Of a stretch of DNA of 64,000 bases, positions 1 through 64,000 are shown in pieces. The notes under the pieces are model-generated. The model searched no databases. It worked only from the letters and a program-made list of their open reading frames with translations, and was not told the origin of the DNA. Where the stretch lies: sequence record PZ496581.1; one strand, written 5' to 3'. The first letter of the stretch is position 1. Each line of letters opens with the position of its first letter. The DNA comes from a phage. The translations under genes were made by a program, and so were the position numbers.

Positions 1-1839
<1,839 letters not shown>

Positions 1840-1866
1840 AAATAAAGCAAATTAAGAGGAATTAAA

Positions 1867-3849
1867 ATGGCACTTCTCTCTCCGGGCGTTGAGCTCAAAG
1901 AAACTACCGTACAGAGTACTGTAGTTAATAACTCCACTGGTACTGCTGCCCTGGCTGGAAAATTCCAATGGGGACCTGCATTCCAGATTAAACAAATCAC
2001 TGATGAAGTTGCATTGGTTGATATGTTTGGTGCTCCTAATACGGATACAGCAGATTATTTCATGTCTGCTATGAACTTCCTTCAATATGGTAATGACCTT
2101 CGTGTTGTACGCGCAGTTGATCGTGATGCTGCTAAGAACTCATCTCCTGTAGCAGGCAATATTGAATTCACAATCTCTGCTGCTGGTAGTAACTATGCAG
2201 TTGGTGATAAAATTATCGTTAAGTATTTGACCGAAACTGTTGAAGCAGATGGTTATGTCACTTCAGTTGATGTCGATGGTAAAATTCGTAACATTTATAT
2301 CCCAACCGGTAAAATTATTGCTCGTGCAAAAGAAATTAATGAATATCCGGCATTGGGTTCTAACTGGACCGCCGAAGTTGCCAGTTCTTCTTCTGGTCTC
2401 TCTGGCGTTATTACAATTGGTTCTATCGTAACCGATTCGGGTATTCTGTTAACTGAAGTTGAAACTTCTGAAGAAGCTATTACTTCTCTAACTTTCCAAG
2501 AATCTATTAAAAAATATGGTGTCCCAGGCGTAGTTGCTCTTTATCCTGGTGAACTTGGCGACCAGCTCGAAATTGAAATCGTATCTAAAGCAGACTATGA
2601 CAAAGGTGCTTCAGCCCAGTTAAAAATTTATCCTGATGGTGGTACTCGTGCATCTACTGCTAAAGCAATCTTTGGGTATGGCCCACAAACTGATGACCAA
2701 TATGCAATTATCGTTCGTCGTAACGATGCTGTAGTTCAGAGCGTAGTTCTTTCTACTAAACGTGGTGAACGCGATATTTATGGTAGTAATATCTTTATTG
2801 ATGATTTCTTTGCTAAAGGCGCAAGCAATTATATTTTCGCTACTGCACAAGGTTGGCCAAAAGGTTTCTCTGGCGTAATCAAACTGGGCGGCGGCTTATC
2901 ATCTAATGAAACGGTTGACGCTGGTGATTTAATGGAAGCTTGGGATTTGTTTGCTGACCGCGAATCTGTTAATGCGCAGTTGTTTATTGCCGGTTCTTGT
3001 GCAGGTGAATCTTTAGAAGTTGCTTCTACAGTTCAGAAACATGTTGTAGCAATTGGTGATTCTCGCCAAGATTGTTTGGTTCTTTGCTCACCACCACGTG
3101 CAACTATAGTCGGTATTCCTGTTAATCGTGCAGTTGATAATCTGGTTGATTGGCGTACTGCGTCAGGAACTTACACTGATAATAACTTTAATGTAAGTTC
3201 TACTTATGCTGCTATTGACGGTAACTATAAATATCAATATGACAAATATAATGATGTGAATCGTTGGGTTCCATTAGCCGCTGATATCGCTGGTCTTTGT
3301 GCTCGCACAGACAATATTTCTCAGCCTTGGATGTCTCCAGCCGGTTATAACCGTGGACAAATTCTTAACGTTATTAAGCTTGCAATTGAAACTCGCCAAG
3401 CGCAGCGTGATCGTTTGTACCAGGAAGCTATTAACCCTGTTACTGGTACAGGTGGTGATGGGTATGTTCTGTACGGTGATAAAACTGCCACTTCTGTTCC
3501 TTCACCATTTGACCGTATTAACGTTCGTCGTTTGTTCAATATGGTTAAAACGAACATTGGTTCAGCATCTAAATATCGCCTGTTTGAATTGAACAACGCA
3601 TTTACCCGTTCTTCTTTCCGTACAGAGACTTCTCAATATCTACAGGGTATTAAAGCTCTTGGTGGTGTATATAACTTTAAAGTTGTTTGTGATACTACCA
3701 ATAACACCCCAGCAGTTATCGACCGTAATGAATTTGTAGCTACTTTCTACTTACAACCTGCGAGATCGATAAATTATATTACGTTGAACTTTGTAGCAAC
3801 AGCAACGGGTGCCGATTTCGACGAACTAATTGGTGCTGTAGGTGCCTAA
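1867..3849 (+). CDS. 18: Contractile tail sheath protein gp18
   Basis: 660 aa ORF, size and N-terminus (MALLSPGVELKET) match T4 gp18; position after gene 17. Confidence 0.95.
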   Translation: MALLSPGVELKETTVQSTVVNNSTGTAALAGKFQWGPAFQIKQITDEVALVDMFGAPNTDTADYFMSAMNFLQYGNDLRVVRAVDRDAAKNSSPVAGNIEFTISAAGSNYAVGDKIIVKYLTETVEADGYVTSVDVDGKIRNIYIPTGKIIARAKEINEYPALGSNWTAEVASSSSGLSGVITIGSIVTDSGILLTEVETSEEAITSLTFQESIKKYGVPGVVALYPGELGDQLEIEIVSKADYDKGASAQLKIYPDGGTRASTAKAIFGYGPQTDDQYAIIVRRNDAVVQSVVLSTKRGERDIYGSNIFIDDFFAKGASNYIFATAQGWPKGFSGVIKLGGGLSSNETVDAGDLMEAWDLFADRESVNAQLFIAGSCAGESLEVASTVQKHVVAIGDSRQDCLVLCSPPRATIVGIPVNRAVDNLVDWRTASGTYTDNNFNVSSTYAAIDGNYKYQYDKYNDVNRWVPLAADIAGLCARTDNISQPWMSPAGYNRGQILNVIKLAIETRQAQRDRLYQEAINPVTGTGGDGYVLYGDKTATSVPSPFDRINVRRLFNMVKTNIGSASKYRLFELNNAFTRSSFRTETSQYLQGIKALGGVYNFKVVCDTTNNTPAVIDRNEFVATFYLQPARSINYITLNFVATATGADFDELIGAVGA

Positions 3850-3859
3850 TAAGACGCCT

Positions 3860-3881
3860 GATGGGCTATTTCGGTAGCCCA
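3860..3881 (+). other. Intercistronic stem-loop between genes 18 and 19
   Basis: atgggcta-tttcgg-tagcccat inverted repeat (8 bp stem) immediately before the late promoter of gene 19. Confidence 0.5.
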
Positions 3882-3889
3882 TATAAATA
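3882..3889 (+). promoter_or_regulatory. Late promoter TATAAATA upstream of gene 19
   Basis: Exact TATAAATA in the 18-19 intergenic region. Confidence 0.7.
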
Positions 3890-3961
3890 TACTATATCGT
3901 TTAAAAATTAATTCTATGGGCATCCGGTTAATCCTAAGCCCATATTACTACAGAGGCTAAT

Positions 3962-4453
3962 ATGTTTGTAGATGACGTAACTCGTGCCTTCGAATCAGGT
4001 GATTTCGCTCGCCCTAACCTGTTCGAAGTAGAAATCTCTTATCTTGGGCAAAACTTTAGCTTCCAGTGTCGTGCTACGGCTCTTCCTGCTGCGATTGTTG
4101 AAAAGGTTCCTGTTTCTTATATGAACCGTAAAATTAACGTGGCCGGTGATCGTACATTCGATGATTGGACTATTACAGTAATGAACGATGATGCTCATAG
4201 CATTCGTCAGAAATTTGTTGATTGGCAAGGTATTGCAGCAGGACAAGGTAATGAAATTACCGGTGGTAAACCTGCTGAATATAAAAAGTCTGCTATCGTT
4301 CGTCAATTTGCTCGTGATGCTAAAACGGTCACTAAAGAAGTTGAAATTGTCGGCTTGTGGCCTACTAACGTTGGTGAAGTATCTCTTGATTGGGATTCGA
4401 ATAACGAGATTGAAACGTTCGAAGTAACTCTTGCTCTTGATTGGTGGGAATAA
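3962..4453 (+). CDS. 19: Tail tube protein gp19
   Basis: 163 aa ORF, size and position match T4 gp19. Confidence 0.92.
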   Translation: MFVDDVTRAFESGDFARPNLFEVEISYLGQNFSFQCRATALPAAIVEKVPVSYMNRKINVAGDRTFDDWTITVMNDDAHSIRQKFVDWQGIAAGQGNEITGGKPAEYKKSAIVRQFARDAKTVTKEVEIVGLWPTNVGEVSLDWDSNNEIETFEVTLALDWWE

Positions 4454-4501
4454 TCTGGTTGGGGAGAAATCCCCAGCTTCCCGTGATGACGGAGAAGTCC
4501 A

Positions 4502-4509
4502 TATAAATA
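4502..4509 (+). promoter_or_regulatory. Late promoter TATAAATA upstream of gene 20
   Basis: Exact TATAAATA about 28 nt upstream of the gene 20 ATG; preceded by ggggagaaatcccc hairpin at about 4471-4484. Confidence 0.7.
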
Positions 4510-4537
4510 TAACTATAATTCCCATTCGGAGAATACA

Positions 4538-6109
4538 ATGAAATTTAATATCTTAAGTTTGTTTGCTCCATGGGCAAAAATGGACGAACGTGATTACAAA
4601 GACCAAGAAAAAGAAAATTTAGAATCTATCACCGCACCAAAATTAGACGACGGCGCTAAAGAATACGAAGTATCTGAAAATGAAGCACAGCAAACATATA
4701 ATGCTATGTTTCAGAGAATGTTCGGTAGTCAAGAACCAGGGCTCAAATCAACCCGTGAATTAATCGATACGTATCGAAATTTGATGACGAACTATGAAGT
4801 GGATAATGCAGTCTCTGAAATAGTTTCCGATGCTATCGTGTATGAAGATGATACAGAAGTCGTTTCTATAAATTTAGACAACACAAAATTTAGTCCAAAT
4901 ATCAAATCAATGATGTTGGATGAATTTAACGAAGTGTTGAATCATTTATCTTTCCAACGTAAAGGTTCAGATCATTTTAGACGTTGGTATGTGGATTCTC
5001 GAATTTTCTTCCATAAAATTATTGACCCTAAACGCCCTAAAGAAGGTATTAAAGAGCTTCGTCGTTTAGACCCACGTCAAGTTCAATATGTCCGTGAAGT
5101 TATTACAACCACTGAAGCCGGTGTTAAAATAGTCAAGGGTTATAAAGAATATTTCATTTATGACACATCACACGAATCTTATGCTTGTGATGGTCGCATA
5201 TATGAAGCGGGCACAAAAATAAAAATCCCTAAAGCCGCGATTGTTTACGCCCATTCTGGTTTAGTTGATTGTTGTGGTAAAAATATCATCGGTTATTTGC
5301 ATCGGGCTATTAAGCCAGCGAACCAATTAAAACTTCTTGAAGATGCTGTCGTAATTTATCGTATTACTCGTGCTCCCGATCGTCGTGTATGGTACGTTGA
5401 TACAGGTAATATGCCTTCAAGAAAAGCAGCAGAACATATGCAACATGTTATGAATACGATGAAAAACCGTATTGCATATGATGCTACTACAGGCAAGATT
5501 AAAAACCAACAGCATATTATGTCGATGACCGAAGATTATTGGTTACAACGACGTGATGGTAAAGCAGTAACAGAAGTTGATACATTACCAGGTGCAGATA
5601 ATACCGGAAATATGGAAGATGTACGTTGGTTCCGTAATGCGCTTTATATGGCTTTACGTATTCCTATTACCCGTATTCCAAGTGACCAAGGTGGTATACA
5701 GTTTGATGCTGGTACTTCTATTACACGAGATGAATTATCATTTGGTAAATTTATTCGTGAGCTGCAACATAAATTTGAAGAGATATTCCTAGACCCGCTT
5801 AAAACTAATTTAATTCTTAAAGGAATTATTACAGAAGATGAGTGGAATGATGAAATAAATAATATTAAGACAAAATTTCATCGGGATAGTTATTTCTCGG
5901 AATTAAAGGATGCTGAGATTCTGGAGCGTCGCATTAATATGCTTCAGATGGCCGAACCATTTATTGGTAAATATATTTCTCACAGAACAGCTATGAAAGA
6001 TATTCTTCAGATGTCTGACGAGGAAATTGAACAAGAGGCTAAGCAAATTGAAGAAGAGTCGAAAGAGGCTCGTTTCCAAGACCCCGACCAAGAACAAGAG
6101 GATTTTTAA
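4538..6109 (+). CDS. 20: Portal vertex protein gp20
   Basis: 523 aa ORF; T4 gp20 is 524 aa; conserved synteny. Confidence 0.95.
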
Positions 6110-6345
6110 TGGACGATTTAATTCAAGCTATTAAATCAAACGACCTCGTTGCTACTCGAAAGTTTTTTGAAAGTGCAATGGCAGAAAAAACGGTTCGTTT
6201 GATTGAAGCACGCAAAGCAGAAATCGCTTCTCAATTTTTGATTGAAGGCGAAGAACCTGAAGAAGAAAAGAAAGCTAAAGCTTCGGAAGACGACGCTGAT
6301 GAAGGCGATGACGACGAAGACGAAGATGATGAGGACGATGAATAA
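6109..6345 (+). CDS. 67: Prohead core protein gp67 (acidic C-terminal tail)
   Basis: 78 aa ORF ending in a poly-D/E tail, start overlaps gene 20 stop; matches T4 gene 67 position and size. Confidence 0.85.
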
Positions 6346-6770
6346 TGTATCTTATCCCTGAATCTTATGAATTGGTACTCGAAAATGTCGAAGCACTTAT
6401 TCCTGAAGCACAGGGCCGAATCGATGCATTGTCTTCTGCTCTCGATATTGACGATATAAATACTATTATCGAGAACATGCTTGAAACTGAAACGGATTTA
6501 GCTGTTGCAATGGCTTCCATTATTAATGAAGAACAGTTAAATGAGTTTATCGTTAAACATGTTTCTTCTCGTGGTGAAGTTACCCGCACTAAAGACCGTA
6601 AAACTCGTGAACGTAACGCGTTCCAAACCACTGGTCTTTCTAAAGCAAAACGTAGACAAATCGCTCGTAAGGTCGTTAAAGCTAAAAAAGCTAACCCTTC
6701 AGGCCAAGTTAAAGGCTTGCGTAAGCGTAAAAAGGCTCTTAAACGTCGTAAAGCATTAGGATTAAGCTAA
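6345..6770 (+). CDS. 68: Prohead core protein gp68
   Basis: 141 aa ORF with basic C-terminus, start/stop overlap with neighbours; T4 gp68 is 141 aa. Confidence 0.85.
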
Positions 6771-7411
6771 TGAATAAACCCGAGTTACTTATTGAAACTT
6801 GGGGTCAACCCGGTGAGATTATTGATGGCGTTCCAATGTTGGAATCTCATGATGGAAAAGATTCTGGCTTAAAACCAGGGCTTTATATAGAAGGTATTTT
6901 TCTTCAGGCAGAGGTTGTTAACCGAAATAAACGTTTATATCCTAAACGCGTTTTGGAAAAAGCAGTAAGTGACTATATTAAAGAACAAGTCGCAACCAAA
7001 CAAGCCCTTGGAGAATTAAACCATCCACCTCGCGCAAATGTTGACCCTATGCAAGCCGCTATCATTATTGAAGATATGTGGTGGAAAGGAAACGATGTAT
7101 ATGGACGCGCTAGAATTATTGAAGGTGACCATGGTCCCGGCGATAAATTAGCTGCTAATATACGAGCTGGTTGGATTCCAGGTGTTTCCTCTCGTGGTCT
7201 TGGTTCTTTAACCGACTCCAATAAAGGGTACCGTATCGTGAACGAAGGATTTAAATTAACCGTCGGCGTAGATGCCGTATGGGGACCTTCTGCTCCAGAT
7301 GCTTGGGTTACTCCTAAACAAATATCAGAATCAGAAAATTCGGTGGAAATCACCAAAAACAGTGCTGACGAAGCATTTAAAGCTCTCGCAGAGAGTTTAA
7401 AAGCATTATAA
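6770..7411 (+). CDS. 21: Prohead core scaffold protease gp21
   Basis: 213 aa ORF; T4 gp21 is 212 aa; position between 68 and 22. Confidence 0.93.
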   Translation: MNKPELLIETWGQPGEIIDGVPMLESHDGKDSGLKPGLYIEGIFLQAEVVNRNKRLYPKRVLEKAVSDYIKEQVATKQALGELNHPPRANVDPMQAAIIIEDMWWKGNDVYGRARIIEGDHGPGDKLAANIRAGWIPGVSSRGLGSLTDSNKGYRIVNEGFKLTVGVDAVWGPSAPDAWVTPKQISESENSVEITKNSADEAFKALAESLKAL

Positions 7412-7414
7412 ATA
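7407..7414 (+). promoter_or_regulatory. Late promoter TATAAATA upstream of gene 22
   Basis: Exact TATAAATA overlapping the gene 21 stop region, about 30 nt upstream of the gene 22 ATG. Confidence 0.65.
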
Positions 7415-7444
7415 ATAATGTAATCTAAACCACAGGACACTAAA

Positions 7445-8257
7445 ATGATCAAAGAACAACTTTTGAAAGAAGCTCAGAACATCGAGACTTCAGTTGCTCT
7501 TAATAGTGTTTTCGAATCAGTAGAACTGTCTCCGGACGTTAAAGCTAATTTCAGCACTGTATTCGAAGCCACCGTTAAGCAGGAAGCAGTCAAACTGGCT
7601 GAATCTCATATCAAAGCTATCGCCGAAAAAGCCGAAGAAGAAGTTGAAAAGGCTAAAGAAGATGCTGAAGAGAAAGCTGATAAAAAATTGGCTGAACAAG
7701 CTTCTAAATTCCTAGACCATCTTGCAAAAGAATGGCTCGCAGAAAACCAAATCGCAGTTGATAAAGGCATTAAAGCTGATTTGTTCGAATCCATGCTTGG
7801 TGGTCTGAAAGAACTGTTTGTTGAACATAACGTTGTTGTTCCAGAAGAATCTGTAGATGTTGTAGCAGAAATGGAAGAAGAGCTGGCCGAACATAAAGAA
7901 GAAACCGCTCGATTGTTCGAAGAAGTTACCAAACGTGATGCATATATCAATTACGTTCAGCGTGAAACCGCTATTAATGAAAGCGTAAAAGACCTGACTG
8001 AATCTCAGAAAGAAAAAGTTATTGGCCTGGTTGAAGGTATGGATTATTCTGACGCATTTGGTACTAAGTTAACTGCTATTGTAGAAATGGTTAAAGGTTC
8101 TACTAAAGAAGAAGCCGCTATTACCGAAAGTATAAATACAGTTGACAATGACGCTGCCGGTCTTAATTTTGTTGCCGAAGCAGTTGACACTACCACAACT
8201 CAGGTAGAACAGAATTCTAATGTAAGTTTATATGCGAAAGTCGCATCTCGTTTCTAA
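7445..8257 (+). CDS. 22: Prohead core scaffold protein gp22
   Basis: 270 aa highly acidic, helix-rich ORF; T4 gp22 is 269 aa. Confidence 0.93.
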   Translation: MIKEQLLKEAQNIETSVALNSVFESVELSPDVKANFSTVFEATVKQEAVKLAESHIKAIAEKAEEEVEKAKEDAEEKADKKLAEQASKFLDHLAKEWLAENQIAVDKGIKADLFESMLGGLKELFVEHNVVVPEESVDVVAEMEEELAEHKEETARLFEEVTKRDAYINYVQRETAINESVKDLTESQKEKVIGLVEGMDYSDAFGTKLTAIVEMVKGSTKEEAAITESINTVDNDAAGLNFVAEAVDTTTTQVEQNSNVSLYAKVASRF

Positions 8258-8274
8258 TTTAAAGGTTAACACAA

Positions 8275-9843
8275 ATGACTACTATCAAAACTAAAGCTCA
8301 GCTCGTAGACAAATGGAAAGAACTGCTGGAAGGTGAAGGCCTGCCGGAAATCGCTAATAGCAAGCAGGCTATTATCGCTAAAATCTTCGAAAACCAGGAA
8401 AAAGATTTCGAAGTATCCCCTGAATATAAAGACGAGAAAATCGCTCAGGCATTTGGTTCTTTCTTGACCGAAGCTGAAATTGGTGGTGACCACGGTTATA
8501 ATGCTCAGAACATCGCAGCAGGTCAAACCTCTGGTGCAGTAACCCAGATTGGGCCAGCAGTTATGGGTATGGTTCGTCGTGCTATTCCTAATCTGATCGC
8601 TTTTGATATTTGTGGTGTTCAGCCTATGAACAGCCCTACCGGTCAGGTATTTGCTCTCCGTGCAGTATATGGTAAAGACCCTATCGCTGCTGGCGCTAAA
8701 GAAGCTTTCCATCCGATGTATGCTCCAGACGCGATGTTCTCTGGTCAGGGTGCTGCTAAGAAATTCCCAGCTCTGGCTGCTAGCACACAAACCACAGTAG
8801 GTGATATCTATACTCACTTCTTCCAGGAAACTGGTACTGTATATCTGCAAGCTTCTGTTCAAGTAACAATCGATGCTAGTGCGACTGATGCTGCTAAATT
8901 AGATGCCGAAGTTAAGAAACAAATGGAAGCTGGTGCACTGGTAGAAATCGCTGAAGGTATGGCTACTTCTATCGCTGAACTCCAGGAAGGTTTCAACGGT
9001 TCTACCGACAACCCGTGGAACGAAATGGGCTTCCGTATCGATAAACAAGTTATCGAAGCTAAATCTCGTCAGCTGAAAGCAGCTTACTCCATCGAATTGG
9101 CACAAGACCTCCGTGCAGTACACGGTATGGATGCTGATGCTGAACTGAGCGGTATTCTGGCTACAGAAATTATGCTAGAAATCAACCGTGAAGTTGTTGA
9201 TTGGATTAACTACTCAGCACAGGTCGGTAAATCTGGTATGACCCTGACTCCGGGTTCTAAAGCTGGTGTATTTGACTTCCAGGATCCGATTGATATCCGT
9301 GGTGCTCGTTGGGCCGGTGAAAGCTTTAAATCTCTGTTGTTCCAGATTGATAAAGAAGCAGTTGAAATTGCTCGTCAAACCGGTCGTGGTGAAGGTAACT
9401 TCATTATCGCTTCCCGTAACGTAGTTAACGTACTGGCTTCAGTTGATACTGGTATTTCTTACGCTGCACAGGGTCTGGCTTCTGGTTTTAATACCGACAC
9501 TACTAAGTCTGTATTTGCCGGTGTACTTGGTGGTAAATACCGCGTATACATCGACCAGTATGCTAAACAGGATTACTTCACCGTTGGTTACAAAGGCGCT
9601 AACGAAATGGACGCAGGTATTTACTATGCTCCTTACGTTGCACTTACCCCACTGCGTGGTTCCGATCCTAAGAACTTCCAGCCGGTAATGGGCTTTAAAA
9701 CTCGTTACGGTATCGGTGTTAACCCGTTTGCTGAAAGTTCCCTGCAGGCTCCAGGTGCTCGCATCCAGTCCGGTATGCCGTCTATCCTGAACAGCCTTGG
9801 TAAGAACGCTTACTTTAGACGCGTCTACGTTAAAGGAATTTAA
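8275..9843 (+). CDS. 23: Major capsid protein gp23
   Basis: 522 aa ORF; N-terminus and length match T4 gp23 (521 aa). Confidence 0.97.
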   Translation: MTTIKTKAQLVDKWKELLEGEGLPEIANSKQAIIAKIFENQEKDFEVSPEYKDEKIAQAFGSFLTEAEIGGDHGYNAQNIAAGQTSGAVTQIGPAVMGMVRRAIPNLIAFDICGVQPMNSPTGQVFALRAVYGKDPIAAGAKEAFHPMYAPDAMFSGQGAAKKFPALAASTQTTVGDIYTHFFQETGTVYLQASVQVTIDASATDAAKLDAEVKKQMEAGALVEIAEGMATSIAELQEGFNGSTDNPWNEMGFRIDKQVIEAKSRQLKAAYSIELAQDLRAVHGMDADAELSGILATEIMLEINREVVDWINYSAQVGKSGMTLTPGSKAGVFDFQDPIDIRGARWAGESFKSLLFQIDKEAVEIARQTGRGEGNFIIASRNVVNVLASVDTGISYAAQGLASGFNTDTTKSVFAGVLGGKYRVYIDQYAKQDYFTVGYKGANEMDAGIYYAPYVALTPLRGSDPKNFQPVMGFKTRYGIGVNPFAESSLQAPGARIQSGMPSILNSLGKNAYFRRVYVKGI

Positions 9844-9872
9844 TGCTTTAACGTTAAAATACATAACCTTAT

Positions 9873-9890
9873 GGGAGACTCCGGTCTCCC
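9873..9890 (+). terminator. Rho-independent terminator after gene 23
   Basis: gggagac-tccg-gtctccc hairpin followed by a T-rich tract, 30 nt after the gene 23 stop; convergent with the minus-strand HEG. Confidence 0.8.
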
Positions 9891-9900
9891 ATTCTTGTTT

Positions 9901-10560
9901 CTATAGCTTAAAACAATCATCGCGTTCATTAATCCAATTTCTTATAGTTTTTGCGGATACGTTAAAGAATTCGGCAGCGTAATCGTAGTGGTTAAATTCA
10001 TGACCTTTAATAGAAATATCCACAAATACAAATTTCTTACCTTTATTAGAATTCTTTCTAATTTTTGCTTTATGCTCTTCTGATAGTTTTCTACCTTTAA
10101 GATGAGAATCTCTATTTTTATAAAACTTTTTATTTGCTATAGATTTGTTTTCTCGATGTTCTTTAGATTCTTTAGAACCTAATTTCTTTTTAGATATTTT
10201 GGCCCGAACTTCTTCAGTCATACCAGCTTTTGTCTTTTCGGATAACATCTCACGATACCCAGGTTCCTGTAAAGCTACTATAACAGGATTACCCTTGCCG
10301 CCTAAGGCTGCATTATAAGTATCTGTTCTCATGACAAAAGCCTCGTCAACTAGTTCGGCTTCCTTAGCATACATCTCTTCAGATGTTTCGAAATTGAAAA
10401 GGATTTCCTTTTTAAAATTCTCTAAGCCGTATTTCTTTATGGATTTTACTATGTTAACCCCGGAACCCATATAAGAATCGTTAACATCTGTAGTGGCATG
10501 GGCTCCAACATAAATCTTGTTATTAATGAGATTGGTTATTTTGTAAATTAAATAATTCAT
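9901..10560 (-). CDS. GIY-YIG homing endonuclease, seg-type (segD-like position)
   Basis: 219 aa ORF with N-terminal GIY-YIG motifs (YLIYKITN..KIYVGAH.., NAALGGKGN) and basic C-terminal region; sits between genes 23 and 24 as segD does in T4. Confidence 0.85.
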   Translation of the reverse strand: MNYLIYKITNLINNKIYVGAHATTDVNDSYMGSGVNIVKSIKKYGLENFKKEILFNFETSEEMYAKEAELVDEAFVMRTDTYNAALGGKGNPVIVALQEPGYREMLSEKTKAGMTEEVRAKISKKKLGSKESKEHRENKSIANKKFYKNRDSHLKGRKLSEEHKAKIRKNSNKGKKFVFVDISIKGHEFNHYDYAAEFFNVSAKTIRNWINERDDCFKL

Positions 10561-10563
10561 ATT

Positions 10564-10830
10564 TTACGCTGCTTTGACACGACGGTTGATGATATCACGG
10601 AAGTCAATACGATTTTCTTGGATTTTCAGCCAGTTACCAGATTTGTCTTTGGTATGGGTAGAATATTCACCGTTCCACCAGAAGTCAGTTTCATAAGCCA
10701 GGGCTTCGTATTTCTTAACCAATGCATTAACTGCATTACCGTTAGGATTGGTACCAAATTTTTCTACCAGAGCTTTGATGTCTTTGTCAAGGTTAGAAAG
10801 TGTGGTACGGATAAAGTTTAATTTGTTCAT
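10564..10830 (-). CDS. Hypothetical small protein (88 aa), early gene
   Basis: ORF with SD GAGGAG 8 nt upstream of ATG (MNKLNF..); own early-promoter cassette upstream; its stop lies 3 nt before the HEG start. Confidence 0.6.
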   Translation of the reverse strand: MNKLNFIRTTLSNLDKDIKALVEKFGTNPNGNAVNALVKKYEALAYETDFWWNGEYSTHTKDKSGNWLKIQENRIDFRDIINRRVKAA

Positions 10831-10854
10831 TTTTAATCTCCTCATGTTTTGATA

Positions 10855-10890
10855 GGTCTATATTAACACGACGCTTTTTGTGTGTAAACC
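10855..10890 (-). promoter_or_regulatory. Early promoter cassette (GTTTAC-N17-TAATAT)
   Basis: Minus-strand GTTTAC with 17 nt spacer to TAATAT, then conserved leader ..AGACCTATCAAAACATGAGGAG. Confidence 0.65.
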
Positions 10891-10895
10891 ACTTT

Positions 10896-10903
10896 TATAA
10901 ATA
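10896..10903 (+). promoter_or_regulatory. Late promoter TATAAATA upstream of gene 24
   Basis: Exact TATAAATA about 30 nt upstream of the gene 24 ATG, followed by SD AAGGAAA. Confidence 0.7.
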
Positions 10904-10933
10904 AAATTATATTCTCAATAAGGAAAAAATGCA

Positions 10934-12214
10934 ATGAGTAAAATCCAAAAATTATTGCGTGAATCTACAACGTCTACTAGCAACTCAATTGGTCGCCCAA
11001 ATCTCGTTGCTTTGACTCGCGCTACGACTAAATTAATATATTCTGACATTGTAGCAACACAAAGAACTAATCAACCTGTTGCTGCTTTTTATGGTATCAA
11101 ATATCTTAACCCAGATAACGAATTCACATTTAAAACTGGTGCTACTTATGCTGGCGAAGTTGGATATGTAGACCGAGAAAAAATTACTGAACTCACAGAA
11201 GAATCAAAAGTCACACTAAATAAAGGCGATTTTTTCAAATATAATAATATCGTCTATAAAGTGTTAGAAGATGCACCATTTGCAGATATTCAAGAAAGTG
11301 ATCTAGAATTAGCTCTTCAGATTGCAGTCGTTCATTTAAAGGTACGGTTATTTTCAGATGCAGCAGTAACAAGCAAATTTGAAAGCTCTGGTAGCGAAAT
11401 TTCTGATGCAAGATTCCAGATTAATAAATGGCAAACTTCTGTCAAATCTCGTAAACTTAAAACTGGCCTCACAGTTGAATTAGCGCAAGATTTGGAAGCG
11501 AATGGATTTGATGCCCCTAACTTCTTAGAAGATTTGCTTGCAACTGAAATGGCAGATGAAATTAATAAAGATATTCTTCAGTCTTTAATTACTGTATCGA
11601 AACGTTATAAAGTTACTGGAATTACTGACACCGGATTTATTGACTTGAGCTATGCATCCGCTCCAGAAGCAGGTCGTTCATTATATCGAATGGTGTGTGA
11701 AATGGTATCACACATTCAAAAAGAGACAACTTATACTGCAACGTTTTGTGTAGCCTCAGCTCGTGCAGCTGCTATTCTTGCTGCTTCTGGTTGGTTAAAA
11801 CATAAGCCGGAAGATGACAAGTATCTTTCACAAAATGCTTATGGATTCTTGGCAAATGGATTACCTCTTTACTGCGATACCAACAGTCCGTTAGATTATG
11901 TTGTTGTGGGTGTTGTAGAAAATATCGGCGAAAAAGAAATTGTAGGGTCCATCTTTTATGCTCCATACACTGAAGGAGTAGATTTAGATGACCCGGAACA
12001 TGTTGGTGCATTTAAAGTTGTAGTTGATCCAGAAAGCTTGCAACCGTCTATTGGATTATTGGTTAGATATGCTTTATCAGCAAATCCTTACACAGTAGCA
12101 AAAGATGAAAAAGAAGCGAGAATAATTGATGGCGGGGACATGGATAAAATGGCAGGACGTTCAGACTTGTCTGTTTTACTCGGTGTTAAATTGCCTAAAA
12201 TTATTATAGATTAA
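10934..12214 (+). CDS. 24: Capsid vertex protein gp24
   Basis: 426 aa ORF; gp23-paralogous fold region; T4 gp24 is 427 aa. Confidence 0.93.
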   Translation: MSKIQKLLRESTTSTSNSIGRPNLVALTRATTKLIYSDIVATQRTNQPVAAFYGIKYLNPDNEFTFKTGATYAGEVGYVDREKITELTEESKVTLNKGDFFKYNNIVYKVLEDAPFADIQESDLELALQIAVVHLKVRLFSDAAVTSKFESSGSEISDARFQINKWQTSVKSRKLKTGLTVELAQDLEANGFDAPNFLEDLLATEMADEINKDILQSLITVSKRYKVTGITDTGFIDLSYASAPEAGRSLYRMVCEMVSHIQKETTYTATFCVASARAAAILAASGWLKHKPEDDKYLSQNAYGFLANGLPLYCDTNSPLDYVVVGVVENIGEKEIVGSIFYAPYTEGVDLDDPEHVGAFKVVVDPESLQPSIGLLVRYALSANPYTVAKDEKEARIIDGGDMDKMAGRSDLSVLLGVKLPKIIID

Positions 12215-12249
12215 TAAAAAAAAAAGGGACCTTACGGTCCCTTTTTTTC
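12215..12249. terminator. Bidirectional rho-independent terminator
   Basis: A-run, then gggacc-ttac-ggtccc hairpin, then T7 run; lies between convergent gene 24 (+) and rnlB (-). Confidence 0.85.
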
Positions 12250-12250
12250 G

Positions 12251-13249
12251 TTATGATACTAATTCAATCCATGCAGGACGCAGAACATCTTGCACCATTC
12301 GGACTAATTCTTTCTTAACAAGATTCGGATTATCAGATGATGTTAATACAATACCTTCACGAGAAGTTTCTTCCAGAATATCTTGAACAGTCAATCCCAT
12401 CACTTTGCCAAAATCTTTTGGCGTTACAGTCCCAATCTTAGAAATCACATTATTAACACGATTTAATGTAACATAACAAGCTAGAACATCAAGCAAGTTT
12501 TTGTCAATTTCGGTTAATGGAACCTGAGTTTTAATAGGCTTATCAGACTTTTTCTTTTCACTGAATTTAGAGTTCTTGCACTTAATAGCTACACGAGTAC
12601 CGTTTGGCAGCCATTTAGGGAAACAAGGCTTCAGAACATAACCTTCTGCCGTATTATCGCCAATAACATTAGCATCAAATACACAATTATTTGCTTCTAC
12701 AAGGTCTTCTGACGCAGTAGCATTATAAGCGGCTAAGACAGAATCAAGGTCGTTTGGAATCATGATAAGAGCATCAAATGTGCCACGTCCAAGCATTGGT
12801 GCCATTTTAAAACCGAATTCATTACAGAAATCTTGCATTTCGTAATCGGTCAAATACGTATTATCACCACTTTCTGTATTGATAAGGATATCGAACACAT
12901 AAAAATCTTTTTCACCGTAGTCAACACCTTTCTGGATTCCACCACCAGCGAATTCACCAAATACTTGATATGATACGGCTCGAGCTGTGTACATGAATTC
13001 CTGAACGGCTTTAATAGCTTTATCATACTTCTTGAGTACGATTTCATAACCATAAAAATCTTCTGCTGGAAGAATAGGGCCTGTGCGCTTGGCGCATGTG
13101 ACGTTGTCACGTTCAATTATTAACGAGAAGTTAGTCCCATGGATTTTCTCACGTGCTACCCAAACACCAGTAGTCAAACCATTAGTGTAGAGTTTTTCAA
13201 TAAACTTAGAGTTGTAGTGGTTTTCAAGACTGCTGTATTTCTTAAACAT
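12251..13249 (-). CDS. rnlB: RNA ligase 2 (Rnl2)
   Basis: 332 aa ORF, near-identical N-terminus to T4 Rnl2 ([20 protein letters not shown]), ligase motif I KIHGTN. Confidence 0.95.
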
Positions 13250-13368
13250 AAATCACCATTATAAATAATAATATCAAAATAATTAGCAGAGACTCTGTCT
13301 CTGTCCGGATGTTTAATTTGAATGGATAGAACCTAGATTCATTATACCATCAAAAAATGTAAAGCATA

Positions 13369-13620
13369 CTAGAACTTGATTTCTATCCAGTGCCCATCAC
13401 GCTGGTCGTGATTAATTTTATACTGAAAGCCATTATCACGTAACCACTGCCCGATTTGCTCGGTGATAGTTAAATCATTCTTTGACGGATAGTATGTAAA
13501 TTGTGTCTGGCCTTTGTCAGCGGCTTTCTCTGCCATCACAGAGAAGTTAGTAATAAAATCACTCAACAAATTAGCTTTAGTGGCCAGTGCCCTTTCTCTT
13601 AATTCCTGTGCAAAACTCAT
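13369..13620 (-). CDS. Hypothetical protein (24.2-like position)
   Basis: 83 aa ORF, overlaps upstream gene by 4 nt; positional equivalent of T4 24.2. Confidence 0.6.
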   Translation of the reverse strand: MSFAQELRERALATKANLLSDFITNFSVMAEKAADKGQTQFTYYPSKNDLTITEQIGQWLRDNGFQYKINHDQRDGHWIEIKF

Positions 13621-13817
13621 TTCTTCACCTTTTTGTTAATCAAACGTTTACGGTATACAACTTTTTCTTTTGCTTTAAACTTTGACCGAGCTGTCTCGGC
13701 TTTAGTCCATAGTAATCCAACTTCTTTAGGTTGTAAACCAATTTTTTGAGCAATTTCTACGAATGAAAATCCCGCCTCATGTAATGTATAAACTTCAACT
13801 TCAGCTCTCATAATCAA
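13617..13817 (-). CDS. Hypothetical small basic protein (24.3-like position)
   Basis: 66 aa ORF with basic C-terminus; positional equivalent of T4 24.3. Confidence 0.6.
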   Translation of the reverse strand: MIMRAEVEVYTLHEAGFSFVEIAQKIGLQPKEVGLLWTKAETARSKFKAKEKVVYRKRLINKKVKK

Positions 13818-13892
13818 TCCCGTATTATTTGGTTTGTGCCATTATATACATCAATCTCAAGTTGTGTTTTGTATGCTTTAAAAACGAAGAAA

Positions 13893-13906
13893 GGGGCCGA
13901 AGCCCC
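13893..13906 (-). terminator. UUCG-tetraloop terminator after hoc
   Basis: Minus strand reads GGGGC-UUCG-GCCCC followed by a U-rich tract, 7 nt after the hoc stop. Confidence 0.7.
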
Positions 13907-13912
13907 TTACGA

Positions 13913-15326
13913 TTATGGATATGTATAGATGATACCAGTTTCCAAAGCAGTTTTATGGATGATGTATCCATTACGTGATTCTTGAACATCAACTTCCGGA
14001 TAGTCTTTCATCATCTTCTGAAGAGTGTAACGATGCAGGTAGTATTTACTATCTGGATCTTCAGTTTTCCAATCTTTACCTTCTTCAGTCATTTTTTGGA
14101 TTTCATCCATAACCCACCATCCGCACCAGATGTAAGCTGAAGTACGATGTGGAAGAGGATGAACATAAGGTAGTTCACCTTCTGGTTCAATTGGAGTCCG
14201 TTCAGCAATAACAACTTCAGCGGTTGAACTAATTGTCTTTGAAGTATAATTATCTTTAGTTAATACTGCTTCAACTTTAATTGTATGAGTACCCGCTGAG
14301 GAGGTATCAATACTATAAGTATTAGTAGAATTACTTTCTGCTACGTTGTCTTTCTTCCAAGAATACACAATATTAGTATCACCAGGAGCACCAGTAACAG
14401 ATGCTGTTAAAGTTGCAGTTCCACCAACAGTAGTATTAACTGATGGCGGAGATAAAGAAATGGTGGCACTATTAAATGTCGCATTATTAGTTACTACTGT
14501 TGCTTCTGCTGAAATTTCTTTTGTAACATAATTTGTTGCAGAAACAGATGCGGTGCATTTAAGAGTTTTACTTCCGACTTCGGTCGGAGTGAATTTATAC
14601 GTAGCAGAAGTTGCATCCGGAATATTACTGTCATCCATTGACCATTGGAATGTTATAGTAGCACCTGAAGGTGCACTAGAGACATTTGCAGTTAAAGTAA
14701 TAGGAACACCAAAGACTGTAGTCGGAGACTCGGGTGTAATTTTTTAGCGTCGAAGAATTAGCCTTTTTATTTACAGTCAAAGAAACCGCTGATGATTCTA
14801 CTGTTTTATCAACGTAATCAGTTGCAGTCACTGTGACAGAGCAAGTTATAGACTTAGTTCCTTCAGTTGTTGGTGTATTCAAAGGTTGATTGCTTTTGAC
14901 CGTCAACAGCGACCCCGTCAACTTTCCATGTATAATCAATAGCAGCACCAGTAGGTTGATTGCTTACATTAGCAGTGAATGTTGTTGCTGTTCCAATTTC
15001 TACTGCCGCAGGAGAAGCCGGAGTAACAGTGATAGTGGAATTATTTTCTTTCTTATTAACAGTGATAGTTGTTGATGCTTCAGCTATTTCCGGATCTCCT
15101 GCGGAAAGTGTATTAGTTGCAACCACTTTAATTTTTTTGTTCCTGCTGGAGAAGCAAGAGTATAATCCATTGTAGCAGCCGTAGAGCCCTGTGTTATATC
15201 ATCTACAGTCCAGACGTATGTAATAGTACCGTCTGGAGTTTGACCACTGGGAGTAGCAGTAAACTGCTGAGTCTGATCTATAACTCCAGTAGGTGTTTTA
15301 GGAGTTATATCAACTGTAAAAGCCAT
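13913..15326 (-). pseudogene. hoc: hoc (outer capsid decoration protein) interrupted by three frameshifts; apparent four Ig-like domains
   Basis: Four consecutive minus-strand ORF pieces (15084-15326, 14863-15126, 14676-14948, 13913-14638) each align to T4 Hoc; C-terminal capsid-binding domain ..PEGELPYVHPLPHR..IIYTYP is near-identical to T4; frame breaks at T7 run 15132-15138, at about 14878-14886 and at T6 run 14740-14745. Confidence 0.85.
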
Positions 15327-15335
15327 AACTTATCC

Positions 15336-16004
15336 TTATTTTAATGTTACGAAAGAAGAATTACGAGTTTCACGAATTAGAACTGATCCATCGCGATTAA
15401 TATAATAAATTAAGCTAAATAATGTTTGGTGAGCAGAAGCATGCACAAAACTAGTTGGGCGAGATTTCCAATCTGGGGTTTCGGCTATCCATTGATAAAT
15501 CCACCAAGGAACAGTAACATATCCTGGGCCTTTGCCTAATTTAATGAGTGTAGGACTAAAATTTTCAGGCAGAACAAATTTTACTTCTTTATTTACCTCT
15601 GGTTCAGGCTCTTTTTCAGATTCAACAACCTGAGTAATTGCTTCTTCGAATTTATCATGGTCGAATTCTTTTTCTTGTTCGACAACTTCTAATACTTCAA
15701 CTTGTTCTGTTGGAGAATCAAACAACAGAATAGCTTCTTCTTTAACTTCTTCGTTGGTGAAATTAACACCGTCCACATCATCTGCGGCAGTAATTAAATC
15801 GGTGATAGATAATCCATCGGTTTCAGGTAATGGTTCATCAGCCAGTGCGTTAAGAGCTTCTTCGATATCAATAACAATATTATCAAATGATTTTGTTTTC
15901 TTAACACTAATGCCAAATTGTCCCGCATATTCAAACAGTTTAGCTTTGGCTTCCTTTTTATCAGAAAGAGCACGTAACTCTTCAATATAGTCTTTATCGA
16001 TCAT
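15336..16004 (-). CDS. inh: Inh, inhibitor of prohead protease gp21
   Basis: 222 aa acidic ORF immediately upstream of hoc on the same strand; T4 Inh is about 226 aa; SD GAGGA. Confidence 0.8.
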   Translation of the reverse strand: MIDKDYIEELRALSDKKEAKAKLFEYAGQFGISVKKTKSFDNIVIDIEEALNALADEPLPETDGLSITDLITAADDVDGVNFTNEEVKEEAILLFDSPTEQVEVLEVVEQEKEFDHDKFEEAITQVVESEKEPEPEVNKEVKFVLPENFSPTLIKLGKGPGYVTVPWWIYQWIAETPDWKSRPTSFVHASAHQTLFSLIYYINRDGSVLIRETRNSSFVTLK

Positions 16005-16017
16005 GGTATTTCCTCAT

Positions 16018-16025
16018 TATAAATA
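16018..16025 (+). promoter_or_regulatory. Late promoter TATAAATA upstream of the seg-type endonuclease gene and uvsW
   Basis: Exact TATAAATA about 28 nt upstream of the likely HEG start. Confidence 0.6.
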
Positions 16026-16053
16026 TAACTATATTTATTACATGGAAAAGAGT

Positions 16054-16785
16054 ATGTATCACTTTGTTTATGAGACCGTAAATTTAATCAATGGTAAAAA
16101 GTACATTGGCAAACATTCTACAGAAAATTTAAATGATTCGTATCTAGGGTCAGGTGTTGCCTTAAATCGCGCTATCAAAAAATACGGAGAAGAATCATTT
16201 AAACGTTCAATAATTAAACAATTTGAAACTTCCGCTGAAGCTTTAGAATACGAAGCTCAGTTAGTAACAGAGGATTTGGTCAAATCTAACGAGTATTATA
16301 ATATGCGCCAAGGCGGTGAAGGTGGAAGGTATAAGTACACCGAAGCTGATAAGATTAAAATGTCTAATAGTGCTAAAGAACGAATAAAGAGGCTTGGTCA
16401 TAATCTTTTAGGAAAACACAGATCGGAAGAAACAAAAAGAAAACTATCTGAAACAAATAAACGTCGATACTCTGAAGACCCAACATGCCACGGGCGGTAT
16501 GGTACAGGAAAGCCAAAGATTGATAAAATTAAAGGTCCTAAAAATCCTACAACTCTAAATAAAATTTGTGTTAACAAAGGTAAAGAAAACAGATTTATAT
16601 CAGCCGAGGACCCGATGCCTGAAGGATTTGTAAAAGGAATGGTCCAACTTAATAGAAAATCTAGAAAGGGTTGTGAAGTAAAACCTACGACCACCGGCAG
16701 AATATGGGTAAATAACGGGGCTATAAATAAATTAGTAAATCCGTTATCCATCCCAGATGGATATGTTAAAGGCCGTTTAAGGTAA
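16054..16785 (+). CDS. GIY-YIG homing endonuclease, seg-type (segE-like position)
   Basis: GIY-YIG motifs (MYHFVYETVN..KKYIGKHS.., NMRQGGEGG) plus basic NUMOD-like C-terminal region; listed ORF starts at 16003 but that lies upstream of the late promoter, so ATG 16054 (or 16042) is more likely; paralogous to the 9901-10560 gene. Confidence 0.85.
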   Translation: MYHFVYETVNLINGKKYIGKHSTENLNDSYLGSGVALNRAIKKYGEESFKRSIIKQFETSAEALEYEAQLVTEDLVKSNEYYNMRQGGEGGRYKYTEADKIKMSNSAKERIKRLGHNLLGKHRSEETKRKLSETNKRRYSEDPTCHGRYGTGKPKIDKIKGPKNPTTLNKICVNKGKENRFISAEDPMPEGFVKGMVQLNRKSRKGCEVKPTTTGRIWVNNGAINKLVNPLSIPDGYVKGRLR

Positions 16786-16790
16786 TTATT

Positions 16791-18305
16791 ATGACAGATA
16801 TTAAAGTACATTTTCATGATTTTAGCCATGTAAGAATTGAATGCGACGAAAGCGTGTTCTATGAATTACGCGACTTTTTTAGCTTTGAAGCCGATGGGTA
16901 CAAATTCAACCCGCGTTACAAATATGGGAACTGGGATGGTAGAATTCGACTTTTAGATTACAATCGTTTGTTACCATATGGACTTGTAGGACAAATAAAA
17001 AAGTTCTGTAACAATATGAGTTATTCTGTATGGATTGACCCTAAAATCTTTGAGACTGAAGACCTTACCAGAGAAGATTTTGACGCATGGCTTTCTAAAC
17101 AAGAAATTTATTCGGGCAACGCCAAAATCGAACCACATTGGTATCAAAAAGATGCAGTATATGAAGGACTAGTTAATCGTCGTCGAATTTTAAACCTTCC
17201 GACATCAGCAGGTAAATCACTAATCCAAGCACTTTTAGCTCGGTATTATCTAGAGAACTATGAAGGCAAAATTCTCATTATTGTCCCTACAACAGCATTG
17301 ACAACCCAGATGGCTAATGATTTTGTTGATTATCGCTTGTTTAGTCATTCGATGATTAAGAAAATTGGCGGTGGTGCTGATAAAGCAGACAAATCTAAAA
17401 ACGACGCTCCAATTATTGTTGGCACATGGCAAACGGTAGTTAAGCAGCCTAAAGAATGGTTCTCTCAGTTCGGTATGATGATGAACGATGAATGCCACTT
17501 AGCAACAGGCAAAAGTATTTCTTCAATCATCGCAGGATTAAATAATTGTATGTTTAAATTCGGTTTATCTGGCTCATTAAGAGACGGAAAAGCCAATGTA
17601 ATGCAGTACGTAGGTATGTTCGGCGAAATCTTCCGTCCTGTTAGCACGTCTAAATTAATGGAAGATGGACAGGTAACTGAGCTTAAGATTAATAGTATTT
17701 TCCTTCGTTATCCGGACGAATTCACTGTTAAATTAAAAGGTAAAACATACCAAGAAGAAGTTAAAATTATTACCGGACTAAAACGTCGTACAAAGTGGAT
17801 TGCTCAACTTTCAGTCAAATTGGCTAAGAAAGACGAGAACGCCTTTGTAATGTTTAAACACGTTACACACGGTAAAGAAATATTTGAAGCTATTAAAGAG
17901 CTTGGATACGAAAAAGTTTATTACGTATCAGGTGAAGTTGATACCGAAACACGTAACGCGCTTAAAGTCATGGCAGAAAATGGTAAAGGCATTATTATTG
18001 TCGCATCATATGGAGTATTCTCTACTGGTATTTCAGTCAAGAATCTTCATCATGTTATTTTTGCCCATGGTGTTAAATCAAAAATTATCGTACTTCAAAC
18101 CGTAGGTCGTGTGCTTCGTAAGCATGGTTCTAAAGCTGTTGCTACAGTTTGGGATCTCATAGATGACGCAGGTGTAAAACCTAAATCATTAAATACTAAA
18201 AAGAAGTATACTCATCTTAATTACTTGTTAAAACACGGTATTGATCGTATCCAACGTTACGCTGATGAGAAATTTAACTATGTAATGAAAACAATTAATT
18301 TATAA
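16791..18305 (+). CDS. uvsW: UvsW RNA-DNA and DNA helicase
   Basis: 504 aa ORF with SF2 helicase motifs (Walker A PTSAGKS, DECH box); T4 UvsW is about 502 aa. Confidence 0.95.
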   Translation: MTDIKVHFHDFSHVRIECDESVFYELRDFFSFEADGYKFNPRYKYGNWDGRIRLLDYNRLLPYGLVGQIKKFCNNMSYSVWIDPKIFETEDLTREDFDAWLSKQEIYSGNAKIEPHWYQKDAVYEGLVNRRRILNLPTSAGKSLIQALLARYYLENYEGKILIIVPTTALTTQMANDFVDYRLFSHSMIKKIGGGADKADKSKNDAPIIVGTWQTVVKQPKEWFSQFGMMMNDECHLATGKSISSIIAGLNNCMFKFGLSGSLRDGKANVMQYVGMFGEIFRPVSTSKLMEDGQVTELKINSIFLRYPDEFTVKLKGKTYQEEVKIITGLKRRTKWIAQLSVKLAKKDENAFVMFKHVTHGKEIFEAIKELGYEKVYYVSGEVDTETRNALKVMAENGKGIIIVASYGVFSTGISVKNLHHVIFAHGVKSKIIVLQTVGRVLRKHGSKAVATVWDLIDDAGVKPKSLNTKKKYTHLNYLLKHGIDRIQRYADEKFNYVMKTINL

Positions 18306-18330
18306 GGGCTTCGGCCCTTAGGAGATAAAA

Positions 18331-18564
18331 ATGGTACTTGAATTTAAACAATTTTTATACGAAGCATCTATTGACGAATTCATGGGTAAAATTGCTAGTT
18401 GTCATACCTTAGAAGGGCTTGAAGAATTGGAAGCTTATTATAAGAAACGTATAAAAGAAACGGAATTAAAAGATACAGATGATATTTCTGTCAGGGATGC
18501 CTTAGCAGGTAAGCGTGCCGAACTTGAAGGCGACGATGATGAGGATGAGGAAGAAGACTTCTAA
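18331..18564 (+). CDS. uvsW.1: UvsW.1 small acidic protein
   Basis: 77 aa ORF with poly-D/E tail directly after uvsW, separated by an aagggc-ttcg-gccctt hairpin with SD AGGAG. Confidence 0.8.
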   Translation: MVLEFKQFLYEASIDEFMGKIASCHTLEGLEELEAYYKKRIKETELKDTDDISVRDALAGKRAELEGDDDEDEEEDF

Positions 18565-18621
18565 TTAAAAAAAGGCCCAACCTTTTTGGAAGGGCCAAAA
18601 CCATAGGCAAAAAAGGTAACA

Positions 18622-18789
18622 CTATAGTAAAAGTTGGGTTTCGTTCAATTGCTCTTCTGAACTTTCTGAAACCGGTAATTGTTGGACATAATTATAACAA
18701 GGACCAGGATGTGCTGGACCTTTGTCTGTTTCAACAACCAATGCAGAATCGATTGGAGTTTTACAGACAACACAAATCTTATCTGACAT
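18622..18789 (-). CDS. Unlisted small ORF (55 aa) with CxxC...C; uvsY.-1-like position
   Basis: ATG at 18789 with perfect SD AGGAGG 6 nt upstream and a minus-strand late promoter 40 nt upstream; MSDKICVVCKTPID..GPCYNY; below the 60 aa cutoff of the ORF track. Confidence 0.6.
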   Translation of the reverse strand: MSDKICVVCKTPIDSALVVETDKGPAHPGPCYNYVQQLPVSESSEEQLNETQLLL

Positions 18790-18821
18790 GATTGCCTCCT
18801 AAGTTGAAATTACATATCTAT

Positions 18822-19046
18822 TTATACAACTCTCATATGCATATCAATGCCCATATCTTTAGAATAAAAATATTCATCAAGATATCCGGCAAATTTTCCT
18901 TTAATATAAAGGACGTCTTCGCCACAAGGGTGGTCTGCCAGAATACGAATATCCTGACGACGTAGACGATACTTTTCCATTAAGAATTTAATTTCAGTTT
19001 CAAATTCTTCATCATTATTAAAGGCATCTTCAATTGAATAACGCAT
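18822..19046 (-). CDS. Hypothetical protein (uvsY.-2-like position)
   Basis: 74 aa ORF, start overlaps uvsY stop. Confidence 0.6.
   Translation of the reverse strand: MRYSIEDAFNNDEEFETEIKFLMEKYRLRRQDIRILADHPCGEDVLYIKGKFAGYLDEYFYSKDMGIDMHMRVV
18829..18836 (-). promoter_or_regulatory. Late promoter (TATAAATA on minus strand) for the 55 aa ORF
   Basis: + strand tatttata is the reverse complement of TATAAATA; lies at the 3' end of the upstream uvsY.-2-like ORF. Confidence 0.6.
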
Positions 19047-19459
19047 TATTGCCCCGCTTCAAATTCTCGCATATCCTGGATATGTTTAAGTGCAAAACTA
19101 CGAGACTTAACTGCGTCAAGTGCACCACTACAGAACTCAAGTAAAATTCCCCAGTATTGTAAAGTAGTCTCTATTTTAAGCACATCTTTATCTGCAGCCA
19201 GGACAGTTTTCATTTCAGATTTCTCGTATCGGTCCATACTGAATTCATCACCGTCACCTCGTCCCGAGTAGTAGTCTAATCTCGCTTTTAGAGCAGTTTT
19301 CTTCTGAGTCTCTATACGCAACATTTCTTTACGAATAAATGAGTGCTTACGTAGCCATTTGCTGTATAACTTAACATTATTCGCCGTCTCGTATTGCAAC
19401 TTTGTCGTATCAATAGCTAAGTCTGCGTCTAACTCTTCCTGTAAATCTTCCAGCTTCAT
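19046..19459 (-). CDS. uvsY: UvsY recombination mediator
   Basis: 137 aa from ATG 19459 (MKLEDLQEELDADL..) near-identical to T4 UvsY; the listed 164 aa ORF has an N-terminal extension unlikely to be translated. Confidence 0.93.
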   Translation of the reverse strand: MKLEDLQEELDADLAIDTTKLQYETANNVKLYSKWLRKHSFIRKEMLRIETQKKTALKARLDYYSGRGDGDEFSMDRYEKSEMKTVLAADKDVLKIETTLQYWGILLEFCSGALDAVKSRSFALKHIQDMREFEAGQ

Positions 19460-19539
19460 AATATTCTCTCTTTTAACTAATAATCTCCCGGCTGTATCGG
19501 AAGGACCTAAAACCATTATACATAGGTTGCCTTGAAGCA

Positions 19540-19938
19540 TTACACTCTATTGCTTGATGCTAACTGAAGTTTGATTTGTTCGATATCATCAGGGTTATCT
19601 ACGACCGAAAATCTAATCTCTACTATAACCGTATAGTCATCATATACTGGCGTTACACTTACAGAAAGTTTGTCGATGCGCGGCTCATAGTTACGGACGG
19701 CTGCCTGGATATTACGCTCAATCGTATCGGCTGTAAGCGGTGTCATGTTCTCGAAAAGTTCATCAACCAAATCGCATCCAAATTCAGGGTCGAAGGGGCG
19801 TGAGCCTTTTCTAGTTGTCACTATGCCAAGAAGACTATTTTTAATAGAACGAAGTCCTACAGAACGAGCAACGTCCTTGTTCCAATCCATGCGCATTTCT
19901 GGGTCGATATCTGAATAAAGTTTATTGATATTAGACAT
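19540..19938 (-). CDS. 25: Baseplate wedge protein gp25
   Basis: 132 aa ORF near-identical to T4 gp25 (..NINKLYSDIDPEM..QLASSNRV). Confidence 0.95.
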   Translation of the reverse strand: MSNINKLYSDIDPEMRMDWNKDVARSVGLRSIKNSLLGIVTTRKGSRPFDPEFGCDLVDELFENMTPLTADTIERNIQAAVRNYEPRIDKLSVSVTPVYDDYTVIVEIRFSVVDNPDDIEQIKLQLASSNRV

Positions 19939-20564
19939 TATAGTAACTCAAAGAATTCTTTGAGGCCTCGTATTGTGTGAACGTGTGACGTCCCGCATTT
20001 GGGACATTTAATAGGGGTTGCCAGATAAATTGATGGCGATACCAAAAGATTTTTAATATTGATCATGTCATCTTCTGTTATAAGGCCGTAAAGGTCGTTT
20101 ATTTCTGCTTCAGTTAAATCTTCAACAGGGATGGACTCTCCATTGACAAAAACGGCCTCAATACATGAAGCAATCATTAATGCGATATTTTTATCGTCAA
20201 ATAATTTAGGTTGACGGAACTTAATTTTAATACCACTAAACGAATACCAGGGATCGGCCTGTTCATCTAATTGAGTGTGCAATAAATTCATATAGACTTG
20301 AAATGAATGCCCACAGGAACAATTCCAGGTGTGTTCTTGATTCACTTCACCTAATGAATGTGCCCACAGATTTACCAACAATAGCTCGGCTTCTTGTTTA
20401 GTCAAGTTTTTAGCGTTAGAGCAATTAGTGATAATATTGTTCACTGCTGATTCAATAGTACCGGTAGCCCGCGCACCTATGAGTCCTAAATATTCTTTTA
20501 AAGTAAAGGCTCTACAATTCACTTCTTTATCGCCTAAACGTACGGTAAACGTATATTTGTACAT
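19938..20564 (-). CDS. 26: Baseplate hub protein gp26
   Basis: 208 aa ORF; T4 gp26 is 208 aa; stop overlaps gene 25 start. Confidence 0.9.
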   Translation of the reverse strand: MYKYTFTVRLGDKEVNCRAFTLKEYLGLIGARATGTIESAVNNIITNCSNAKNLTKQEAELLLVNLWAHSLGEVNQEHTWNCSCGHSFQVYMNLLHTQLDEQADPWYSFSGIKIKFRQPKLFDDKNIALMIASCIEAVFVNGESIPVEDLTEAEINDLYGLITEDDMINIKNLLVSPSIYLATPIKCPKCGTSHVHTIRGLKEFFELL

Positions 20565-20582
20565 GTTAACTCCTTTATTGTG

Positions 20583-20594
20583 TATTTATAAATA
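20583..20594. promoter_or_regulatory. Overlapping divergent late promoters (palindrome TATTTATAAATA) for genes 26/25 (-) and 51 (+)
   Basis: tatttata (20583-20590, minus-strand TATAAATA) overlaps tataaata (20587-20594) in the 47 nt gap between divergent genes 26 and 51. Confidence 0.7.
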
Positions 20595-20611
20595 ATAGAA
20601 AAGGAGTAATT

Positions 20612-21364
20612 ATGGCTAATATAATTCGTTGTAAATTACCGGATGGTGTTCATCGTTTTAAGCCGTTCACTGTGGCGGATTATAGAGACTTTTTACTAGT
20701 TAGAAATGATATCGAACATCGTTCGCCGCAAGAACAAAAAGAAATAATTGCCGATCTGATTGATGATTATTTTGGCGAGTACCCTAAAACATGGCAACCA
20801 TTTATATTCCTGCAAGTTTTTGCAGGCTCTATAGGCAAAACAAAAGTTCCCGTTATTTTCACTTGCCCTAAATGCTCTAAAGAAAAAACTGCACCATTTG
20901 AGATATATCAAAAAGAACTAGTCGAACCTGAACTTGATGTTGCTGGTATAAAAATACGTTTTTCTTTCCCTGAAAAGTTTTATGACAACAAGGCATTAAT
21001 GATAAGTGAAAACATAAAAGAAATATACTATAATGATGAATGGTACCCATGGAATGATTTGACTGAAGAGAACCAAATCCAAGTAATAGAAGCAATAGAC
21101 ATCGACTCACTCGAGAAGGTTATTGCTTCTATGAACCCTATTAATTTGACCCTTAGATTAGGCTGTTGTGAACGTCATGTTAAAACATATACTGATATCT
21201 TAGAGGTTTTTAAATTGTTAGTTAACCCTGATGAGATTTTTACATTCTATCAGATAAACCATTCACTGGTAAAGAGTCAATACACATTGGATTCTATTAT
21301 GCAAATGATTCCTGTTGAACGTGGTATTGCTTTAACATTAGTAGAAAAGGACCATAAAAAATGA
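20612..21364 (+). CDS. 51: Baseplate hub assembly catalyst gp51
   Basis: 250 aa ORF with CxxC pairs; T4 gp51 is 249 aa; SD AAGGAG. Confidence 0.9.
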
Positions 21365-22533
21365 AAGTATTCCAACGTCCAGGATATCCTAACTTAAGCG
21401 TTAAATTATACCAAGATTATTCGGCTTGGCAAGAAAATAGATACGTTGAACTCGCGGCAACAATAACAACTTTAACCATGCGAGATTCGCTATATGGAAG
21501 AAATGAAGGGATTCTTCAATTTTATGACACTAAAAACATCCACACTAAAATGGATGGTAGACAGATAGTCCAAATCTCTGTTTCAAATTCAAACACACCT
21601 CTCCAAGTTAGAACTCGAATTTACGGATGTAGACATTATTCTGTGTCTGTGGACTCAAAAGGTGACAATATTATTGCAATTGAGCTTGGAACAATACATT
21701 CTATAGAGAACCTTAAATTTGGGAGACCATTCTTCCCGGACGCAGGCGAATCTATACGTGAAATGTTAGGTGTCATATACAAAGACCGTGCGTTAATTAC
21801 TCCACCAATAAACACTATTAATGCTTATGTTCCTGATATCCCTTGGACAAGCACATTTGATGATTATTTGGCATATGTCAGAGAATTAGGACTTGCTACA
21901 GCGAGTGATAAGTTCGTATTCGTATGGCAAGATATTTTAGGCGTAAACATGATTGACTACGATACTCTTATTGGTCAGGAAGGCATTAAGATGGTTGTAG
22001 GTGAGCCAAATACTGTAGGTCAGTATATTCAAGAGCTTGAGTATCCATTAGTATGGGATTTCACCTGGATGACTAAAGCCAACCAATTTACAAGAGACCC
22101 TATTAAAAACGCCACAATATTCGCCCATTCATTTTTAGATACATCTATTCCGGTTATTGTTACAGGCGATGGTGATAATGCTATTGTTGTGTCAAGATCC
22201 GGTGGATATTCCGAAATGACCTATCGTAATGGATTTGAAGAAGCAAGTCGTCTTCAGACAATGGCTCAATATGACGGATATGCTAAATGCACTACTACAG
22301 GTAATTTTAACATAACGCCTGCTACTAAAATTATATTTGTTGACCAAAAGAACCAATTCAAATCCGAATTTTACGTGGATGAAGTTATTCATGAGTTATC
22401 AAATAACAACTCACAAACTCATCTGTACATGTTTACCAACTCAATGGTGTTAGAACCTGTTAACCCAGTTAAGGTTAAAAATGAACTTAAATCTGATTCT
22501 ACCTCTAAAGAAAATAATTCTACCACAGTCTAA
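21361..22533 (+). CDS. 27: Baseplate hub protein gp27
   Basis: 390 aa ORF; T4 gp27 is 391 aa. Confidence 0.93.
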
Positions 22534-23014
22534 TAAAAAGGTAATGATTCCTAAATTAGGGCTCAAACATTATAATCTTTTAAAGGACGTTAAAGGTCCT
22601 GATGAAAACATGAAAATCTTAGCTGATTCTATTTGTAAAAATATGAGTCCCTCAGATTTTGATTTTGCATGTCTACACATATTGGAATTTAATAACAAAC
22701 TTAAGTCTGAAGTTGAAAAAGATGGATTCACTTATAAACTAGATGACGTCTATGTATGCCAACGAACAGAATTCCAATTTCAAGGTAATACTTTTTATTT
22801 TAGACCCCCAGGCAAATTTGAGCAATTCGCTACAATCAGTGAAATGCTATCAAATTGCTTAATAAAAGTTAATGACGAAGAGAAAGAAATTTCTTTCCTT
22901 GAGATGCCTGCTTTTGTAATCAAATGGGCAGAAGACCTTTCGACAACTATTGCTATTCCAGGCCCTAATGGCCCTATTAAGGGTATAGCAGAAATTATTG
23001 GATTGCTTGAATGA
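22481..23014 (+). CDS. 28: Baseplate hub distal protein gp28
   Basis: 177 aa ORF (T4 gp28 is 177 aa); overlaps gene 27 by 53 nt; an alternative start at ATG 22543 after the gene 27 stop is possible. Confidence 0.8.
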
Positions 23015-24783
23015 AACCTGAAGAAATGAAATCCATGCGTAGAAATAAGGTCATTGCCGATAATAAACCACAAAAAGTAGCTGCAACAGCAGCTACCGAT
23101 TCATTAGAAGCATTGAATGACATTTCATCAAAACTAGACGATGTCCAAGCCGCGTCTGAACTCACATCACAAAGTGTAGAAGATAAAGGCAATGGAATTA
23201 TTGAATCAATTGGAGACTTAAAGAATTCGACAGATAATACTGCTGAAGGCACAGAGCTTATCGCAGAAGTTATTGAAAAACAAACTGAAGTCACTAAAAG
23301 TATAAACGAAGTTTCTAGTGCAATAAGCTCTAAGTTAGACCGATTAGCTACATTATTAGAGCAAAAATTACAAACATCTACCGCTATTCAAAATACAGGA
23401 GGCACCTCTCTTGAAGTAATTGAGAACGCAATACCTGTTAAAGTGGTTGAGAATGAAACTTCTGATGAGTTGTTTAAAGCATTCCCTACACCTGAAAAGA
23501 TTGATAATAAGCCAGACGAAGATTTCTTCCCGGCTCCGGTTCAAGAAAGTGCTAATTCTACTTCCGATTCTAAAGGTGGAATTAGCTTTAAATTGAGCGA
23601 TAAAATTGCAATGCTCACCAAAACAGTTCAAACCGGGTTTAATAAATCAATATCAATTTCAGACAGAATTGCTGGAATGCTTTTCAAATACACTATAACG
23701 GCTGCTATTGAAGCAGCAAAAATGGCCGCACTTATTCTTGGTATTGTTATCGGTATTGATTTATTGATAGTCCATTTCAAATATTGGACCGACAAGTTCA
23801 CTTCTGCCTGGGATTTATTTGATGAAAACTTTACTAAATTCTCTGATGAAGCTAAAGAGTGGGGTAAATTCTTAAGTGATATATTCACTTCTATTGACTC
23901 GATAAAACAATTGTGGGAAGCTGGAGACTGGGGTGGTTTAACCGTTGCTATTGTCAAAGGCGTAGGAACAGCATTAATGAACTTAGGTGAACTAATTCAA
24001 TTAGGAATGGCTAAACTCTCCGCGTCTATATTGCGTGCTATAGGTTTTGGTGATACCGCGGACGAAATAGAAGGACGTGCTTTGGAAGGATTCCAAGAAA
24101 CTACTGGGAACAAATTAAAGAAAGAAGACCAAGAGAAAGTCGCTAAATATCAAATGAAGCGTGACGATGGGGAATTAGGAACCGTTTCTAAAGGTCTTGA
24201 TATGTTACAACGCGGCAAAACATTCGTTACTAACTGGGTTCGTGGTAATGACAATAAAGAAGAGTTTAGTACAAGCGATGAGCGTGCTGCGGAATCAGCA
24301 AAATTAAAAGAGTTACCTGAAGAGGAGCGTAAAGAGGCGTATATAAAAGCTAATGAAACTCGTGCGGCACTGGTTAGATTTGAGGATTATATCGATAAAA
24401 TCGATATGACTAATCCGGAAAATGCTAAAAACGTCGAGAAGTCTTATGCTGATTTAAGTAAACTTATTAAAGACCCTGAACTTAATAAAACTCCTGTTGT
24501 TAAAAAGGAATTAGATGCTAGATTTGAAAAGCTAAATAATAAAATGGCTGAAGCCAAAAAGGCTCAGACAACAGTTAAGCCTGAATCTTCGTCTAAATCT
24601 CCGGAAGCAAAACAAGTTCAGTCAATAGAGAAAGGACGTGCTTCTGAATCTAAACAACAGCAACCGGTAGCGGCGATTAGTAACACAAATAATGTCGTCA
24701 AAAAGAATACCGTAGTCCAGAATATGACCCCTGTAACAAGTACAACGGCTCCTGGAATTTTCCATGCCACCGGTGTTAATTAA
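23011..24783 (+). CDS. 29: Baseplate hub / tail length determinator gp29
   Basis: 590 aa ORF; T4 gp29 is 590 aa. Confidence 0.93.
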   Translation: MKPEEMKSMRRNKVIADNKPQKVAATAATDSLEALNDISSKLDDVQAASELTSQSVEDKGNGIIESIGDLKNSTDNTAEGTELIAEVIEKQTEVTKSINEVSSAISSKLDRLATLLEQKLQTSTAIQNTGGTSLEVIENAIPVKVVENETSDELFKAFPTPEKIDNKPDEDFFPAPVQESANSTSDSKGGISFKLSDKIAMLTKTVQTGFNKSISISDRIAGMLFKYTITAAIEAAKMAALILGIVIGIDLLIVHFKYWTDKFTSAWDLFDENFTKFSDEAKEWGKFLSDIFTSIDSIKQLWEAGDWGGLTVAIVKGVGTALMNLGELIQLGMAKLSASILRAIGFGDTADEIEGRALEGFQETTGNKLKKEDQEKVAKYQMKRDDGELGTVSKGLDMLQRGKTFVTNWVRGNDNKEEFSTSDERAAESAKLKELPEEERKEAYIKANETRAALVRFEDYIDKIDMTNPENAKNVEKSYADLSKLIKDPELNKTPVVKKELDARFEKLNNKMAEAKKAQTTVKPESSSKSPEAKQVQSIEKGRASESKQQQPVAAISNTNNVVKKNTVVQNMTPVTSTTAPGIFHATGVN

Positions 24784-24791
24784 GGATTATT

Positions 24792-25901
24792 ATGATTAGT
24801 GTAAAAGAAATAGTAGTAGATGCAAAGGATTTAAATAAAGCAATCCCAGTCTCAGAAAGTGCTGGGCAAAGCACTAAAACCGAAACAACTACTAAAACTT
24901 ATGTTGCTCAATTTCCTACAGGAAGAGCAGCCGGAAATGACTCCACAGGAGACTTCCAGGTAACAGACCTTTATAAGAATGGATTATTATTTACCGCGTA
25001 CAATATGTCTGCACGCGATTCAGGATCCCTCAGGAATTTACGTCCGGCATACGCCGGGACTTCATCTAATGGTATCATATCAGATTTAACTGATAATGTG
25101 AAAGATGCAGTGACTAAATTCTCTAATGGGTTGCTTCCTGCCGGAGCTAATAAATCTACTATAAATAAAACTCCTGTTGCTAATATACTTTTGCCACGTT
25201 CCAAATCTGACGTTGATACAACTTCACATCGTTTTAATGATATCGGTGATAGCCTTATTACTAAAGGTGGAGGTACTGCTACGGGTGTTTTAAGTAACAT
25301 TGCTTCTACTGCAGTTTTTGGTGCATTAGATTCTATTACTCAAGGGCTTATGGCTGATAATAACGAACAGATTTATACGACTTCTCGTAGTATGTATGGC
25401 GGTGCTGAGAACCGTACTAAAGTCTTTACATGGGATTTAACTCCACGTTCAACTGAAGACCTTATGGCTATTATAAACATTTACCAGTATTTTAACTATT
25501 TCTCATATGGTGAGACCGGTAAATCACAGTACGCCCAAGAGATTAAAAGTTATTTAGACGAATGGTACCGTTCAACGTTTATTGAGCCTATGACGCCAGA
25601 TGATGCAGTAAAAAATAAGACATTGTTTGAAAAGATTACTGCGTCATTAACAAATGTATTAGTTGTAAGCAACCCTACAATTTGGATGGTTAAAAACTTT
25701 GGTTATACGTCTAAATTTGATGGATTAACTGACGTATTTGGTCCATGCCAAATTCAAAGCGTACGTTTTGATAAAACTCCAAATGGACAATTTAATGGTC
25801 TTGCTGTTGCTCCTAACTTACCATCAACATTTACGTTAGAGATAACAATGCGAGAAATTATTACATTAAACCGTTCTTCACTTTATGCGGGGACTTTCTA
25901 A
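24792..25901 (+). CDS. 48: Baseplate tail tube cap gp48
   Basis: 369 aa ORF; position between 29 and 54. Confidence 0.9.
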   Translation: MISVKEIVVDAKDLNKAIPVSESAGQSTKTETTTKTYVAQFPTGRAAGNDSTGDFQVTDLYKNGLLFTAYNMSARDSGSLRNLRPAYAGTSSNGIISDLTDNVKDAVTKFSNGLLPAGANKSTINKTPVANILLPRSKSDVDTTSHRFNDIGDSLITKGGGTATGVLSNIASTAVFGALDSITQGLMADNNEQIYTTSRSMYGGAENRTKVFTWDLTPRSTEDLMAIINIYQYFNYFSYGETGKSQYAQEIKSYLDEWYRSTFIEPMTPDDAVKNKTLFEKITASLTNVLVVSNPTIWMVKNFGYTSKFDGLTDVFGPCQIQSVRFDKTPNGQFNGLAVAPNLPSTFTLEITMREIITLNRSSLYAGTF

Positions 25902-26863
25902 TGTACTCTTTAGAAGAATTTAATAACCAAGCTATAAATGCAGATTTCCAACGAAACAATATGTTTAGTTGTGTATTTGCTACTACACCATCAACCAAAT
26001 CGTCTTCACTAATTTCGTCAATTGGTAGTTTTGCTTATAATAACTTAGGGTTGGATTCAGATTGGCTAGGATTGTCTCAAGGTGATATCAATCAGGGCGT
26101 AACAACCCTGATTACAGCAGGAACACAGAAATTAATTCGAAAATCAGGTATAAGTAAATATCTGATTGGAGCAATGAGTCAACGTACGGTACAAAGCTTG
26201 TTAGGTGAGTTCACAGTAGGAGCTTATCTGATAGACTTCTTCAATATGGCATATAATAATACAGGTTTAATGATTTATTCTGTAAAAATGCCTGAGAACC
26301 GATTATCTTATGAAACGGATTTCAACTATAACTCACCGAACATCCGAATTACCGGCCGTGAAATGGACCCGTTAGTAATAAGCTTTAGAATGGATTCTGA
26401 AGCATCTAACTTTAGAGCAATGCAAGACTGGGTAAACTCGGTCCAAGACCCTGTAACAGGTCTTCGCGCTTTACCACAAGACGTCGAAGCAGATATTCAG
26501 GTTAATTTACACGCACGAAATGGTTTACCACATACCGCTGTCATGTTCACAGGATGTATTCCTGTTAGTGTCTCTTCTCCTGAGTTAACGTATGATGGTG
26601 ATAATCAGATAACAGTTTTTGATGTAACATTTGCTTATCGCGTTATGCAATCAGGTGCTGTAAATAGACAGGCTGCTTTAGAATGGCTGGAATCAGGACT
26701 TATTAGTAGTGTTTCAGGAATGTTTGGAAATAATCAGAATGATTCTGGACTAGGAAGTGCAGTATCAAGACTTTCTAGATTAGGTGGGACTGCTGGTGGC
26801 GTGTCTAATATAAACACATTGACAGGTGTGGTGAATTCTGCGTCAAGAGTTTTAGGACTATAA
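25901..26863 (+). CDS. 54: Baseplate tail tube initiator gp54
   Basis: 320 aa ORF; T4 gp54 is 320 aa. Confidence 0.93.
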   Translation: MYSLEEFNNQAINADFQRNNMFSCVFATTPSTKSSSLISSIGSFAYNNLGLDSDWLGLSQGDINQGVTTLITAGTQKLIRKSGISKYLIGAMSQRTVQSLLGEFTVGAYLIDFFNMAYNNTGLMIYSVKMPENRLSYETDFNYNSPNIRITGREMDPLVISFRMDSEASNFRAMQDWVNSVQDPVTGLRALPQDVEADIQVNLHARNGLPHTAVMFTGCIPVSVSSPELTYDGDNQITVFDVTFAYRVMQSGAVNRQAALEWLESGLISSVSGMFGNNQNDSGLGSAVSRLSRLGGTAGGVSNINTLTGVVNSASRVLGL

Positions 26864-26869
26864 GAAAAA

Positions 26870-26886
26870 GGGAGACAACGTCTCCC
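26870..26886 (+). terminator. Terminator hairpin after gene 54
   Basis: gggagac-aac-gtctccc followed by TTT, between convergent gene 54 and the minus-strand alt cluster. Confidence 0.7.
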
Positions 26887-26895
26887 TTTAGGGGT

Positions 26896-27189
26896 TTATT
26901 TACGGAATGAAAGGAATGCTGGTGCTCGGAATGGAGTATCATCTTTAGAGTATTTAACTAATACGACCATTGGTACCTCTGTTTCTAAATGACCTGTCAC
27001 TACACCGATAAAAATTTGATCAGTGTGCTCAGGGTCACGAAAGTTTTTAAGAGGTTCCATAGCAATATGGAATGCACCTGGGAATACTCGATTCAATTCG
27101 TCAATCACAGCTTCGTTAAAAACATCATCCGCTGGGATAGCATCTTCAACTACTAGTTCTTGACCATTAAAGCGAAGCATAGATTTCAT
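26896..27189 (-). CDS. Hypothetical protein (alt.-1-like position)
   Basis: 97 aa from ATG 27189 with SD GAGGAA; early-promoter cassette upstream. Confidence 0.6.
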   Translation of the reverse strand: MKSMLRFNGQELVVEDAIPADDVFNEAVIDELNRVFPGAFHIAMEPLKNFRDPEHTDQIFIGVVTGHLETEVPMVVLVKYSKDDTPFRAPAFLSFRK

Positions 27190-27214
27190 AACGTTTTCCT
27201 CATGTTGTTTATGG

Positions 27215-27249
27215 GATGATAGTATCACACATCCATGTGTTTGTAAACT
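27215..27249 (-). promoter_or_regulatory. Early promoter cassette (GTTTAC-N18-TACTAT)
   Basis: Minus-strand GTTTAC (27243-27248) and TACTAT (27219-27224) with conserved leader ..CATCAAACAACATGAGGAAAAC. Confidence 0.65.
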
Positions 27250-29335
27250 ATCCTTGGATAAATTTAAACGGAACTGATTCTAAATCCATTAAAGATGCTA
27301 ACAATTTCAAACCTTTAGGTGCACTAGTTTTTTCTACAAATGAGGAGAACGATACCGGCTCATCTGATTCGATTTCACCCGTCATAGCAACCACCTCGCC
27401 TGTTTCCATGAGAACATCACCATCATAAATGACAGCTTCGTCCAACTGGTCCGAGGACATGACTTCAGCTTGAATAAATTTAAGGTTGGATTCTAAACCT
27501 GCACCAGTGTCAGATGACGCATCTGTAATTTTATTTATCTGCAAGAGAATGCCTCTAGGCAAAATAATTTCTTGCTCATTAGGGTGATTACTCAACTGTC
27601 CTGGATAAATCACGTTAACTTTATGGGCGCCATCAATAGCCCATCCAACGTTAACACGGATTTGTTCTGGCGCATGCATAGCTGTTCTTACTTGACTAGG
27701 AGAAATGGTAACACCTTCGTCATTATTGTCAATGTTAAGCTCTTTGCGAACTTCTTCAGGAGCAAGTCCAAGGGCAACGTTCTCTTTAAACCCACCGAAA
27801 ATAATAGGAGCTAGTGAAGTGGAAACATAGTTTCTGAAGTAGAATACCTTATTTTTAACCATTGCTTCGTAAATAGGCATTCTGATAGACTGAGCTCTAT
27901 ATAACGTTAGTCCTTCAGGTAAACGGTCTCCATTTAAAAACGCCGAATCAAGACCATCAATAGCGCGTTTAACTTCATCTTCATCTGCAACATCGTAAAA
28001 ATCTGGTTTATAACGACCTAACAACATATTATTGATATCGGTATACGCAGAAGAGGCATATTCGCGAATAGCTCGTTTTTCAGCAACAGAGTATTGTTTA
28101 GGGTCCCGATTCATTGTTATATTAAAGGTGCCTCTAGCCGATTCTCGTGCATAAGTATACATCACATTAGACAAGAACGCTGATTTACGTTGTTTCCAAG
28201 TTTTTTCAGATACTTCAGCTAAAACATCGTCGGCCAGTTGGAAATTATCACGTCTAAAATCTTCAAACCATTCGTCTTTAATAGAGTCCGCAATTTCGTT
28301 TGCAGCTTCAACAAAAGCAGCTAATGCTTTAACAGATGTTGTTTTTTCAGTTTTAATTTTCTTAGCAAACTTTTCTAAAGTTGGCTTAATAACACTACCA
28401 TAAGAAACTTCATCAGCAAATCTAAAGGATTCATCAATACGATTATAAATCTTATTTTCGATATCAGCAACTAAAGTGCCTTTTGCTGTGGATGATGCTT
28501 GGGCTAGTACGATTTCATATGCTTCAGGAAGTAATTCGGCTGTAGCCGGGCCACTAACTTCTTTAGCAGAATTTTCGTATTTCTGGAATAACTCACCTTC
28601 TTGGCGGTCAGCTTCTAAAGATTGGCTTGCGGCAATAGCACGACGAGAAATTTTAGTACGAGCAATAACAGGCTTATCTTTACGTTTTTCTTCTACAGCA
28701 GCAATAGAACCAGCGATAGCCGTTTCTTTGGTGACTTTTTCGCCGGTCTTTTTACTCACATAAACTTCGCCAACATCAGAATCTACTTTCGTGTACAACT
28801 CTGTGTTAATGTTAGGGATGCCTTTAATATCTTCAATGTTGGCATTTTTACGAACCATCATCACATAGGTGTGTTTACCTGTGAATTGATACATTGCCGA
28901 CAATACTTTAAAACGACCACCGGTTTTAGTAGAAACTAAACGAGCAAGAAGAGTTTGAAGCTGTTGTCCACGTCCTTTCAATTTCTTGGTAGGGAATCGG
29001 AACAGAACTGCATCCATACGAAGAGCTTTAACTTGTTCATATACTGTATTGAAAATGGTGTTGATTGCATCAATAGGAGCAGGACCAAGGCCATTTTTCA
29101 ATTCAGCGAGATTACCCTTTTCAGACAGACTCATAATAACAACATGAGCGTATTTGTCGCCAAGTTTAACTTGTTTTACAGCGTCGCCTTCGGAAAGGTA
29201 AGAGAATAAACGAACTACAATATTTGTATCGATATCACCAATTTTCCAGACTTGTGGAACTTTAGCTTTAGGGTTCAAATTGACGACAGGAAGACTGCCT
29301 TCAGATTCAAACACTTCATTTAATTGTTCAGACAT
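27248..29335 (-). CDS. alt: Alt, virion-packaged ADP-ribosyltransferase
   Basis: 695 aa ORF aligning along its length to T4 Alt (..ISRRAIA.SQSLE.., ..LYRSQ..PIYEAMVKN.VFYFRNFVSTSL.., ..ITDAS.., C-terminal ..FVQG). Confidence 0.93.
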   Translation of the reverse strand: MSEQLNEVFESEGSLPVVNLNPKAKVPQVWKIGDIDTNIVVRLFSYLSEGDAVKQVKLGDKYAHVVIMSLSEKGNLAELKNGLGPAPIDAINTIFNTVYEQVKALRMDAVLFRFPTKKLKGRGQQLQTLLARLVSTKTGGRFKVLSAMYQFTGKHTYVMMVRKNANIEDIKGIPNINTELYTKVDSDVGEVYVSKKTGEKVTKETAIAGSIAAVEEKRKDKPVIARTKISRRAIAASQSLEADRQEGELFQKYENSAKEVSGPATAELLPEAYEIVLAQASSTAKGTLVADIENKIYNRIDESFRFADEVSYGSVIKPTLEKFAKKIKTEKTTSVKALAAFVEAANEIADSIKDEWFEDFRRDNFQLADDVLAEVSEKTWKQRKSAFLSNVMYTYARESARGTFNITMNRDPKQYSVAEKRAIREYASSAYTDINNMLLGRYKPDFYDVADEDEVKRAIDGLDSAFLNGDRLPEGLTLYRAQSIRMPIYEAMVKNKVFYFRNYVSTSLAPIIFGGFKENVALGLAPEEVRKELNIDNNDEGVTISPSQVRTAMHAPEQIRVNVGWAIDGAHKVNVIYPGQLSNHPNEQEIILPRGILLQINKITDASSDTGAGLESNLKFIQAEVMSSDQLDEAVIYDGDVLMETGEVVAMTGEIESDEPVSFSSFVEKTSAPKGLKLLASLMDLESVPFKFIQG

Positions 29336-29374
29336 AGTGTTTTCCTTTTAGTAATAATTTATATTTATGCCAAA

Positions 29375-29390
29375 AAGAGCCCGAAGGCTC
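29375..29390 (-). terminator. UUCG-tetraloop terminator upstream of alt
   Basis: Minus strand AGAGCC-UUCG-GGCUCU followed by UUUU. Confidence 0.65.
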
Positions 29391-29579
29391 TTAATCCACA
29401 ATCGGAAGCAAAGTACGATAAACTTCAAAATTAGAGCCTTTTTCGTACTTATCGAAATTGTCCATAAAAATATGATAGGAATCGTTATTAGGAAAATCTA
29501 ATATAATCTGAGAGCAAGAGGTGGAAACATCTCCACCATCCTTCTTAGCTACAATAACTGTTTCTAAATAAGCTTTCAT
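29391..29579 (-). CDS. Hypothetical small protein (62 aa)
   Basis: ATG overlaps the DNA ligase stop (ATGA coupling); the listed ORF extends 7 codons upstream into the ligase gene. Confidence 0.5.
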   Translation of the reverse strand: MKAYLETVIVAKKDGGDVSTSCSQIILDFPNNDSYHIFMDNFDKYEKGSNFEVYRTLLPIVD

Positions 29580-31072
29580 TATAAACCTGTCTGGGACCAC
29601 GGTCCAAATACGTCTTCAAACGAATCCGCTTCTGTTTTATCAAAACGGAACCCTTTAATAATTGGGAGGAAAATACCTACAGTGCCTTCACGTCCTTTAG
29701 AATGAACCCAACCATTGCATTCACAATCAGCAATACGTCCAATCAATTTACCTTCACGAGCTTCGGTCATTAATCGTTCACGGTCCAAATCATGTCGCTC
29801 ATCTAAAGGAATAAGAACCTTTACACCATCAACTGTTTTATGAGTTGTATCTTTAAACCCTGAACCACAATCGGTTGTAATACGACGACAACGTGATACG
29901 AGTTCGACACCACCTAATTTGTTAGGGTCTTTAGAGTGTTCATAGTATCCTACAACTTCTAAAGCGATATCAATAACTTCTTTAAATTTAATTAGGTTCT
30001 TAGAACGTTTGTTTTCCCAATATGAATCACGGTTTTTAAGGATAATACCTTCAAGACCTTGGTCAACATATTTTTTATAAACCACTTTAGCTTCGTCAAG
30101 ATTACGAACTAACTGATTTTCAATTGGCTCAATTCGTTTAAAGCCTTCAGCCATATTTTCAAGAGCAGCAAAACGAACATCGTATTTCTGACCTTTAATT
30201 TTGCCATCAGAATAGACTTCATCTAAAGGAACATAGTCCCAGGCTTGAAGAACCATACCTTCAGCTTCTTTAGGAGAAATAGTCCCTTGAAGAGATTTAT
30301 TTGCTAAACCGTTTGAAGTGCTACGGTCCGCAACTTGTACTTCTTCGGATTCTTCATTATCACCAAATAAGAACGACAGGTCATTTCCTGAGCTCACAGC
30401 CTTTTTAATATCAAATGAATGGTAAACTAATTCACCGTCGATTAAAACCCCATTAGGGTGTCTTTCACGAGCTTCTTTAGTCATTTCCATTAGTTCATCC
30501 GCTAATAGAGTAAGACCATGATATTCGTTGCCGGCACGAGAAAAGAATTGAACACCATCATCGCGAACTTCAGCGAAACAACGAGCACCATCTGCTTTTA
30601 ATTGGGCAAATGCGGGCCATTTAATATTTTTAGTAATCAATTTCTCATCATATGCAGATGCTAACATCTGTGGTTGCAATTGAATAAGTCCAGGCCACAC
30701 CTTATTCGCGATAGACACTGAAGCACCTACTTCAAGGTCGCGCATCATTACACGACGAAGGACTTCTACATCATCAGGTTTACCGTCAGCGATATAACCC
30801 ATGAGCTCTTTAATTGCAGCATTACCAGTGAGTTTACGAGTGGCTAATGTGAACTCAATAAAATCCAACATGTCATCTAATTCAAGAAGACCATACGCTT
30901 GAGACCTTTCACCTGGTCCTGGCCATTTCTTAATATAATACTGGATACCACGTGCATATGTTAAACGATACACACGTTCAAGTAATTTGTTGTCCTTATT
31001 TTTCTTAAGGATTTCCTGTTTTGTTTTAGTAGAACCGATCGCAGCTATTTGGTTTAAAATATCTAAAATCAT
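29579..31072 (-). CDS. 30: ATP-dependent DNA ligase gp30
   Basis: 497 aa ORF near-identical to T4 DNA ligase (MIL.ILN.IA.IGSTK.KQ.IL.KNKDN.., adenylation motif KADGAR). Confidence 0.96.
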   Translation of the reverse strand: MILDILNQIAAIGSTKTKQEILKKNKDNKLLERVYRLTYARGIQYYIKKWPGPGERSQAYGLLELDDMLDFIEFTLATRKLTGNAAIKELMGYIADGKPDDVEVLRRVMMRDLEVGASVSIANKVWPGLIQLQPQMLASAYDEKLITKNIKWPAFAQLKADGARCFAEVRDDGVQFFSRAGNEYHGLTLLADELMEMTKEARERHPNGVLIDGELVYHSFDIKKAVSSGNDLSFLFGDNEESEEVQVADRSTSNGLANKSLQGTISPKEAEGMVLQAWDYVPLDEVYSDGKIKGQKYDVRFAALENMAEGFKRIEPIENQLVRNLDEAKVVYKKYVDQGLEGIILKNRDSYWENKRSKNLIKFKEVIDIALEVVGYYEHSKDPNKLGGVELVSRCRRITTDCGSGFKDTTHKTVDGVKVLIPLDERHDLDRERLMTEAREGKLIGRIADCECNGWVHSKGREGTVGIFLPIIKGFRFDKTEADSFEDVFGPWSQTGL

Positions 31073-31338
31073 TTGATGTCCTCGATTTTGGTTACGGTTC
31101 TATTATAAGCCACTTCATCTAGAAGCGATTTCAGCGTTTTCTGATAAGTTGTAATCCATTTACCGAGTCCTTCAACATAGTATTCTGAAATGTAGATGAA
31201 CCCTTGTTCAACACACTCTTTAAATATTTCTGCGTCTTTTACTGAACGAAACAATGGCCAGTCTCGAAAGAACATGTTAACGTGACCGTAGTCACGTGTG
31301 GTATTTTTGCCATCTGTAATATCATGAACTACAAACAT
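31069..31338 (-). CDS. Hypothetical protein (30.1-like position)
   Basis: 89 aa ORF, 4 nt overlap with the ligase start. Confidence 0.6.
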   Translation of the reverse strand: MFVVHDITDGKNTTRDYGHVNMFFRDWPLFRSVKDAEIFKECVEQGFIYISEYYVEGLGKWITTYQKTLKSLLDEVAYNRTVTKIEDIK

Positions 31339-31347
31339 AATTAACCC

Positions 31348-32172
31348 TTAACAATTTATAGACCAAGTCCATTTAGACGAATCTAAAGGAAAGTTTTGAA
31401 TCGTCCACCACGGCTGCATATCAGTTGGTCCTGGGGTTCGCCAGGTATATGGAGTACGTGTTGTCGAGGGGCCACCAATTTGATTAGGCCATGCACCTGG
31501 ACTTGTTGCACCAGATTCTTTAAGCAAATCCGCCAATCGTTTTAAAAGGTCTTCACGATCTGAATCTGAATTATTCTTAGGCAGAACCAAACGAGATTCA
31601 ATATCATCCCACGTGTGTACACGTTGTGCAGTACGAGGAATGGCATCACGTTCACCACGAGCCAACCAATAAATCGGTACATTAAGAATTTCTGCCGCAT
31701 GGTCACAATGATGAGCTAAATCGTCAACGTAACAAATTACGTTATATTTTGTTTTAGCTAGTTCGAATAATTGTTCCTTTGAAGAATCATGACCACACAT
31801 CATTACTTCAGAGAAAGCGCCTGGGAACAAAGCATTCAAATTAAATTGTCTATTCAATCGAGCATCAATTGAATCACCTAGCGCCGTCACGGCTACAAAA
31901 TTATAGTCTTCTTTTAGTTTATTGATAACTCGAAGAGCATCAGAATAAGGCGCTAAGTAACGAATAAAATCAGAGCTATTATATTTTTCTATTAATTGTT
32001 TACCAAGGTTATCGTCGGTATTGAACAGTTTACCAGGAGAAATAAATTTTTCGTCCTGAATCATTTTTAAAATATGTTCTAATGGAAGGTTATATTTTTG
32101 GGCAAAATAAGGAAGTCCAGATTGCCAGCTTAAACATACACCATCAATATCAGTCAAAATAGTAGGCTTCAT
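31348..32172 (-). CDS. HAD-superfamily hydrolase-like protein (30.2-like position)
   Basis: 274 aa ORF with N-terminal HAD motif I (ILTDIDGVCL) and a conserved Asp-rich region (CYVDDL); Trp/Pro-rich C-terminal tail. Confidence 0.65.
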   Translation of the reverse strand: MKPTILTDIDGVCLSWQSGLPYFAQKYNLPLEHILKMIQDEKFISPGKLFNTDDNLGKQLIEKYNSSDFIRYLAPYSDALRVINKLKEDYNFVAVTALGDSIDARLNRQFNLNALFPGAFSEVMMCGHDSSKEQLFELAKTKYNVICYVDDLAHHCDHAAEILNVPIYWLARGERDAIPRTAQRVHTWDDIESRLVLPKNNSDSDREDLLKRLADLLKESGATSPGAWPNQIGGPSTTRTPYTWRTPGPTDMQPWWTIQNFPLDSSKWTWSINC

Positions 32173-32636
32173 AAAGAGTCTCTTAATAGGTTTAACACGT
32201 CAATAAATTCATCTTCAGTTAGTATTGTATCATCTTTTGTTAGGTGGCTGGCCATGCTGTGCTTCAAAATTTTTCCTTTAGAGGCTTGTAAGGCATCACG
32301 AAACCCCTTGTTTTGGATCGCGGCTTCAAAATATGCATTTGTGTATAATTCTTTCCACGCTTCGGAGTATCTTGAAAATGGAACTCCTAACCAGAAGAGA
32401 GTCCCACTGTCCTGAGCTCTTGCGTAAGACCTTCCAGCTTGCTGTGCAGCCAATCCAGACAACCCAAATATACGTCTTTGTTGTTCAACATTTTTCACCT
32501 TACATCCTTGGAGAAATCCTTCAAGACCTCCGAATTGAATACCATCCATAACAAAAGGCCATTGAGCAAAGTTACTTAATGCACATGACGGCCATTTGAA
32601 ATTACTTCTTATTTCTAATTCAGACATCTTTAACAC
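32169..32636 (-). CDS. NADAR / YbiA-like (DUF1768) family protein (30.3-like position)
   Basis: 155 aa ORF with the family signature ..ALSNFAQWPFVMDG..GLEGFLQGCK.. resembling E. coli YbiA; ATGA overlap with the HAD-like gene. Confidence 0.7.
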   Translation of the reverse strand: MLKMSELEIRSNFKWPSCALSNFAQWPFVMDGIQFGGLEGFLQGCKVKNVEQQRRIFGLSGLAAQQAGRSYARAQDSGTLFWLGVPFSRYSEAWKELYTNAYFEAAIQNKGFRDALQASKGKILKHSMASHLTKDDTILTEDEFIDVLNLLRDSL

Positions 32637-32838
32637 TTATAATTTCAACATCAGCCCAATGTCCGTATCCAGGTATACGGTCTTCGATAGATAAATTTCT
32701 GTCATTTTTAGGCATTTTAATTGACGTAACGTATGGTTCTAAACGGTTTTCCGCGTAATATGGAAAAACGTCGGTTACACGATAAGTAACTTCAATCATT
32801 TCCGTACCAAACAATTTCTGGATTAATTTATTCAACAT
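32620..32838 (-). CDS. Hypothetical protein
   Basis: 72 aa ORF in the operon-like 30.x array, overlapping its neighbours. Confidence 0.5.
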   Translation of the reverse strand: MLNKLIQKLFGTEMIEVTYRVTDVFPYYAENRLEPYVTSIKMPKNDRNLSIEDRIPGYGHWADVEIISVKDV

Positions 32839-33025
32839 GTTTCAACCCTTTAATAGGAGATAACTCTTTACCCATACGTATGTCAGAAGTCCCATCAACC
32901 CATTGAACAGCATACGCTTCATTGATAATTCCAGCGGCAGTTTTAAATTCGTTGAGAACTTTAAAAATCATCCCAGGAATTCCAACACCTTTTAATTGGA
33001 CTGTTTGTGCTATTAAAAATTTCAT
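32828..33025 (-). CDS. Hypothetical protein
   Basis: 65 aa ORF in the 30.x array; possible sigma70-like -10 TATAAT upstream (33040-33060). Confidence 0.5.
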   Translation of the reverse strand: MKFLIAQTVQLKGVGIPGMIFKVLNEFKTAAGIINEAYAVQWVDGTSDIRMGKELSPIKGLKHVE

Positions 33026-33079
33026 ATTTTTCCACTTACTAAAGAAATCATTATACTCTAATCCGTCCTTGGATGTACA

Positions 33080-33694
33080 CTACTTAATGAAATTAATTTC
33101 TACCGGATGAACAACAGGTTGAGCAGTGATATATTGAGTAATTGCTTTCATGACTAGAGCTTCAGAACCAGGATTTTTCTCAACGAATTCACGTGCTAGG
33201 TTATGAGCTTCGAGTTCACTCAATAAACCGGAACGCTGGCATCCACGGTCTTGAGTACCCTGTTCAGATAAAAGGACTACTACATATTTTTCATCGTCGT
33301 AGGGCTTAGCCAGTTGAGCAAATGTTCCTTTACTTCCAAAAGGAGAGTTATGTCGCCACATCACGCCGTGAGGAGTTTCAACCTTCGTATATTCGTGCGG
33401 TCCATTTTTCTTAGTTTCTTGATGTGGAACTTCATAGACCTTAGGGTTAGGACATTCAATAAAATGCTCATCTAAATCGGTCGAGAATATTAAAGTAAAA
33501 CAATTACTGAATTTACCAACACCGGCCTGATAAATTTTACCTTCAGAAGTTCTAATTTCACAAACTGAGCCGGCATCAGTAACTTCTAAAACTTCAAAAG
33601 GCTCAATAAGGTCATATGAGAACATGTTTTTAAGGCGTGGAGTAATATCCCCATTTTTAAAATTCATTTTATAAAAAGTATTAACTTTAAACAT
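33080..33694 (-). CDS. Hypothetical protein (204 aa)
   Basis: ATG 33694 with SD GAGGAA; a hairpin (tgggagc-cgaa-gctccca, 33703-33720) lies just upstream. Confidence 0.6.
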   Translation of the reverse strand: MFKVNTFYKMNFKNGDITPRLKNMFSYDLIEPFEVLEVTDAGSVCEIRTSEGKIYQAGVGKFSNCFTLIFSTDLDEHFIECPNPKVYEVPHQETKKNGPHEYTKVETPHGVMWRHNSPFGSKGTFAQLAKPYDDEKYVVVLLSEQGTQDRGCQRSGLLSELEAHNLAREFVEKNPGSEALVMKAITQYITAQPVVHPVEINFIK

Positions 33695-33729
33695 AATTTC
33701 CTCAGTGGGAGCCGAAGCTCCCAATTAAT

Positions 33730-34095
33730 TTAGATATCAAATTCGTTAAGAACTACATCAAAGATTGCTTCGAGATGTTCAGGTTTAGCTCGGTTACTCA
33801 GGATATGACGAATCCAAGTTTTAACCAGAAGTTTACGATTAACACCATTCCAGCAAGGATGAGTACCTAAATCACGCTGACGGAAATCATCATCTAATGC
33901 AATTTTAAAATTTGAACCTTCCATCGTGATTGAAACCGTGATACCATTTTCAAATCGCATATAAACGTAATTAGGAGTCATGCACTGTTCGATTTCACAA
34001 ACTGTACCGTTTTCGTGTTTCCATAAGCAAATAACTTCAGAAGAACCAGCAATACCGTTAGAAACATATTTACGTTCGAAGTTGGTGTAGTTCAT
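33730..34095 (-). CDS. Hypothetical protein (121 aa)
   Basis: ORF with its own early-promoter cassette and SD. Confidence 0.6.
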   Translation of the reverse strand: MNYTNFERKYVSNGIAGSSEVICLWKHENGTVCEIEQCMTPNYVYMRFENGITVSITMEGSNFKIALDDDFRQRDLGTHPCWNGVNRKLLVKTWIRHILSNRAKPEHLEAIFDVVLNEFDI

Positions 34096-34134
34096 TTTAT
34101 TCTCCAGATGTTTAAGTTGTTTGTTGGTACAGGT

Positions 34135-34166
34135 CTATAATAACATAACCTGTACCAAAGTAAACT
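34135..34166 (-). promoter_or_regulatory. Early promoter cassette (GTTTAC-N17-TATTAT)
   Basis: Minus-strand GTTTAC (34160-34165) and TATTAT (34137-34142). Confidence 0.65.
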
Positions 34167-34169
34167 GTT

Positions 34170-34538
34170 TTATGCAACTTTAATCCAATTGTCTAAATTT
34201 AAAACACCTTTGGCTTTCATTTTTTCTATCAGGTTATCTGCTGTAATGCGTCCATTTTGATACCATGTAACATCTTCAGAGTAACCAGTTTCTTCGTCAA
34301 CATATGTTTCTGAACGAATTTTACCGGTAATAATAGTTTTTAATTCGTATGTGTCACCTGTGAAAAAGTTTGCTAACACAATTTTCCAAGAGAAATCATC
34401 AGAAGGACCTTCAGGGGTCATACAACCTACGAACTCAAATTGCTCTTTGTATAACATCCACTGGAATTCTTTAATTTCGATAGCTTTATAACCATCGTGG
34501 TCTTTACATTTGATGTATGAGTTCAGATTGATTTTCAT
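34170..34538 (-). CDS. Hypothetical protein (122 aa)
   Basis: ORF with its own early-promoter cassette; SD GGAGAA. Confidence 0.6.
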   Translation of the reverse strand: MKINLNSYIKCKDHDGYKAIEIKEFQWMLYKEQFEFVGCMTPEGPSDDFSWKIVLANFFTGDTYELKTIITGKIRSETYVDEETGYSEDVTWYQNGRITADNLIEKMKAKGVLNLDNWIKVA

Positions 34539-34579
34539 TTTGTTCTCCAGGTTGTTTTATTGATTAGATGGTACAAGTC

Positions 34580-34611
34580 TATAGTAACACATCCTACAGG
34601 AGAGTAAACAT
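34580..34611 (-). promoter_or_regulatory. Early promoter cassette (GTTTAC-N17-TACTAT)
   Basis: Minus-strand GTTTAC (34605-34610) and TACTAT (34582-34587). Confidence 0.65.
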
Positions 34612-34645
34612 CTTTTTAAACTTTTTCTGCCCTAAACGCACAAAA

Positions 34646-34663
34646 GGGAGACCGAAGTCTCCC
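34646..34663 (-). terminator. UUCG-tetraloop terminator (GGGAGAC-UUCG-GUCUCCC)
   Basis: Minus strand hairpin followed by UUUUG, 6 nt after the stop of the 59 aa ORF; identical 18-mer recurs at 50673-50690 and 59033-59050. Confidence 0.8.
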
Positions 34664-34668
34664 TAAAA

Positions 34669-34848
34669 TTATGCAACAACCTTTCCAAAACGAGAAGCAT
34701 CATCTCGAAGAACTGCACGTGCTCTGCGCATGATCTTCTCAACTGTTTGATTAATACGAGAGTTCGACCCACGCTTGTATCCAGCGCGTTTAGAGGTACC
34801 ATCAACTTTCTTTTCAACTGCTTTCTTTGCTTTAGCTTGTTTTGCCAT
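34669..34848 (-). CDS. Unlisted small basic protein (59 aa; 30.9-like position)
   Basis: MAKQAKAKKAVEKK..RAGYKRG.. Lys/Arg-rich ORF just under the 60 aa cutoff; followed directly by a strong terminator; overlaps a listed ORF in another frame (34632-34817) that has no such support. Confidence 0.55.
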   Translation of the reverse strand: MAKQAKAKKAVEKKVDGTSKRAGYKRGSNSRINQTVEKIMRRARAVLRDDASRFGKVVA

Positions 34849-35143
34849 TATAAATTCTCTTTAAATGAAAATGCAGGACTTATTGACATTGCCTGCGCAA
34901 GCCCTCAAGGGGAACATAGGTTTTGGATATTTAACGACAGGATAACCATAAACCCGTCATCATACCAACCACGACTTAGACAGATAACCTTTTTCTGACG
35001 CGTGATAGTACAAAATACATTCAAGAGGTACACCGTAAAACTGCCGGGGCCTTAAAACTATAATGATTCGCAAATCATTAATCAGACAGTTCGACGGCTC
35101 CTCGATTTTCTAGCCGCACTTAAGGTAGCGAATCACCTAAAAC

Positions 35144-35392
35144 TTATTTAAGGGTAATAACAAAATGACGTACTGCTTTACGAGCTGCAGAAGCCAAAGG
35201 CTTAGCATATTTCAGTTCATCTTTTGCTTCCAGTTCAGAGGCCAAAGCTGCCTGTACCGGGTTCAGATGTTTGAAATAATGCAGGATTTCCAGTGCTTCG
35301 GCTTCAACATCAATCGACGCGCCGTAGTTTTCGTGACCGTTATTCCATGCGTTTCGTTGCAGTTCAAGAGCGTGTTGTAATTGTTTAATCAT
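35144..35392 (-). CDS. rIII: rIII lysis inhibition accessory protein
   Basis: 82 aa ORF; T4 RIII is 82 aa; position immediately downstream of gene 31. Confidence 0.85.
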   Translation of the reverse strand: MIKQLQHALELQRNAWNNGHENYGASIDVEAEALEILHYFKHLNPVQAALASELEAKDELKYAKPLASAARKAVRHFVITLK

Positions 35393-35508
35393 TTTAAATT
35401 CTCAATTCGAGATAATATTTAGTAGCCACGTTCGTCTGAATTTCACCTTCTTTCGACAAGTCTCTCAGTTGTAGGCTACCGCTTAGAAGAGTGTTCTCTT
35501 CATATAGT

Positions 35509-35516
35509 TATTTATA
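35509..35516 (-). promoter_or_regulatory. Late promoter (minus-strand TATAAATA) upstream of rIII
   Basis: + strand tatttata between gene 31 stop and rIII start. Confidence 0.6.
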
Positions 35517-35849
35517 TCACTTATAAAGACACGGAATAGCTTTATAGTGGCATGTTACGAATTTCTGTTTAATTTCTTTAGGTTGTTTAAGTCCCAAAGC
35601 CACAAATGGATGTGGAACATTTCGAATTTGTCCAACTGGTAGTGGAGTCAAATCACCGACTTCAACAAAACCTTCAGGAACATCAGGACCTACAGAATGA
35701 ACTACACATAGTTCAGGAACTTCACCTTGAACACGTTTACCAATCACAAGTCCTGATTCGGTAACTTCTTCATCACCTGCTTGAGCGGGTTCAGAAACCA
35801 GAATGACATATTCACCAACAGCACGAATTGGGAGTTGTACTTCAGACAT
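35517..35849 (-). CDS. 31: Co-chaperonin gp31 (GroES analogue)
   Basis: 110 aa ORF near-identical to T4 gp31 ([60 protein letters not shown]..). Confidence 0.96.
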
Positions 35850-35877
35850 CTTATTTCCTTGTTGTTTGACGATAGAT

Positions 35878-35906
35878 TAATAATACCATACTATTCGTAA
35901 AGCATA
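35878..35906 (-). promoter_or_regulatory. MotA-dependent middle promoter upstream of gene 31
   Basis: Minus-strand MotA box ATGCTTTA (35898-35905) with 12 nt spacer to -10 TATTAT (35880-35885). Confidence 0.6.
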
Positions 35907-36215
35907 TTACATAAGAAGCAAACGTTCTACCGGAGTACCATCAACCGAAATTACTTTATCAAGGCGGAAAGAACGCCACTGACCTAACTTGGTATCGAAT
36001 GCTCGAACTGATTCACGAGGTTCAGAACGAACTTCTGTTGCCGGATTGTTATTTTCATATTTGACTTCAAGTTCATCACGAGAAGCAAACATCGTACGAA
36101 CATCACCGTTAGCCTTTTCAAACACAACACAATGAACGCCTACAGACAGAATAGTTTTAATACGTTCACGAAGAACCATAGTTTCTTGTTCAGTTAAAAT
36201 CATATTATTCACCAC
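35907..36215 (-). CDS. Hypothetical protein (31.1-like position)
   Basis: 102 aa ORF overlapping the cd stop by 11 nt. Confidence 0.6.
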   Translation of the reverse strand: MVNNMILTEQETMVLRERIKTILSVGVHCVVFEKANGDVRTMFASRDELEVKYENNNPATEVRSEPRESVRAFDTKLGQWRSFRLDKVISVDGTPVERLLLM

Positions 36216-36786
36216 AAAAGTTTCGAATTTGTTCCCAATTCAGAGAACGAAGATTATTACGAGAGTACTGAATTACTTCAATACCGGCTTGTTTTAGAAT
36301 GTCTGCCCAATTTTCAGGAGATCGGTCATATAATTCTGCATATACAACCTTTTTAATACCTGACTGTGTAATAGCTTTAGTGCAATCAGGGCACGGAGAA
36401 AGCGTAGTATATAACGTAGCACCTTCAATAGAATTACCTTTACGAGCTGCAAACAAAATTGCATTCAATTCAGCATGGATTTCGTTATTAGCAGACCATG
36501 CACTATGAGCGGCCCGATGTTCTTTAGCCAAAACAAAATTATCCACCCGTCCAAATGCTGTAGTGCCTTCTTTATGCCCAGCAACGATGTCCGGGCTTGG
36601 TTTATTCTTCAACCAACCGTTTTCGGATGCATGTTCGCAACAGTTTGTACCACCGGCCGGGCTACCGTTATACCCAGTAGAAATAATGCGCCCATCTTTT
36701 TCAATGACGGCACCAACTTTCCATGAACAACATTTTGATTCTTGAGAAATCAGATATGCAATCTGAAGGTATGTGCTAGCTTTCAT
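36205..36786 (-). CDS. cd: dCMP deaminase
   Basis: 193 aa ORF with zinc-binding deaminase motifs HAELNAI and SPCPDC; T4 Cd is 193 aa. Confidence 0.95.
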   Translation of the reverse strand: MKASTYLQIAYLISQESKCCSWKVGAVIEKDGRIISTGYNGSPAGGTNCCEHASENGWLKNKPSPDIVAGHKEGTTAFGRVDNFVLAKEHRAAHSAWSANNEIHAELNAILFAARKGNSIEGATLYTTLSPCPDCTKAITQSGIKKVVYAELYDRSPENWADILKQAGIEVIQYSRNNLRSLNWEQIRNFCGE

Positions 36787-37778
36787 TATTGAACCTTATT
36801 AATATGAGTTAACAGCTCTTTAGTTTGTTCCCAACTGATGCACGCATCGGTAACGGAAACGCCATAGGACATATTATCAGAAATTTTTTGATTTCCTTCA
36901 TGTAGGAATGATTCTATCATAATTCCTTTGACCAAATCATTAGCTGCTAAATTTTTACCAATACCAATTTGATTGCTATAATGCCCATCAGCGTTTGCAT
37001 GGCTACAGTCAACCATTACATAATGATTCAGACCTACTGCCCTTGCTTTGTTAGAAGCTTCTTGAATATCAGAAGAATGATAGTTCGGGCCGTTGGTCCC
37101 GCCACGCAATACGATATGCGTATTCTGATTACCTTCAGCTTCAACAATGCCTACAGTACCATCGACGTCCATACCCATATACCGATGAGGCCAGGCGGCA
37201 CTATACATCGCGTCTGTAGCTACTTTAATAGAACCATTGGTTGCGTTCTTGAAGCCTACGCACATCGGTAGACCTGAAGCAATTTCACGATGTGTCTGAC
37301 TTTCAGTCGTACGGGCGCCAATAGCAACCCATGAGAAAATACCAGAAAGATACTTAATCGTGAATGGGTCTAATACTTCAGTTGCTAATGGAAGTCCCAT
37401 ACGTAGAAGTTTACGACACAATGTTCGTGCAACTATAAGACCGTGGTTCATATCAAAACTTCCGTCAAGATATGGATCATTTACAAGACCTTTCCAACCT
37501 ACGGTAGTTCGAGGCTTTTCAAAATAAACGCGCATCACTAACAGAACATTAGGAAGACGAGTTTGAAGTTCAGCCAAACGTTTGCCGTATTCAACAGCAG
37601 CAATAGGGTCATGAATTGAACAAGGACCTACAACAATAAGTTTGCGTGGGTCTTCACCGTTCATAATCGAATTAACTTGTTCGCGATGAGAAGCCACTTG
37701 TGATGCGTAAGCTTCCGACAAAGGAATAATCTCAGCCAGTTCTTTTGGAGAAATAAGTTTTCCGACGACAGGTAACAT
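36786..37778 (-). CDS. 3-deoxy-7-phosphoheptulonate (DAHP) synthase, class I (AroG/AroF-like)
   Basis: 330 aa ORF alignable along its length to E. coli AroG: ..VVGPCSIHDP.., ..MRVYFEKPRTTVGWKGL.NDP.., ..AIGARTTESQTHRE.ASGL.., ..ILRGG.., ..IESFLHEGNQ..; SD AAGGA; stop overlaps the cd start (ATGA). Confidence 0.9.
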   Translation of the reverse strand: MLPVVGKLISPKELAEIIPLSEAYASQVASHREQVNSIMNGEDPRKLIVVGPCSIHDPIAAVEYGKRLAELQTRLPNVLLVMRVYFEKPRTTVGWKGLVNDPYLDGSFDMNHGLIVARTLCRKLLRMGLPLATEVLDPFTIKYLSGIFSWVAIGARTTESQTHREIASGLPMCVGFKNATNGSIKVATDAMYSAAWPHRYMGMDVDGTVGIVEAEGNQNTHIVLRGGTNGPNYHSSDIQEASNKARAVGLNHYVMVDCSHANADGHYSNQIGIGKNLAANDLVKGIMIESFLHEGNQKISDNMSYGVSVTDACISWEQTKELLTHINKVQ

Positions 37779-37898
37779 AACAATCCTTAGGAGATATAAA
37801 CAGATTCTGATTCAACAATACCTTTAACCGGATTAGACAGGCTAAGTTGGTAGTGCTCAGATTTATGACCATTCTCGATAGTAATTAGATAGCTCTCA

Positions 37899-38135
37899 TT
37901 ATAGTGTTCCATATACTCGAGTTGCTTCAACTAAACCGTCACTGCCTAATTTAAGGCTAGTAATCTGGTCACCATCTTTAGGATTAACGATTATGAGAAA
38001 AGAACGTGGAGATTCTTGAATAACTCGTAATGTTGCATCCTGGAAACGTTCAGACACTTTATTGATGAGTGCTTGAGCAAATTCTTTTACTTTAATCTGA
38101 AATTCGTGTACTGTAATTGGGTTTTCACTTAGCAT
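37899..38135 (-). CDS. Hypothetical protein (cd.x-like)
   Basis: 78 aa ORF with early-promoter cassette and SD GAGGAAAT. Confidence 0.55.
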   Translation of the reverse strand: MLSENPITVHEFQIKVKEFAQALINKVSERFQDATLRVIQESPRSFLIIVNPKDGDQITSLKLGSDGLVEATRVYGTL

Positions 38136-38162
38136 TTCGATTTCCTCATTGTGTTGGTAGAG

Positions 38163-38195
38163 TCATAGTATCACAACTCTACCATGTTGTAAACC
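38163..38195 (-). promoter_or_regulatory. Early promoter cassette (GTTTAC-N18-TACTAT)
   Basis: Minus-strand GTTTAC (38189-38194) and TACTAT (38165-38170). Confidence 0.65.
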
Positions 38196-38196
38196 A

Positions 38197-38472
38197 TTAA
38201 ATTGCTTTGCATTCAATTTTTTGTGTACCGAAATTGATATCACATTGGATAACTAAATCGCCGTCAAGATCAAATACCACGATGACGTGTGCAGACCCAG
38301 GGAGAAGAGTAATAGCAATAGAATCTACTTGGTCTGGGAGCAAAGCATTGAGTACATGAGTTACTTGAGCATGAACTCTGAGTTCGGCTGCATTATCAAG
38401 CACTTCAAACATATTATTAGCAATAATCTGACTGAAGACTACCTTTACAATTTCAGAATAAGTTGGGAACAT
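38197..38472 (-). CDS. Hypothetical protein (91 aa)
   Basis: ATG 38472 with SD GAGG; the listed ORF start at 38532 overlaps the upstream gene. Confidence 0.55.
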   Translation of the reverse strand: MFPTYSEIVKVVFSQIIANNMFEVLDNAAELRVHAQVTHVLNALLPDQVDSIAITLLPGSAHVIVVFDLDGDLVIQCDINFGTQKIECKAI

Positions 38473-38479
38473 AATTACC

Positions 38480-38704
38480 TCAGTGTACAGTGTGCACTTT
38501 AACTCGAACAACAAATCGCTCGGTTGGTTCACCTACAGGAACAAACTCTACATGATATTCACCTTTGTAACGAGTATTCAGATCATTACGAATTCCTGCG
38601 AGTTTGTTGATTAATGTAGGACTCATATTAAGTCCCACTAGTTTACGAAGCATTTTGTATGCTTCATCTTCGATTTCATGATGTTTATCATACATAGTTT
38701 TCAT
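38480..38704 (-). CDS. Hypothetical protein (74 aa)
   Basis: ORF in a tight array of overlapping small early genes. Confidence 0.5.
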   Translation of the reverse strand: MKTMYDKHHEIEDEAYKMLRKLVGLNMSPTLINKLAGIRNDLNTRYKGEYHVEFVPVGEPTERFVVRVKVHTVH

Positions 38705-38875
38705 TTAACCATTCAATTGCTTGGTCAACACTATCGAAAATAGCACCATCCAAACGTTCTTCATGCTCATAGTCCAGCACATCAATACCGAACTGTCCAT
38801 TTACTAAAGGCCAGGCTACAAACAAATATTCTTTATGCTGTTCGATGGCCTCAATCACTTCATATAATCGTTTCA

Positions 38876-38876
<1 letters not shown>
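38688..38876 (-). CDS. Hypothetical protein (62 aa)
   Basis: ORF whose start overlaps the pseT stop. Confidence 0.5.
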
Positions 38877-39962
<1,086 letters not shown>

Positions 39963-39963
<1 letters not shown>

Positions 39964-40262
39964 TATTTTATTCCTAAGAAAGTTTCAAGAATACGAATGT
40001 TATGCTCGCGCCGGTCTTTATTAATTTCAGCAACGTTTTTATTAATTGACGTACTTCTAACGTTTGAAGAAATAAATTTAATCATATGACTTTTGAGTTG
40101 TTGCAAATCCAACCCTTTTTCTTTAGCAGCTTTACGAAGAGCTTTACCTGCTTCATCTAGTGCCTTTGCTGCATCTTTGTCATAATCTACAAGTGTCATT
40201 CCACGGCAGATATCAATATACTCATCAGACCGTTTGATGTAATTCTCTAGTAATGTTTTCAT
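39963..40262 (-). CDS. Hypothetical protein (99 aa)
   Basis: Lys-rich helical ORF. Confidence 0.55.
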
Positions 40263-40319
40263 TTAGATTTCCTCAATTATCCATAGGAGCATTATACTCT
40301 GCTCCCGAGAGTTTGTAAA

Positions 40320-40544
40320 CTATTTTACTAAAGATTCAATATACTCATGAAGAGCTTTAGTCGCTACTGCCCACTTATTCTGATATTCATTTTTCAGATT
40401 AGCACGAGACTGAACTAACAAGCGGTCATTAGTCGGAGGCAAAGATTCTAATCGTTGAATCTGGCGTCCATAAATCATAGCCGCCATTTCAGATTCATAG
40501 ATAAGCCCTTTAATGTATTCATGCTGTTCTTTAGTCATTGGCAT
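40320..40544 (-). CDS. Hypothetical protein (74 aa)
   Basis: ORF overlapping the o-spanin stop. Confidence 0.55.
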   Translation of the reverse strand: MPMTKEQHEYIKGLIYESEMAAMIYGRQIQRLESLPPTNDRLLVQSRANLKNEYQNKWAVATKALHEYIESLVK

Positions 40545-40825
40545 TTTTCCTCTTTTAAACCACTACGATAATAACATAACATAGTCTTCTGGTCATGTAT
40601 ATATCTTTTTACGTCGTTTAACCAGATACGAAATTCTTGAGAGTCTTCAAATGGCATTCCAACCCACGGATTACCATCAATAACCTTTACTTGCCATTTC
40701 TGGTTATATTCAACAATAGATTCTGGCCATGGCGGATGTAAAGTTTCTTTAGGGCTTAAGGGCACATCCTGGGCACATCCAGCCAAAATACCAATAGATA
40801 ATACAACTGCGGTTAATTTAATCAT
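40535..40825 (-). CDS. Outer-membrane spanin (o-spanin lipoprotein)
   Basis: 96 aa ORF with lipoprotein signal peptide and lipobox (..LSIGILAGC..), further Cys residues; 4 nt overlap with the upstream i-spanin; matches the T4 pseT.3/pseT.2 spanin arrangement. Confidence 0.75.
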   Translation of the reverse strand: MIKLTAVVLSIGILAGCAQDVPLSPKETLHPPWPESIVEYNQKWQVKVIDGNPWVGMPFEDSQEFRIWLNDVKRYIHDQKTMLCYYRSGLKEEKCQ

Positions 40826-41178
40826 TCTGAGAGCTTCCTGAGGTCTTCTGCAAAGGAATCGAAGGACCTGTTGATTTGTTTTTCGACCAATCCTGGCTTA
40901 CTTGCCACCACGTTCTTCTTCTTCGAATCCTGACGGAGCTTTTCATTTTCGGCCTTAAGTTGGTCAACTAAAACACGGTTCTTATAAGTCATTTCTTCGA
41001 TTGACTGATATTGAACCTTGAAGTCGTCTAATACTTTAGCATTGTTTTTAGCGGCCTCTTTGACAGAAGCTAATTCAGTATTCAACGAATCAACTTTGTT
41101 GTTTAAGACAACTATTGTTACCGTAGAAACTAGAGCAAAAGCTGCTACTATAGCATAAATCGGATTTACTTTAAGCAT
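40822..41178 (-). CDS. Inner-membrane spanin (i-spanin)
   Basis: 118 aa ORF with N-terminal transmembrane helix (IYAIVAAFALVSTVTIVVL) followed by coiled-coil periplasmic region. Confidence 0.75.
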   Translation of the reverse strand: MLKVNPIYAIVAAFALVSTVTIVVLNNKVDSLNTELASVKEAAKNNAKVLDDFKVQYQSIEEMTYKNRVLVDQLKAENEKLRQDSKKKNVVASKPGLVEKQINRSFDSFAEDLRKLSE

Positions 41179-41666
41179 GTTTTAATAATCTCAATGATTT
41201 CATCTCGGGATAATCCATTGATAAGAACGGTTTTCAAACCATCACACTGGATTTTGTACGATTCAAACAATACACACAACTCTTCTGCTGTATGATACGG
41301 ACTTGAAATTCCGAGGCGGTTGAATTTGTCGGTAAGAGGGTCGCAAATAATGTAGAATTTTATACCTGCGATATGTACGTTTGGTTGACTAATATTAATG
41401 AACACATTAGCGTCATATTTAGTCAAATTGTTTTGAAGAAATTCTACCATGGCATTAACTGCTTCCGGCATCGCTTCGCGTTTCTCTTCAGCGTATCGGG
41501 TGGAATACTCTTTTTGTTTTACTTTCTTTTTAAGATTTTTGGCCAGTGTAACACGTAGGTCAGTAAGATAACCAACTGGACGTCCCTTCTTAAAGACCCG
41601 GATTCCGTCAGTTGTGTCTCCAAAAGCGGTTACGACCATATCGTTAGTAATCAATTGCATATTCAT
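41166..41666 (-). CDS. alc: Alc-like protein (inhibitor of host transcription on cytosine DNA)
   Basis: 166 aa from ATG 41666 (SD GAGGAG); size and position between the pseT cluster and rnlA match T4 alc; no sequence recall to confirm. Confidence 0.6.
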   Translation of the reverse strand: MNMQLITNDMVVTAFGDTTDGIRVFKKGRPVGYLTDLRVTLAKNLKKKVKQKEYSTRYAEEKREAMPEAVNAMVEFLQNNLTKYDANVFINISQPNVHIAGIKFYIICDPLTDKFNRLGISSPYHTAEELCVLFESYKIQCDGLKTVLINGLSRDEIIEIIKTCLK

Positions 41667-41694
41667 AATTTTCTCCTCGTGTTGTTGATAAAAG

Positions 41695-41727
41695 CCATAG
41701 TAACACCATCCTTGGTGTTTGTAAACC
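41695..41727 (-). promoter_or_regulatory. Early promoter cassette (GTTTAC-N18-TACTAT)
   Basis: Minus-strand GTTTAC (41721-41726) and TACTAT (41697-41702) with conserved leader ..TATCAACAACACGAGGAGAA. Confidence 0.65.
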
Positions 41728-41728
41728 A

Positions 41729-42862
<1,134 letters not shown>

Positions 42863-42876
42863 TCAGTTAGTTTTTT

Positions 42877-42907
42877 AAATTGTACCACAATCCTTGTGGT
42901 GTGTAAA
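42877..42907 (-). promoter_or_regulatory. Early promoter (GTTTAC-N16-TACAAT) upstream of rnlA
   Basis: Minus-strand GTTTAC (42901-42906) and TACAAT (42879-42884). Confidence 0.55.
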
Positions 42908-43318
42908 CTACTTTTTCTTATGTTGGATATTCCAAGGCGGGTTGAACTTTTTGATAAAAAGCGGTTCTTCAAGGTCCATTGTTGCGATGGTCATTGAACC
43001 AAGTTCGTTGGTGACTGAAAGGTCAAAACATTGGCGGGCCCAGAATTCAACCTTTTTGCCTTGCATTAAGGCATCCAAAATCATAAGTGATTTTCTTGAA
43101 TCTGAAGTCTGGTCTTTTCGATTTATGGCTGTTCGATAATAGTTAATGCGTTTCTTTAAATTCTTGGTTTTACCAATATACACAAGTTCGTCATCTATAG
43201 CAATAGCGTATATGACATTTTTCTTATTAGGGACATCAACTGTTTTAATTGTTGCATCTTCTAATAGCTCCAATTCTGTATATTTAATAAAGGAATATTC
43301 GGCGGCAATATCTTTCAT
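42908..43318 (-). CDS. denA: Endonuclease II (DenA)
   Basis: 136 aa ORF with GIY-YIG-like core (VIYAIAIDDELVYIGKTKNLKKRI.YY); T4 DenA is 136 aa; preceded by gggac-cgaa-gtccc hairpin at 43327-43340. Confidence 0.9.
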   Translation of the reverse strand: MKDIAAEYSFIKYTELELLEDATIKTVDVPNKKNVIYAIAIDDELVYIGKTKNLKKRINYYRTAINRKDQTSDSRKSLMILDALMQGKKVEFWARQCFDLSVTNELGSMTIATMDLEEPLFIKKFNPPWNIQHKKK

Positions 43319-43344
43319 AATAAAGTGGGACCGAAGTCCCGTCC

Positions 43345-44523
43345 TTAGAAATATTTTTTGTATGAATTGATTACATTTTGGTCTACATCATTATCAATTT
43401 GTGCGACAAGATAAGAACTGATTTCAACTTCCTGAGGAGCTGCTTGAACTAAATCAGAGTTCAGATATTCACGAATCCAAGGATACGGATGCTTGGTCGG
43501 AGCATCAGTGATTGGGCATGGCAAACCACACTGTTTCATACGAGACACAGTCAAGTAATCAACAAAAGCACACATACTCTGTGTATTGATACCTGGGCAT
43601 GTACCGTCTTTAAAGAGGTGTGCAGCCCATTCCTTCTCTTGACTATTTACTTCCATAAAAATGTCAACTGCTTCTTGTTCACATTCTTTAGCAATTTGAA
43701 CCCACTCATCGCCATCAGTACCAGATTGAAGTTGACGGATGATGTACTGAGTACCCTTGAGGTGGAGTTGTTCGTCACGAGCAATGAACTTCATAATCTT
43801 TGCATTACCTTCCATAATTTCCATATTTTTATGGAAGTTGAAAGTACATGCAAATGATACGTAAAAACGAATAGCTTCTAAGGCGTTGATAACATGCAAA
43901 CAGAGGTAAAGAGATTTCATTAGCTCACGCTTCCAATATGTCTCATGCTCAATAGCATCTTCAATAACGTCTTCGTCTGCATTAATTTCTTTTTGGTATT
44001 CGATATCAGCTTTAGCATTTTCCCAATAACGAGTTTTAACCAAGACATCATCGTAATAGCGACCAATAGATTCAGCGCGTTTCATGATTGCTTCGTCTAA
44101 TACAATCTCATCAAATACCTTAGATGGGTCCGTATAAAGATTTCGCATAATATGAGTATACGAACGAGAGTGAATAGTTTCACTGAATGTCCATGTTGCA
44201 ACCCACGTATCTAATGAAGGGTCAGAAATCAGTGCCATAAGTACCGCAGATGGGGCCCTGCCTTGGATAGAATCTAATAATGATTGATACTTAAGATTGT
44301 TTGTAAAGATGTCCTGTTGGAACTGAGGAAGCTTATTGAACTGCGCAGAGTCCAACATCAAGTTTACCTCTTCGGGACGCCAGAAAAATGACAAGGATTT
44401 TTCTATAAGTTCTTCAAAAACTTTATGACGCTGAATATCATACCGTGCGAGGCCAAGACAAGAACCAAAGAACATCGGTTCATTCAAAACATCGACTTGT
44501 TGTGTGTTAAAAACTGTACTCAT
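43345..44523 (-). CDS. nrdB: Ribonucleotide reductase small subunit NrdB (intronless)
   Basis: 392 aa contiguous ORF with the diiron/tyrosyl-radical family fold; no intron interruption. Confidence 0.93.
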   Translation of the reverse strand: MSTVFNTQQVDVLNEPMFFGSCLGLARYDIQRHKVFEELIEKSLSFFWRPEEVNLMLDSAQFNKLPQFQQDIFTNNLKYQSLLDSIQGRAPSAVLMALISDPSLDTWVATWTFSETIHSRSYTHIMRNLYTDPSKVFDEIVLDEAIMKRAESIGRYYDDVLVKTRYWENAKADIEYQKEINADEDVIEDAIEHETYWKRELMKSLYLCLHVINALEAIRFYVSFACTFNFHKNMEIMEGNAKIMKFIARDEQLHLKGTQYIIRQLQSGTDGDEWVQIAKECEQEAVDIFMEVNSQEKEWAAHLFKDGTCPGINTQSMCAFVDYLTVSRMKQCGLPCPITDAPTKHPYPWIREYLNSDLVQAAPQEVEISSYLVAQIDNDVDQNVINSYKKYF

Positions 44524-44578
44524 TATATTTTCTCACTTAGTTATTAACTCATCCATGAGTAAATTATAATCAAAAGTC

Positions 44579-46834
44579 TTAAAGCTTACAAGCAGAACAA
44601 TCTTCAGCTTTAGGTGTTTCTAATTCATAGTCATCTGTACCTGACCCATCACGAGTGTTATGATAGTAGAGATTTTTTCCGCCAAAGTACCAGAAGTAAA
44701 GCAGATCGTCAAGCATTACTGACATTGGCACTTTACCTTTCTCAAACACTGCAGGGTCATAGTAAGTATTAGCAGAAGCAGATTGGCACACCCATTTCAA
44801 CATGATAGCAACTTGGGTCAAATAAGGTTTATTACCTTTCTTAGCAAGTTTCCACGCATAGTCGTAAAGACTCATGTTATGTTCTATATTAGGAACAACC
44901 TGACGGAAGTTGCCTTCTTTAGATTCTTTAATACTCACTGGACCACGCGGCGGTTCAATCCCGTTTGTAGAGTTTGATACTTGACTGCTTGACTCACAAG
45001 GCATGAGTGCAGACAACGTTGAGTTACGAATTCCATGTTCTTTGAGTTCAGCTCGAAGTTCTTCCCAATCACATACGTAGTTCGGGGCTGCGATTTGGTC
45101 AATCTTTTTATTGTACCAGTCGATAGGTAATTCGCCTCTAGACCATTTAGTGTCTGAATAATACTCGCAACATCCTTTTTCTTTGGCGAGTTTGATTGAT
45201 GCTTTGATAAGGCCATATTGCAATCTCTCAAACAATTCATGAGTCAAATCGTTAGCGTCTTCATATGAAGCAAAGTTAGAAGCTAACCATGCAGCATAGT
45301 TCGTAACACCAACACCAAGATTACGACGCTTTTTAGCTTTTAAAGCTTCTGGAACCGGATAATCTTGATAGTCTAACAGGTTATCAAGTGCACGTACTTG
45401 TACTTCAGCAAGTTCATTAATTTTATCTTGGTCTTGCCAATCAAATTTATCCAATACAAAAGCAGATAATGTGCATAAACCAATTTCAGCATCAGGACCA
45501 TTCACATCATTAGTTGGAATAGCGATTTCACAACATAAGTTACTCTGACGAATTGGAGCTTTTTCACGAATAAATGGAGTGTAGTTATTCGTGTTATCAA
45601 CAAACTGTGGATAAATTCGAGCGGTGCCAGAACGTTCAGTCATGAACAATTCAAAGAGTTCTAGTGCTTTGATTCTTTTCTTTCTGATTGTCGGGTCTTT
45701 TTCAGCTTTCTCATAAAGCTCACGGAATTTATCTTGATCTTCAAAGAACGAGTAGTATAGTTCGCCTGACATTTCATGAGGGCTAAATAAAGTAATATAA
45801 TCATTTTTACCAAGACGTTCCATCATAAGGTCATTAATCTGAATTCCGTAGTCCATATGTCGAATACGGTTTTCATCCACGCCTTTGTTATTTTTCAGAA
45901 CTAATAGGTTCTCTACTTCTAAGTGCCACATCGGATAATACGCTGTAGCAGCACCACCACGAATACCACCTTGAGAACAAGATTTTACTGCAGTTTGGAA
46001 ATGTTTCCAGAATGGAATAACACCCGTATGTCGAACTTCACCCATACCGATCTTAGAACCTTCTGCACGAAGCATACCAACGTTGATACCGATACCAGCT
46101 CGTTTAGAAATATATTCAATAATTGATGCTGAAGTTTTGTTAATAGATTTTAACGAATCACCGGCTTCAATAACTACACAACTAGAGAACTGGCGAGTCG
46201 GAGTACGAGCACCTGCCATAATTGGAGTAGGCAATGAAACTTGATGAGTAGAAACGGCGTCATAAAAACGAATAATATGTTTCAAACGGTCATGAGTTTC
46301 GTCTTGGTGTAAGGCCATGCCAATAGCCATGATAGCAAACTGTGGAGTTTCATAAATCTTCCCAGTTGTTTTATCTTTAACTAGATATTTTTCTTTAAGC
46401 TGCATAGCACCAGCATAAGTCAGGTCAAAGTCTCGTTCATGTTTAATCTGTGAATCGAGATAAATGATTTCTTCTGCTGAATATTGAGACAACAGCTCAG
46501 GGTCATATTTGCCTTCATTAACACAGTAAGAAATATGGTCGATAAAAGCAGGCGGTTCAAACTGCCCATATACATCTTTACGAAGTGCAAACATTAGCCC
46601 TTTGGCGGCGACATACTGATAATCAGGTTCTTCGACAGAAATCGAGTTAGCTGCAACTTTAATACAAATCTTCTGAATATCTTTGGTGCTCATACCATCG
46701 ACAAGATGGGTCTTAATTTCTTCGTACAATTCATATGGGTCAATTTGTGTTCCTTCACATTGCCAAGTTAAGACTTGAATAATTTTCTGTGCATCAAAAT
46801 TTTGGGATACACCACTGCTCTTAGTTACTTGCAT
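44579..46834 (-). CDS. nrdA: Ribonucleotide reductase large subunit NrdA
   Basis: 751 aa ORF with class Ia RNR active-site region (..NLCCEI..) and C-terminal Cys pair; T4 NrdA is 754 aa. Confidence 0.95.
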   Translation of the reverse strand: MQVTKSSGVSQNFDAQKIIQVLTWQCEGTQIDPYELYEEIKTHLVDGMSTKDIQKICIKVAANSISVEEPDYQYVAAKGLMFALRKDVYGQFEPPAFIDHISYCVNEGKYDPELLSQYSAEEIIYLDSQIKHERDFDLTYAGAMQLKEKYLVKDKTTGKIYETPQFAIMAIGMALHQDETHDRLKHIIRFYDAVSTHQVSLPTPIMAGARTPTRQFSSCVVIEAGDSLKSINKTSASIIEYISKRAGIGINVGMLRAEGSKIGMGEVRHTGVIPFWKHFQTAVKSCSQGGIRGGAATAYYPMWHLEVENLLVLKNNKGVDENRIRHMDYGIQINDLMMERLGKNDYITLFSPHEMSGELYYSFFEDQDKFRELYEKAEKDPTIRKKRIKALELFELFMTERSGTARIYPQFVDNTNNYTPFIREKAPIRQSNLCCEIAIPTNDVNGPDAEIGLCTLSAFVLDKFDWQDQDKINELAEVQVRALDNLLDYQDYPVPEALKAKKRRNLGVGVTNYAAWLASNFASYEDANDLTHELFERLQYGLIKASIKLAKEKGCCEYYSDTKWSRGELPIDWYNKKIDQIAAPNYVCDWEELRAELKEHGIRNSTLSALMPCESSSQVSNSTNGIEPPRGPVSIKESKEGNFRQVVPNIEHNMSLYDYAWKLAKKGNKPYLTQVAIMLKWVCQSASANTYYDPAVFEKGKVPMSVMLDDLLYFWYFGGKNLYYHNTRDGSGTDDYELETPKAEDCSACKL

Positions 46835-46921
46835 ATATTCCTCAGTATAGGTTGATAGACATTACTCCAAACGGGATAGTATTTATCCCGTTAATTTATT
46901 ATACACTTTTAAACTGAAGCG

Positions 46922-47176
46922 TTAATTATCCTCAGCAATAATTTCTTCGTATTCTTTAGGTGTCAAGACTGTGATATCGAAATAAACCAATGGTTCTTTT
47001 TCCATACCGTAACCACCACAAAATTCACGATATTCATAAATTCGTTCATGTGAATAACAAATGAATCGTTCACCTTTAACTGTGATTTCACTATTCGGTG
47101 AAGGGATATCTAGTTCGGTAGGATTTTTCATTTCAAAAATTGTGGTGCCATATGAATTAATAAAACGTAAAATCAT
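46922..47176 (-). CDS. Hypothetical protein (84 aa) between td and nrdA
   Basis: ORF whose ATG directly abuts the td stop; followed by acgggata-aatac-tatcccgt hairpin (46878-46900). Confidence 0.6.
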   Translation of the reverse strand: MILRFINSYGTTIFEMKNPTELDIPSPNSEITVKGERFICYSHERIYEYREFCGGYGMEKEPLVYFDITVLTPKEYEEIIAEDN

Positions 47177-47488
47177 TTATACCGCCATTTTAGCTTTGAT
47201 AGTTGGATGAGATTCGTAATTTTTAAGAACGAAATCAGAATGTGTCATCGTTCCAGTAACCCAGTCCATTTGGATTTTTGTAGGCCAATTCTCAAAATTA
47301 CTAGGCCAATTAATTTCAAGAGAACATAATTCTTTAGGTTCACGACGAAGAACTTCTTTGCATTGTTCTACATGATTGCTGTAGATATGCGTGTTGCCGC
47401 CTGAGAACACTAAATCACCTGGGATAAGGTTACACATCTTCGCTACAATATGCGTCAAGGCAGCGTACGAGGCAATGTTGAACGGCAG
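47177..47488 (-). CDS. td: Thymidylate synthase, exon 2
   Basis: Encodes LPFNIASYAALTHIVAKMCNLIPGDL.FSGGNTHIY..; 312 nt as in T4 td exon 2; begins immediately after the intron terminal G. Confidence 0.9.
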   Translation of the reverse strand: MPFNIASYAALTHIVAKMCNLIPGDLVFSGGNTHIYSNHVEQCKEVLRREPKELCSLEINWPSNFENWPTKIQMDWVTGTMTHSDFVLKNYESHPTIKAKMAV

Positions 47489-48504
47489 CATTATGTTCAG
47501 ATAAGGTCGTTAATCTTATCCCGGAATTATATCCAGCTGCATGTCACCATGCAGAGCAGACTATATCTCCAACTTGTTAAAGCAAGTTGTCTATCGTTTC
47601 GAGTCACTTGACCCTACTCCCTAAAGGGATAGTCGTTAGGCATTTATGTAGAACCAATTCCACTTATCAGATTTTACACGGTAAGTAACTAATCCTGATG
47701 AAATTTCAAAATGTCTAGCCGCATCGGCTGCACATTCAAAAATAATCCCATCGCATGAAATCTTTTTGATGTTAGCTGGCTTTTTGCCTTTCATCTTTTC
47801 AGATAGTTTAGTTTTAGTTTTTTCTGAATGTTTGTGATTAAAGAACGGGTTATTTTCACCTGAACGTTTTCGGCACTTTCCACAAGTATCGGCCGAAGAT
47901 GGTATGCGAACACCGCATTTACAAAACTTGTGGTTTTCTGGATTCCATCGGCCATTTTTACTTCCGTGTTTACCATAAAGAGCTTTCCGACCATCAGGAC
48001 CAAGCTTAAGCATCTTAGCTTTAACAGTTTCAGCTCGTTTCTTAGCAATTTCTTCTTTTAATGGATGATTTGAAAGCACATCGCCAAAAGACGCATCAGC
48101 AATATTATATCCATTAATTTTAGAATTTAGCTCTTTAATCCAAAAATTTTCTCGTTCAATAATCAAATCTTTCTCATATGGAATTTCTTCCAGTACAGAG
48201 CATTCAAAAACATTACCATGTTTATTAAAAGACCTTTGAAATTTTATAGAAGAGTGAACACCGTTTTCAAGGTCTTTAAAATGTCTCTTCCATCTTTTCT
48301 CAAAATCTTTAGCACTTCCAACATACACTTTACCGTTTAAAGTGTTTTTAATCTGATAAATTCCGCTTTTCATAAACACCTCTTTTTATATAGAAGTATT
48401 TATTAAAGGGTAGTCCTACAATTTAGCACGGGATTGTCTACTAGAGAGGTCCCCCGTTTAGATAGATTACAAGTATAAGTCACCTTATACCTAGGCCTAA
48501 ATTA
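47489..48504 (-). mobile_element. Group I self-splicing intron in td, carrying the I-TevI homing endonuclease gene
   Basis: 1016 nt between td exons; 5' end (minus strand) TAATTTAGGCCTAGGTATAAGGTGACTTATACTTGTAATCTATCTAAACGGGGGACCTCTCTAGTAGACAATCCCGTGCTAAAT closely matches the remembered T4 td intron; exon 1 ends ..CTTAGGT and intron ends ..ATG as in T4. Confidence 0.92.
47636..48373 (-). CDS. I-TevI GIY-YIG intron homing endonuclease
   Basis: 245 aa from ATG 48373 (MKSGIYQIKNTLN.KVYVGSAKDFEKRWKRHFKDLE..) near-identical to T4 I-TevI including zinc finger and C-terminal DNA-binding domain; the listed ORF start at 48379 is a GTG. Confidence 0.95.
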   Translation of the reverse strand: MKSGIYQIKNTLNGKVYVGSAKDFEKRWKRHFKDLENGVHSSIKFQRSFNKHGNVFECSVLEEIPYEKDLIIERENFWIKELNSKINGYNIADASFGDVLSNHPLKEEIAKKRAETVKAKMLKLGPDGRKALYGKHGSKNGRWNPENHKFCKCGVRIPSSADTCGKCRKRSGENNPFFNHKHSEKTKTKLSEKMKGKKPANIKKISCDGIIFECAADAARHFEISSGLVTYRVKSDKWNWFYINA

Positions 48505-49878
<1,374 letters not shown>

Positions 49879-49880
49879 AA

Positions 49881-50144
49881 TTATTTCCTCAGATTTTTCT
49901 TAACAACTTTCCAATCAGCTTTAAACGATTCAACATCAGAGTGGTGAATCCAGAATCCTGCACTTTCACCATCTTCGTAGAGTGGACATCCATCACATTC
50001 TTCGTTCCAACCCATTTCACGTAAAGCTTCTTCAGCTTGTTCAAGGAGTTCAGCATCTTTACCAACGATGTTGAAGTACCATTTACCTCTAACTTCAGAA
50101 TCTTTGATGCTCTGGCGTTGCAATCTCATTTTATTCTCCTTCAC
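49881..50144 (-). CDS. Hypothetical protein (87 aa)
   Basis: ORF with Cys pair (CDGC) and its own early promoter. Confidence 0.55.
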   Translation of the reverse strand: MKENKMRLQRQSIKDSEVRGKWYFNIVGKDAELLEQAEEALREMGWNEECDGCPLYEDGESAGFWIHHSDVESFKADWKVVKKNLRK

Positions 50145-50159
50145 TTTTATTTGATAGGG

Positions 50160-50192
50160 CTACTATAACATAGCCCTATCTTGTTATAAACT
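50160..50192 (-). promoter_or_regulatory. Early promoter (GTTTAT-N18-TATAGT)
   Basis: Minus-strand GTTTAT (50186-50191) and TATAGT (50162-50167). Confidence 0.5.
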
Positions 50193-50583
50193 ACTTTTTA
50201 AAAGTTTTTTGCAAAAGTTTGATGATTTCGTCGACGTTGGTTTCATCTACGATACAATGTATTTTTGTTACACCTAAAGTTATACCTTCGTTAGTAGGTT
50301 GAGGCTTTACTAAATCTACCTCAGTAAAGTATTTGAACTCGTCAGGATAAATCTCAAAATAAGTTTCAATTTCACCACCGGCAGAACATACAGTACCATC
50401 TTCCATAGTTACACTTACTACGTTTGATGTATCGCTATCATAATCAGGTTCCATTCCGTTTACAACAAAACTGGGCCCATGGAGTTCAATCAATTTTAAC
50501 ATCTTAGCGTTATTGTGTGGTGCTTCTTGAACAAAGTCATCTTTAAATAAAGGGTTAATGATATAAGATTTTCCGATTTCCAT
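50191..50583 (-). CDS. Hypothetical protein (130 aa)
   Basis: ORF with early-promoter cassette and SD GAGGAAAT. Confidence 0.6.
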   Translation of the reverse strand: MEIGKSYIINPLFKDDFVQEAPHNNAKMLKLIELHGPSFVVNGMEPDYDSDTSNVVSVTMEDGTVCSAGGEIETYFEIYPDEFKYFTEVDLVKPQPTNEGITLGVTKIHCIVDETNVDEIIKLLQKTFKK

Positions 50584-50610
50584 TTTGATTTCCTCATGTT
50601 GTTGATAGGT

Positions 50611-50642
50611 CTATACTAACACATCCAGGGAAGAAGTAAACA
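50611..50642 (-). promoter_or_regulatory. Early promoter cassette (GTTTAC-N17-TAGTAT)
   Basis: Minus-strand GTTTAC (50636-50641) and TAGTAT (50613-50618) with conserved leader ..AGACCTATCAACAACATGAGGAAATC. Confidence 0.65.
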
Positions 50643-50672
50643 ACTTTTTCGGTAATTTACAGATACTCAAAA

Positions 50673-50690
50673 GGGAGACCGAAGTCTCCC
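50673..50690 (-). terminator. UUCG-tetraloop terminator after gene 32
   Basis: Minus strand GGGAGAC-UUCG-GUCUCCC followed by UUUUG, 7 nt after the gene 32 stop. Confidence 0.8.
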
Positions 50691-50696
50691 AATTTA

Positions 50697-51614
50697 TTAT
50701 AGACCAGCTAACAGGTCATCGAGGTCGCCATCATCAGAGGATGAGGTAGAGCTCATGAAGTCATCTTCAGTTTTTGCAGAACTAAAGGCTTCCATGTCTT
50801 TATCAAAATCGTCAAGGTCAGAAGCAACTTTATCTGCAACAGAAGCTGCTGCGGCTGCTGCACCACCAAGAGCGGCAGTACCAAGAGCGGCAGTACCAAG
50901 AACCTTAGCGAAAGATTCATTTAATTTTTCAAAGGATTTGAACTGGTCTTTAGCCGTCAAAGTAGTAAGGTCTACCATCTGGTCATATAGTTCTTTCTGG
51001 AATGCTTCGTCATTAATACGAGGAATTTCAGATTGACCCAAGAATTTAGATTCGTCATAGTTGCTAAAACCTGAAACCTGCTTAGCTTTCAGAACGAAGT
51101 TAGCACCTTCAAACGGACAAGTAACATCAACTGGAGTTTCACCCATTTCGGTATCAACAGCAATCATTGCATTGATTTTGTCCCAAATCTTTTTACCGAA
51201 ACGATATTTAAATACTTTACCTTCGTTATCTGGAGCTTGAGGGTCTTTAACAACCAGAATATTAGCCCAATAAGAAGTTTTACGTTTCAGTTGAGAATAT
51301 TCATTTTTGTTGGTATTGTACAGGTCATTTTTACTAATGTACTGACATACAGGACAAGAGTCATAATCACCATGTGTAGAAGAGCAATTTTCAATATACC
51401 ATTTACCATTTTTCTTGAAACCGTGGTTAACAAGAATTGCAAATGGTAGTGCATCATCAGTTTTTGCTGGCAAGAAACGAATTACCGCTTGACCATTACC
51501 GGATGCATCTAGCTTCAGCTTCCATTCGCCTTTATCTTCTGAAGAGAAACCTTTGTTACCATTCAGTTTAGCCATTTGAGCAGCGAGGTCAGCAGTAGAT
51601 TTACGTTTAAACAT
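50697..51614 (-). CDS. 32: Single-stranded DNA-binding protein gp32
   Basis: 305 aa ORF near-identical to T4 gp32 ([35 protein letters not shown]..; zinc site C..H..C..C); acidic C-terminus. Confidence 0.96.
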
Positions 51615-51652
51615 GGATTATTACCTTTTATTTAGATTATTTAATTTATTTA
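51615..51652 (-). promoter_or_regulatory. Gene 32 mRNA leader, AU-rich translational operator region
   Basis: Minus-strand leader UAAAUAAAUUAAAUAAUCUAAAUAAAAGGUAAUAAUCC-AUG with repeated UAAA/UUAAA elements, as in the known gp32 autoregulatory site. Confidence 0.6.
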
Positions 51653-51690
51653 CAGTTGGTTGCTACGACACTAGTTGGTTGCTACGACAC
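51653..51690 (-). repeat. 19 bp tandem direct repeat in the gene 32 leader
   Basis: cagttggttgctacgacac / tagttggttgctacgacac, two adjacent copies immediately 5' of the AU-rich operator. Confidence 0.8.
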
Positions 51691-51714
51691 TTATACCTCG
51701 TAGCTGGTATGATT

Positions 51715-51722
51715 TATTTATA
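51715..51722 (-). promoter_or_regulatory. Late promoter (minus-strand TATAAATA) upstream of gene 32
   Basis: + strand tatttata; a possible MotA-box-like element (AAGCTTTA, one mismatch) with -10 TAAAAT lies further upstream at about 51724-51750. Confidence 0.55.
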
Positions 51723-51751
51723 AAGTAATTTTAACACACAAGAAATAAAGC

Positions 51752-52405
51752 TTAATACTTACATGATTTGATTGTTTCTATGAACAATTTCTTAGCAGCA
51801 TTTCCATCGATTTGAAGTATTTTTCGATATGCCTTTAATTTGGTAGAATAATTTTGCCAGACTAAATTATCGGTGAGTTCGTCGTGCTTATCTATAATAT
51901 TCAAAAACGAGTCCAACAATAAGAAAGTTTCAAATGAAATTATATTGCTTTGTAGCAATTTAAATATGTAGCTCGACTGAACGTTGTTATTATAATCAAA
52001 TATCTCTTGAAGCGCACTAACTTCAACTTTCTTACTGAAATAGTAGATGTTACGTACGTCTTCAGCAAACGTCTCTTTAGCTTGTTTTAGTCGTCCAATA
52101 TATTCCCTATAGAAAACTAATGCATCAGCGTCTGATATCTCACCAATCCATGCGTCTTGGTTAGCAACTAAGTTGCTTATGAATATCAAGGTGAGTTCCT
52201 TCAATTTATATTTCTCTGATAGTTTTTCAAAGAAATATTTATCTCGGCGTTTTTGATACGCATTATCCGAAACACGCATGCACCAGTTATATTTGATTAC
52301 GTCATACCGACCACCAAAGTGGTTTTTGCACATCAAGTATAGTTTATATACTGATTTACCGTTAATATAACGTTCTCCGTCAGGAGGCATACGTATTTTA
52401 ATCAT
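51752..52405 (-). CDS. 59: Helicase loader gp59
   Basis: 217 aa ORF near-identical to T4 gp59 (MIK.RMP..GERYI.GKSVYKLYLM.K.H..G.YDVIKYNWCMRVSD.AYQKRRDKYFF.KLSEKYKLKEL..). Confidence 0.95.
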   Translation of the reverse strand: MIKIRMPPDGERYINGKSVYKLYLMCKNHFGGRYDVIKYNWCMRVSDNAYQKRRDKYFFEKLSEKYKLKELTLIFISNLVANQDAWIGEISDADALVFYREYIGRLKQAKETFAEDVRNIYYFSKKVEVSALQEIFDYNNNVQSSYIFKLLQSNIISFETFLLLDSFLNIIDKHDELTDNLVWQNYSTKLKAYRKILQIDGNAAKKLFIETIKSCKY

Positions 52406-52740
52406 AATAAGAAATCTAACGTATTAGTTTTTTCACCACGAGCAACTGATGGGCGAAGCATGTTTTCGTCAATTGCTTCGCTTGTAATTTTTTCAACAAT
52501 TCCTGTAGGAATAAATTTAGCAAATTGTGTTTCTGGAATAGAATTTTCTTCCAAGAAAGCAGTTGTTGCTTCTAAATAAGACATACCAAATTGTTCAACC
52601 ATGGATTCGATAATGAATCCGTTTTCTTGTCGGTCAAGCAATTTAGCGATATCATCTTTATCGTGTTTTACTGCTAATTCTTGTTCAGATAAACCGGCCT
52701 CATCAACCGGTTTAATATCACTTAGTGAAAACTGTGTCAT
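52402..52740 (-). CDS. 33: Late transcription accessory protein gp33
   Basis: 112 aa ORF near-identical to T4 gp33 (..FSLSDI....GLSE.ELAV.HDKDDI.KLLD.QENGFIIE.MVE.FGMSYLEATTAFLEENSIPETQFAKFIP..). Confidence 0.95.
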   Translation of the reverse strand: MTQFSLSDIKPVDEAGLSEQELAVKHDKDDIAKLLDRQENGFIIESMVEQFGMSYLEATTAFLEENSIPETQFAKFIPTGIVEKITSEAIDENMLRPSVARGEKTNTLDFLL

Positions 52741-52987
52741 AAAGCTCGACTACCTCTTCGTTTTCAGCTTCAAATTGGTCACGAGCGTCTTTATGATAAA
52801 GAGCTAACAAACGATTAAACATTTTTCCATCGACACCAAGCTCTTCTTTAACACGAGTACGAATGTCTTTAATCAGTTCATTATAACCAGAAATTTTAAG
52901 TTTGTTATCGGAAGCTTCCTTGACTAGTTTAGCCAGTTCTTCACCATGCACATCTTGATTAAATTCAACTGCTTCTTTCTTAGCCAT
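52718..52987 (-). CDS. dsbA: Double-stranded DNA-binding protein DsbA
   Basis: 89 aa from ATG 52987 with SD GAGG; T4 DsbA is 89 aa; the listed ORF extends 6 codons upstream into rnh. Confidence 0.75.
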   Translation of the reverse strand: MAKKEAVEFNQDVHGEELAKLVKEASDNKLKISGYNELIKDIRTRVKEELGVDGKMFNRLLALYHKDARDQFEAENEEVVELYDTVFTK

Positions 52988-52994
52988 GTTTACC

Positions 52995-53912
52995 TCAGAA
53001 TTCATTAATTACACTTGTTAATTTAGAAAGACCGGATTTTACAAAATATGAATAAATCTTGCCTTTAGGTTGTTGTTTATATGAGTTATAATACTCTATA
53101 ATGGTTGAAGCAATATTATCAGGGATATAATCAAAATCAATGAGAACCAAATTTTCTTGATACCGTTTATATTCTTCTGCACTTAATAATACTTCAGCTT
53201 GAGAACGGTCATTGGCAATTGCTTCAATAATCGTTGTTTTCATGCTCGGAGTTCGTTCACCATCAACTCTGGTAAACCAGAAGTCGCCACGAACTCGAAC
53301 AGATGCAACACCATCCTTACGGTCACCTTTAAGAATTTTAGTCATGCAATCAATTTCAGCAGAACCGTTCTTAATTTTAACCCATTTTTTCTGTGGTGGT
53401 GACCACTGTTTAACGTTAGGATATTTGTGTAATTGTGTAAAGTCACCATCTGATGCAACAATACATACTTTATGTCCGGCTAATGACAAATATTTAGTTA
53501 ATACACCAATATGGTCATCCGCTTCATACTTGTCAATATCCATTACAACGTATGGCATGTATTTCTTAATCTCATCAACAACTTGATGGAGTGCAGTAAA
53601 ATATCCTTCCCAATCCCACTTTGAAGCTTCACGATCGGTTTTACGATTTTTCTTGTAATAGTAAGCAAAGTCCCGACGCCAATAACCTGAAGTAGCATTA
53701 TCCATACACAATACAAATTTTGTATAGCCTTGCTTACGGAACATCACTACGTTTTTACGAATTGAATTCAAGATTACATGGCGAACCATCGGAACAGTAA
53801 TTTTATCACCATCTTCAAAGTTGTTTAATGCGGCTGCCAATGCAATGTTACTAAAGTCGGCAAGTGCAATACCTTCTTTGTAATCTTCATCCAACATCAT
53901 TTCTAAATCCAT
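52995..53912 (-). CDS. rnh: RNase H (5'-3' exonuclease / flap endonuclease)
   Basis: 305 aa ORF near-identical to T4 RNase H (MDLEMMLDEDYKEG....DFS.IAL..AL.NF..). Confidence 0.95.
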   Translation of the reverse strand: MDLEMMLDEDYKEGIALADFSNIALAAALNNFEDGDKITVPMVRHVILNSIRKNVVMFRKQGYTKFVLCMDNATSGYWRRDFAYYYKKNRKTDREASKWDWEGYFTALHQVVDEIKKYMPYVVMDIDKYEADDHIGVLTKYLSLAGHKVCIVASDGDFTQLHKYPNVKQWSPPQKKWVKIKNGSAEIDCMTKILKGDRKDGVASVRVRGDFWFTRVDGERTPSMKTTIIEAIANDRSQAEVLLSAEEYKRYQENLVLIDFDYIPDNIASTIIEYYNSYKQQPKGKIYSYFVKSGLSKLTSVINEF

Positions 53913-53944
53913 ATGAACCTCTTGTTCAGTTAGTCAACTTGACT

Positions 53945-53974
53945 ATAGTAACACACTCATTTGAAAGCGTAAAC
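53945..53974 (-). promoter_or_regulatory. Early promoter (GTTTAC-N18-TACTAT) upstream of rnh
   Basis: Minus-strand GTTTAC (53969-53974) and TACTAT (53945-53950). Confidence 0.6.
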
Positions 53975-53977
53975 TGG

Positions 53978-53985
53978 TATAAATA
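53978..53985 (+). promoter_or_regulatory. Late promoter TATAAATA upstream of gene 34
   Basis: Exact TATAAATA about 30 nt upstream of the gene 34 ATG, SD AAGGAAA. Confidence 0.7.
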
Positions 53986-54015
53986 AGTATTATTGAAACA
54001 ATAAAGGAAAAACGA

Positions 54016-57000
54016 ATGGCCGACATCAAACGTAAGTTCAGAGCCGAAGACGGTCTGGACGCCGGTGGCGACAAGATTGTTAACGTAGCATTAGCCGACC
54101 GTACAGTAGGTACTGATGGCGTAAACGTTGACTTCCTGGTACAAGAAAACACCGTTCAAGTATATGATTCTACGCGTGGATATAACAAAGGATTTGTTGT
54201 TCTTTATGACAACCGTTTATATCAAGCAATAAATGATATCGTGTCTCCTTCCGGGGCATTTAACCTTTTACAATGGCGTGCAGTTCGTACCGATGCACAA
54301 TGGATAACTGTCGCTTCTGGGACTTATCAACTTTCTTCAGGTGAATCGATTTCGGTTAACACTGGTGCCGGCAATGATATGGTTTTCACATTGCCAAATA
54401 CTCCGGTTGATGGTGATACTGTTGTTTTGGCTGATATTGGTGGAAGAACCGGGACAGTTAAAGTACAGATTAACGCGTCTGTGCAGAGTATTTTAAACTT
54501 TAGAGGTGAACAAGTTCGTACAGTTTTAATGACGCGCCCACGTTCACAACTATTGTTTGTGTTTAGTAATCGTTTGTGGCAGATGTATATTACCGATTAT
54601 GGTAAAGAATCAATCACTGTTACACCTGCGACACCATATCAAGCACAAGCAAATGATTTTATCGTTCGTCGTTTTACTAGTGCAGCACCAATCAACATTA
54701 CACTTCCACGTAATGCTAATAATGGTGATATAATCCACCTAGTTGATTTAGATAAATTAAACCCACTGTATCATACAATTGTTAAAACATTTGATGATAC
54801 AACGTCTATTGGTGAAGTCGGGACTCATATTGCCGAAGGCAGAAATGACTCTGACGCGTTTTTTGTTTTTGATGCTGCAAATAGTTTATGGCGTATATGG
54901 GAAGGCGACCAGAAATCGCGTCTTCGTATTATCCGTGCGGATTCAAATATTCGTCCAAATGAAGAAGTTCTTATTTTTGGCACAAATAACGCTACAACCG
55001 GAACTATTAATCTTACGCTGCCTTCCGGAATTTTGAGTGGTGACAGTGTTAAAATTTCAATGAACTACATGCGTAAAGGCCAAACAGTAAAAATTAAAGC
55101 TGCCAAAGGTGATACAATTGCTTCTTCTGTTGCATTGCTTCAGTTCCCTAAACGTTCTGAATATCCACCTGATGCTCAATGGGTCTCTGTTACTGAACTA
55201 GAATTCAATGGCACTACTTCATATGTTCCTGTATTAGAATTAGCGTATATCGAAGACACCGTTGCTGGTACACGTTATTGGGTTGTGCAACAGAATGTCC
55301 CTACGGTAGAACGTGTTGATGCTGGAACTGATGCTACACGAGCTCGTTTAGGTGTTATTGCTCTTGCTACTCAAGCGCAAGCAAATGTTGATTTAGAGAA
55401 TACTCCAGCTAAAGAAGTGGCTATTACTCCTGAAACGTTGGCAAATCGTACAGCAACTGAAGCTCGACGTGGTATCGCTAAAATTGCTACAACAGCACAA
55501 GTTAACCAGAATTCCACAGCAGCATTTGTGGACGATACTATTGTTACGCCTAAAAAACTAAATGAGCGTACAGCAACTGAAACTCGTCGCGGTCTTGCTG
55601 AAATTGCTACTCAGACTGAAACCGATGCTGGTCTTGATGACACAACGATTATTACACCTAAGAAATTGCAGGCACGTCAGGGTTCTGAAACACTATCTGG
55701 TATAGTTAAATATGTATCAACTACTTCTGCTACTCCTGCTGAAACTCGTGGGGCTGCAGGCACTAACGTTTATAATAAAACCGTAAATAATTTAACTATT
55801 TCTCCTAAAGCCCTTGACCAATATAAAGCAACTTATGCTCAACAAGGTGCAGTAATTTTAGCTGTTGATAGTGAAGTAATTGCTGGACAATCTCAAGCAG
55901 GTTATTCTCATGCTGTAGTAACTCCTGAAACACTACATAAGAAAACTTCTACTGATGGACGTATTGGTTTAATTGAAATTGCTACGCAAGCAGAAACTAA
56001 TGCTGGGACTGATTATACACGTGCAGTAACGCCTAAGACGTTAAATGATAGGAAAGCTACGGAAGGATTATCCGGCATAGCCGAACTTGCTACGCAAGTT
56101 GAATTTGATACTGGAACTGATGATACTCGTATCTCGACTCCACTGAAAATTAAAACTCATTTTGATTCTTCTGACCGTACCAGTGTTAATTCTGATTCCG
56201 GACTTATTGAAGAAGGAACCTTGTGGAACCATTATACTCTTGATATTTCTAAAGCAAATGAAACACAACGTGGTACACTTCGCGTAGCGACCCAGGCAGA
56301 ATCTAATGCAGGAACTTTAGATGATGTTCTTATTACTCCTAAAAAGCTTTTAGGGACTAAGTCCACTGAAACGTCTGAAGGCGTAATTAAGGTTGCTACT
56401 CAGGCTGAAACTGTAACAGGAACTTCTGCTAATACTGCTGTATCTCCTAAGAATTTAAAATGGATTGTCCAGTCTGAACCAACATGGGCTGCTACTACAG
56501 CAATTCGTGGATTTGTTAAAACTTCATCTGGTTCAATTACATTCGTTGGTAATGATACAGTCGGTTCTACCCAAGATTTAGAACTGTACGAGAAAAATAG
56601 CTATGCGGTATCACCATATGAATTAAATCGCGTATTAGCAAATTATTTGCCATTGAAAGCTAAAGCCGTAGATAGTAATTTATTAGATGGACTAGATTCA
56701 TCTCAGTTCATTCGTAGGGACATTGCACAGACGGTTAATGGTTCACTAACCTTAACCCAACAAACGAATCTGAGTGCCCCTCTTGTATCATCTAGTACTG
56801 CTACGTTTGGTGGTTCAGTTTCGGCAAATAGTACATTAACTATTTCTAACTCTGGAACAGCAACTCGTCTGATTTTTGAAAAGGGACCTCAAACTGGAAC
56901 TAACCCAGCGCAGACGATGACTATCAGAGTTTGGGGAAATCAGTTTGGCGGCGGATCAGATACAACACGTTCTACTGTATTTGAAGTTGGAGATGAAACA

Positions 57001-57891
57001 TCTAATCACTTTTATTCTCAACGTAATAAAGCTGGGAATATAACGTTTAGCGTTAACGGTACTGTGATGCCGATAAATGTTAACGCTTCAGGTTCTTTAA
57101 ATGCGAATGGCGTTGCAACATTTGGTAGTTCAGTTACAGCCAATGGTGAATTCATTAGCAAGTCTGCAAATGCTTTCAGAGCAATTAGTGGTGATTACGG
57201 ATTCCTTATTCGCAATGATGGCACTAATACCTATTTTTTGCTAACCCATCCAGGAGGCCAGACTAGTGGATTTAGTGGATTACGTCCTTTAGCTATTAAT
57301 AATGCATCTGGCCAAGTAACGATTGGTGAAGGCTTAATCATTGCCAAAGGTGCTACTATAAATTCAGATGGTTTAACTGTTAACTCGAGAATTCGTTCTC
57401 AGGGCACTAAAACATCTGATTTATACACCCGCGCACCAACATCTGATACTGTAGGATTCTGGTCAATTGATATTAACGATTCAGCCACTTATAACCAGTT
57501 CCCAGGTTATTTTAAAATGGTTGAAAAAACTAATGAAGTGACTGGGCTTCCATACTTAGAACGTGGCGAAGAAGTTAAATCTCCTGGTACATTGACTCAG
57601 TTTGGTAACACACTTGATTCGCTTTACCAAGATTGGATTACTTATCCAACAACTCTAGAAGCACGTACAACCCGTTGGACACGTACATGGCAGAAAACTA
57701 AAAATTCTTGGTCAAGTTTTGTTCAGGTATTTGATGGCGGAAACCCTCCTCAACCTTCTGATATTGGTGCTTTACCTTCTGATAATGCAACAATCGGAAA
57801 CTTGACAATAAGGGATTTCTTAAGGATTGGTAATGTCCGCATTATTCCAGACCCTGTGAATAAATCTGTTAAATTCGAGTGGATTGAATAA
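54016..57891 (+). CDS. 34: Long tail fibre proximal subunit gp34
   Basis: 1291 aa ORF (T4 gp34 is 1289 aa) with repeated fibre motifs (..TATE.RRGIA.IAT...). Confidence 0.95.
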   Translation: MADIKRKFRAEDGLDAGGDKIVNVALADRTVGTDGVNVDFLVQENTVQVYDSTRGYNKGFVVLYDNRLYQAINDIVSPSGAFNLLQWRAVRTDAQWITVASGTYQLSSGESISVNTGAGNDMVFTLPNTPVDGDTVVLADIGGRTGTVKVQINASVQSILNFRGEQVRTVLMTRPRSQLLFVFSNRLWQMYITDYGKESITVTPATPYQAQANDFIVRRFTSAAPINITLPRNANNGDIIHLVDLDKLNPLYHTIVKTFDDTTSIGEVGTHIAEGRNDSDAFFVFDAANSLWRIWEGDQKSRLRIIRADSNIRPNEEVLIFGTNNATTGTINLTLPSGILSGDSVKISMNYMRKGQTVKIKAAKGDTIASSVALLQFPKRSEYPPDAQWVSVTELEFNGTTSYVPVLELAYIEDTVAGTRYWVVQQNVPTVERVDAGTDATRARLGVIALATQAQANVDLENTPAKEVAITPETLANRTATEARRGIAKIATTAQVNQNSTAAFVDDTIVTPKKLNERTATETRRGLAEIATQTETDAGLDDTTIITPKKLQARQGSETLSGIVKYVSTTSATPAETRGAAGTNVYNKTVNNLTISPKALDQYKATYAQQGAVILAVDSEVIAGQSQAGYSHAVVTPETLHKKTSTDGRIGLIEIATQAETNAGTDYTRAVTPKTLNDRKATEGLSGIAELATQVEFDTGTDDTRISTPLKIKTHFDSSDRTSVNSDSGLIEEGTLWNHYTLDISKANETQRGTLRVATQAESNAGTLDDVLITPKKLLGTKSTETSEGVIKVATQAETVTGTSANTAVSPKNLKWIVQSEPTWAATTAIRGFVKTSSGSITFVGNDTVGSTQDLELYEKNSYAVSPYELNRVLANYLPLKAKAVDSNLLDGLDSSQFIRRDIAQTVNGSLTLTQQTNLSAPLVSSSTATFGGSVSANSTLTISNSGTATRLIFEKGPQTGTNPAQTMTIRVWGNQFGGGSDTTRSTVFEVGDETSNHFYSQRNKAGNITFSVNGTVMPINVNASGSLNANGVATFGSSVTANGEFISKSANAFRAISGDYGFLIRNDGTNTYFLLTHPGGQTSGFSGLRPLAINNASGQVTIGEGLIIAKGATINSDGLTVNSRIRSQGTKTSDLYTRAPTSDTVGFWSIDINDSATYNQFPGYFKMVEKTNEVTGLPYLERGEEVKSPGTLTQFGNTLDSLYQDWITYPTTLEARTTRWTRTWQKTKNSWSSFVQVFDGGNPPQPSDIGALPSDNATIGNLTIRDFLRIGNVRIIPDPVNKSVKFEWIE

Positions 57892-57899
57892 GAGGTATT

Positions 57900-59027
57900 A
57901 TGGAAAAATTTATGGCTAAGTTTGGACAAGGATACGTCCAAACGCCATTTTTATCGGAAAGCAATTCAGTACGATTTAAATTAAGCATAGCGGGCTCTTG
58001 CCCGCTATCAACATCTCCTACTTATATTAAGTTCCAGGATAATCCACTCGGGTCCCAGGTTTTTTCCGTTGGATTAAACGTTCGTGTAATAAATCCTACA
58101 ACAGGTGCAGTAGTTGAATCTAAGTCATATAATTTCTCTACTGAAAATGACGCCACGTCAAGTGCATTTGTTACTTTCATGGACACATATGCTTCAAATT
58201 TTATATTTGCTCTTGTTACTAACGCTAAAACAAACTTTCCACCTGAAGTTCTTGCATGGTTTACTAAAGCTGGGAGTTCTGCTATTCCATTAGCTCAACA
58301 AGTTTTAAATATAGTGGACATTTCTTATTCTGCATTTTATATTTCTGGTAAGAATGCTATAGCACTAGAACATATTAAGTATAGTAATAAGAAAACTTCA
58401 ACCGACTATAGTACACCACTTGATGTTGTGTACGACACGATCGATGATATTGGTGCTACCGGCTTCCCTAGTCGTACGTACGAATCGACAGACACATTTT
58501 TATCTGCTGTTGGAGGTACTAATAATGAAATTAAAAGGATGCCTACAACATCCCTTATTACACCTCTCGCTGGGTATAAATTGAAGCCTGGAGATTTCCT
58601 TTATATGAAATTCCAACTAATGGCCGATGCTGATTTGTTAGCACAAGGGACGACACGACTTTCTATTCGTTTCTTTAAATCTTCTTCCACTTCACCTATT
58701 TCATTTAAGGATACAAACTTTGATGGGGTTGCAGGTGAATGGAAGATATATGAAGACTACATAGAAATTCCTGCTGGTGCTGACGGGTTCACGATTTATT
58801 GTTATCGTACAGCTCCAGTCGGGCAAGGTGGATTAAGAAACGTTATATTCACTGAAGTATCATGTAATGGAAGCGTTTCAAAACCTGCTGAGTTTGGTAT
58901 AAATGGTATTCGTGTAAATTATGTTTCAGAGTCTTTAAGTGCCCCAGACATAATGACATTACCTACTCAATCTTCAACTGATACTGGTAAGGTATTTGGA
59001 CAAGAATTTAAAGAAGCATCAGAATAA
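57900..59027 (+). CDS. 35: Long tail fibre hinge connector gp35
   Basis: 375 aa ORF; position between 34 and 36. Confidence 0.9.
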   Translation: MEKFMAKFGQGYVQTPFLSESNSVRFKLSIAGSCPLSTSPTYIKFQDNPLGSQVFSVGLNVRVINPTTGAVVESKSYNFSTENDATSSAFVTFMDTYASNFIFALVTNAKTNFPPEVLAWFTKAGSSAIPLAQQVLNIVDISYSAFYISGKNAIALEHIKYSNKKTSTDYSTPLDVVYDTIDDIGATGFPSRTYESTDTFLSAVGGTNNEIKRMPTTSLITPLAGYKLKPGDFLYMKFQLMADADLLAQGTTRLSIRFFKSSSTSPISFKDTNFDGVAGEWKIYEDYIEIPAGADGFTIYCYRTAPVGQGGLRNVIFTEVSCNGSVSKPAEFGINGIRVNYVSESLSAPDIMTLPTQSSTDTGKVFGQEFKEASE

Positions 59028-59032
59028 ATTTA

Positions 59033-59056
59033 GGGAGACTTCGGTCTCCCATTTTT
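59033..59056 (+). terminator. UUCG-tetraloop terminator after gene 35
   Basis: gggagac-ttcg-gtctccc followed by ATTTTTG. Confidence 0.8.
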
Positions 59057-59057
59057 G

Positions 59058-59065
59058 TATAAATA
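59058..59065 (+). promoter_or_regulatory. Late promoter TATAAATA upstream of gene 36
   Basis: Exact TATAAATA 24 nt upstream of the gene 36 ATG; SD AAGGAG. Confidence 0.7.
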
Positions 59066-59089
59066 TGGTATACATATAAGGAGACAACT

Positions 59090-59752
59090 ATGGCCGATTT
59101 AAAAGCTGGTAGTACAACTGGCGGTGCTGTTATATGGCATCAAGGTAATTTCCCTTTAATGCCAGCAGGTGATGACGTCCTGTATAAAACGTTTAAACTC
59201 TATTCAGAATATAATAAGCCACAAGCTGCTGATAACGATTTCGTTTCTAAAGCAAATGGTGGTACTTACGCTGCAACTGTTCGATTTAATGGAGGAGTAC
59301 ATGTTCCTACTGTAGGTAGTAGTCAACAGTGTGGTGTTTATCCAGGTAACGGTGATGCAGCTACTTTTGATATGGCAAATATTGACATCGTTTCGTGGAA
59401 TGGTATTGGTTTTAAGTCATCACAAGGTTCAGCAGACCGAACTGTTGTAATTAATGCACGCAATGGTGATATTAGTACAAAAGGCGTTGTGACAGCAGTA
59501 GGTCAAATAAGAAGTAATGCAGTTGCTCCAGTTGCAGCGAATGACCTTACTAGAAAAGATTATGTTGATGGACGAATAAATATTGTTACGGATAACGCAA
59601 ATTCCCGTGTATTGCGTTCTGGCGACACCATGACTGGTACTTTAACAGCACCAAACTTTTTCTCACAGAATCCGGCGTCTGAGGCTAATCATGTTCCTCG
59701 TTTCGACCAGATTGTAATTAAAGATTCTGTTCAAGATTTCGGCTATTATTAA
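59090..59752 (+). CDS. 36: Long tail fibre distal subunit, small (gp36)
   Basis: 220 aa ORF; T4 gp36 is 221 aa. Confidence 0.9.
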
Positions 59753-59760
59753 GAGGACTT

Positions 59761-62700
59761 ATGGCTACATTAAAACAGATACAATTTAAAAGAAGCAAAG
59801 TGGCAGGAGTTAATCCTACTGCAGCACAATTAGCCGAAGGCGAATTAGCGATAAACTTAAAAGATCGAACTCTTTTTACTAAAGATGACCTCGGTAATAT
59901 TATTAGCCTAGGCTTTGCTAAGGGCGGGGATATTAACGGTAATGTAACTCAAAATGGTGATTATTTACAAAACGGCACATATAATCTTAATGGAAATCAG
60001 TTTGTTTATGCAGGAAAATATATTGAATTTTTACCTAAAATAGCTGGTAATGGCGCTTGGGCAAATCAACACCTAAATAAAGCTCCTATCTTTACAGATT
60101 TAAGTTCAACTACTTCTGTTTCAGAATACCATCCGCTGATTAAACAACGCTATAAAGATGGAACTTTTTCTGCTGGTACATTAGTAAACGAAGGTAGTTT
60201 TAAATTCCATTATATTGATGAAACCGGGACTTCAAAATACTGGACTTTTAATAGAAATGGTAATTTCATCGTAGATTCTGGCAATATTGAAGTTCGTGCC
60301 GGTAATATTTCTGCTTCAGGCAATATAAATTCAGCTACTGGGCGAGTTTCGGCTCCTCGTGTCATTACAAAAAATATTAATTTAAGTACAAAGACTTTTA
60401 TTCCTAATAACGACGCCGGGTATGATTTAGTTTCTTTGCCTACTTGGATTTATAATCCGCCGGCAGATGGTTCTGACCGTAATACAAATGGTCTTAACTA
60501 CATTCGTAAGATGAGAGCTTCAAATACTTCTAGTATTTTCCATGAAATAGTTGATTGCCGTTCAGGAAAGCCACAAGAAATTTCTTGGTGGACAGGTGTA
60601 GGCCCGGAATCTTTCCAATGGGCGTTTGATACCTCCGGTCGTATTACTGCAGGTAAATCGATTTCGGTAGGTCTTCCTGATAATGGTACAAATGGACGTT
60701 ATCCTTTAGATTCTGCGATTTCTATAGGTATTGCAATTGGTGATAACGACACCGGTATTAAATGGGTCCGCGACGGTGTTATTGATTTCATGGCTAACGG
60801 TATTTCATCCGCTACCATTTTGAATAACGGTATTAACAGCACTAAGAAATTGATGGTCGGTTATAGCCGCGATTCTGGTACTACTTGGGATTACCCAAAT
60901 AACAACCAAGCAATGTTTACTGCGCGTACCGATGTTGATGGTAATAATAACGGCGATGGGCAAACTCATATCGGTTATAGCAGCAATGCCAAGATGTATC
61001 ACTATTTCCGTGGTACAGGTCGTATGTCCGTTAGTATGGACGATGGACTTCTTGTTGAGCCTGGCATTTTAGATATTAAAACCGGTTCTAATAGCGTTGC
61101 TATTAGAGCAGACGGAACAATTAACTCCACCCAACGTATTTCAATGCGTACGGGCTTGTTTTTAAATGGTGATGATAATACCAATGCTTTGTCATTTAAA
61201 GCGCCTACAGGTGTTGACGGGACAAAAACCATTAACTGGGATGCAGGTACTCGTAATGGTCAGAATAAAAATACTGTAACCATTAAAGCATGGGGTAACT
61301 CATTTAACGCTGAAAAGGGTAATAGAGAAACTGTATTTGAAGTATCAGATTCACAAGGTTATTATTTTTATGCTCAACGTACCAACCCGGCTTCTGGTGA
61401 AACAGTAGGTCCGGTTAACTTTAAATTTAACGGAACTGTCGAAACAGGCCGTATCATAGGCCTTGGTAATATAAGTGCCTCCGGTACAGGTTCTTTTGGT
61501 GGCAATGTTACTATGTCTAACGGTTTGTTTGTCCAAGGTGGTTCTTCTATTACTGGACAAGTTAAAATTGGTGGAACAGCTGATGCATTAAGAATTTGGA
61601 ATGCTGAATACGGGGCTATTTTCCGTAGTTCTGAAGATAAGCTTTATATTATTCCAACTCCACAGAATGCTGGTGAATCAGGTGGTATTTCTAATTTACG
61701 TCCGTTCTATATTACATTAAGTACCGGTAAAGTTTCTATGGATCATGATGTAGATATCGGCGGCGGTAGATTTAAAGTAGAAGCGGCTGGAACTACGGCT
61801 GGTCAACGCATAACAGTAAATATGGCATCAGATGCTATTAGAATAAATGCTCCAACACAAGAGTCTTCTAACTTCATTCAAGGACGTAAAGCAGATGTTC
61901 CGAAATGGTATTTAGGTATTGGCGATGGCGGCAACGTCGTTCGTATGCACAGCTACACATATTCACATGGTATTGCATTAAACTCTGATTCTGTCGATAT
62001 TACTAAACCATTAAAAGTTGGTAATGCTCAATTCGGTACTGATGGTAATATTACTGGCGGTTCTGGTAATTTTGCTAACTTGAATACCACAATAAATAAC
62101 CTTAAGACGGATATTGTCTCGAGTTACCCAATTGGTGCTCCGATTCCTTGGCCTACTGATACACCTCCTGAAGGTTATGCCATAATGGAAGGTCAAACAT
62201 TTGATGTTGGCTTGTATCCTAAGTTAGCTGCGGTGTATCCTTCCGGCGCTCTGCCTGATATGCGTGGTCAAACTATCAAGGGTAAACCATCTGGGCGTGC
62301 TGTATTAAGTACAGAAGCAGATGGTGTTAAGTCACATAGCCATAGTGCAAGTGCATCAAGCACAGATTTGGGTACTAAAAACACATCAAGTTTTGATTAT
62401 GGTACTAAAACATCTTCAAGCTTTGATTATGGTACTAAGACCAGTAATACCACTGGTGACCATAACCATACAGTAAGCGGTACCACTGACGCAGCAGGTG
62501 ACCACCAGCACTCACAGACCGGTCCAAGGGGTCCTAATAATCAACCAACAGGAATATATCCTAATGGATCTACTCAAATTAGCGGAACCCTGGTTGTTGG
62601 TTTTGGCCTAAGCAACGGTGTTGTGCCTGGTACAAGCCAATATATTGCAAAGTCATCGACAGAAGGTAACCATACACACTCTTGGTCTGGTACTACTAGC

Positions 62701-62883
62701 TCTACGGGTAACCATGCCCATACCGTTGGTATTGGTGCCCATACACATACTGTAGGTATTGGTGCCCACTCTCATTCGGTAGCGATTGGTTCTCATGGTC
62801 ATACAATAACTGTAAATGCCACAGGAAATACAGAAAACACAGTTAAAAACGTTGCTTTTAACTATATCGTTCGTTTAGCATAA
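59761..62883 (+). CDS. 37: Long tail fibre distal subunit gp37 (receptor-binding tip with His boxes)
   Basis: 1040 aa ORF; C-terminal region with GxHxH repeats ([44 protein letters not shown]) and conserved C-terminus ..[15 protein letters not shown] as in T4 gp37. Confidence 0.95.
62371..62440 (+). repeat. 30 bp tandem repeat (about 2.3 copies) within the gp37 tip region
   Basis: ggtactaaaaacacatcaagttttgattat / ggtactaaaacatcttcaagctttgattat / ggtactaaga.., encoding [24 protein letters not shown]. Confidence 0.8.
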
Positions 62884-62889
62884 GGAGAA

Positions 62890-62908
62890 GGGACTTCGGT
62901 CCCTTTTT
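62890..62908 (+). terminator. UUCG-tetraloop hairpin and T-run after gene 37
   Basis: gggac-ttcg-gtccc followed by TTTTT, 7 nt after the gene 37 stop. Confidence 0.7.
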
Positions 62909-62913
62909 ATAAT

Positions 62914-63465
62914 ATGAAACTCTATCATTATTATTTTGACACTAAAGAATTTTACAAAGAAGAAAATTATAAACCATTAAAAGGCGTAGGATTTCCGGCT
63001 CATTCGACACCAAAAAAACCTTTAGACCCTAAAGAAGGCTATGCTGTTGTATTTGATGAACGTGAACAAGAATGGGTATATGTTGAAGACCATCGTGGAA
63101 AAACAGTATGGACTTATGATAAGCAAAAAATTGTTATTGACACTCCAGGTGCTCTTCAAAATGTTACTACAGAAGAACCTGGCGAATTTGACATTTGGAC
63201 CGACGACGGGTGGAAGGAAGATGAAGCATATAAACGCGTAGTTCAACGTGATAAGAAAATTCATGAACTCTATAAATTATTCAGTGTTTTAAGTTCTCTT
63301 ATTGACGCAGAGGTTGCTAATAGAGAAGAAAAACGAAAATTTAAAGAGCTCAAAAAATTCTTTGCCCTTTTAGAAAAACATGAACATCTTGGCGGCGAAT
63401 TCCCTAAATTCCCTGACCTTGAAAACAAATCTATTGTCAAAGCGATTATAAATATCTTTAAGTAA
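62914..63465 (+). CDS. 38: Tail fibre assembly chaperone gp38 (T4-type)
   Basis: 183 aa ORF near-identical at both ends to T4 gp38 (MK.YHYYFDTKEFYKEENYKP.., ..FALLEKHEHLGGEFP..). Confidence 0.93.
   Translation: MKLYHYYFDTKEFYKEENYKPLKGVGFPAHSTPKKPLDPKEGYAVVFDEREQEWVYVEDHRGKTVWTYDKQKIVIDTPGALQNVTTEEPGEFDIWTDDGWKEDEAYKRVVQRDKKIHELYKLFSVLSSLIDAEVANREEKRKFKELKKFFALLEKHEHLGGEFPKFPDLENKSIVKAIINIFK
63447..63454 (+). promoter_or_regulatory. Late promoter TATAAATA upstream of holin gene t
   Basis: Exact TATAAATA inside the 3' end of gene 38, about 23 nt upstream of the t ATG; SD AAGGAGG. Confidence 0.65.
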
Positions 63466-63476
63466 GGAGGTATATT

Positions 63477-64000
63477 ATGGCAACACCAAAAGTGTCATTT
63501 TCGCCTAGTGATATTCTATTTGGGTTGCTAGATCGTATTTTCAAAGATAACGCTACTGGAAAGGTTTTAATGTCCCGAGTAGCGGTAATTATTCTTTTGT
63601 TCCTAATGGCACTAATATGGTACAAAGGAAGTATTTTGCTGGATTATTATGTAAGAGCTAAGTATGATACTTATACTGAAATAATCCAAAAAGAACGAGC
63701 TTTACGTTTTGAATCTGCGGCTCTAGAACAACTGCAAATAGTTCATATCTCATCTGGTGCAGATTTTAGTGCTGTGTATTCTTTCAGACCTAAAAACTTA
63801 AATTATTTTGTCGACCTTATAGCTTATGAAGGCAAACTACCTAGCACAATTTCTGAAAAGTCCCTTGGTGGATTCCCGGTGGATAAAACGGCCAATGAAT
63901 ATATAATTCATTTAAGTGGCCGTCATTTCTCATCTAAATCAGAATTTGCATTTTTGCCTACAAAATCTAAGACTGCCGAACTTTCTTATATGTATAGTTG
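63477..64000 (+). CDS. t: Holin T (3' end truncated by the window)
   Basis: ATG 63477 with SD AAGGAGG; MATPKVSFSPSDILFG.LDR.FKDNATGKVL.SRVAV..LLF.MA..WY.. matches T4 holin; transmembrane segment; ORF runs off the window. Confidence 0.9.
   Translation, partial: MATPKVSFSPSDILFGLLDRIFKDNATGKVLMSRVAVIILLFLMALIWYKGSILLDYYVRAKYDTYTEIIQKERALRFESAALEQLQIVHISSGADFSAVYSFRPKNLNYFVDLIAYEGKLPSTISEKSLGGFPVDKTANEYIIHLSGRHFSSKSEFAFLPTKSKTAELSYMYS

Follow-up and report, generated by a model that had tools for sequence, protein, structure and literature searches.

Free-standing GIY-YIG homing endonucleases of the Seg family occupy two sites around genes 24 and hoc in phage T4, where the gene order is 23-segD-24-rnlB-24.2-24.3-hoc-inh-segE-uvsW. 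The table of Edgell et al. (2010, PMC2988022) places segD at 23/24 and segE at inh/uvsW, with uvsW as the SegE target. SegE cleaves the hoc.1(inh)-uvsW region of the segE-less RB30 and RB52 and homes with nearly 100% efficiency, co-converting its flanks (Kadyrov 1997, as cited in PMC2330249). For T4 SegE, SegF and SegG it is established that the nuclease initiates co-conversion of neighbouring markers (PMC2988022, PMC2330249). The study of Sokolov et al. (2018), according to its title, denies homing by T4 SegD. Regarding expression, the T4 review states that a promoter specific to segD was not found, notes no early promoters specific to nucleases, and counts segE among the nuclease genes containing a promoter for the gene that follows (Edgell et al., PMC2988022).

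The window analysed here, a 64,000-nt stretch of record PZ496581.1, belongs to a Mosigvirus, a T4-like coliphage, and contains two such genes, referred to as HEG1 and HEG2:

9901..10560, minus strand: HEG1, segD-like free-standing GIY-YIG homing endonuclease gene (219 aa; T4 SegD match, slot, PHROG 314)
16054..16785 (or from 16042), plus strand: HEG2, segE-like free-standing GIY-YIG homing endonuclease gene (243 aa, or 247 aa from ATG 16042; T4 SegE match, insertion point, Pfam)

The best overall explanation of the locus, which we consider highly probable, is that these are segD and segE orthologs acting as independent selfish genes, with HEG2 inserted at uvsW and HEG1 residing in a Dhakavirus-type cassette.

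Identity of the two nuclease genes

By similarity and gene order, HEG1 and HEG2 are orthologs of T4 segD and segE at the canonical T4 map positions. The alignment to the T4 Seg proteins suggested by the original prediction assigns each gene separately. HEG1 matches SegD over its full length (58% identity, 247 bits; next T4 Seg, 98 bits) and shares its slot and strand, lying in the 23/24 interval in the orientation opposite to both genes. It matches PHROG 314 ‘homing endonuclease’ at 5e-54, while its Pfam scores fall under the cut-offs (PF19835, 20 versus 25 bits; PF01541, 16.2 versus 22.6 bits). HEG2 matches SegE (48.6% identity, 216 bits; next T4 Seg, 94 bits) and passes both cut-offs (PF19835 SegE_GIY-YIG, 30.3 versus 25 bits; PF01541, 25.8 versus 22.6 bits). 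Both are intact open reading frames that keep the conserved residues, consistent with the prediction of seg-type GIY-YIG homing endonuclease genes. As something beyond T4, the pair does not qualify: T4 has exactly these two genes at the 23/24 and inh/uvsW sites, and the two-nuclease arrangement is no departure from T4. Their identification has little significance beyond correct annotation; relatives in GenBank already bear the labels ‘SegD’ (‘SegD homing endonuclease’) or ‘homing endonuclease’.

The predicted GIY-YIG N-termini and basic C-terminal regions are both present. HEG1 and HEG2 align over 160 aa (38% identity, E=2e-27, 92 bits), an alignment confined to the catalytic module at the N-terminus and a NUMOD3-like linker; their extreme C-termini are not alignable to each other, and both C-terminal halves are basic, with a pI of 9.8 and 10.3 and 24-25% K+R. 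‘Paralogous’, the term originally applied, is therefore apt for old family members but misleading otherwise, each protein being far nearer its T4 counterpart than the other. The residues Y6, Y17-x-G19, H21, Y30-GSG, K43-YG, E67, Y82-N83 and GG are invariant in T4 SegA-E, HEG1 and HEG2, and H21, Y30-GSG and K43-YG are Seg-specific invariants. Loss of the catalytic Tyr, Arg or Glu had been proposed as a sign of degeneration. The Tyr and Glu are retained; no residue of HEG1, HEG2 or any T4 Seg aligns with the canonical GIY-YIG Arg (I-TevI R27), and since active T4 Segs lack it equally, its absence is not evidence of decay. Among PDB structures, the Seg profile scores best against the catalytic domain of I-TevI (1MK0/1LN0, E about 0.1); compared with that enzyme, the Segs lack 8-9 residues in the stretch leading from the YIG motif to the following helix.

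HEG1 lies in a Dhakavirus-type cassette

The surroundings of HEG1 contain the following features:

9871..9892, either strand: stem-loop terminator common to gene 23 (plus) and the HEG1 transcript (minus) (9-bp stem, 5 GC pairs, T-run on the plus strand)
9905..10915, no strand: ~1-kb Dhakavirus-type cassette comprising HEG1, the 88-aa allele and some of the promoter region, in place of a resident allele of 270 nt (breakpoints versus relatives)
10564..10830, minus strand: 88-aa gene, phrog_6003 (1.2e-48), Dhakavirus-type allele, upstream of HEG1
10860..10888, minus strand: candidate early-type sigma-70 promoter for the 88-aa gene and HEG1 (TTTACA-17-TAATAT, TG at -15/-14)

Comparison with relatives delimits the cassette. 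The match to HEG1-less Mosigviruses ends at 9904, directly adjoining the terminator (-15.4 kcal/mol when folded on the minus strand, z = -3.3), and picks up again at 10838-10883. Between 10574 and 10926 the window shares 93.5% nucleotide identity with the Dhakavirus JS10, in which the empty HEG1 site is resolved, and Mosigvirus-type sequence runs from about 10920 onward. The 88-aa protein is identical to that of JS10 at 87/88 residues versus only 32% identity to the same-slot allele of HEG1-less Mosigviruses. In the Dhakavirus comparison of the 88-aa allele, 8 of the last 18 nucleotides next to the HEG1 insertion differ, versus 6.5% divergence upstream. All HEG1-bearing Mosigviruses compared in detail (the window, NRG-P0074 and AV116) carry the Dhakavirus-type 88-aa allele with HEG1. 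This suggests that HEG1 entered Mosigvirus from a donor of Dhakavirus type in a ~1-kb cassette that also brought in the 88-aa allele of the donor; the segD-type gene and the neighbouring allele are thus evidence of a move between the two genera. HEG1 is under purifying selection, with a dN/dS of 0.15 relative to the copy in Dhakavirus IME341 and a catalytic domain 100% conserved across genera.

The gene arrangement fits the predicted coupling of HEG1 to an 88-aa early gene. The 88-aa frame starts at ATG 10830, with GAGGAG 7 nt ahead, and 3 nt separate its stop codon (10564-10566) from the HEG1 start at 10560. No Shine-Dalgarno sequence of its own precedes this ATG, so HEG1 would be translated by coupling or re-initiation after the 88-aa gene, whose early-type promoter presumably drives co-transcription of the two. 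The promoter calls at both nuclease genes are based on consensus match and conservation: the hexamers, 17-nt spacing and TG are conserved in the window, TP6, JS10 and T4 despite differing spacer sequence, while a sigma-70 promoter scan gave no enrichment versus shuffled sequence.

A more ambitious reading, which is possible although we lean against it, is that HEG1 and the Dhakavirus-type 88-aa allele form a two-gene mobile unit crossing genera. Homing would target a site spanning the 3' end of the 88-aa gene of the recipient, allele replacement would itself confer immunity, and HEG1 would be made early by translational coupling. Such a unit would feature a Seg nuclease driven by an early promoter, whereas the T4 review notes none specific to nucleases, and could account for the spread of segD-type genes though T4 SegD reportedly no longer homes. 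Given the non-homing of T4 SegD announced in the title of Sokolov et al., HEG1 could have spread by ordinary recombination rather than under its own nuclease activity, and its present-day homing is uncertain.

HEG2 is inserted between uvsW and its late promoter

The HEG2 site is defined by four features:

16018..16025, plus strand: TATAAATA late promoter upstream of HEG2 (same place in HEG2-less TP6 and AV116, and in T4 upstream of segE)
16046..16782, plus strand: HEG2 insert versus nuclease-less Mosigviruses (737 nt; a GG repeat leaves the boundary ambiguous by 2 nt)
16722..16729, plus strand: exact TATAAATA within the HEG2 3' end, 62 nt ahead of the uvsW ATG and a candidate substitute for the uvsW late promoter
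16791..16935, plus strand: uvsW 5' tract co-segregating with HEG2, putative co-conversion or target-immunity tract (first ~117-145 nt of uvsW)

The open reading frame 16003-16785 exists as predicted, but its start does not hold. The T4 SegE start (MYHFVYET...) aligns to ATG 16054 and the annotation of relatives begins at 16042; ATG 16003 is excluded, the extension containing TATAAATA and overlapping the divergent inh start codon. The empty site reads ...TATTTATTACATGG|TAATTTGACATGACTGAC and the filled site ...ACATGG[AAAAGAG...TTTAAGG]TAATTATTATGACAGAT; the insert separates the uvsW ATG from the late promoter of that gene and occupies the insertion point of T4 segE.

The TATAAATA at 16018-16025, originally assigned to HEG2, is indeed present there; in HEG2-less TP6 and AV116, however, uvsW directly follows it at the same position. 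Conservation thus identifies it as the resident uvsW late promoter, now ahead of HEG2. Because the insertion falls between this promoter and the uvsW start codon, HEG2 would be transcribed late, from the promoter of its host gene, and the TATAAATA inside its 3' end could give back late expression to uvsW. The window contains 20 TATAAATA sites versus 7.6 expected.

Downstream of the insert, the uvsW tract differs from HEG2-less relatives by 20-29 substitutions (15-16 synonymous codons, 2-5 non-synonymous), versus 0 substitutions past about 16935. In the database, uvsW 5' alleles of at least 98.8% identity are confined to HEG2-bearing records (10/10). On the inh side, no HEG2-linked differences were seen up to the insertion point. 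The tract, whose linkage to a rare segE allele is perfect, is a clean natural example of a co-conversion or immunity tract. If it works as T4 SegE does, HEG2 would cut the nuclease-less inh/uvsW junction or the uvsW 5' end in a mixed infection, and recombinational repair would then copy HEG2 and ~120-145 nt of adjoining uvsW into the recipient; the carrier itself would be protected through its split site and diverged uvsW tract.

Distribution among relatives

The proposed comparison of the locus across T4-like genomes reveals presence/absence polymorphism of each gene independently. Among close Mosigvirus relatives all four combinations occur: both genes in NRG-P0074, HEG2 only in ESh27, HEG1 only in AV116, and neither in O157 typing phage 6. 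In the phage collection, 33 records contain HEG1 (identity of at least 95%) and 11 contain HEG2 (at least 98.8%), making the latter a rare allele; only 3 records have both. Empty and filled junctions are base-resolved for both genes, at intergenic sites, providing ready substrates for mapping the poorly defined SegD-type target. HEG1 and HEG2 behave as independent selfish genes and not as a pair acting on the intervening block.

For segG and nrdB, the window agrees with what had been noted. segG is absent between gene 32 (50697-51614) and gene 59 (ends 51752), and nrdB is intronless, forming one unbroken 392-aa open reading frame. mobE is likewise absent from the window; the td intron is present, with an I-TevI ortholog at 47636-48379.

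Alternative explanations for the locus

The original prediction proposed that a bracketing nuclease pair could drive conversion or marker exclusion and help explain the variability of this block; with cuts acting across the whole of 24-rnlB-hoc-inh, the model would also explain the broken hoc. The disruption is real: compared with relatives, whose 471-aa Hoc is intact, the gene has three frameshift indels (A8->A7, one AT lost, A5->A6). The block is also mosaic among relatives, with hoc of another type in AV116 and a window hoc 5' end unlike that of the closest relatives, and flank co-conversion is established for three T4 Segs, as cited above. Against this, the nuclease-linked tracts are short and stay outside the block: the HEG1-linked cassette ends before the gene 24 ATG, gene 24 being resident-type from about 15 nt ahead of it, and the HEG2-linked tract extends outward into uvsW, leaving the inh side unchanged. 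Nor does hoc type track nuclease presence among the five genomes compared, and the two nucleases assort independently. The hoc indels have the form of homopolymer and dinucleotide replication slippage, by which the gene was broken, unrelated to the nucleases. Since neither tract enters the block and the indels are slippage, pair-driven variability is unsupported, and we regard it as very improbable.

Rather unlikely, though less so, is that the genes are relics or retained for reasons other than homing, HEG1 as a self-immobile nuclease like T4 SegD and HEG2 only as carrier of a uvsW promoter. The Sokolov et al. title and the missing ribosome-binding site of HEG1 fit such a view, as does the TATAAATA embedded in HEG2, which suits the argument that an embedded promoter favours retention (Edgell et al., PMC2988022). 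It must nevertheless contend with intact, full-length frames in which every family-invariant residue is present, with the low dN/dS of HEG1, and with exact-site presence/absence polymorphism in two genera which, together with linked flank alleles, is the kind of trace that active or recently active homing leaves. As for a recent duplication in the window genome yielding true paralogs, the likelihood is negligible: despite the 38% identity of the N-terminal 160 aa, reciprocal comparisons with T4 SegD and SegE refute it, each protein being nearer a different same-position T4 gene (58% and 49%; 247 and 216 bits) than the other (92 bits), the C-terminal DNA-binding regions are unrelated, and the genes occur independently in relatives. 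Independent segD and segE orthologs thus remain the preferred reading.

Comparison with known systems

HEG1 shares with T4 SegD the GIY-YIG module, the NUMOD3-like linker, a C-terminal helix-turn-helix-like KTIRNWIN motif and an orientation antisense to 23 and 24, and a TTTACA-17-TA.TAT element upstream in T4 is homologous to its promoter. It differs in having the 88-aa early gene (phrog_6003) between promoter and nuclease gene, where T4 has no such gene. HEG2 has the slot and orientation of T4 segE and is inserted precisely where segE is, following ...TATTTATTAC(A/T)(T/C)GG, and the upstream TATAAATA and left junction are the same. The proteins share the N-terminus MYHFVYET.NLINGKKYIGKHS and the C-terminal PEGFVKG...NNGAINKL...PDG(F/Y)(I/V)KGRL. 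Unlike T4 SegE, to which its identity is only ~49%, HEG2 adds a ~50-aa NUMOD3-like basic linker and lacks the 12-aa C-terminal tail; near its 3' end it has an exact TATAAATA, whereas T4 has AATAAATA at the homologous codons.

As in the intronless homing of T4 SegF and SegG, adjacent host sequence is carried along, here the uvsW 5' tract with HEG2 and the 88-aa allele with HEG1. Those are other Seg members at other loci, known with localized marker exclusion. I-TevI shares the catalytic fold family with HEG1 and HEG2 but is encoded within an intron (td), whereas the Seg genes lie outside introns.

Identity and arrangement of the two nuclease genes

The segment from 9800 to 16900 shares 98.5% identity with Escherichia phage NRG-P0074 (Mosigvirus; Straboviridae, Tevenvirinae) and is matched by hundreds of T4-like phages. 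It contains two seg-type GIY-YIG homing endonuclease genes, HEG1 and HEG2, in the following order:

Features of the gene 23 to uvsW interval
8275-9843, + strand: gene 23
9871-9892, both strands: stem-loop terminator
9901-10560, - strand: HEG1
10564-10830, - strand: 88-aa ORF
10934-12214, + strand: gene 24
12251-13249, - strand: rnlB
to 15326, - strand: 24.2, 24.3 and fragmented hoc
15336-16004, - strand: inh
to 16785, + strand: HEG2
16791-18305, + strand: uvsW

The original prediction recognised both nuclease genes correctly, and all the features it described are found in the sequence. The T4 gene order is 23-segD(-)-24-rnlB-24.2-24.3-hoc-inh-segE(+)-uvsW, in agreement with the table in the review by Edgell, Gibb and Belfort (23-segD-24...inh-segE-uvsW; PMC2988022); the arrangement of HEG1 and HEG2 is no departure from T4. 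In the proposed alignment, scored against all seven T4 Seg proteins, HEG1 matches SegD best over its full length (58% identity, 247 bits; next best 98 bits), and HEG2 matches SegE best (48.6% identity, 216 bits; next best 94 bits). The left junction of HEG2 is, base for base, that of T4 segE, after ...TATAAATA..TATTTATTAC(A/T)(T/C)GG. Together, these matches and the shared junction identify HEG1 and HEG2 as divergent segD and segE orthologs at their canonical positions. The two proteins share 38% identity with each other over ~160 aa (E=2e-27, 92 bits). Their description as paralogous therefore stands in the sense that they are old members of one family, but recent duplication is ruled out by their scores of 247 and 216 bits against T4 SegD and SegE, versus 92 bits against each other.

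In Pfam, HEG2 scores above threshold for SegE_GIY-YIG and GIY-YIG; HEG1 falls slightly under both thresholds and matches PHROG 314 ‘homing endonuclease’ at 5e-54. As predicted, the C-terminal half of each protein is strongly basic; the two halves show no mutual homology past a NUMOD3-like linker. The 49-58% identity with characterised proteins of T4 settles the predicted family membership of both. The best PDB match of the Seg family profile is the I-TevI catalytic domain, a weak match, and a direct phmmer search of the PDB sequences with either nuclease produced chance matches only, I-TevI being reached by the family profile alone.

In an alignment with T4 SegA-E, all 23 invariant positions are retained in HEG1 and HEG2, including the GIY Tyr (Y6), YIG (Y17-x-G19), E67 and Y82-N83. 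Loss of the catalytic Tyr, Arg or Glu had been proposed as the mark of degenerate copies. Tyr and Glu are kept, and Arg is uninformative because none of the aligned Seg proteins, proven-active ones included, has a counterpart of I-TevI R27 in the alignment. Between HEG1 and the copy in Dhakavirus IME341, dN/dS is 0.15 and the catalytic domain is amino-acid identical.

The HEG2 reading frame had been given as 16003-16785; the gene is real, but this start is over-extended. ATG 16003 is rejected because the extension would run through TATAAATA and into the start of the divergent inh gene. The N-terminus of T4 SegE aligns at ATG 16054, and relatives of HEG2 are annotated from ATG 16042.

HEG2 insertion and the linked uvsW tract

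In HEG2-less Mosigviruses (O157 typing phage 6 and AV116), the inh-uvsW site reads ...TATAAATATAACTATATTTATTACATGG|TAATTTGACATGACTGAC, the last ATG being the uvsW start, and the window carries 737 nt inserted at the bar; this empty site is also given as ...ACATGGTAATTTGACATGACTGAC.... The late promoter predicted before HEG2 is present (TATAAATA, 16018-16025). Because the empty site shows insertion between this promoter and uvsW, it is the resident uvsW late promoter, split from its gene by HEG2. An exact TATAAATA also occurs in the HEG2 3' end (16722-16729), 62 nt ahead of the uvsW ATG, whereas T4 segE has AATAAATA at these codons. The internal copy fits the embedded-promoter pattern that a T4 review gives for segE (PMC2988022). 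The HEG2-less spacer (sequences L005, 7703-7717, and L007, 8452-8466) holds a three-codon mini-ORF, ATG GTA ATT TGA, just before the uvsW ATG; in filled sites, the ATGG of this mini-ORF supplies the HEG2 start codon at 16042, and the TAA next to it the HEG2 stop codon.

Over its first ~117-145 nt, uvsW shows 20-29 differences between HEG2-bearing genomes (the window, NRG-P0074, ESh27) and HEG2-less ones, with 15-16 synonymous and 2-5 non-synonymous codon changes. Among the genomes compared, no HEG2-linked differences occur past ~16935 or on the inh side. All 10 phage-collection records with this uvsW allele at at least 98.8% identity carry HEG2, and the best HEG2-less record reaches 94.8%. This is the identity of the uvsW 5' alleles of the HEG2-less phages OLB35 (MH992122) and JM10 (PP400777); the remaining HEG2-less phages grade from 90 to 82%. 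The gradation suggests partial tracts of past conversion, or nuclease loss.

The HEG1 cassette

In HEG1-less Mosigviruses, the slot between genes 23 and 24 holds only one 270-nt gene, whose product is 32% identical to the 88-aa protein of the window (both phrog_6003). The window allele matches its counterpart in the nuclease-less Dhakavirus JS10 at 87/88 aa and 93.5% of nucleotides; in Dhakavirus IME341, a 91%-identical nuclease comes after this same allele. The JS10 empty site reads ...GTTAAGATTGCATAG|TACAGAAACAAGAATGGGAG, its final part being the terminator, and filled sites hold the nuclease gene at the bar; the empty 23-24 site of JS10 and O157 typing phage 6 is also given as ...GTTAAGATTGCATAGTACAGAAACAAG.... 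In HEG1-filled sites, 8 of the final 18 nt of the 88-aa gene are changed, versus 6.5% divergence upstream. From ~10920, ahead of the gene 24 ATG, the window is Mosigvirus-type again. The simplest reading is that a ~1-kb Dhakavirus-type cassette (88-aa allele plus segD-like gene) displaced the resident allele, whether nuclease-driven or otherwise. The SegD site is reportedly identical in segD-plus and segD-minus phages. Homing by T4 SegD is denied in the title of Sokolov et al. 2018.

Independence of the elements and variation in the hoc block

The nuclease pair had been proposed to help explain variability of the 24-hoc-inh block between the two genes. Across relatives, each gene is variably present and all four presence/absence combinations are found: HEG1 (at least 95% identity) occurs in 33 records and HEG2 (at least 98.8%) in 11, both together only in NRG-P0074, BEU50 and KAW3E185. 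Neither linked tract reaches into the block, and hoc type does not track nuclease status in the five genomes compared, AV116 (HEG1+/HEG2-) having a different hoc. The hoc defects (A8 to A7 near 15139, one AT lost near 14879, A5 to A6 near 14745) are slippage events or sequencing errors rather than conversion scars. The proposed role in block variability is not supported.

Compared with O157 typing phage 6 and ESh27, whose 471-aa Hoc is intact, hoc (13913-15326, -) is out of frame at these three simple-repeat sites; at the first run (~15139), the closest relative, NRG-P0074, has A9. Either hoc is a dispensable gene, with a slippage-prone A-run, that has truly decayed, or the sequence contains local errors. 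All genes neighbouring hoc are intact. The ~130 nt at the hoc 5' end, with the end of inh (15200-15350), are only 75-77% identical to NRG-P0074, O157 typing phage 6 and ESh27, elsewhere the closest relatives, and 92% identical to AV116, which has a shorter hoc of another type over the rest of the gene. This stretch probably marks a recombination joint inside hoc.

Promoters and expression signals

The 88-aa ORF may, as predicted, be coupled to HEG1; its stop lies 3 nt before the HEG1 ATG. GAGGAG stands 7 nt ahead of its own ATG at 10830, and the sequence upstream contains TTTACA-17-TAATAT, which has an extended -10 TG. These hexamers, their spacing and the TG recur in a nuclease-less Mosigvirus, in Dhakavirus JS10 and ahead of T4 segD, with a different spacer sequence. 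The proposed early-promoter cassette is therefore upheld as a prediction from position and conservation across four phage lineages. A sigma-70 pattern scan showed no enrichment over shuffles (16 sites found, 23.8 expected); conservation is the better evidence.

The T4 sequence directly upstream of segD (L002, 7880-8020) contains TTTACA-17 nt-TATTAT, with a TG at -15/-14, the positional homolog of the 88-aa gene promoter (10860-10888 in the window) of Mosigvirus and Dhakavirus. A 2010 review reports finding no promoter specific to segD in T4 (PMC2988022). The 88-aa gene appears to have been lost from T4, with its promoter retained. In the window, the gene 24 late promoter TATAAATA (10896-10903, +) stands back to back with the early-type promoter, whose -35 lies at 10883-10888 (-), and overlaps the A/T-rich region upstream of it, making 10860-10903 a compact divergent control region. 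RNA folding around the two nuclease start codons revealed no structure beyond shuffles (z = 0.47 and -0.05), and thus no evidence for hairpins sequestering the ribosome-binding sites there. Such hairpins are known for some T4 nuclease genes.

Other mobile elements

The predicted absence of segG between genes 32 and 59 (~140 nt apart) and of an intron in nrdB, which is uninterrupted, is borne out. mobE is likewise absent between nrdA and nrdB, which are ~55 nt apart (44523-44579). The td gene is split at Pfam profile position 175/176, with a full I-TevI ortholog inside (47636-48379, -). The td ORFs (47177-49053, -) cover profile positions 1-175 (48502-49053) and 176-266 (47177-47491), and the ortholog has GIY-YIG, I-TevI zinc finger and I-TevI DNA-binding domains by Pfam. 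As td is split and the complete ortholog lies between its halves, the td group I intron of the T4 type is present together with its nuclease, although no group I intron model matched when the td region was scanned with Rfam at the gathering threshold. The window holds three GIY-YIG nuclease genes, not counting denA (42908-43318, -; 136 aa), which is GIY-YIG-like by Pfam and lies downstream of nrdB.

Significance and comparison with T4

Related GenBank records already carry segD/segE-type nuclease annotations. The features of HEG1 and HEG2 are ordinary and already annotated in relatives, and, as counterparts of T4 segD and segE, of low importance; of lasting use are the junctions resolved to single bases, the tract in uvsW and the inter-genus cassette. 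As described in PMC2330249 (citing Kadyrov 1997), T4 SegE cleaves the hoc.1-uvsW region of the segE-less phages RB30 and RB52, and its homing is nearly 100%, with flanks co-converted. The HEG2 insertion and its uvsW tract form the signature expected from this published behaviour of T4 SegE.

Follow-up and report, generated by a model that had tools for sequence, protein, structure and literature searches.

How should a hoc gene that appears in four pieces be read: as a dead gene, as a gene that is recoded or switched, or as an intact gene with errors in its sequence? The question arises in a 64,000-nt stretch of phage DNA (PZ496581.1; hereafter the window), which covers the terL-to-holin part of the genome of a Mosigvirus, an RB69-like relative of T4. 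A sequence-only reading of this DNA had proposed that four consecutive minus-strand ORF pieces encode a single Hoc, with four Ig-like repeats and the conserved C-terminal domain, of about 470 aa if repaired. It had offered genuine pseudogenisation, slippage-prone phase variation and locus-specific error as possible causes. Our analysis favors the first of these. With a probability of roughly 0.78, judged from sequence comparisons, we consider hoc in the window to be a real, inherited and recently inactivated pseudogene that was hit more than once through replication slippage and that would leave the virions without Hoc.

The window phage belongs to a Mosigvirus clade that contains NRG-P0074 (PQ480333) and a20 (α20, OQ067374), and the window is colinear with the genomes of both. 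Its hoc locus is flanked by inh (16004-15336, upstream of hoc) and gene 24.3, and the order inh - hoc - 24.3 matches that in RB69. The locus comprises the following features:

13913..15326, minus strand: putative hoc pseudogene, entire, an RB69-type allele running from the ATG at 15326 to the TAA at 13915-13913
15333..15337, minus strand: Shine-Dalgarno-like AAGGA, 6 nt 5' of the hoc ATG and overlapping the inh stop TAA (15338-15336)
15084..15326, minus strand: first ORF piece, 80 aa, with 64 native Hoc residues followed by 16 out-of-frame residues and a stop
15132..15138, minus strand: lesion 1, a coding-strand A7 (T7 on the plus strand), one base fewer than A8
14881..15131, minus strand: second native-frame segment, covering the last part of Ig domain 1 and the bulk of Ig domain 2
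14875..14880, minus strand: lesion 2, loss of 2 nt (AT or TA) from ATATA, which turns GAATATACACC into GAATACACC at about 14880-14872
14746..14874, minus strand: third native-frame segment, the end of Ig domain 2 and a linker, between lesions 2 and 3
14740..14745, minus strand: lesion 3, a coding-strand A6, one base more than the in-frame A5
13913..14739, minus strand: fourth native-frame segment, with Ig domains 3 and 4 ahead of the C-terminal domain
13916..14203, minus strand: capsid-binding domain without damage, with the ESRNG loop and the Tyr/His/Trp contact residues present
13891..13908, minus strand: intrinsic-terminator-like hairpin AAGGGGCTTCGGCCCCTT followed by a T-rich tail, directly 3' of the hoc stop

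Both ends of the gene are in good order. The initiation signals of hoc are undamaged, and the AAGGA is the same in a20, NRG-P0074 and RB69; the hairpin at 13891-13908 carries a terminator annotation in NRG-P0074. Between these ends lies an allele with four Ig-like domains and a C-terminal capsid-binding domain. In a six-frame translation of 15340-13900 (minus strand), the Hoc sequence passes through frames 2, 1, 2 and 0, and a stop codon follows soon after every frame switch, within 16 to 22 codons. We located the lesions by alignment to RB69 hoc (intact, 1416 nt, 471 aa), a20 and NRG-P0074. The A8 run that is expected at lesion 1 encodes Thr-Lys-Lys-Ile in frame. The alignment agrees with the earlier calls of a T7 run at 15132-15138 that is one base short (A7 versus A8 in RB69) and of a T6 run at 14740-14745 with one base extra (A6 versus A5 in RB69). 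A third break had been placed at an AC dinucleotide site at about 14878-14886; the break is there and is 2 nt short, as one of the two options then given had it, but the repeat is AT/TA, not AC.

The pieces themselves are well preserved. The native part of the 80-aa piece covers most of Ig domain 1, and the same product is annotated in a20 (a20_18; P0001). The second segment (14881-15131) is 95.5% identical to RB69 Hoc residues 64-152, and the third (14746-14874) is 97.8% identical to residues 152-196. The earliest possible start in the fourth segment is the ATG at 14638, which opens a 241-aa ORF; this C-terminal fragment is 61% identical to T4 Hoc. Look-ups by exact sequence returned no record for either the 80-aa or the 241-aa product. 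As a separate observation, the start region of hoc (15326-15240, ~30 codons, MAFTVDITPKTPTGVIDQTQQFTATPSGQT) is T4 Hoc-like and unlike the Hoc of RB69 or NRG-P0074. The ~40 nucleotide differences from RB69 and NRG-P0074 are concentrated in 15321-15231, and the mosaic junction sits within Ig domain 1.

Repair of all three lesions yields a 1416-nt ORF of 471 aa that is free of further stops, in line with the single protein of about 470 aa proposed earlier. It is identical to RB69 Hoc at 447/471 positions (95%). It matches the PDB sequence of T4 Hoc (5vf3_Z, E = 1.7e-147), and Pfam matches to Ig_3, PKD, I-set and PKD_3 fall at residues 100-174, 200-261 and 290-360. Residues 376-471 are near-identical to T4 Hoc 281-376, including ESRNG, PYVHPLPHR and WCGWW, and the repaired protein retains every capsid-contact residue (these residues and the ESRNG loop are listed in PMC10385173). 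The locus therefore has the Ig-like N-terminal string, the C-terminal domain and the position between inh and 24.3 that mark a hoc gene. What it does not have is a single ORF in which the Ig domains are joined to the capsid-binding domain, as three breaks, each with a stop after it, separate them. We read the locus as a hoc pseudogene and not as a functional member of the family. Compensating frameshifts were considered and rejected: the -1 and -2 shifts of the window, like the -1 and +1 shifts of a20, sum to frame, but stops in the shifted stretches leave no rescue.

The sequence-only reading had drawn attention to an extra Ig-like domain. Relative to T4 there is one: T4 Hoc has 376 aa and three Ig-like domains, and BLASTP of the repaired Hoc against it aligns in two registers ~95 aa apart, which indicates four repeats versus three in T4. 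RB69 Hoc, however, has 471 aa and four Ig-like domains, and the four-Ig RB69-type allele is found in about 30 other records. The four-Ig architecture is thus normal for the RB69 group, and is neither new nor special to the window phage. Hoc proteins span one to ten Ig domains (PMC10385173), and phage CCU7 (PV806175; L013 275-1978) has an intact 567-aa, five-Ig Hoc. We also noted that Hoc domain number changes by whole repeats; that public assemblies contain a 133-aa 'mini-Hoc' (P0013), in which the N-terminal ~40 residues are joined straight to the capsid-binding domain; and that the hoc match in MK373775 (vB_EcoM_WFK) is only 462 nt long.

Comparison with the hoc alleles of related phages, a check proposed with the sequence-only reading, separates the three lesions. 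At site 1, where run lengths were read from the alignment spans of an 81-nt query, the run is A8 in 26 of 28 records, A7 in a20 and A9 in NRG-P0074. Sites 2 and 3 were scored from the alignment spans of a 221-nt query in records with the RB69-type allele. The AT deletion of lesion 2 occurs only in the window, and AT is kept in 30/30 other records, a20 included. The A6 of lesion 3 is common only to the window and a20, with a wild-type span in the other 29-30 records.

The hoc gene of a20 is the closest to that of the window. It is the same RB69-type four-Ig allele with the same A8-to-A7 and A5-to-A6 changes, and the central 1.1 kb is identical: from 15269 to 14173 the AT deletion is the sole difference, with 0 substitutions in 1,096 nt. 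This absence of substitutions is best explained if the hoc segment is identical by recent descent. The two genes differ in that a20 retains ATATA, and so has two lesions versus three in the window, and in SNPs, of which 5 are close to the 5' end and 4 lie in the 3' part; hoc is annotated as three pieces in a20. The a20 genome also lacks the seg-like endonuclease genes found in the window at 9901-10560 and 16003-16785. Over the first 25 kb, no relative is closer overall than NRG-P0074, with 99.1% identity at 100% coverage. In that phage, too, the lesion-1 A run is frameshifted, and hoc is annotated as two pieces, but the slip is in the opposite direction (A9, +1) and is the single lesion, sites 2 and 3 being wild-type. 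Phage 6phi8, isolated from the commercial cocktail 'Sextaphag', falls in one clade with NRG-P0074 and a20 (PMC13600099). A scan of IMG/VR for the site-1 context with a variable-length gap returned 0 matches.

These patterns bear on the possibility that the gene is intact in the phage, and that the three indels are base-calling or consensus errors at hoc only. We consider such a locus-specific error unlikely, even though two of the three sites are homopolymers, where sequencing errors concentrate, and the AT deletion is present in the window alone. The A7 and A6 recur in a20, which is a different phage in a separate deposit, with ~1-5% divergence from the window outside the hoc segment. It was assembled with Trimmomatic and SPAdes, which points to short-read data, although the platform is unstated in the relevant passage (PMC10869271). 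An intact hoc with A8 is found in phage a15, which comes from the a20 study, so that this pipeline does not systematically shorten A8. For the lesion found in the window alone, a 2-nt loss in ATATA is atypical of homopolymer errors.

The earlier observation that no other gene in the window is frame-broken also held, in two comparisons. When 78 RB69 proteins were compared with the window by tblastn, only hoc was spread over several frames (td is interrupted by its intron). Of the a20 ORFs of 70 aa or more, 95 have matches in the window, all of them single-frame, and the lone flagged a20 ORF is the holin, which is cut by the window end. In well-aligned sequence, the other non-triplet indels relative to a20 are all intergenic. 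The remaining indels lie in divergent, poorly aligned stretches (about 10844-10918, 32740-32761, nrdB 43957-43973 and the tail-fibre genes), where they mostly cancel out and the RB69 or a20 products are still single-frame. Among the 33 homopolymers of at least 6 common to the window and RB69, the length differences outside hoc are all intergenic, and the lesion-1 run is the sole coding homopolymer of at least 7 in the window among RB69-mapped genes. If three coding indels fell at random over about 58 kb of coding sequence, the chance of all three landing in one 1.4-kb gene would be ~(1.4/58)^2, or about 6e-4.

Even if the lesions are real, full-length Hoc could in principle be made through ribosomal frameshifting or transcriptional slippage, or the gene could toggle readily between ON and OFF. 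We regard both as very improbable for the window allele. Read in the ATG frame, the A7 (15138-15132) is A_AAA_AAA, a perfect -1 slippery heptamer, and a -1 shift there restores the native frame. However, the 82 nt 3' of the A7 fold no better than shuffled sequences (-9.6 kcal/mol versus a mean of -11.3, z = +0.63), site 2 has no slippery sequence, and three separate corrections would be required (-1, then +1 or -2, then +1), each ahead of the stop that follows its break. In addition, the in-frame A8 and single hoc ORF in 26/28 records indicate that the out-of-frame state is not conserved. We rejected programmed frameshifting on account of the missing downstream structure, the unconserved arrangement and the three lesions to correct. 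A live switch would draw on the variation of the run in the closest relatives (A7, A8 or A9) and on the finding that, in T2, T4 and T6, hypermutable homopolymers of at least 6 serve as contingency loci whose changes are reversible (bioRxiv 10.1101/2025.10.21.683753). Against this, conservation of the A8 does not extend to other hoc alleles (A5 in T4), and the need for three reversions means that the window allele is locked off. The phase variation suggested earlier has partial support at site 1 only, and does not describe the window allele as a whole.

That an internal start at the ATG at 14638 yields a 241-aa capsid-decorating protein seems to us extremely doubtful: the ORF is undamaged and spans part of Ig domain 3, Ig domain 4 and the capsid-binding domain, and short Hoc proteins occur naturally (P0013, without Ig domains, and one- and two-Ig forms described in PMC10385173), but no Shine-Dalgarno-like sequence was found in the 20 nt upstream of this ATG, no translated upstream ORF ends near it for coupled re-initiation, and the ATG is the conserved internal Met of a QWSMDD motif in intact alleles.

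We return to the inherited dead gene, which the comparisons support best: two lesions are common to a20, the third is unique to the window, and the other genes are unaffected. All three sites are short repeats (A8, ATATA and A5), a signature that suggests replication slippage. In the sequence of events that we infer, the shortening of A8 to A7, within the codons for Thr-Lys-Lys-Ile in Ig domain 1, and the lengthening of A5 to A6 about 390 nt downstream would both have been present already in the common ancestor of the window and a20 hoc segments. Because the AT deletion is found only in the window and the other two lesions are common to a20, the AT unit was probably lost from ATATA later, in a gene that was already dead. 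The otherwise clean repaired ORF, with its contact residues kept, fits a young pseudogene. Ribosomes that start at the intact ATG and ribosome-binding site would stop after 80 codons, and the capsid-binding domain, which lies downstream of all three breaks, would not be joined to the translated product. The virions are therefore predicted, by analogy with a T4 mutant, to lack Hoc fibres: HAP1, a spontaneous hoc nonsense mutant of T4 with a stop at 44% of the length, has a capsid without Hoc and is viable (PMC10580926), and Hoc is dispensable in the laboratory (PMC10385173). HAP1 (T4ΔHoc) resembles the window phage in having a premature stop upstream of the capsid-binding domain, and differs from it in being a laboratory mutant with a single nonsense substitution (C496T) and no frameshifts. 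A counterpoint is that hoc is annotated as one gene in nearly all isolates in a spread sample of 653 records; with hoc intact in nearly all field isolates, one would not quite expect a lineage without Hoc to persist and diversify.

We also considered whether an altered Hoc-binding site on gp23 had made Hoc useless, and rejected this, as the same form of gp23 occurs in phages with intact hoc. Codons 324-326 of gene 23 (8275-9843) encode LTP in the window versus NIV in RB69, and adjoin the Hoc contact region Gly326-Arg344. Many phages in which hoc is intact, among them the O157 typing phages, CCU7 and PECP20, carry a gp23 segment that is 98.7-99.3% identical to that of the window. LTP is the common form in Mosigvirus and related phages, and RB69 is the exception.

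Broken hoc genes are not confined to this clade. In T2 (NC_054931; L008 808-1664), hoc carries three frame-breaking lesions, -11, then -1, then -2 (AT), and the -1 falls at the A run of a Gly-Val-Lys-Arg-Ile-Lys strand. In T6 (NC_054907; L009 704-1835) there is one lesion, a +1 at that same strand. T2 and T6 thus show a decay similar to that in the window, of a dispensable decoration gene at a lysine-codon A tract. Unlike the window allele, theirs are three-Ig T4-type alleles from Tequatrovirus with lesions in Ig domain 2, not 1, and are of independent origin. In RefSeq, each of the two genes is annotated as two 'Hoc-like head decoration' proteins, and the A tract struck in both is around T4 hoc position 490. 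Classical work reportedly described T2 heads without Hoc. When the 80-aa piece was used as a protein query, most of the matches were short N-terminal fragments of Hoc, two of them on long contigs with hoc split in two. The hoc of one, a Logan contig, has a -1 in an A4 run; the piece on the other, an ENA metagenome contig, ends in GVKKLSV*, which fits a -1 in the poly-A of a Gly-Val-Lys-Lys-Ile-Lys strand. Broken hoc is often struck at the lysine-rich Gly-x-Lys-Lys-Ile-Lys strand. Loss of hoc is recurrent yet uncommon, and is an ordinary kind of event. Our literature searches found no paper that describes hoc frameshifts or pseudogenes.

We tentatively raise the possibility, which we think unlikely, that the A8 tract in the Gly-Thr-Lys-Lys-Ile-Lys strand of RB69-type hoc, like its equivalents in other hoc alleles, is a contingency locus that turns the immunogenic Hoc fibres, with their adhesion to mucus and cells, on and off within populations. 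Contingency loci of T-even phages, such as the A9 of T2 agt and the A6 of T4 rIIA, frequently change by one base in either direction, and the gene is thereby silenced or restored (Gomez, Barrick and Waters 2025 preprint). The hoc tract resembles them in having -1 and +1 variants in sister genomes: it is a repeat of at least 6 inside an ORF (A8 in intact relatives, A7 in the window) whose length varies by ±1 between genomes (A7 in the window and a20, A9 in NRG-P0074, A8 in 26 records). On such a view, the clade made up of the window phage, α20 and NRG-P0074 may have been caught in OFF states (A7, A7 and A9), the large-scale propagation of therapeutic stocks may favor or tolerate an OFF state, and further decay of the window allele may have followed. 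The likeness is one between sequences, and the window gene differs from these loci in its two extra lesions, which leave no one-step switch back. Lysine and threonine codon usage accounts well enough for the A8 run. The evidence supports mutability of the tract, not adaptive value, and we put adaptive switching forward as a hypothesis.

For annotation, the four ORF pieces are best recorded as one hoc pseudogene and not as separate proteins. Of the surface proteins on T4-type virions, Hoc is the most immunogenic, and a role for it in adhesion to mucus and to the surfaces of bacteria has been proposed. A phage without Hoc may differ in antibody recognition, gut retention and aggregation. Such differences may matter for therapy: α20, with the same A7/A6-broken allele, is the wild-type parent of the engineered α20.4 in the clinical candidate cocktail SNIPR001, and the clade member 6phi8 came from a commercial therapeutic cocktail. 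The recurrent breaks of hoc at lysine-codon A tracts (in the clade, T2, T6 and two contigs) also offer a natural test case for phage contingency loci. Overall, the finding helps annotation and is of mild interest for therapy and for contingency loci, and it does not describe a new kind of feature.

Several other features of the window were noted along the way. Between gene 24 and rnlB (12216-12248), A10 and T7 runs flank a GGGACC...GGTCCC hairpin that resembles a bidirectional terminator. These runs differ in relatives (A9 in a20, T6 in RB69), an intergenic slippage of the same kind as that proposed to have broken hoc. Two GIY-YIG (Seg-like) homing-endonuclease ORFs are present: one on the minus strand between genes 23 and 24 (9901-10560), with a weak Pfam SegE_GIY-YIG match below the cut-off, and one on the plus strand between inh and uvsW (16003-16785), with a match above the curated cut-off. 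Both are missing at these positions in a20 and RB69, and the ORF at 16003-16785 is present in NRG-P0074. The thymidylate synthase gene td (47180-49053, minus strand) consists of exons 49053-48505 and 47488-47180, ~1 kb apart; the gap holds a 247-aa ORF (47636-48379) and resembles the usual T-even td intron with its endonuclease. The nrdB gene is uninterrupted in the window, whereas that of a20 has a ~1.1 kb endonuclease insertion. Two duplications relative to a20 lie in and near gene 32: a 15-nt in-frame duplication within the gene (50887-50901) and a tandem one of 19 nt (GGTTGCTACGACACTAGTT) between genes 32 and 59 (51658-51695). With 90.8% identity, gp32 is the replication protein most divergent from its RB69 counterpart.

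Follow-up and report, generated by a model that had tools for sequence, protein, structure and literature searches.

At least eight loci on the minus strand of the window, the whole 64,000-nucleotide stretch of phage DNA analysed here (sequence record PZ496581.1), had been read from the letters alone as near-identical promoter cassettes placed before accessory genes and resembling the promoter-early stem-loop elements (PeSLs) of T4-type phages. The question is whether these loci are early promoters, how far their likeness extends and whether they have taken part in gene exchange. That interpretation was supported, and the observation behind it was partly confirmed. The sites are very probably early promoters of the T4 type in an RB69-like phage, arranged as composite cassettes in which hairpins would attenuate or insulate and shared blocks would serve as patches of homology.

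The source of the window is a Mosigvirus (RB69-like T4-type coliphage). Escherichia phage a20 is 98.6% identical to it, and other Mosigvirus records show 97.5–98.4% identity. The gene order, alt-30-...-cd-pseT-alc-rnlA-nrd-td-frd-32-59-33-rnh, matches that of T4. Statistics for the sister genome APCEc01 refer to 125 kb of its record (1–75141 and 105000–154999) and not to the whole genome. A search against Rfam gave no family above threshold anywhere in the window.

For the pattern GTTTAC-N16–19-TA(C/G)TAT (TASTAT), the expected number of exact matches in the window is 0.09; the observed number is seven, and all of them lie on the minus strand. A T4-type early-promoter motif is present at all eight of the loci originally listed. 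The form said to be common to them, GTTTAC-N17/18-TA(C/G)TAT, is literal at five; site 10860 has TAATAT, site 34137 has TATTAT and site 50162 has GTTTAT...TATAGT. Five further sites had been missed (13709–13738, 33050–33080, 40291–40320, 42879–42908 and 53945–53974), which makes 13 in total, every one on the early-gene (minus) strand. A generic sigma-70 consensus scan was uninformative (67 found, 59 ± 7.7 expected, no enrichment), and only the T4-type pattern carried information. The predicted promoter sites and the associated hairpins are as follows.

10828–10889, minus strand: site 10860, GTTTAC-N18-TAATAT with start motif agaCCTATCaaaac, SD GAGGAG and the ATG of an 88-aa ORF, then a weak SegE-like ORF; no hairpin.
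13618–13738, minus strand: site 13709, GTTTAC-N18-TACTAT inside a 24.3-like ORF, with an 88-nt leader to a 24.2-like ORF; atypical, no CCTATC, no hairpin.
27187–27248, minus strand: site 27219, early promoter cassette 5′ of the alt.-3 homologue (DUF5498), the −35 overlapping the end of alt; weak hairpin potential only.
33023–33080, minus strand: site 33050, weaker variant GTGTAC-N19-TATAAT 5′ of a 65-aa ORF; absent from the earlier list, also found in APCEc01 at 55061.
34093–34165, minus strand: site 34137, GTTTAC-N17-TATTAT upstream of 30.7.
34124–34158, minus strand: hairpin of site 34137, an 11-bp perfect inverted repeat, TTGGTACAGGT/ACCTGTACCAA, enclosing the −10; RNA −17.9 kcal/mol, z −5.2.
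34536–34609, minus strand: site 34581, GTTTAC-N17-TACTAT upstream of 30.8; has TATAGAC(T/C)TGTACCA in common with the 30.7 cassette.
34641–34663, minus strand: terminator-like hairpin GGGAGAC-TTCG-GTCTCCC-TTTT just 5′ of the 30.8 promoter; identical copy at 50668–50690.
38133–38194, minus strand: site 38165, cassette 5′ of the cd.2 homologue (DUF7320).
38155–38184, minus strand: hairpin of site 38165, overlapping the −10; −16.3 kcal/mol, z −5.3; also present at T4 cd.2.
40260–40320, minus strand: site 40291, GTTTAC-N18-TATAAT upstream of a 99-aa ORF.
40285–40306, minus strand: hairpin of site 40291, GGGAGCA/TGCTCCT, overlapping the −10; −12.2 kcal/mol, z −3.2.
41664–41726, minus strand: site 41697, cassette 5′ of alc, with a small spacer-internal hairpin ACACCA/TGGTGT; −8 kcal/mol, z −1.8.
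42851–42908, minus strand: site 42879, GTTTAC-N18-TACAAT 5′ of rnlA; CCACAA/TTGTGG forms a hairpin inside the spacer; −7.2 kcal/mol, z −2.1.
50127–50191, minus strand: site 50162, GTTTAT-N18-TATAGT upstream of frd.1.
50153–50180, minus strand: hairpin of site 50162, GATAGGGCT/AGCCCTATC, overlapping the −10; −18.7 kcal/mol, z −6.5.
50581–50641, minus strand: site 50613, GTTTAC-N17-TAGTAT upstream of frd.2; origin of the 28-mer discussed below.
50668–50690, minus strand: terminator-like hairpin 3′ of gene 32, identical to 34641–34663; with site 50613 it forms a composite of terminator, AT-rich region, promoter and SD.
53910–53974, minus strand: site 53945, GTTTAC-N18-TACTAT 5′ of rnh, which opens the leftward early block; promoter without hairpin.

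A start codon lies 24–42 nt downstream at 12 of the 13 sites and 88 nt downstream at site 13709. Most sites precede small ORFs whose function is not known (30.7, 30.8, cd.2/DUF7320, alt.-3/DUF5498, FRD2 and frd.1), while others precede the conserved alc, rnlA and rnh. The −35 GTTTAC, the 17–18 nt spacer, the TGn and the −10 TAnnnT are those of T4-type early promoters. A position weight matrix (PWM) built from the window sites found 47 matches in the 125 kb of APCEc01, all 47 on the early strand. T4 carries matching promoters at the orthologous 30.7, 30.8, cd.2, alc, alt.-3, frd.1 and rnh, and its GenBank record lists Pe133295, an early promoter, between cd.2 and cd.3; at rnlA, T4 has TGCTT where the window has GTTTAC. 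Strand, proximity to start codons, the APCEc01 matches, the T4 orthologues and Pe133295 together argue for the identity of these sites as early promoters.

The similarity goes past the two hexamers and includes an A-rich UP region, TGn, a start-site motif, an A/C-rich leader and a strong SD. The A+T content of the 20 nt upstream of the −35 is 70–90% (12 sites analysed). Among the 47 APCEc01 promoters, the A-run directly 5′ of the −35 carries 0.5–0.85 bit and the G of TGn 1.5 bits. Positions that were not used in the PWM scan hold 0.6–1.2 bits each (C−3, C−2, T−1, A+1, T+2 and C+3 in the same 47 promoters), and the resulting start-site motif, aga-CCTATC-AA, is conserved at about 1 bit per position. 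For specialists, its conservation equals that of the −35. The predicted +1 A lies 7 nt below the low coordinate of the −10, e.g., at 50606, 50155, 38158 and 34130.

The sequence-only reading went too far in describing a near-identical 28-nt leader. The 28-mer occurs once in the window at up to three mismatches. It is exact at its site of origin, and with gaps its identity is 79–93% at five others (26/28 at 10860, 24/28 at 38165 and 50162, 23/28 at 41697 and 22/28 at 27219). Sites 34137, 34581 and 40291 reach about 19–20/28 with forced gaps, compared with 7.6/28 at random positions, and the match at the first two is poor. An unbiased repeat search recovered the cassettes as families (D4, D5, D9, D11 and D16) of only 63–75% identity. 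The promoter-proximal leaders nevertheless resemble one another more than other gene starts do (ATG-anchored identity over −17 to −1 of 0.45 vs. 0.34) and are also G-poor. Their GGA with an A-rich stretch after it agrees with the published RegB/S1 target. The SD and start codon close the element at 12 of 13 sites, site 13709 having its 88-nt leader instead.

As pieced together from these alignments, a cassette comprises an A/T-rich UP-like region, the −35 GTTTAC, a spacer of 17–18 nt ending in TGn, the −10 TAnnnT, CCT-A(+1)-TC with the predicted start 7 nt past the hexamer, a leader poor in G and rich in A and C, a strong SD (GAGGA/GGAG), an A-rich stretch and the ATG. It would be fired immediately after infection by the host sigma-70 RNA polymerase, giving the small ORF or ORFs downstream an early transcript of their own.

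Such likeness could also arise among ordinary, vertically inherited early promoters that are not mobile and are kept alike by polymerase contacts and selection for translation, with any junctions due to chance recombination. The conserved positions fall on known contact elements of the polymerase (Hinton review), the promoters of T4 and of the window occupy the same gene boundaries, and the identity of cassettes within the window, 63–75%, is modest. Since many cassettes are orthologous in T4, most of the similarity is explicable by vertical inheritance and RNA polymerase constraint, without mobility. Comparison with relatives provides the evidence against such inheritance alone.

Cassette-bounded loss, replacement or insertion of flanking ORFs was found in three natural variants. 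Phage AV116 lacks 30.8, and its sole promoter here is a hybrid, consisting of the 30.8 promoter up to agacTTGTACCA and the 30.7 leader; the crossover falls in a 7-nt interval within the 15-nt block TATAGAC(T/C)TGTACCA shared by the 30.7 and 30.8 cassettes. In RB69, ORF245c stands between the promoter and frd.2, flanked by the leader repeats ATCAACAAATGAG(A)GGAAA; T4 has the unrelated 75-aa frd.3 in this slot, and the window has neither ORF. Phage LF82-4 possesses an additional unit of promoter and frd.2 paralogue. The proposal that the cassettes are substrates for recombination gains from these junctions, which lie inside cassettes in AV116, in the RB69/T4 frd.2 slot and in LF82-4, although the swap beside a cassette in VIPECOMC06 is a counter-example, with breakpoints inside an ORF and outside the promoter. 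The three cases are anecdotal, involve short shared blocks and do not amount to a census.

Against vertical inheritance alone stand three independent junctions exactly within shared cassette blocks. Near-identical cassettes also occur at non-orthologous loci: those of T4 alt.-3 and alc are identical at 53 of 54 positions, and a Karamvirus has an almost identical hairpin-promoter before an unrelated ORF. At frd.1 the window has one promoter cassette and T4 and LF82-4 another, and the promoter upstream of cd.2 was not found in the more distant relatives among 12 aligned loci. The VIPECOMC06 breakpoints, by contrast, accord with inheritance in place, and so do the large differences between the window and APCEc01, none of which is a cassette event: two are homing-endonuclease insertions, one being a seg-like ORF and the other the td intron, and the rest are variable hoc and gp37 segments. 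Taken together, vertical inheritance with chance recombination is a possible but rather doubtful account. In the composite-cassette reading, the shared blocks of 15–30 nt, chiefly the start-site motif and the leader with its SD, may act as homology patches, and rare recombination at them would delete, insert or replace the ORF between or behind cassettes.

Stem-loops are located in or next to the promoter at 8 of the 12 window sites folded. Stable hairpins overlap the −10 at 34137, 38165, 40291 and 50162 (z −3.2 to −6.5), spacer-internal hairpins are present at 41697 and 42879, and the identical upstream terminator hairpin precedes 34581 and 50613. It is by an arrangement of this kind that Arbiol et al. 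2010 and Comeau et al. 2014 define PeSLs. Among the 12 folded, no significant stem-loop was found at 10860, 13709, 27219 and 53945; the spacer of the thirteenth site, the 33050 variant, has only a 4-bp repeat. These five are plain early promoters and not full PeSLs. In APCEc01, 14 of the 47 promoters have spacer/downstream complementarity of at least 7 bp against 3.4 expected (none of 20,000 permutations reached 14), and the mean z is −2.07 (p about 1e-6). T4 retains such hairpins at 30.7, cd.2 and frd.1. Upstream terminators and −10 hairpins were compared for mutual exclusion (0/4 vs. 16/43, Fisher p = 0.28), with small numbers. For the cd.2 locus, a single-protein search gave 2 loci and an alignment query 12; since the distant relatives lack the promoter, no covariation set for the cd.2 hairpin was available. 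The frd.1 hairpins of T4 and of the window seemed to differ by a compensatory change, but this reading was rejected, the difference being replacement by a different cassette.

The stable stem-loop, present in about a third of cassettes, has its 5′ arm in the spacer and its 3′ arm at the start site, with the −10 in or next to the loop; in others a canonical terminator stands directly 5′ of the cassette. Both arms would be present only in read-through RNA from upstream promoters. An A-rich and not a T-rich stretch follows these stem-loops, which are therefore no canonical intrinsic terminators. By analogy with the PeSLs of RB49 and phi1, one stem-loop of which has been tested experimentally (Arbiol et al. 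2010, PMC2839356), attenuation or insulation of read-through is the most likely role of the hairpin.

A different function is suggested by T4 e, soc, 49 and I-TevI (PMC3014915), where the promoter lies in the hairpin 5′ arm and, as here, only the read-through RNA can fold. The hairpins would then be translational switches, the spacer arm sequestering the ribosome-binding site in read-through RNA and the internally started RNA, without the 5′ arm, being translated. This mechanism is established for T4 late promoters, and some CT-rich spacers in APCEc01 are complementary to their own SD, with extensions particular to each site (14 bp at 123996, 10 bp at 120438 and 8 bp at 9669 and 127649). However, the T4 examples are late promoters whose hairpins sequester the SD/AUG, whereas those of the window stop short of it, their 3′ arm ending 8–28 nt before the SD. 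The predicted SD accessibility in the long RNA is 0.53, compared with 0.54 with shuffled upstream sequence (Wilcoxon p = 0.95), and only a handful of sites fit, none strongly in the window. SD sequestration by the promoter spacer was rejected as a general mechanism on this accessibility, while it is possible for a few APCEc01 sites; as an explanation of the hairpins, the switch is unlikely.

The repeats might otherwise act as DNA, either as a cruciform or palindromic site over the −10 that shuts the promoters off or as structure-specific recombination hot spots. They are stable with DNA parameters too (z −2.7 to −5.8), and the mechanism of T4 early-promoter shut-off is described as not understood. 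Against this, the arm sequences vary among promoters, so that there is no common protein site, two thirds of promoters have no repeat, and the mapped junctions lie in the start-site/leader block rather than the loop. At APCEc01 cd.2 the pairing survives by way of G-T (G-U) pairs, a point in favour of RNA rather than DNA. Action at the DNA level is extremely improbable. Only slightly less remote is a dedicated device combining the −10 hairpin and the nearly invariant CCTATC, either as a structure in read-through RNA or unwound DNA that helps in the abrupt early-promoter shut-off, or as a phage-factor motif targeting recombination to the edges of cassettes; if a phage factor did target CCTATC, the cassettes would be true site-specific gene cassettes. 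Attenuation or insulation of read-through is the preferred reading.

The results provide a promoter map of the window in which small early ORFs have their own predicted transcription start. They also bring the RB69 lineage into the PeSL picture of modular gene shuffling, by way of three clean natural junctions. Among these is a hybrid promoter, whose crossover is confined to 7 nt of the start-site block. The understanding of T4-type early transcription and genome plasticity is unchanged. For specialists, T4 and RB69-type phages resemble RB49 in having their strongest stem-loops over the −10 and not upstream of the promoter.

The resemblance to PeSLs is stronger than had been claimed, since four sites have stable hairpins over the −10. 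PeSL stem-loops lie between the −35 and −10, over either box, in the AT-rich region or just 3′ of the −10, and overlap with the −10 is one of the two commonest positions (Arbiol et al. 2010, PMC2839356); the −10-straddling repeat was accordingly rejected as a new feature, being already part of that definition. The RB49/phi1 PeSLs and the window cassettes are built alike, from an AT-rich region, an early promoter, an SD and an ATG, with a stem-loop that either overlaps the −10 or lies between it and the −35. Small accessory ORFs follow the RB49/phi1 elements and most of those in the window, and in both, tandem copies flank ORFs gained, lost or replaced among close relatives. The RB49/phi1 promoters are near-perfect sigma-70 (TTGACA/TATAAT), whereas those of the window have −35 GTTTAC and −10 TA(C/T)(T/A)AT or TATAGT. 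The stems are polyG/polyC in RB49/phi1 and of mixed sequence here, often GATAGGRCT/AGYCCTATC. Unlike in RB49/phi1, only about a third of the promoters here have a stem-loop, and junctions fall in the start-site/leader block instead of the loop or AT-rich region. Terminator activity and mini-circles have been demonstrated by experiment for RB49/phi1 PeSLs alone (PMC2839356).

The PeSLs of T4 and PST (Comeau et al. 2014, PMC4122927) have the consensus TTTACW-N17-TAYWAT, the same T-even-type promoter consensus as in the window, and indels adjoin them. The exchange of ndd.4/.5 and ORF268/269 reported there parallels the frd.3, ORF245c and empty slot described above. The T4/PST stem-loops were described just upstream of the promoter, whereas the strongest ones here and those of T4 30.7, cd.2 and frd.1 overlap the −10. 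That analysis did not extend to the RB69 lineage. For RB69 itself, the available part of Nolan et al. 2006 (PMC1524935) reports 57 predicted early promoters, 13 of them upstream of novel ORFs, of the same lineage and motif as in the window, including the preference for C at −3 to −1; stem-loops, leader repeats and recombination junctions are not described in that part. As RB69 early promoters were already predicted in 2006 and PeSLs were known, the window cassettes join a known class.

In sequence comparison, Escherichia phage a20 showed 98.6% identity to a 9-kb piece of the window, and many further RB69-like Mosigvirus phages showed 97.5–98.4% identity to the same piece. Judged by the annotation of the sister phage APCEc01 and of T4, the window has a T4-like map. 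Late structural genes are on the plus strand; early and middle genes form a long block that runs leftward on the minus strand, in the order alt, 30, 30.x, rIII, 31, cd, pseT, alc, rnlA, denA, nrdB/A, td, frd, 32, 59, 33, dsbA and rnh. At the position of T4 cd.1, this early region includes a host-like metabolic gene for a 330-aa DAHP synthase (phospho-2-dehydro-3-deoxyheptonate aldolase; 36786–37778, minus strand). On the plus strand, the proximal long-tail-fibre gene gp34 (55294–56411) contains several families of 44–48-nt imperfect direct repeats, which reflect a repeated peptide motif.

All eight minus-strand loci proposed as early promoters by the sequence-only reading carry the T4-type motif. 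The pattern GTTTAC-N16-19-TA(C/G)TAT was found seven times in the window, against 0.09 expected, and every match lies on the minus strand. The literal pattern proposed is exact in five of the eight loci, the remaining three being variants. Five additional sites were found (13709, 33050, 40291, 42879 and 53945). A scan with a generic sigma-70 consensus revealed no enrichment in the region, so it is the T4-type motif in particular that stands out. Judged by sequence, all 13 elements are T4-type early promoters, with predicted activity.

Early-promoter elements of the window, with the predicted start A 7 nt past each −10
10860, minus strand: start 10853; variant TAATAT
13709, minus strand: start 13702
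27219, minus strand: start 27212; promoter of alt.-3
33050–33080, minus strand: start 33043; weaker variant GTGTAC-N19-TATAAT
34137, minus strand: start 34130; promoter of 30.7; variant TATTAT
34581, minus strand: start 34574; promoter of 30.8
38165, minus strand: start 38158; promoter of cd.2
40291, minus strand: start 40284
41697, minus strand: start 41690; promoter of alc
42879, minus strand: start 42872; promoter of rnlA
50162, minus strand: start 50155; promoter of frd.1; variant GTTTAT...TATAGT
50613, minus strand: start 50606; promoter of frd.2
53945, minus strand: start 53938; promoter of rnh

The −35 in front of rnlA is of the early type in the window (GTTTAC; 42879–42908), while T4 has TGCTT at the same place (~29466–29520 in its record, L002). 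The latter looks like a MotA-box middle promoter, and a switch of promoter class may have occurred at this orthologous site.

A two-block weight matrix was built from 12 window sites; the thirteenth, at 33050, was recognised afterwards from the APCEc01 scan. Scanning 125 kb of APCEc01 gave 47 sites, all on the early-gene strand. The scan made no use of positions lying beyond the first base after the −10, and these unused positions carry 0.6–1.2 bits each in the 47 promoters, with the consensus aga-C-C-T-A-T-C-aa and C at −3 in 36 of them. The similarity thus extends past the hexamers, and the outcome named as refuting the sequence-only reading, likeness of the hexamers alone, did not occur. 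The start motif is followed by an A-rich, G-poor leader and then by the SD. The treatment of RB69 promoters in Nolan et al. 2006 (PMC1524935) had noted C-richness at −3 to −1 and predicted 57 early promoters, 13 of them preceding novel ORFs. ATG-anchored identity over −17 to −1 was 0.45 at promoter-proximal starts versus 0.34 at other gene starts of the same region. The promoter-proximal SDs have a GGA(G)-plus-A-rich form fitting the published RegB/S1 cleavage target, and we infer that they may be actual RegB targets.

The leader had also been described as near-identical among the loci. The 28-mer quoted for it occurs once within three mismatches, and gapped identity to it is 26/28 at 10860, 24/28 at 38165 and 50162, 23/28 at 41697 and 22/28 at 27219. 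The leaders of 34137 and 34581 are longer and different, sharing only TATAGAC(C/T)TGTACCA. In an unbiased repeat search, the cassettes emerge as families at 63–75% identity. "Near-identical" is therefore an overstatement.

At 34137 (11 bp), 38165 (9 bp) and 50162 (9 bp), the promoter spacer and the start-site region hold the two arms of a perfect inverted repeat; spacers paired with downstream segments taken from other sites gave 7 bp at most. RNA folding yielded −17.9, −16.3 and −18.7 kcal/mol at these sites, respectively, and −12.2 kcal/mol at 40291 (z from −3.2 to −6.5), and all four hairpins are stable under DNA parameters too. Small spacer-internal hairpins occur at 41697 and 42879, and an identical terminator-like hairpin, GGGAGAC-TTCG-GTCTCCC-TTTT, precedes both 34581 and 50613. 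Folding gave no significant hairpin at 10860, 13709, 27219 and 53945, and the spacer of the 33050 variant, judged by its repeats, contains only a 4-bp one. In APCEc01, 14 of the 47 promoters have spacer/downstream complementarity of at least 7 bp (3.4 expected; 0 of 20,000 permutations as high), the spacer-to-start segment has a mean z of −2.07 (p ~1e-6), and strong hairpins occur in 16–19 promoters, depending on the threshold. The orthologous T4 promoters of 30.7, cd.2 and frd.1 keep equivalent hairpins. The promoter hairpin is not a new feature, since it belongs to the description of promoter-early stem-loop elements (PeSLs) by Arbiol et al. 2010 (PMC2839356). On sequence grounds, the window hairpins correspond to the defining stem-loops of PeSLs, and eight of the 13 sites have the anatomy of that definition. 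The comparison with PeSLs was apt. Relatives also have junctions like those described for these elements.

The terminator hairpin GGGAGACTTCGGTCTCCC forms a separate dispersed repeat, with copies at 34641–34663 (minus), 50668–50690 (minus) and 59033–59055 (plus). Two copies are exact, one has 2 mismatches, and two lie just upstream of early promoters.

Both arms of a promoter hairpin would be present only in RNA reading through from upstream. In RB49, one such stem-loop cut downstream reporter expression as much as a strong terminator (PMC2839356), and by this analogy attenuation or insulation of read-through would be the best-supported role. The window hairpins are followed by A-rich, not T-rich, sequence and are thus not canonical terminators. 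At T4 e, soc, 49 and I-TevI, the ribosome-binding site is hidden in read-through RNA (PMC3014915). As a general mechanism for the cassettes this role was rejected, as predicted SD accessibility in long RNA equalled that with shuffled upstream sequence. In a few APCEc01 promoters the spacer is complementary to its own SD over 8–14 bp; no window site was convincing in this respect. The APCEc01 promoters at ~123996, 120438, 9669 and 127649 form a subfamily with CT-rich spacers (TTCTCCTC...) and SD complementarity with site-specific extensions, and a translational switch for read-through RNA is possible at the genes of these four only.

The proposal that the cassettes serve as recombination substrates is supported by three natural variants, the evidence being anecdotal. 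Phage AV116 lacks gene 30.8, and its one promoter equals the window 30.8 promoter up to agacTTGTACCA and then continues as the 30.7 leader, which narrows the crossover to 7 nt within the 15-nt start-site block that both cassettes share. Three arrangements occur downstream of gene 32, in the slot separating frd.2 from the promoter: the window has no ORF there, RB69 has ORF245c with the leader repeats ATCAACAAATGAG(A)GGAAA on either side, and T4 has a 75-aa frd.3 unrelated to ORF245c. Phage LF82-4 has an additional unit of promoter and frd.2 paralogue between frd.2 and frd.1; the window frd.1 cassette resembles a fusion of the 5′ portion of this added promoter with the leader of frd.1. Any circular junctions from ongoing recombination between the cassettes around 30.8 (34581/34137) and frd.2 (50613/50162) would lie within TATAGAC(Y)TGTACCA or CCTATCAA.

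Three further observations point the same way. Enterobacter phage CW742 (L012), of another genus (Karamvirus), has at 610–670 a hairpin-promoter TAGGGCTATGTTATAGTAGCCCTATCAA almost identical to the window frd.1 cassette, located after gene 41 and before an unrelated 93-aa ORF. The T4 alt.-3 and alc cassettes (L002 ~15040–15094 and ~28283–28337), 13 kb apart, are identical at 53/54 positions from GTTTAC to the SD, while their two window counterparts agree at only ~73% of positions, which suggests recent copying or gene conversion in T4. In more distant T4-like relatives (IMG/VR contigs L017–L024 and L026), cd.2 has no upstream promoter cassette and is preceded by apparently continuous coding sequence; the cd.2 promoter was thus gained or lost within the subfamily. 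Against a special role of the cassettes, other differences should be weighed. A replacement in phage VIPECOMC06 adjoins the 40291 cassette, and its breakpoints fall within an ORF and at the start of pseT. The major departures of the window from APCEc01 are at hoc, a seg-like endonuclease gene, the I-TevI-bearing td intron and gp37.

A ~1-kb insertion with no counterpart in APCEc01 splits the thymidylate synthase gene (47488–48506). Its product is a 247-aa homing endonuclease of the I-TevI type, with GIY-YIG, zinc-finger and DNA-binding domains, and the insertion is presumably a td group I intron; Rfam gave no intron match for it. APCEc01 also lacks two Seg-like GIY-YIG endonuclease ORFs (16003–16785, plus; 9901–10560, minus). 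One is located upstream of uvsW at the T4 segE position; the weaker of the two follows the 10860 promoter and a small ORF, between genes 23 and 24. The hoc segment (14188–14990) and the distal tail-fibre gene (60000–63100) are the most diverged from APCEc01, with blastn blocks 82–90% identical and unaligned gaps.

The sequence-only reading was correct in substance. Its novelty is modest, given that early promoters of this lineage were predicted already in 2006. For the window elements, promoter activity is a prediction, attenuation a likely role by analogy, and mini-circle formation a possibility. The junctions seen in relatives resemble those described for RB49/phi1, T4/PST (Comeau et al. 2014, PMC4122927) and KVP40/nt-1.

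What the first reader, a model, noticed from the sequence alone, without database searches (positions are those of the whole stretch)
31348..32636. Translationally coupled NADAR/YbiA-like and HAD-like genes next to DNA ligase and near the Alt ADP-ribosyltransferase
ORF 32169-32636 carries the DUF1768/NADAR signature (..LSNFAQWPFVMDG..GLEGFLQGCK..) seen in E. coli YbiA. NADAR-family enzymes have been reported to process ADP-ribose conjugates, including reversal of nucleic-acid ADP-ribosylation by DarT-type toxins. Its 3' end overlaps (ATGA) a 274 aa ORF with a HAD phosphatase motif I (LTDIDGV). With Alt about 2 kb away, this suggests an ADP-ribose/NAD-handling or anti-defence module. The function is inferred from motifs only.
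Basis: partly seen in the sequence, partly recalled or inferred. Interest (0 to 1): 0.6.

Follow-up and report, generated by a model that had tools for sequence, protein, structure and literature searches.

The report
T-even adfN (NADAR) plus HAD phosphatase
These are the T4-type phage genes 30.3 and 30.2: 30.3 is the already characterised enzyme AdfN, which strips ADP-ribose off phage DNA to defeat the bacterial DarTG1 defence, and 30.2 is a phosphatase of unknown substrate that published data say AdfN does not need.

Summary
The window is an RB69-like T-even phage (Mosigvirus, 99.8% identical to phage APCEc01). The two ORFs are genes 30.3 (152 aa from the ATG at 32627) and 30.2 (274 aa), and they overlap in ATGA.

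- **gp30.3:** it is 95% identical to T4 gp30.3, which is AdfN. [quoted passage not shown] The window allele keeps E36, K43 and the phage-specific H123. It lacks the T insertion that truncates and disables the RB69 allele.
- **The module idea:** it is not supported. T4 transposon sequencing shows 30.2 and alt are neutral under DarTG1 while 30.3 is lost. About 60 of 89 gp30.3-type loci have no 30.2 within 4 kb. About 40% of gene junctions in these phages overlap anyway.

The motif reading was correct, the main function is already known, and only the 30.2 substrate is open.

The parts
32169..32627 (-). [quoted passage not shown]
   Evidence: Pfam PF08010 at E 4e-69. 95.4% identical to T4 gp30.3. 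hhalign of the family profile against E. coli YbiA gives probability 91.9%, E 7e-7. 25 of 63 family members also hit Pfam NADAR.
32520..32522 (-). Codon GAA = E36 of AdfN, a catalytic residue.
   Evidence: Invariant in the 63-sequence family alignment. E36A impairs T4 AdfN (PMC11825919).
32499..32501 (-). Codon AAG = K43 of AdfN, a catalytic residue.
   Evidence: Invariant in the family alignment. K43A impairs T4 AdfN.
32259..32261 (-). Codon CAC = H123, the histidine that in phage NADARs replaces the Glu/Asp of the last strand in other NADARs.
   Evidence: Invariant in the family alignment. Described as the hallmark of phage (gp30.3) NADARs.
32217..32218 (-). Site where RB69 carries an extra T (nt 411 of the gene), which creates a stop and removes the C-terminal helix. 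The window has no insertion.
   Evidence: Pairwise DNA alignment of the window and RB69. The RB69 30.3 CDS is annotated at 414 nt. The paper describes the same lesion.
32169..32172 (-). ATGA: the 30.3 stop (TGA) overlaps the 30.2 start (ATG).
   Evidence: Read directly from the sequence. The same 4-nt overlap is present in 16 other T-even-like loci analysed.
31588..32172 (-). Gene 30.2, residues 1-195: HAD-superfamily catalytic core with a helical C1 cap. Motifs are D8/D10 (32143-32151), T96 (31885-31887), K132 (31777-31779) and D150-D151 (31720-31725).
31348..31587 (-). Gene 30.2, residues 196-274 plus the stop codon: one helix (202-221), then a Trp/Pro-rich tail predicted to be disordered. 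The tail varies in sequence and is absent from many orthologues.
   Evidence: pLDDT is 46-60 after residue 220. Orthologues of about 200-220 aa lack the tail.
32620..32838 (-). Gene 30.4 (72 aa), upstream of adfN and overlapping its start by 8 nt. Included as context; it may affect adfN expression or function.
   Evidence: ORF and annotation. Found only in T-even-like loci, always just upstream of adfN. T4 insertions in 30.4 are depleted under DarTG1, log2FC -1.79, adjusted p 0.014.

Best explanation
The locus holds two separate accessory genes of a T-even (RB69-like) phage.

**Gene 30.3 (adfN).** It encodes a small stand-alone NADAR enzyme. When the host toxin DarT1 ADP-ribosylates guanine in phage DNA and blocks replication, AdfN hydrolyses the ADP-ribose-guanine bond and restores replicable DNA. 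It acts as an orphan antitoxin against DarTG1.
- Shown for the T4 orthologue: the activity and the phenotype.
- Inferred for this allele: the same function, from 95% identity, intact catalytic residues and an intact C-terminus. I therefore predict this phage is DarTG1-resistant, unlike RB69.

**Gene 30.2.** It encodes a Mg2+-dependent phosphomonoesterase of the HAD superfamily.
- Inferred mechanism, from general HAD-superfamily knowledge: D8 is the nucleophile, D10 the acid/base, T96 and K132 bind the phosphate, and D150/D151 hold the metal.
- Its cap domain and an aromatic residue (W16) resemble 5'(3')-deoxyribonucleotidases. The most likely substrate is a nucleoside monophosphate or a related small phosphoester, but this is unproven.
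- It is dispensable in the laboratory and is not required for AdfN's anti-DarTG1 function.

**Adjacency and overlap.** I read the 4-nt overlap as inherited T-even gene packing rather than as a sign of a two-enzyme pathway.
For: **Genome identity**
- 99.8% DNA identity to Mosigvirus phages, with the T4 gene order alt-alt.1-30-30.1-30.2-30.3-30.4.

**AdfN**
- PF08010 at E 4e-69 and 95.4% identity to T4 gp30.3.
- E36, K43 and H123 are invariant across 63 homologues.
- The family profile matches YbiA and Pfam NADAR.
- The RB69 frameshift is absent from the window.
- Published genetics and biochemistry for T4 AdfN.
- T4 transposon sequencing under DarTG1 gives log2FC -7.25 for 30.3.

**gp30.2**
- A confident model (pLDDT 85) with a HAD fold.
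- Catalytic motif residues are invariant or nearly invariant across 68 homologues.
- Motif I and W16 align with the nucleophile position and an aromatic residue of mouse deoxyribonucleotidase 2jao.
- An Acinetobacter-phage orthologue and a distant family member touch Pfam NT5C.

**Independence of the two genes**
- 30.2 is neutral under DarTG1 (log2FC -0.12, p 0.61, 71 insertion sites). It is also neutral in LB and in M9.
- Of 89 gp30.3-type loci, 18 have 30.2 directly adjacent, RB69 has it after a 42-nt gap and six have it 0.4-1.2 kb downstream. About 60 have none within 4 kb.
- T4 annotates a middle promoter for 30.2 inside 30.3.
Against: **AdfN**
- No experiment has been done on this exact allele. 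It differs from T4 AdfN at about 7 residues.
- T4 AdfN needs an unidentified T-even factor for full activity, so the mechanism is not fully understood.

**gp30.2**
- Sequence profiles for HAD families stay below their thresholds.
- The structural neighbours are spread over many HAD subfamilies with near-equal scores, so the nucleotidase assignment is weak.

**Independence**
- The 30.3-30.2 pair with its ATGA overlap is kept across T-even-like phages, and an Acinetobacter phage keeps the pair with a 1-nt gap.
- One Vibrio phage has a different HAD (NT5C family) overlapping its NADAR gene in another genomic context.
- Some functional link therefore cannot be excluded.
- The transposon data come from T4 on E. 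coli K-12 with one plasmid-borne DarTG1.
Confidence: 0.85

Rival explanations
1. 30.3 and 30.2 form a two-enzyme ADP-ribose-processing module. AdfN releases ADP-ribose from DNA, and gp30.2 then dephosphorylates it or a breakdown product. Alternatively, gp30.2 is the unidentified T-even factor that T4 AdfN needs for full activity.
For: - The 4-nt ATGA overlap is kept in 17 T-even-like loci, the window's near-twin mogra among them, and an Acinetobacter phage has the pair with a 1-nt gap.
- Both genes occur in about 1,450-1,500 phage records with near-identical host distributions.
- Vibrio phage D484 has an NT5C-family HAD overlapping its NADAR stop codon in a different context.
- AdfN is reported to need an unknown T-even protein.
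Against: - T4 insertions in 30.2 are neutral under DarTG1 (log2FC -0.12, p 0.61), while 30.3 insertions are eliminated.
- About 60 of 89 gp30.3-type loci have no 30.2 within 4 kb. Non-T4-like phages carry the NADAR alone.
- The Klebsiella-phage matches to 30.3 and 30.2 lie at unrelated record coordinates, and several NADAR loci from contigs of T4-like size have no 30.2 within 4 kb.
- The D484 pairing was seen only once.
- Overlapping junctions are common in these genomes.
Confidence: 0.1
2. gp30.2 is itself a counter-defence or host-takeover enzyme aimed at something absent from E. coli K-12. For example, it might dephosphorylate an immune signalling nucleotide or a toxic nucleotide analogue, or act in NAD/nucleotide salvage. 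This would be independent of AdfN.
For: - It is non-essential and neutral in every T4 transposon condition I read (LB, M9, DarTG1), as expected for a conditionally useful accessory gene.
- Catalytic and cap residues are strongly conserved across 68 homologues, implying a selected, specific activity.
- It sits in a region rich in small accessory genes next to a proven anti-defence gene.
- A gp30.2-like HAD in Vibrio phage K575 lies beside genes annotated as nicotinamide phosphoribosyltransferase.
Against: There is no direct evidence. The K575 neighbour is on the opposite strand, and it is one case. No PADLOC or anti-defence family assignment was sought or found. Phage HAD nucleotidases are common and usually read as nucleotide-pool enzymes.
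Confidence: 0.15
3. AdfN works with Alt: the NADAR reverses or balances ADP-ribosylation made by the phage's own ADP-ribosyltransferases (Alt, ModA, ModB). This would explain why it lies near alt.
For: alt, 30, 30.2 and 30.3 are syntenic in T4, RB69, Acinetobacter phage DLP2 and Aeromonas phage PX29.
Against: - alt insertions are neutral under DarTG1, log2FC -0.01.
- In the published assays NADARs removed ADP-ribose from guanine in DNA and not from thymidine, whereas Alt is annotated as an RNA polymerase ADP-ribosylase.
- alt is on the opposite strand in DLP2 and PX29, so there is no shared operon.
- NADAR genes in other phages have no alt nearby.
Confidence: 0.03

Closest known systems
T4 AdfN (gp30.3), anti-DarT factor NADAR (Johannesman et al., Nat Commun 2025, PMC11825919; Cihlova et al., Toxins 2024, PMC11125620)
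   Same: Orthologue. 95.4% amino-acid identity, the same length (152 aa), the same position between 30.4 and 30.2, the same ATGA overlap, and the same E36, K43 and H123.
   Different: About 7 substitutions. The host genome is a Mosigvirus rather than a Tequatrovirus. This allele has not been tested.
RB69 gp30.3 (truncated, inactive AdfN allele)
   Same: Same genus; the aligned 30.3 stretch has 98% mean column identity.
   Different: RB69 has a T insertion at nt 411, giving a 137-aa protein without the C-terminal helix. RB69 is DarTG1-sensitive. The window allele is intact. In RB69 the frameshift also leaves a 42-nt gap before 30.2 instead of the overlap.
DarG1, the NADAR antitoxin of DarTG1 (BC4488 subfamily), and E. 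coli YbiA (PDB 2b3w)
   Same: Same superfamily and the same SNF...E..Q.K catalytic core. The same chemistry, hydrolysis of guanine-linked ADP-ribose, is reported for all of them.
   Different: His replaces the Asp (DarG1) or Glu (YbiA) of the last strand. There is no N-terminal extension. T4 AdfN does not rescue DarT1 toxicity in uninfected cells.
5'(3')-deoxyribonucleotidases cdN/mdN and the NT5C family (PF06941; PDB 2jao, 2i7d, 3bwv)
   Same: HAD core with a small helical cap and a DxDGV motif I. An aromatic residue six positions after the second Asp (W16) aligns with a Phe of 2jao. These proteins are among the best Foldseek hits and give the best rmsd values.
AdfN of Bas32 and Bas60, NADARs acquired independently by T5-like and Vequintavirinae phages
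   Same: Phage NADARs that counter DarTG1 by the same reaction.
   Different: They belong to other NADAR clades. They neutralise DarT1 without phage infection.

Membership tests
NADAR superfamily, phage gp30.3/AdfN subfamily (Pfam PF08010) | Significant full-length match to the gp30.3 family profile | tested here: met
   PF08010 at E 4.4e-69, 231 bits against a cut-off of 36, covering 138/138 profile positions.
NADAR superfamily, phage gp30.3/AdfN subfamily (Pfam PF08010) | Homology to canonical NADAR/YbiA proteins | tested here: met
   hhalign of the family profile against E. coli YbiA gives probability 91.9%, E 7e-7. The family profile hits PDB 2b3w at E 0.0075. 25 of 63 members hit Pfam NADAR, best E 1.5e-7.
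NADAR superfamily, phage gp30.3/AdfN subfamily (Pfam PF08010) | Catalytic Glu and Lys (E36, K43 in T4 numbering), plus His in the last strand as the phage-subfamily marker | tested here: met
   E36, K43 and H123 are present in the window protein and invariant in 63 homologues. Their roles are described.
NADAR superfamily, phage gp30.3/AdfN subfamily (Pfam PF08010) | Intact C-terminal helix, which is lost in the inactive RB69 allele | tested here: met
   The window has no T insertion at nt 411, and the ORF runs to residue 152.
NADAR superfamily, phage gp30.3/AdfN subfamily (Pfam PF08010) | [quoted passage not shown] | not tested
NADAR superfamily, phage gp30.3/AdfN subfamily (Pfam PF08010) | Hydrolysis of guanine-linked ADP-ribose on DNA, and protection from DarTG1 | not testable with these tools
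   Shown for the T4 orthologue in vitro and in vivo. Inferred here from 95% identity.
HAD (haloacid dehalogenase-like) superfamily phosphatases | Rossmann-like HAD core fold with a cap domain | tested here: met
HAD (haloacid dehalogenase-like) superfamily phosphatases | Motif I DxDx(T/V), where the second Asp marks phosphatases and mutases rather than dehalogenases | tested here: met
   D8-I-D10-G-V. D8 and D10 are invariant in 68 homologues. They align with motif I of the D12N variant of deoxyribonucleotidase 2jao, where N sits opposite D8.
HAD (haloacid dehalogenase-like) superfamily phosphatases | Motifs II (Thr/Ser), III (Lys) and IV (acidic pair) | tested here: met
   T96 is conserved in at least 90% of sequences, K132 is invariant, and D150-D151 are conserved in at least 90%. 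Assigning them to motifs II-IV follows their order and their position on the predicted strands. That assignment is an inference.
HAD (haloacid dehalogenase-like) superfamily phosphatases | Match to a curated HAD sequence profile above threshold | tested here: not met
   Pfam HAD_2 gives E 0.014, 16 bits against a cut-off of 23.8. NCBIfam HAD_type_II gives E 0.094. Membership therefore rests on fold and motifs, not on profiles.
HAD (haloacid dehalogenase-like) superfamily phosphatases | Mg2+-dependent phosphoester hydrolysis | not testable with these tools
   No experimental report on gp30.2 was found.
NT5C 5'(3')-deoxyribonucleotidase family (Pfam PF06941) | Profile match above threshold | tested here: not met
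   The window protein has no NT5C hit. The Acinetobacter orthologue gives E 0.0087, below the cut-off. One distant family member just passes, 26.4 against 24.8 bits.
NT5C 5'(3')-deoxyribonucleotidase family (Pfam PF06941) | Closest structural neighbours are deoxyribonucleotidases | tested here: inconclusive
Co-dependent ADP-ribose-handling module (30.3 + 30.2 + alt) | The partners are needed for the same phenotype | tested here: not met
   From published T4 transposon data under DarTG1: 30.3 -7.25, 30.2 -0.12, alt -0.01 log2FC.
Co-dependent ADP-ribose-handling module (30.3 + 30.2 + alt) | Gene linkage conserved beyond shared ancestry of gene order | tested here: not met
   Direct adjacency was found in 17 T-even-like loci and one Acinetobacter phage. 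About 60 of 89 NADAR loci have no 30.2 within 4 kb. The one exception is an NT5C-type HAD next to the NADAR in Vibrio phage D484.

The most novel reading that the evidence does not exclude
gp30.2 is not just a neighbour. It could be a specific phosphatase acting in the same conflict as AdfN. For example, it might clear a phosphorylated ADP-ribose- or NAD-derived product, or disarm another nucleotide-based defence. Its effect would be invisible on E. coli K-12 with one cloned DarTG1. A second open possibility is that the small T-even-specific gp30.4, whose gene overlaps the adfN start, is the unidentified factor T4 AdfN needs for full activity.
Probability: 0.12. Interest if true: 0.55.

Novelty: already known. 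Interest (0 to 1): 0.2.

Why it matters
That inference matches what was shown experimentally for T4 in 2024-25, so it validates the reading but adds nothing new for 30.3.

For this genome the useful result is a prediction. Its adfN allele is intact, so this RB69-like phage should resist DarTG1, unlike RB69 itself.

The remaining unknown is gp30.2. It is a strongly conserved HAD phosphatase present in about 1,400 T4-like phage records, with no known substrate and no phenotype. Finding its substrate would fill one of the many blanks in the T4 gene map. Nothing here suggests it would be a new kind of system.

Tried and rejected
- **Single-sequence structure prediction of gp30.2.** It gave pLDDT 37 and was useless. 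It cost one of the two prediction jobs, so gp30.3 was not modelled here.
- **Sequence searches of gp30.2 against PDB.** The single sequence and the family profile both gave only marginal hits (E about 0.1-0.4). The fold search was needed.
- **gp30.3 alone against PDB.** No hit. Only the family profile reached YbiA.
- **NCBIfam and PHROGs.** They add no function for either protein.
- **Literature search for gene 30.2.** Nothing found.
- **The AlphaFold database library (afdb50).** It was not available for fold search.
- **Fusion proteins in the gp30.2 family.** P0236, P0274, P0183 and P0226 carry no recognisable extra domain, so domain fusion gives no clue to function.
- **gp30.2 as the AdfN helper.** I considered this and rejected it on the T4 transposon data.
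- **A conserved NADAR-HAD pair.** I considered this and rejected it as a general rule after surveying 89 loci.
- **The NARP3 paper.** It mentions AdfN only in passing and no HAD.
Full report
**What the window is**

The 2.1 kb around the finding is 99.8% identical to Escherichia phage APCEc01. It matches 666 T4-like phage records. The annotated relative mogra is a Mosigvirus, the genus of RB69. It shows the classical T4 order alt, alt.1, 30 (DNA ligase), 30.1, 30.2, 30.3, 30.4, all on one strand. RB69 has the same order. The two ORFs of the finding are therefore T-even genes 30.3 and 30.2.

**Checking the observation**

- Both ORFs, the quoted peptide motifs and the ATGA stop/start overlap at 32172-32169 are present.
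- The 155-aa ORF begins at a GTG only because the ORF lister takes the first possible start. T4 and mogra use the ATG at 32627, giving 152 aa.
- The ligase gene is separated from 30.2 by the small gene 30.1.
- Alt ends 2.0 kb from 30.2.
- The overlap is real but says little. 10 of 24 gene junctions in the mogra stretch overlap, as do 17 of 42 in the RB69 stretch, six of them by 4 nt.

**Gene 30.3 is adfN**

- The protein matches Pfam PF08010 (bacteriophage protein GP30.3) at E 4e-69.
- It is 95.4% identical to T4 gp30.3.
- A profile of 63 homologues reaches E. coli YbiA in the PDB at E 0.0075. By hhalign the probability is 91.9% and E is 7e-7, across the SNF...E..Q.K core.
- 25 of the 63 homologues also hit Pfam NADAR.

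The literature settles the function.
- Schuller et al. 2023 showed that NADARs reverse guanine ADP-ribosylation. They noted that phage NADARs carry His where other NADARs carry Glu or Asp.
- Cihlova et al. 2024 showed that T4 gp30.3 removes guanine-linked but not thymidine-linked ADP-ribose in vitro. It does not rescue DarT1 toxicity in uninfected cells.
- Johannesman et al. 2025 named the gene adfN. They showed it is necessary in T2 and T4, and sufficient in RB69, for growth on DarTG1 hosts. E36A and K43A impair it. RB69 is sensitive because a T inserted at nt 411 truncates its allele by 15 residues.
- A T4 transposon-sequencing preprint independently finds 30.3 insertions eliminated under DarTG1, log2FC -7.25.

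In the window protein E36, K43 and H123 are present, and they are invariant across the family. A DNA alignment with RB69 shows the extra T only in RB69. The window allele is therefore full length. I predict this RB69-like phage is DarTG1-resistant. That step is an inference.

**Gene 30.2 is a HAD phosphatase of unknown substrate**

- Sequence profiles are only suggestive: HAD_2 at E 0.014, and mouse 5'(3')-deoxyribonucleotidase 2jao at E 0.11.
- A first single-sequence structure prediction failed.
- With an alignment of 68 homologues the model reached pLDDT 85. Block means are 88-98 over residues 1-195. A helix spans 202-221, followed by a disordered Trp/Pro-rich tail.
- Foldseek against the PDB returns HAD-fold proteins throughout the 50 hits listed. 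Deoxyribonucleotidase-like proteins (3bwv, 2jao, 2i7d) are among the best and have the lowest rmsd.
- Viral structure neighbours are other uncharacterised phage HADs, some annotated as 5' nucleotidases.
- The alignment shows invariant D8, D10 and K132, and nearly invariant T96, D150 and D151. These correspond to HAD motifs I-IV.
- Many invariant residues also lie between motifs I and II and just after motif II: W16, S18, Y64, N65, S67, D78, R108, N111. This argues for a specific substrate.
- The DxD form of motif I marks phosphatases rather than dehalogenases. This rests on general knowledge of HAD enzymes.
- W16 aligns with a Phe of 2jao. From memory that Phe stacks on the base in deoxyribonucleotidases, so I treat this as a lead only.
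- The family is large, with 417 representative clusters at E<=1e-10. Most members have no Pfam assignment. One distant member just reaches the NT5C threshold.
- No paper on gp30.2 function was found.

**Are the two genes a module?**

Evidence for a link:
- The ATGA overlap is kept in 17 T-even-like loci. An Acinetobacter phage keeps the pair with a 1-nt gap.
- The two genes occur in similar numbers of phage records, 1,511 and 1,442, with near-identical host distributions.
- In Vibrio phage D484 a different HAD (Pfam NT5C, E 6e-11) overlaps the NADAR stop codon by 4 nt. That pair sits in a different neighbourhood, between a late sigma factor gene and SbcD/SbcC-like genes.

Evidence against a link:
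- In the T4 transposon data under DarTG1, 30.2 is neutral (log2FC -0.12, p 0.61, 71 sites). So are alt (-0.01) and adfA/61.2 (-0.34, not significant).
- 30.2 is also neutral in LB and in M9.
- Of 89 gp30.3-type loci analysed, about 60 have no 30.2 within 4 kb.
- Non-T4-like phages of Sinorhizobium, Rhizobium, Brevundimonas and Ralstonia carry the NADAR alone.
- The D484 arrangement was seen once.
- T4 annotates its own middle promoter for 30.2 inside the 3' end of 30.3.
- alt is on the opposite strand in two distant relatives, and Alt is annotated as a modifier of RNA polymerase, a protein.

I conclude that the adjacency is inherited T-even gene packing. A weak functional tie between NADAR and HAD genes cannot be excluded, and I give it about 10%.

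**An open point from the literature**

T4 AdfN works fully only during T-even infection, and an unknown T-even factor is postulated. The transposon data argue that gp30.2 is not that factor.

The only other significant hit I saw in the part of the DarTG1 table I read (genes 26 to cd.4 in its alphabetical order) is 30.4, at log2FC -1.79 and adjusted p 0.014. It lies directly upstream of adfN and overlaps its start by 8 nt. In my locus set it occurs only in T-even-like phages. This may simply be a polar effect of insertions on adfN expression. It is recorded as a lead.

**Verdict**

- Its functional guess for the NADAR gene was right, but it is already published.
- Its module idea involving the HAD gene and Alt is not supported.
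- Novelty: already known for adfN, and an uncharacterised member of a known enzyme superfamily for 30.2. Interest is low, at 0.2.

Noticed in passing
window 32620-32838 (-), gene 30.4: This 72-aa protein has no Pfam family, and its gene overlaps the adfN start by 8 nt. In T4 transposon sequencing under DarTG1 it is the only other significant hit I saw in the part of the table I read (log2FC -1.79, adjusted p 0.014). In my locus set, 30.4 and 30.5 occur only in T-even-like phages, always just upstream of adfN. It could be a polar effect, or the unidentified T-even factor that AdfN needs.
   Followed up: partly
window 36786-37778 (-): A 330-aa phospho-2-dehydro-3-deoxyheptonate aldolase (DAHP synthase, first step of aromatic amino-acid synthesis) lies between cd and cd.2 (PHROG 5045 at E 5e-182). 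RB69 has no gene at this position. It looks like an auxiliary metabolic gene that varies within the genus.
   Followed up: partly
window 33080-33724 (-): A 214-aa ORF with no Pfam family (PHROG 17531, unknown function) sits where RB69 and T4 have the small gene 30.6. This is a variable slot in the 30.x accessory region.
   Followed up: no
window 32215-32250 (-), inside the 3' end of 30.3: T4 annotates a middle promoter (PM30.2) here. The -10-like TACAAT is conserved, but T4's TTGCTAGT upstream of it reads TGGCCAGC in the window and TGGCTAGT in RB69. In this phage, 30.2 expression may therefore depend more on read-through from 30.3.
   Followed up: partly
L002:15225-15268 (RB69): The RB69 frameshift truncates AdfN. 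It also moves the stop 42 nt upstream of the 30.2 start, so the ATGA overlap seen in other T-even phages is lost.
   Followed up: partly
L007:5001-5959 (Vibrio phage D484): A gp30.3-type NADAR gene is followed, with a 4-nt overlap, by a 168-aa NT5C-family HAD (PF06941, E 6e-11). This protein is not a gp30.2 orthologue. The pair lies between a late sigma factor gene and SbcD/SbcC-like genes, not near the ligase. It is the only such case among 89 loci.
   Followed up: partly
L011:4995-5567 (Vibrio phage K575): A gp30.2-family HAD (hmmsearch E 1e-33) lies on the opposite strand beside genes annotated as nicotinamide phosphoribosyltransferase and radical SAM proteins. This hints at a nucleotide or NAD-metabolism neighbourhood.
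   Followed up: no
window 31348-31587 (-), C-terminus of gp30.2: After the HAD core there is one helix and then a Trp/Pro-rich tail predicted to be disordered (...PGAWPNQIGGPSTTRTPYTWRTPGPTDMQPWWTIQNFPLDSSKWTWSINC). The tail varies in sequence, is absent from many orthologues, and in some carries a GTGIEY..QPT motif. Its purpose is unknown.
   Followed up: no
L003:311-538 (T4 record X53848) compared with window 32169-32636: The T4 record annotates an internal out-of-frame ORF, 30.3' (75 aa), with its own ribosome-binding site. The window has no ORF of 40 aa or more in another frame on that strand within 30.3, so 30.3' is not conserved.
   Followed up: partly
phage records RB6, T4_ev240, Sf23 and others (hits H45-H51): A set of T-even phages matches the window AdfN only over residues 1-144, at about 94% identity. 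In loci L016 and L018 the ORF still runs through to the ATGA overlap, so these alleles differ in the last eight residues of the helix that RB69 lacks.
   Followed up: no
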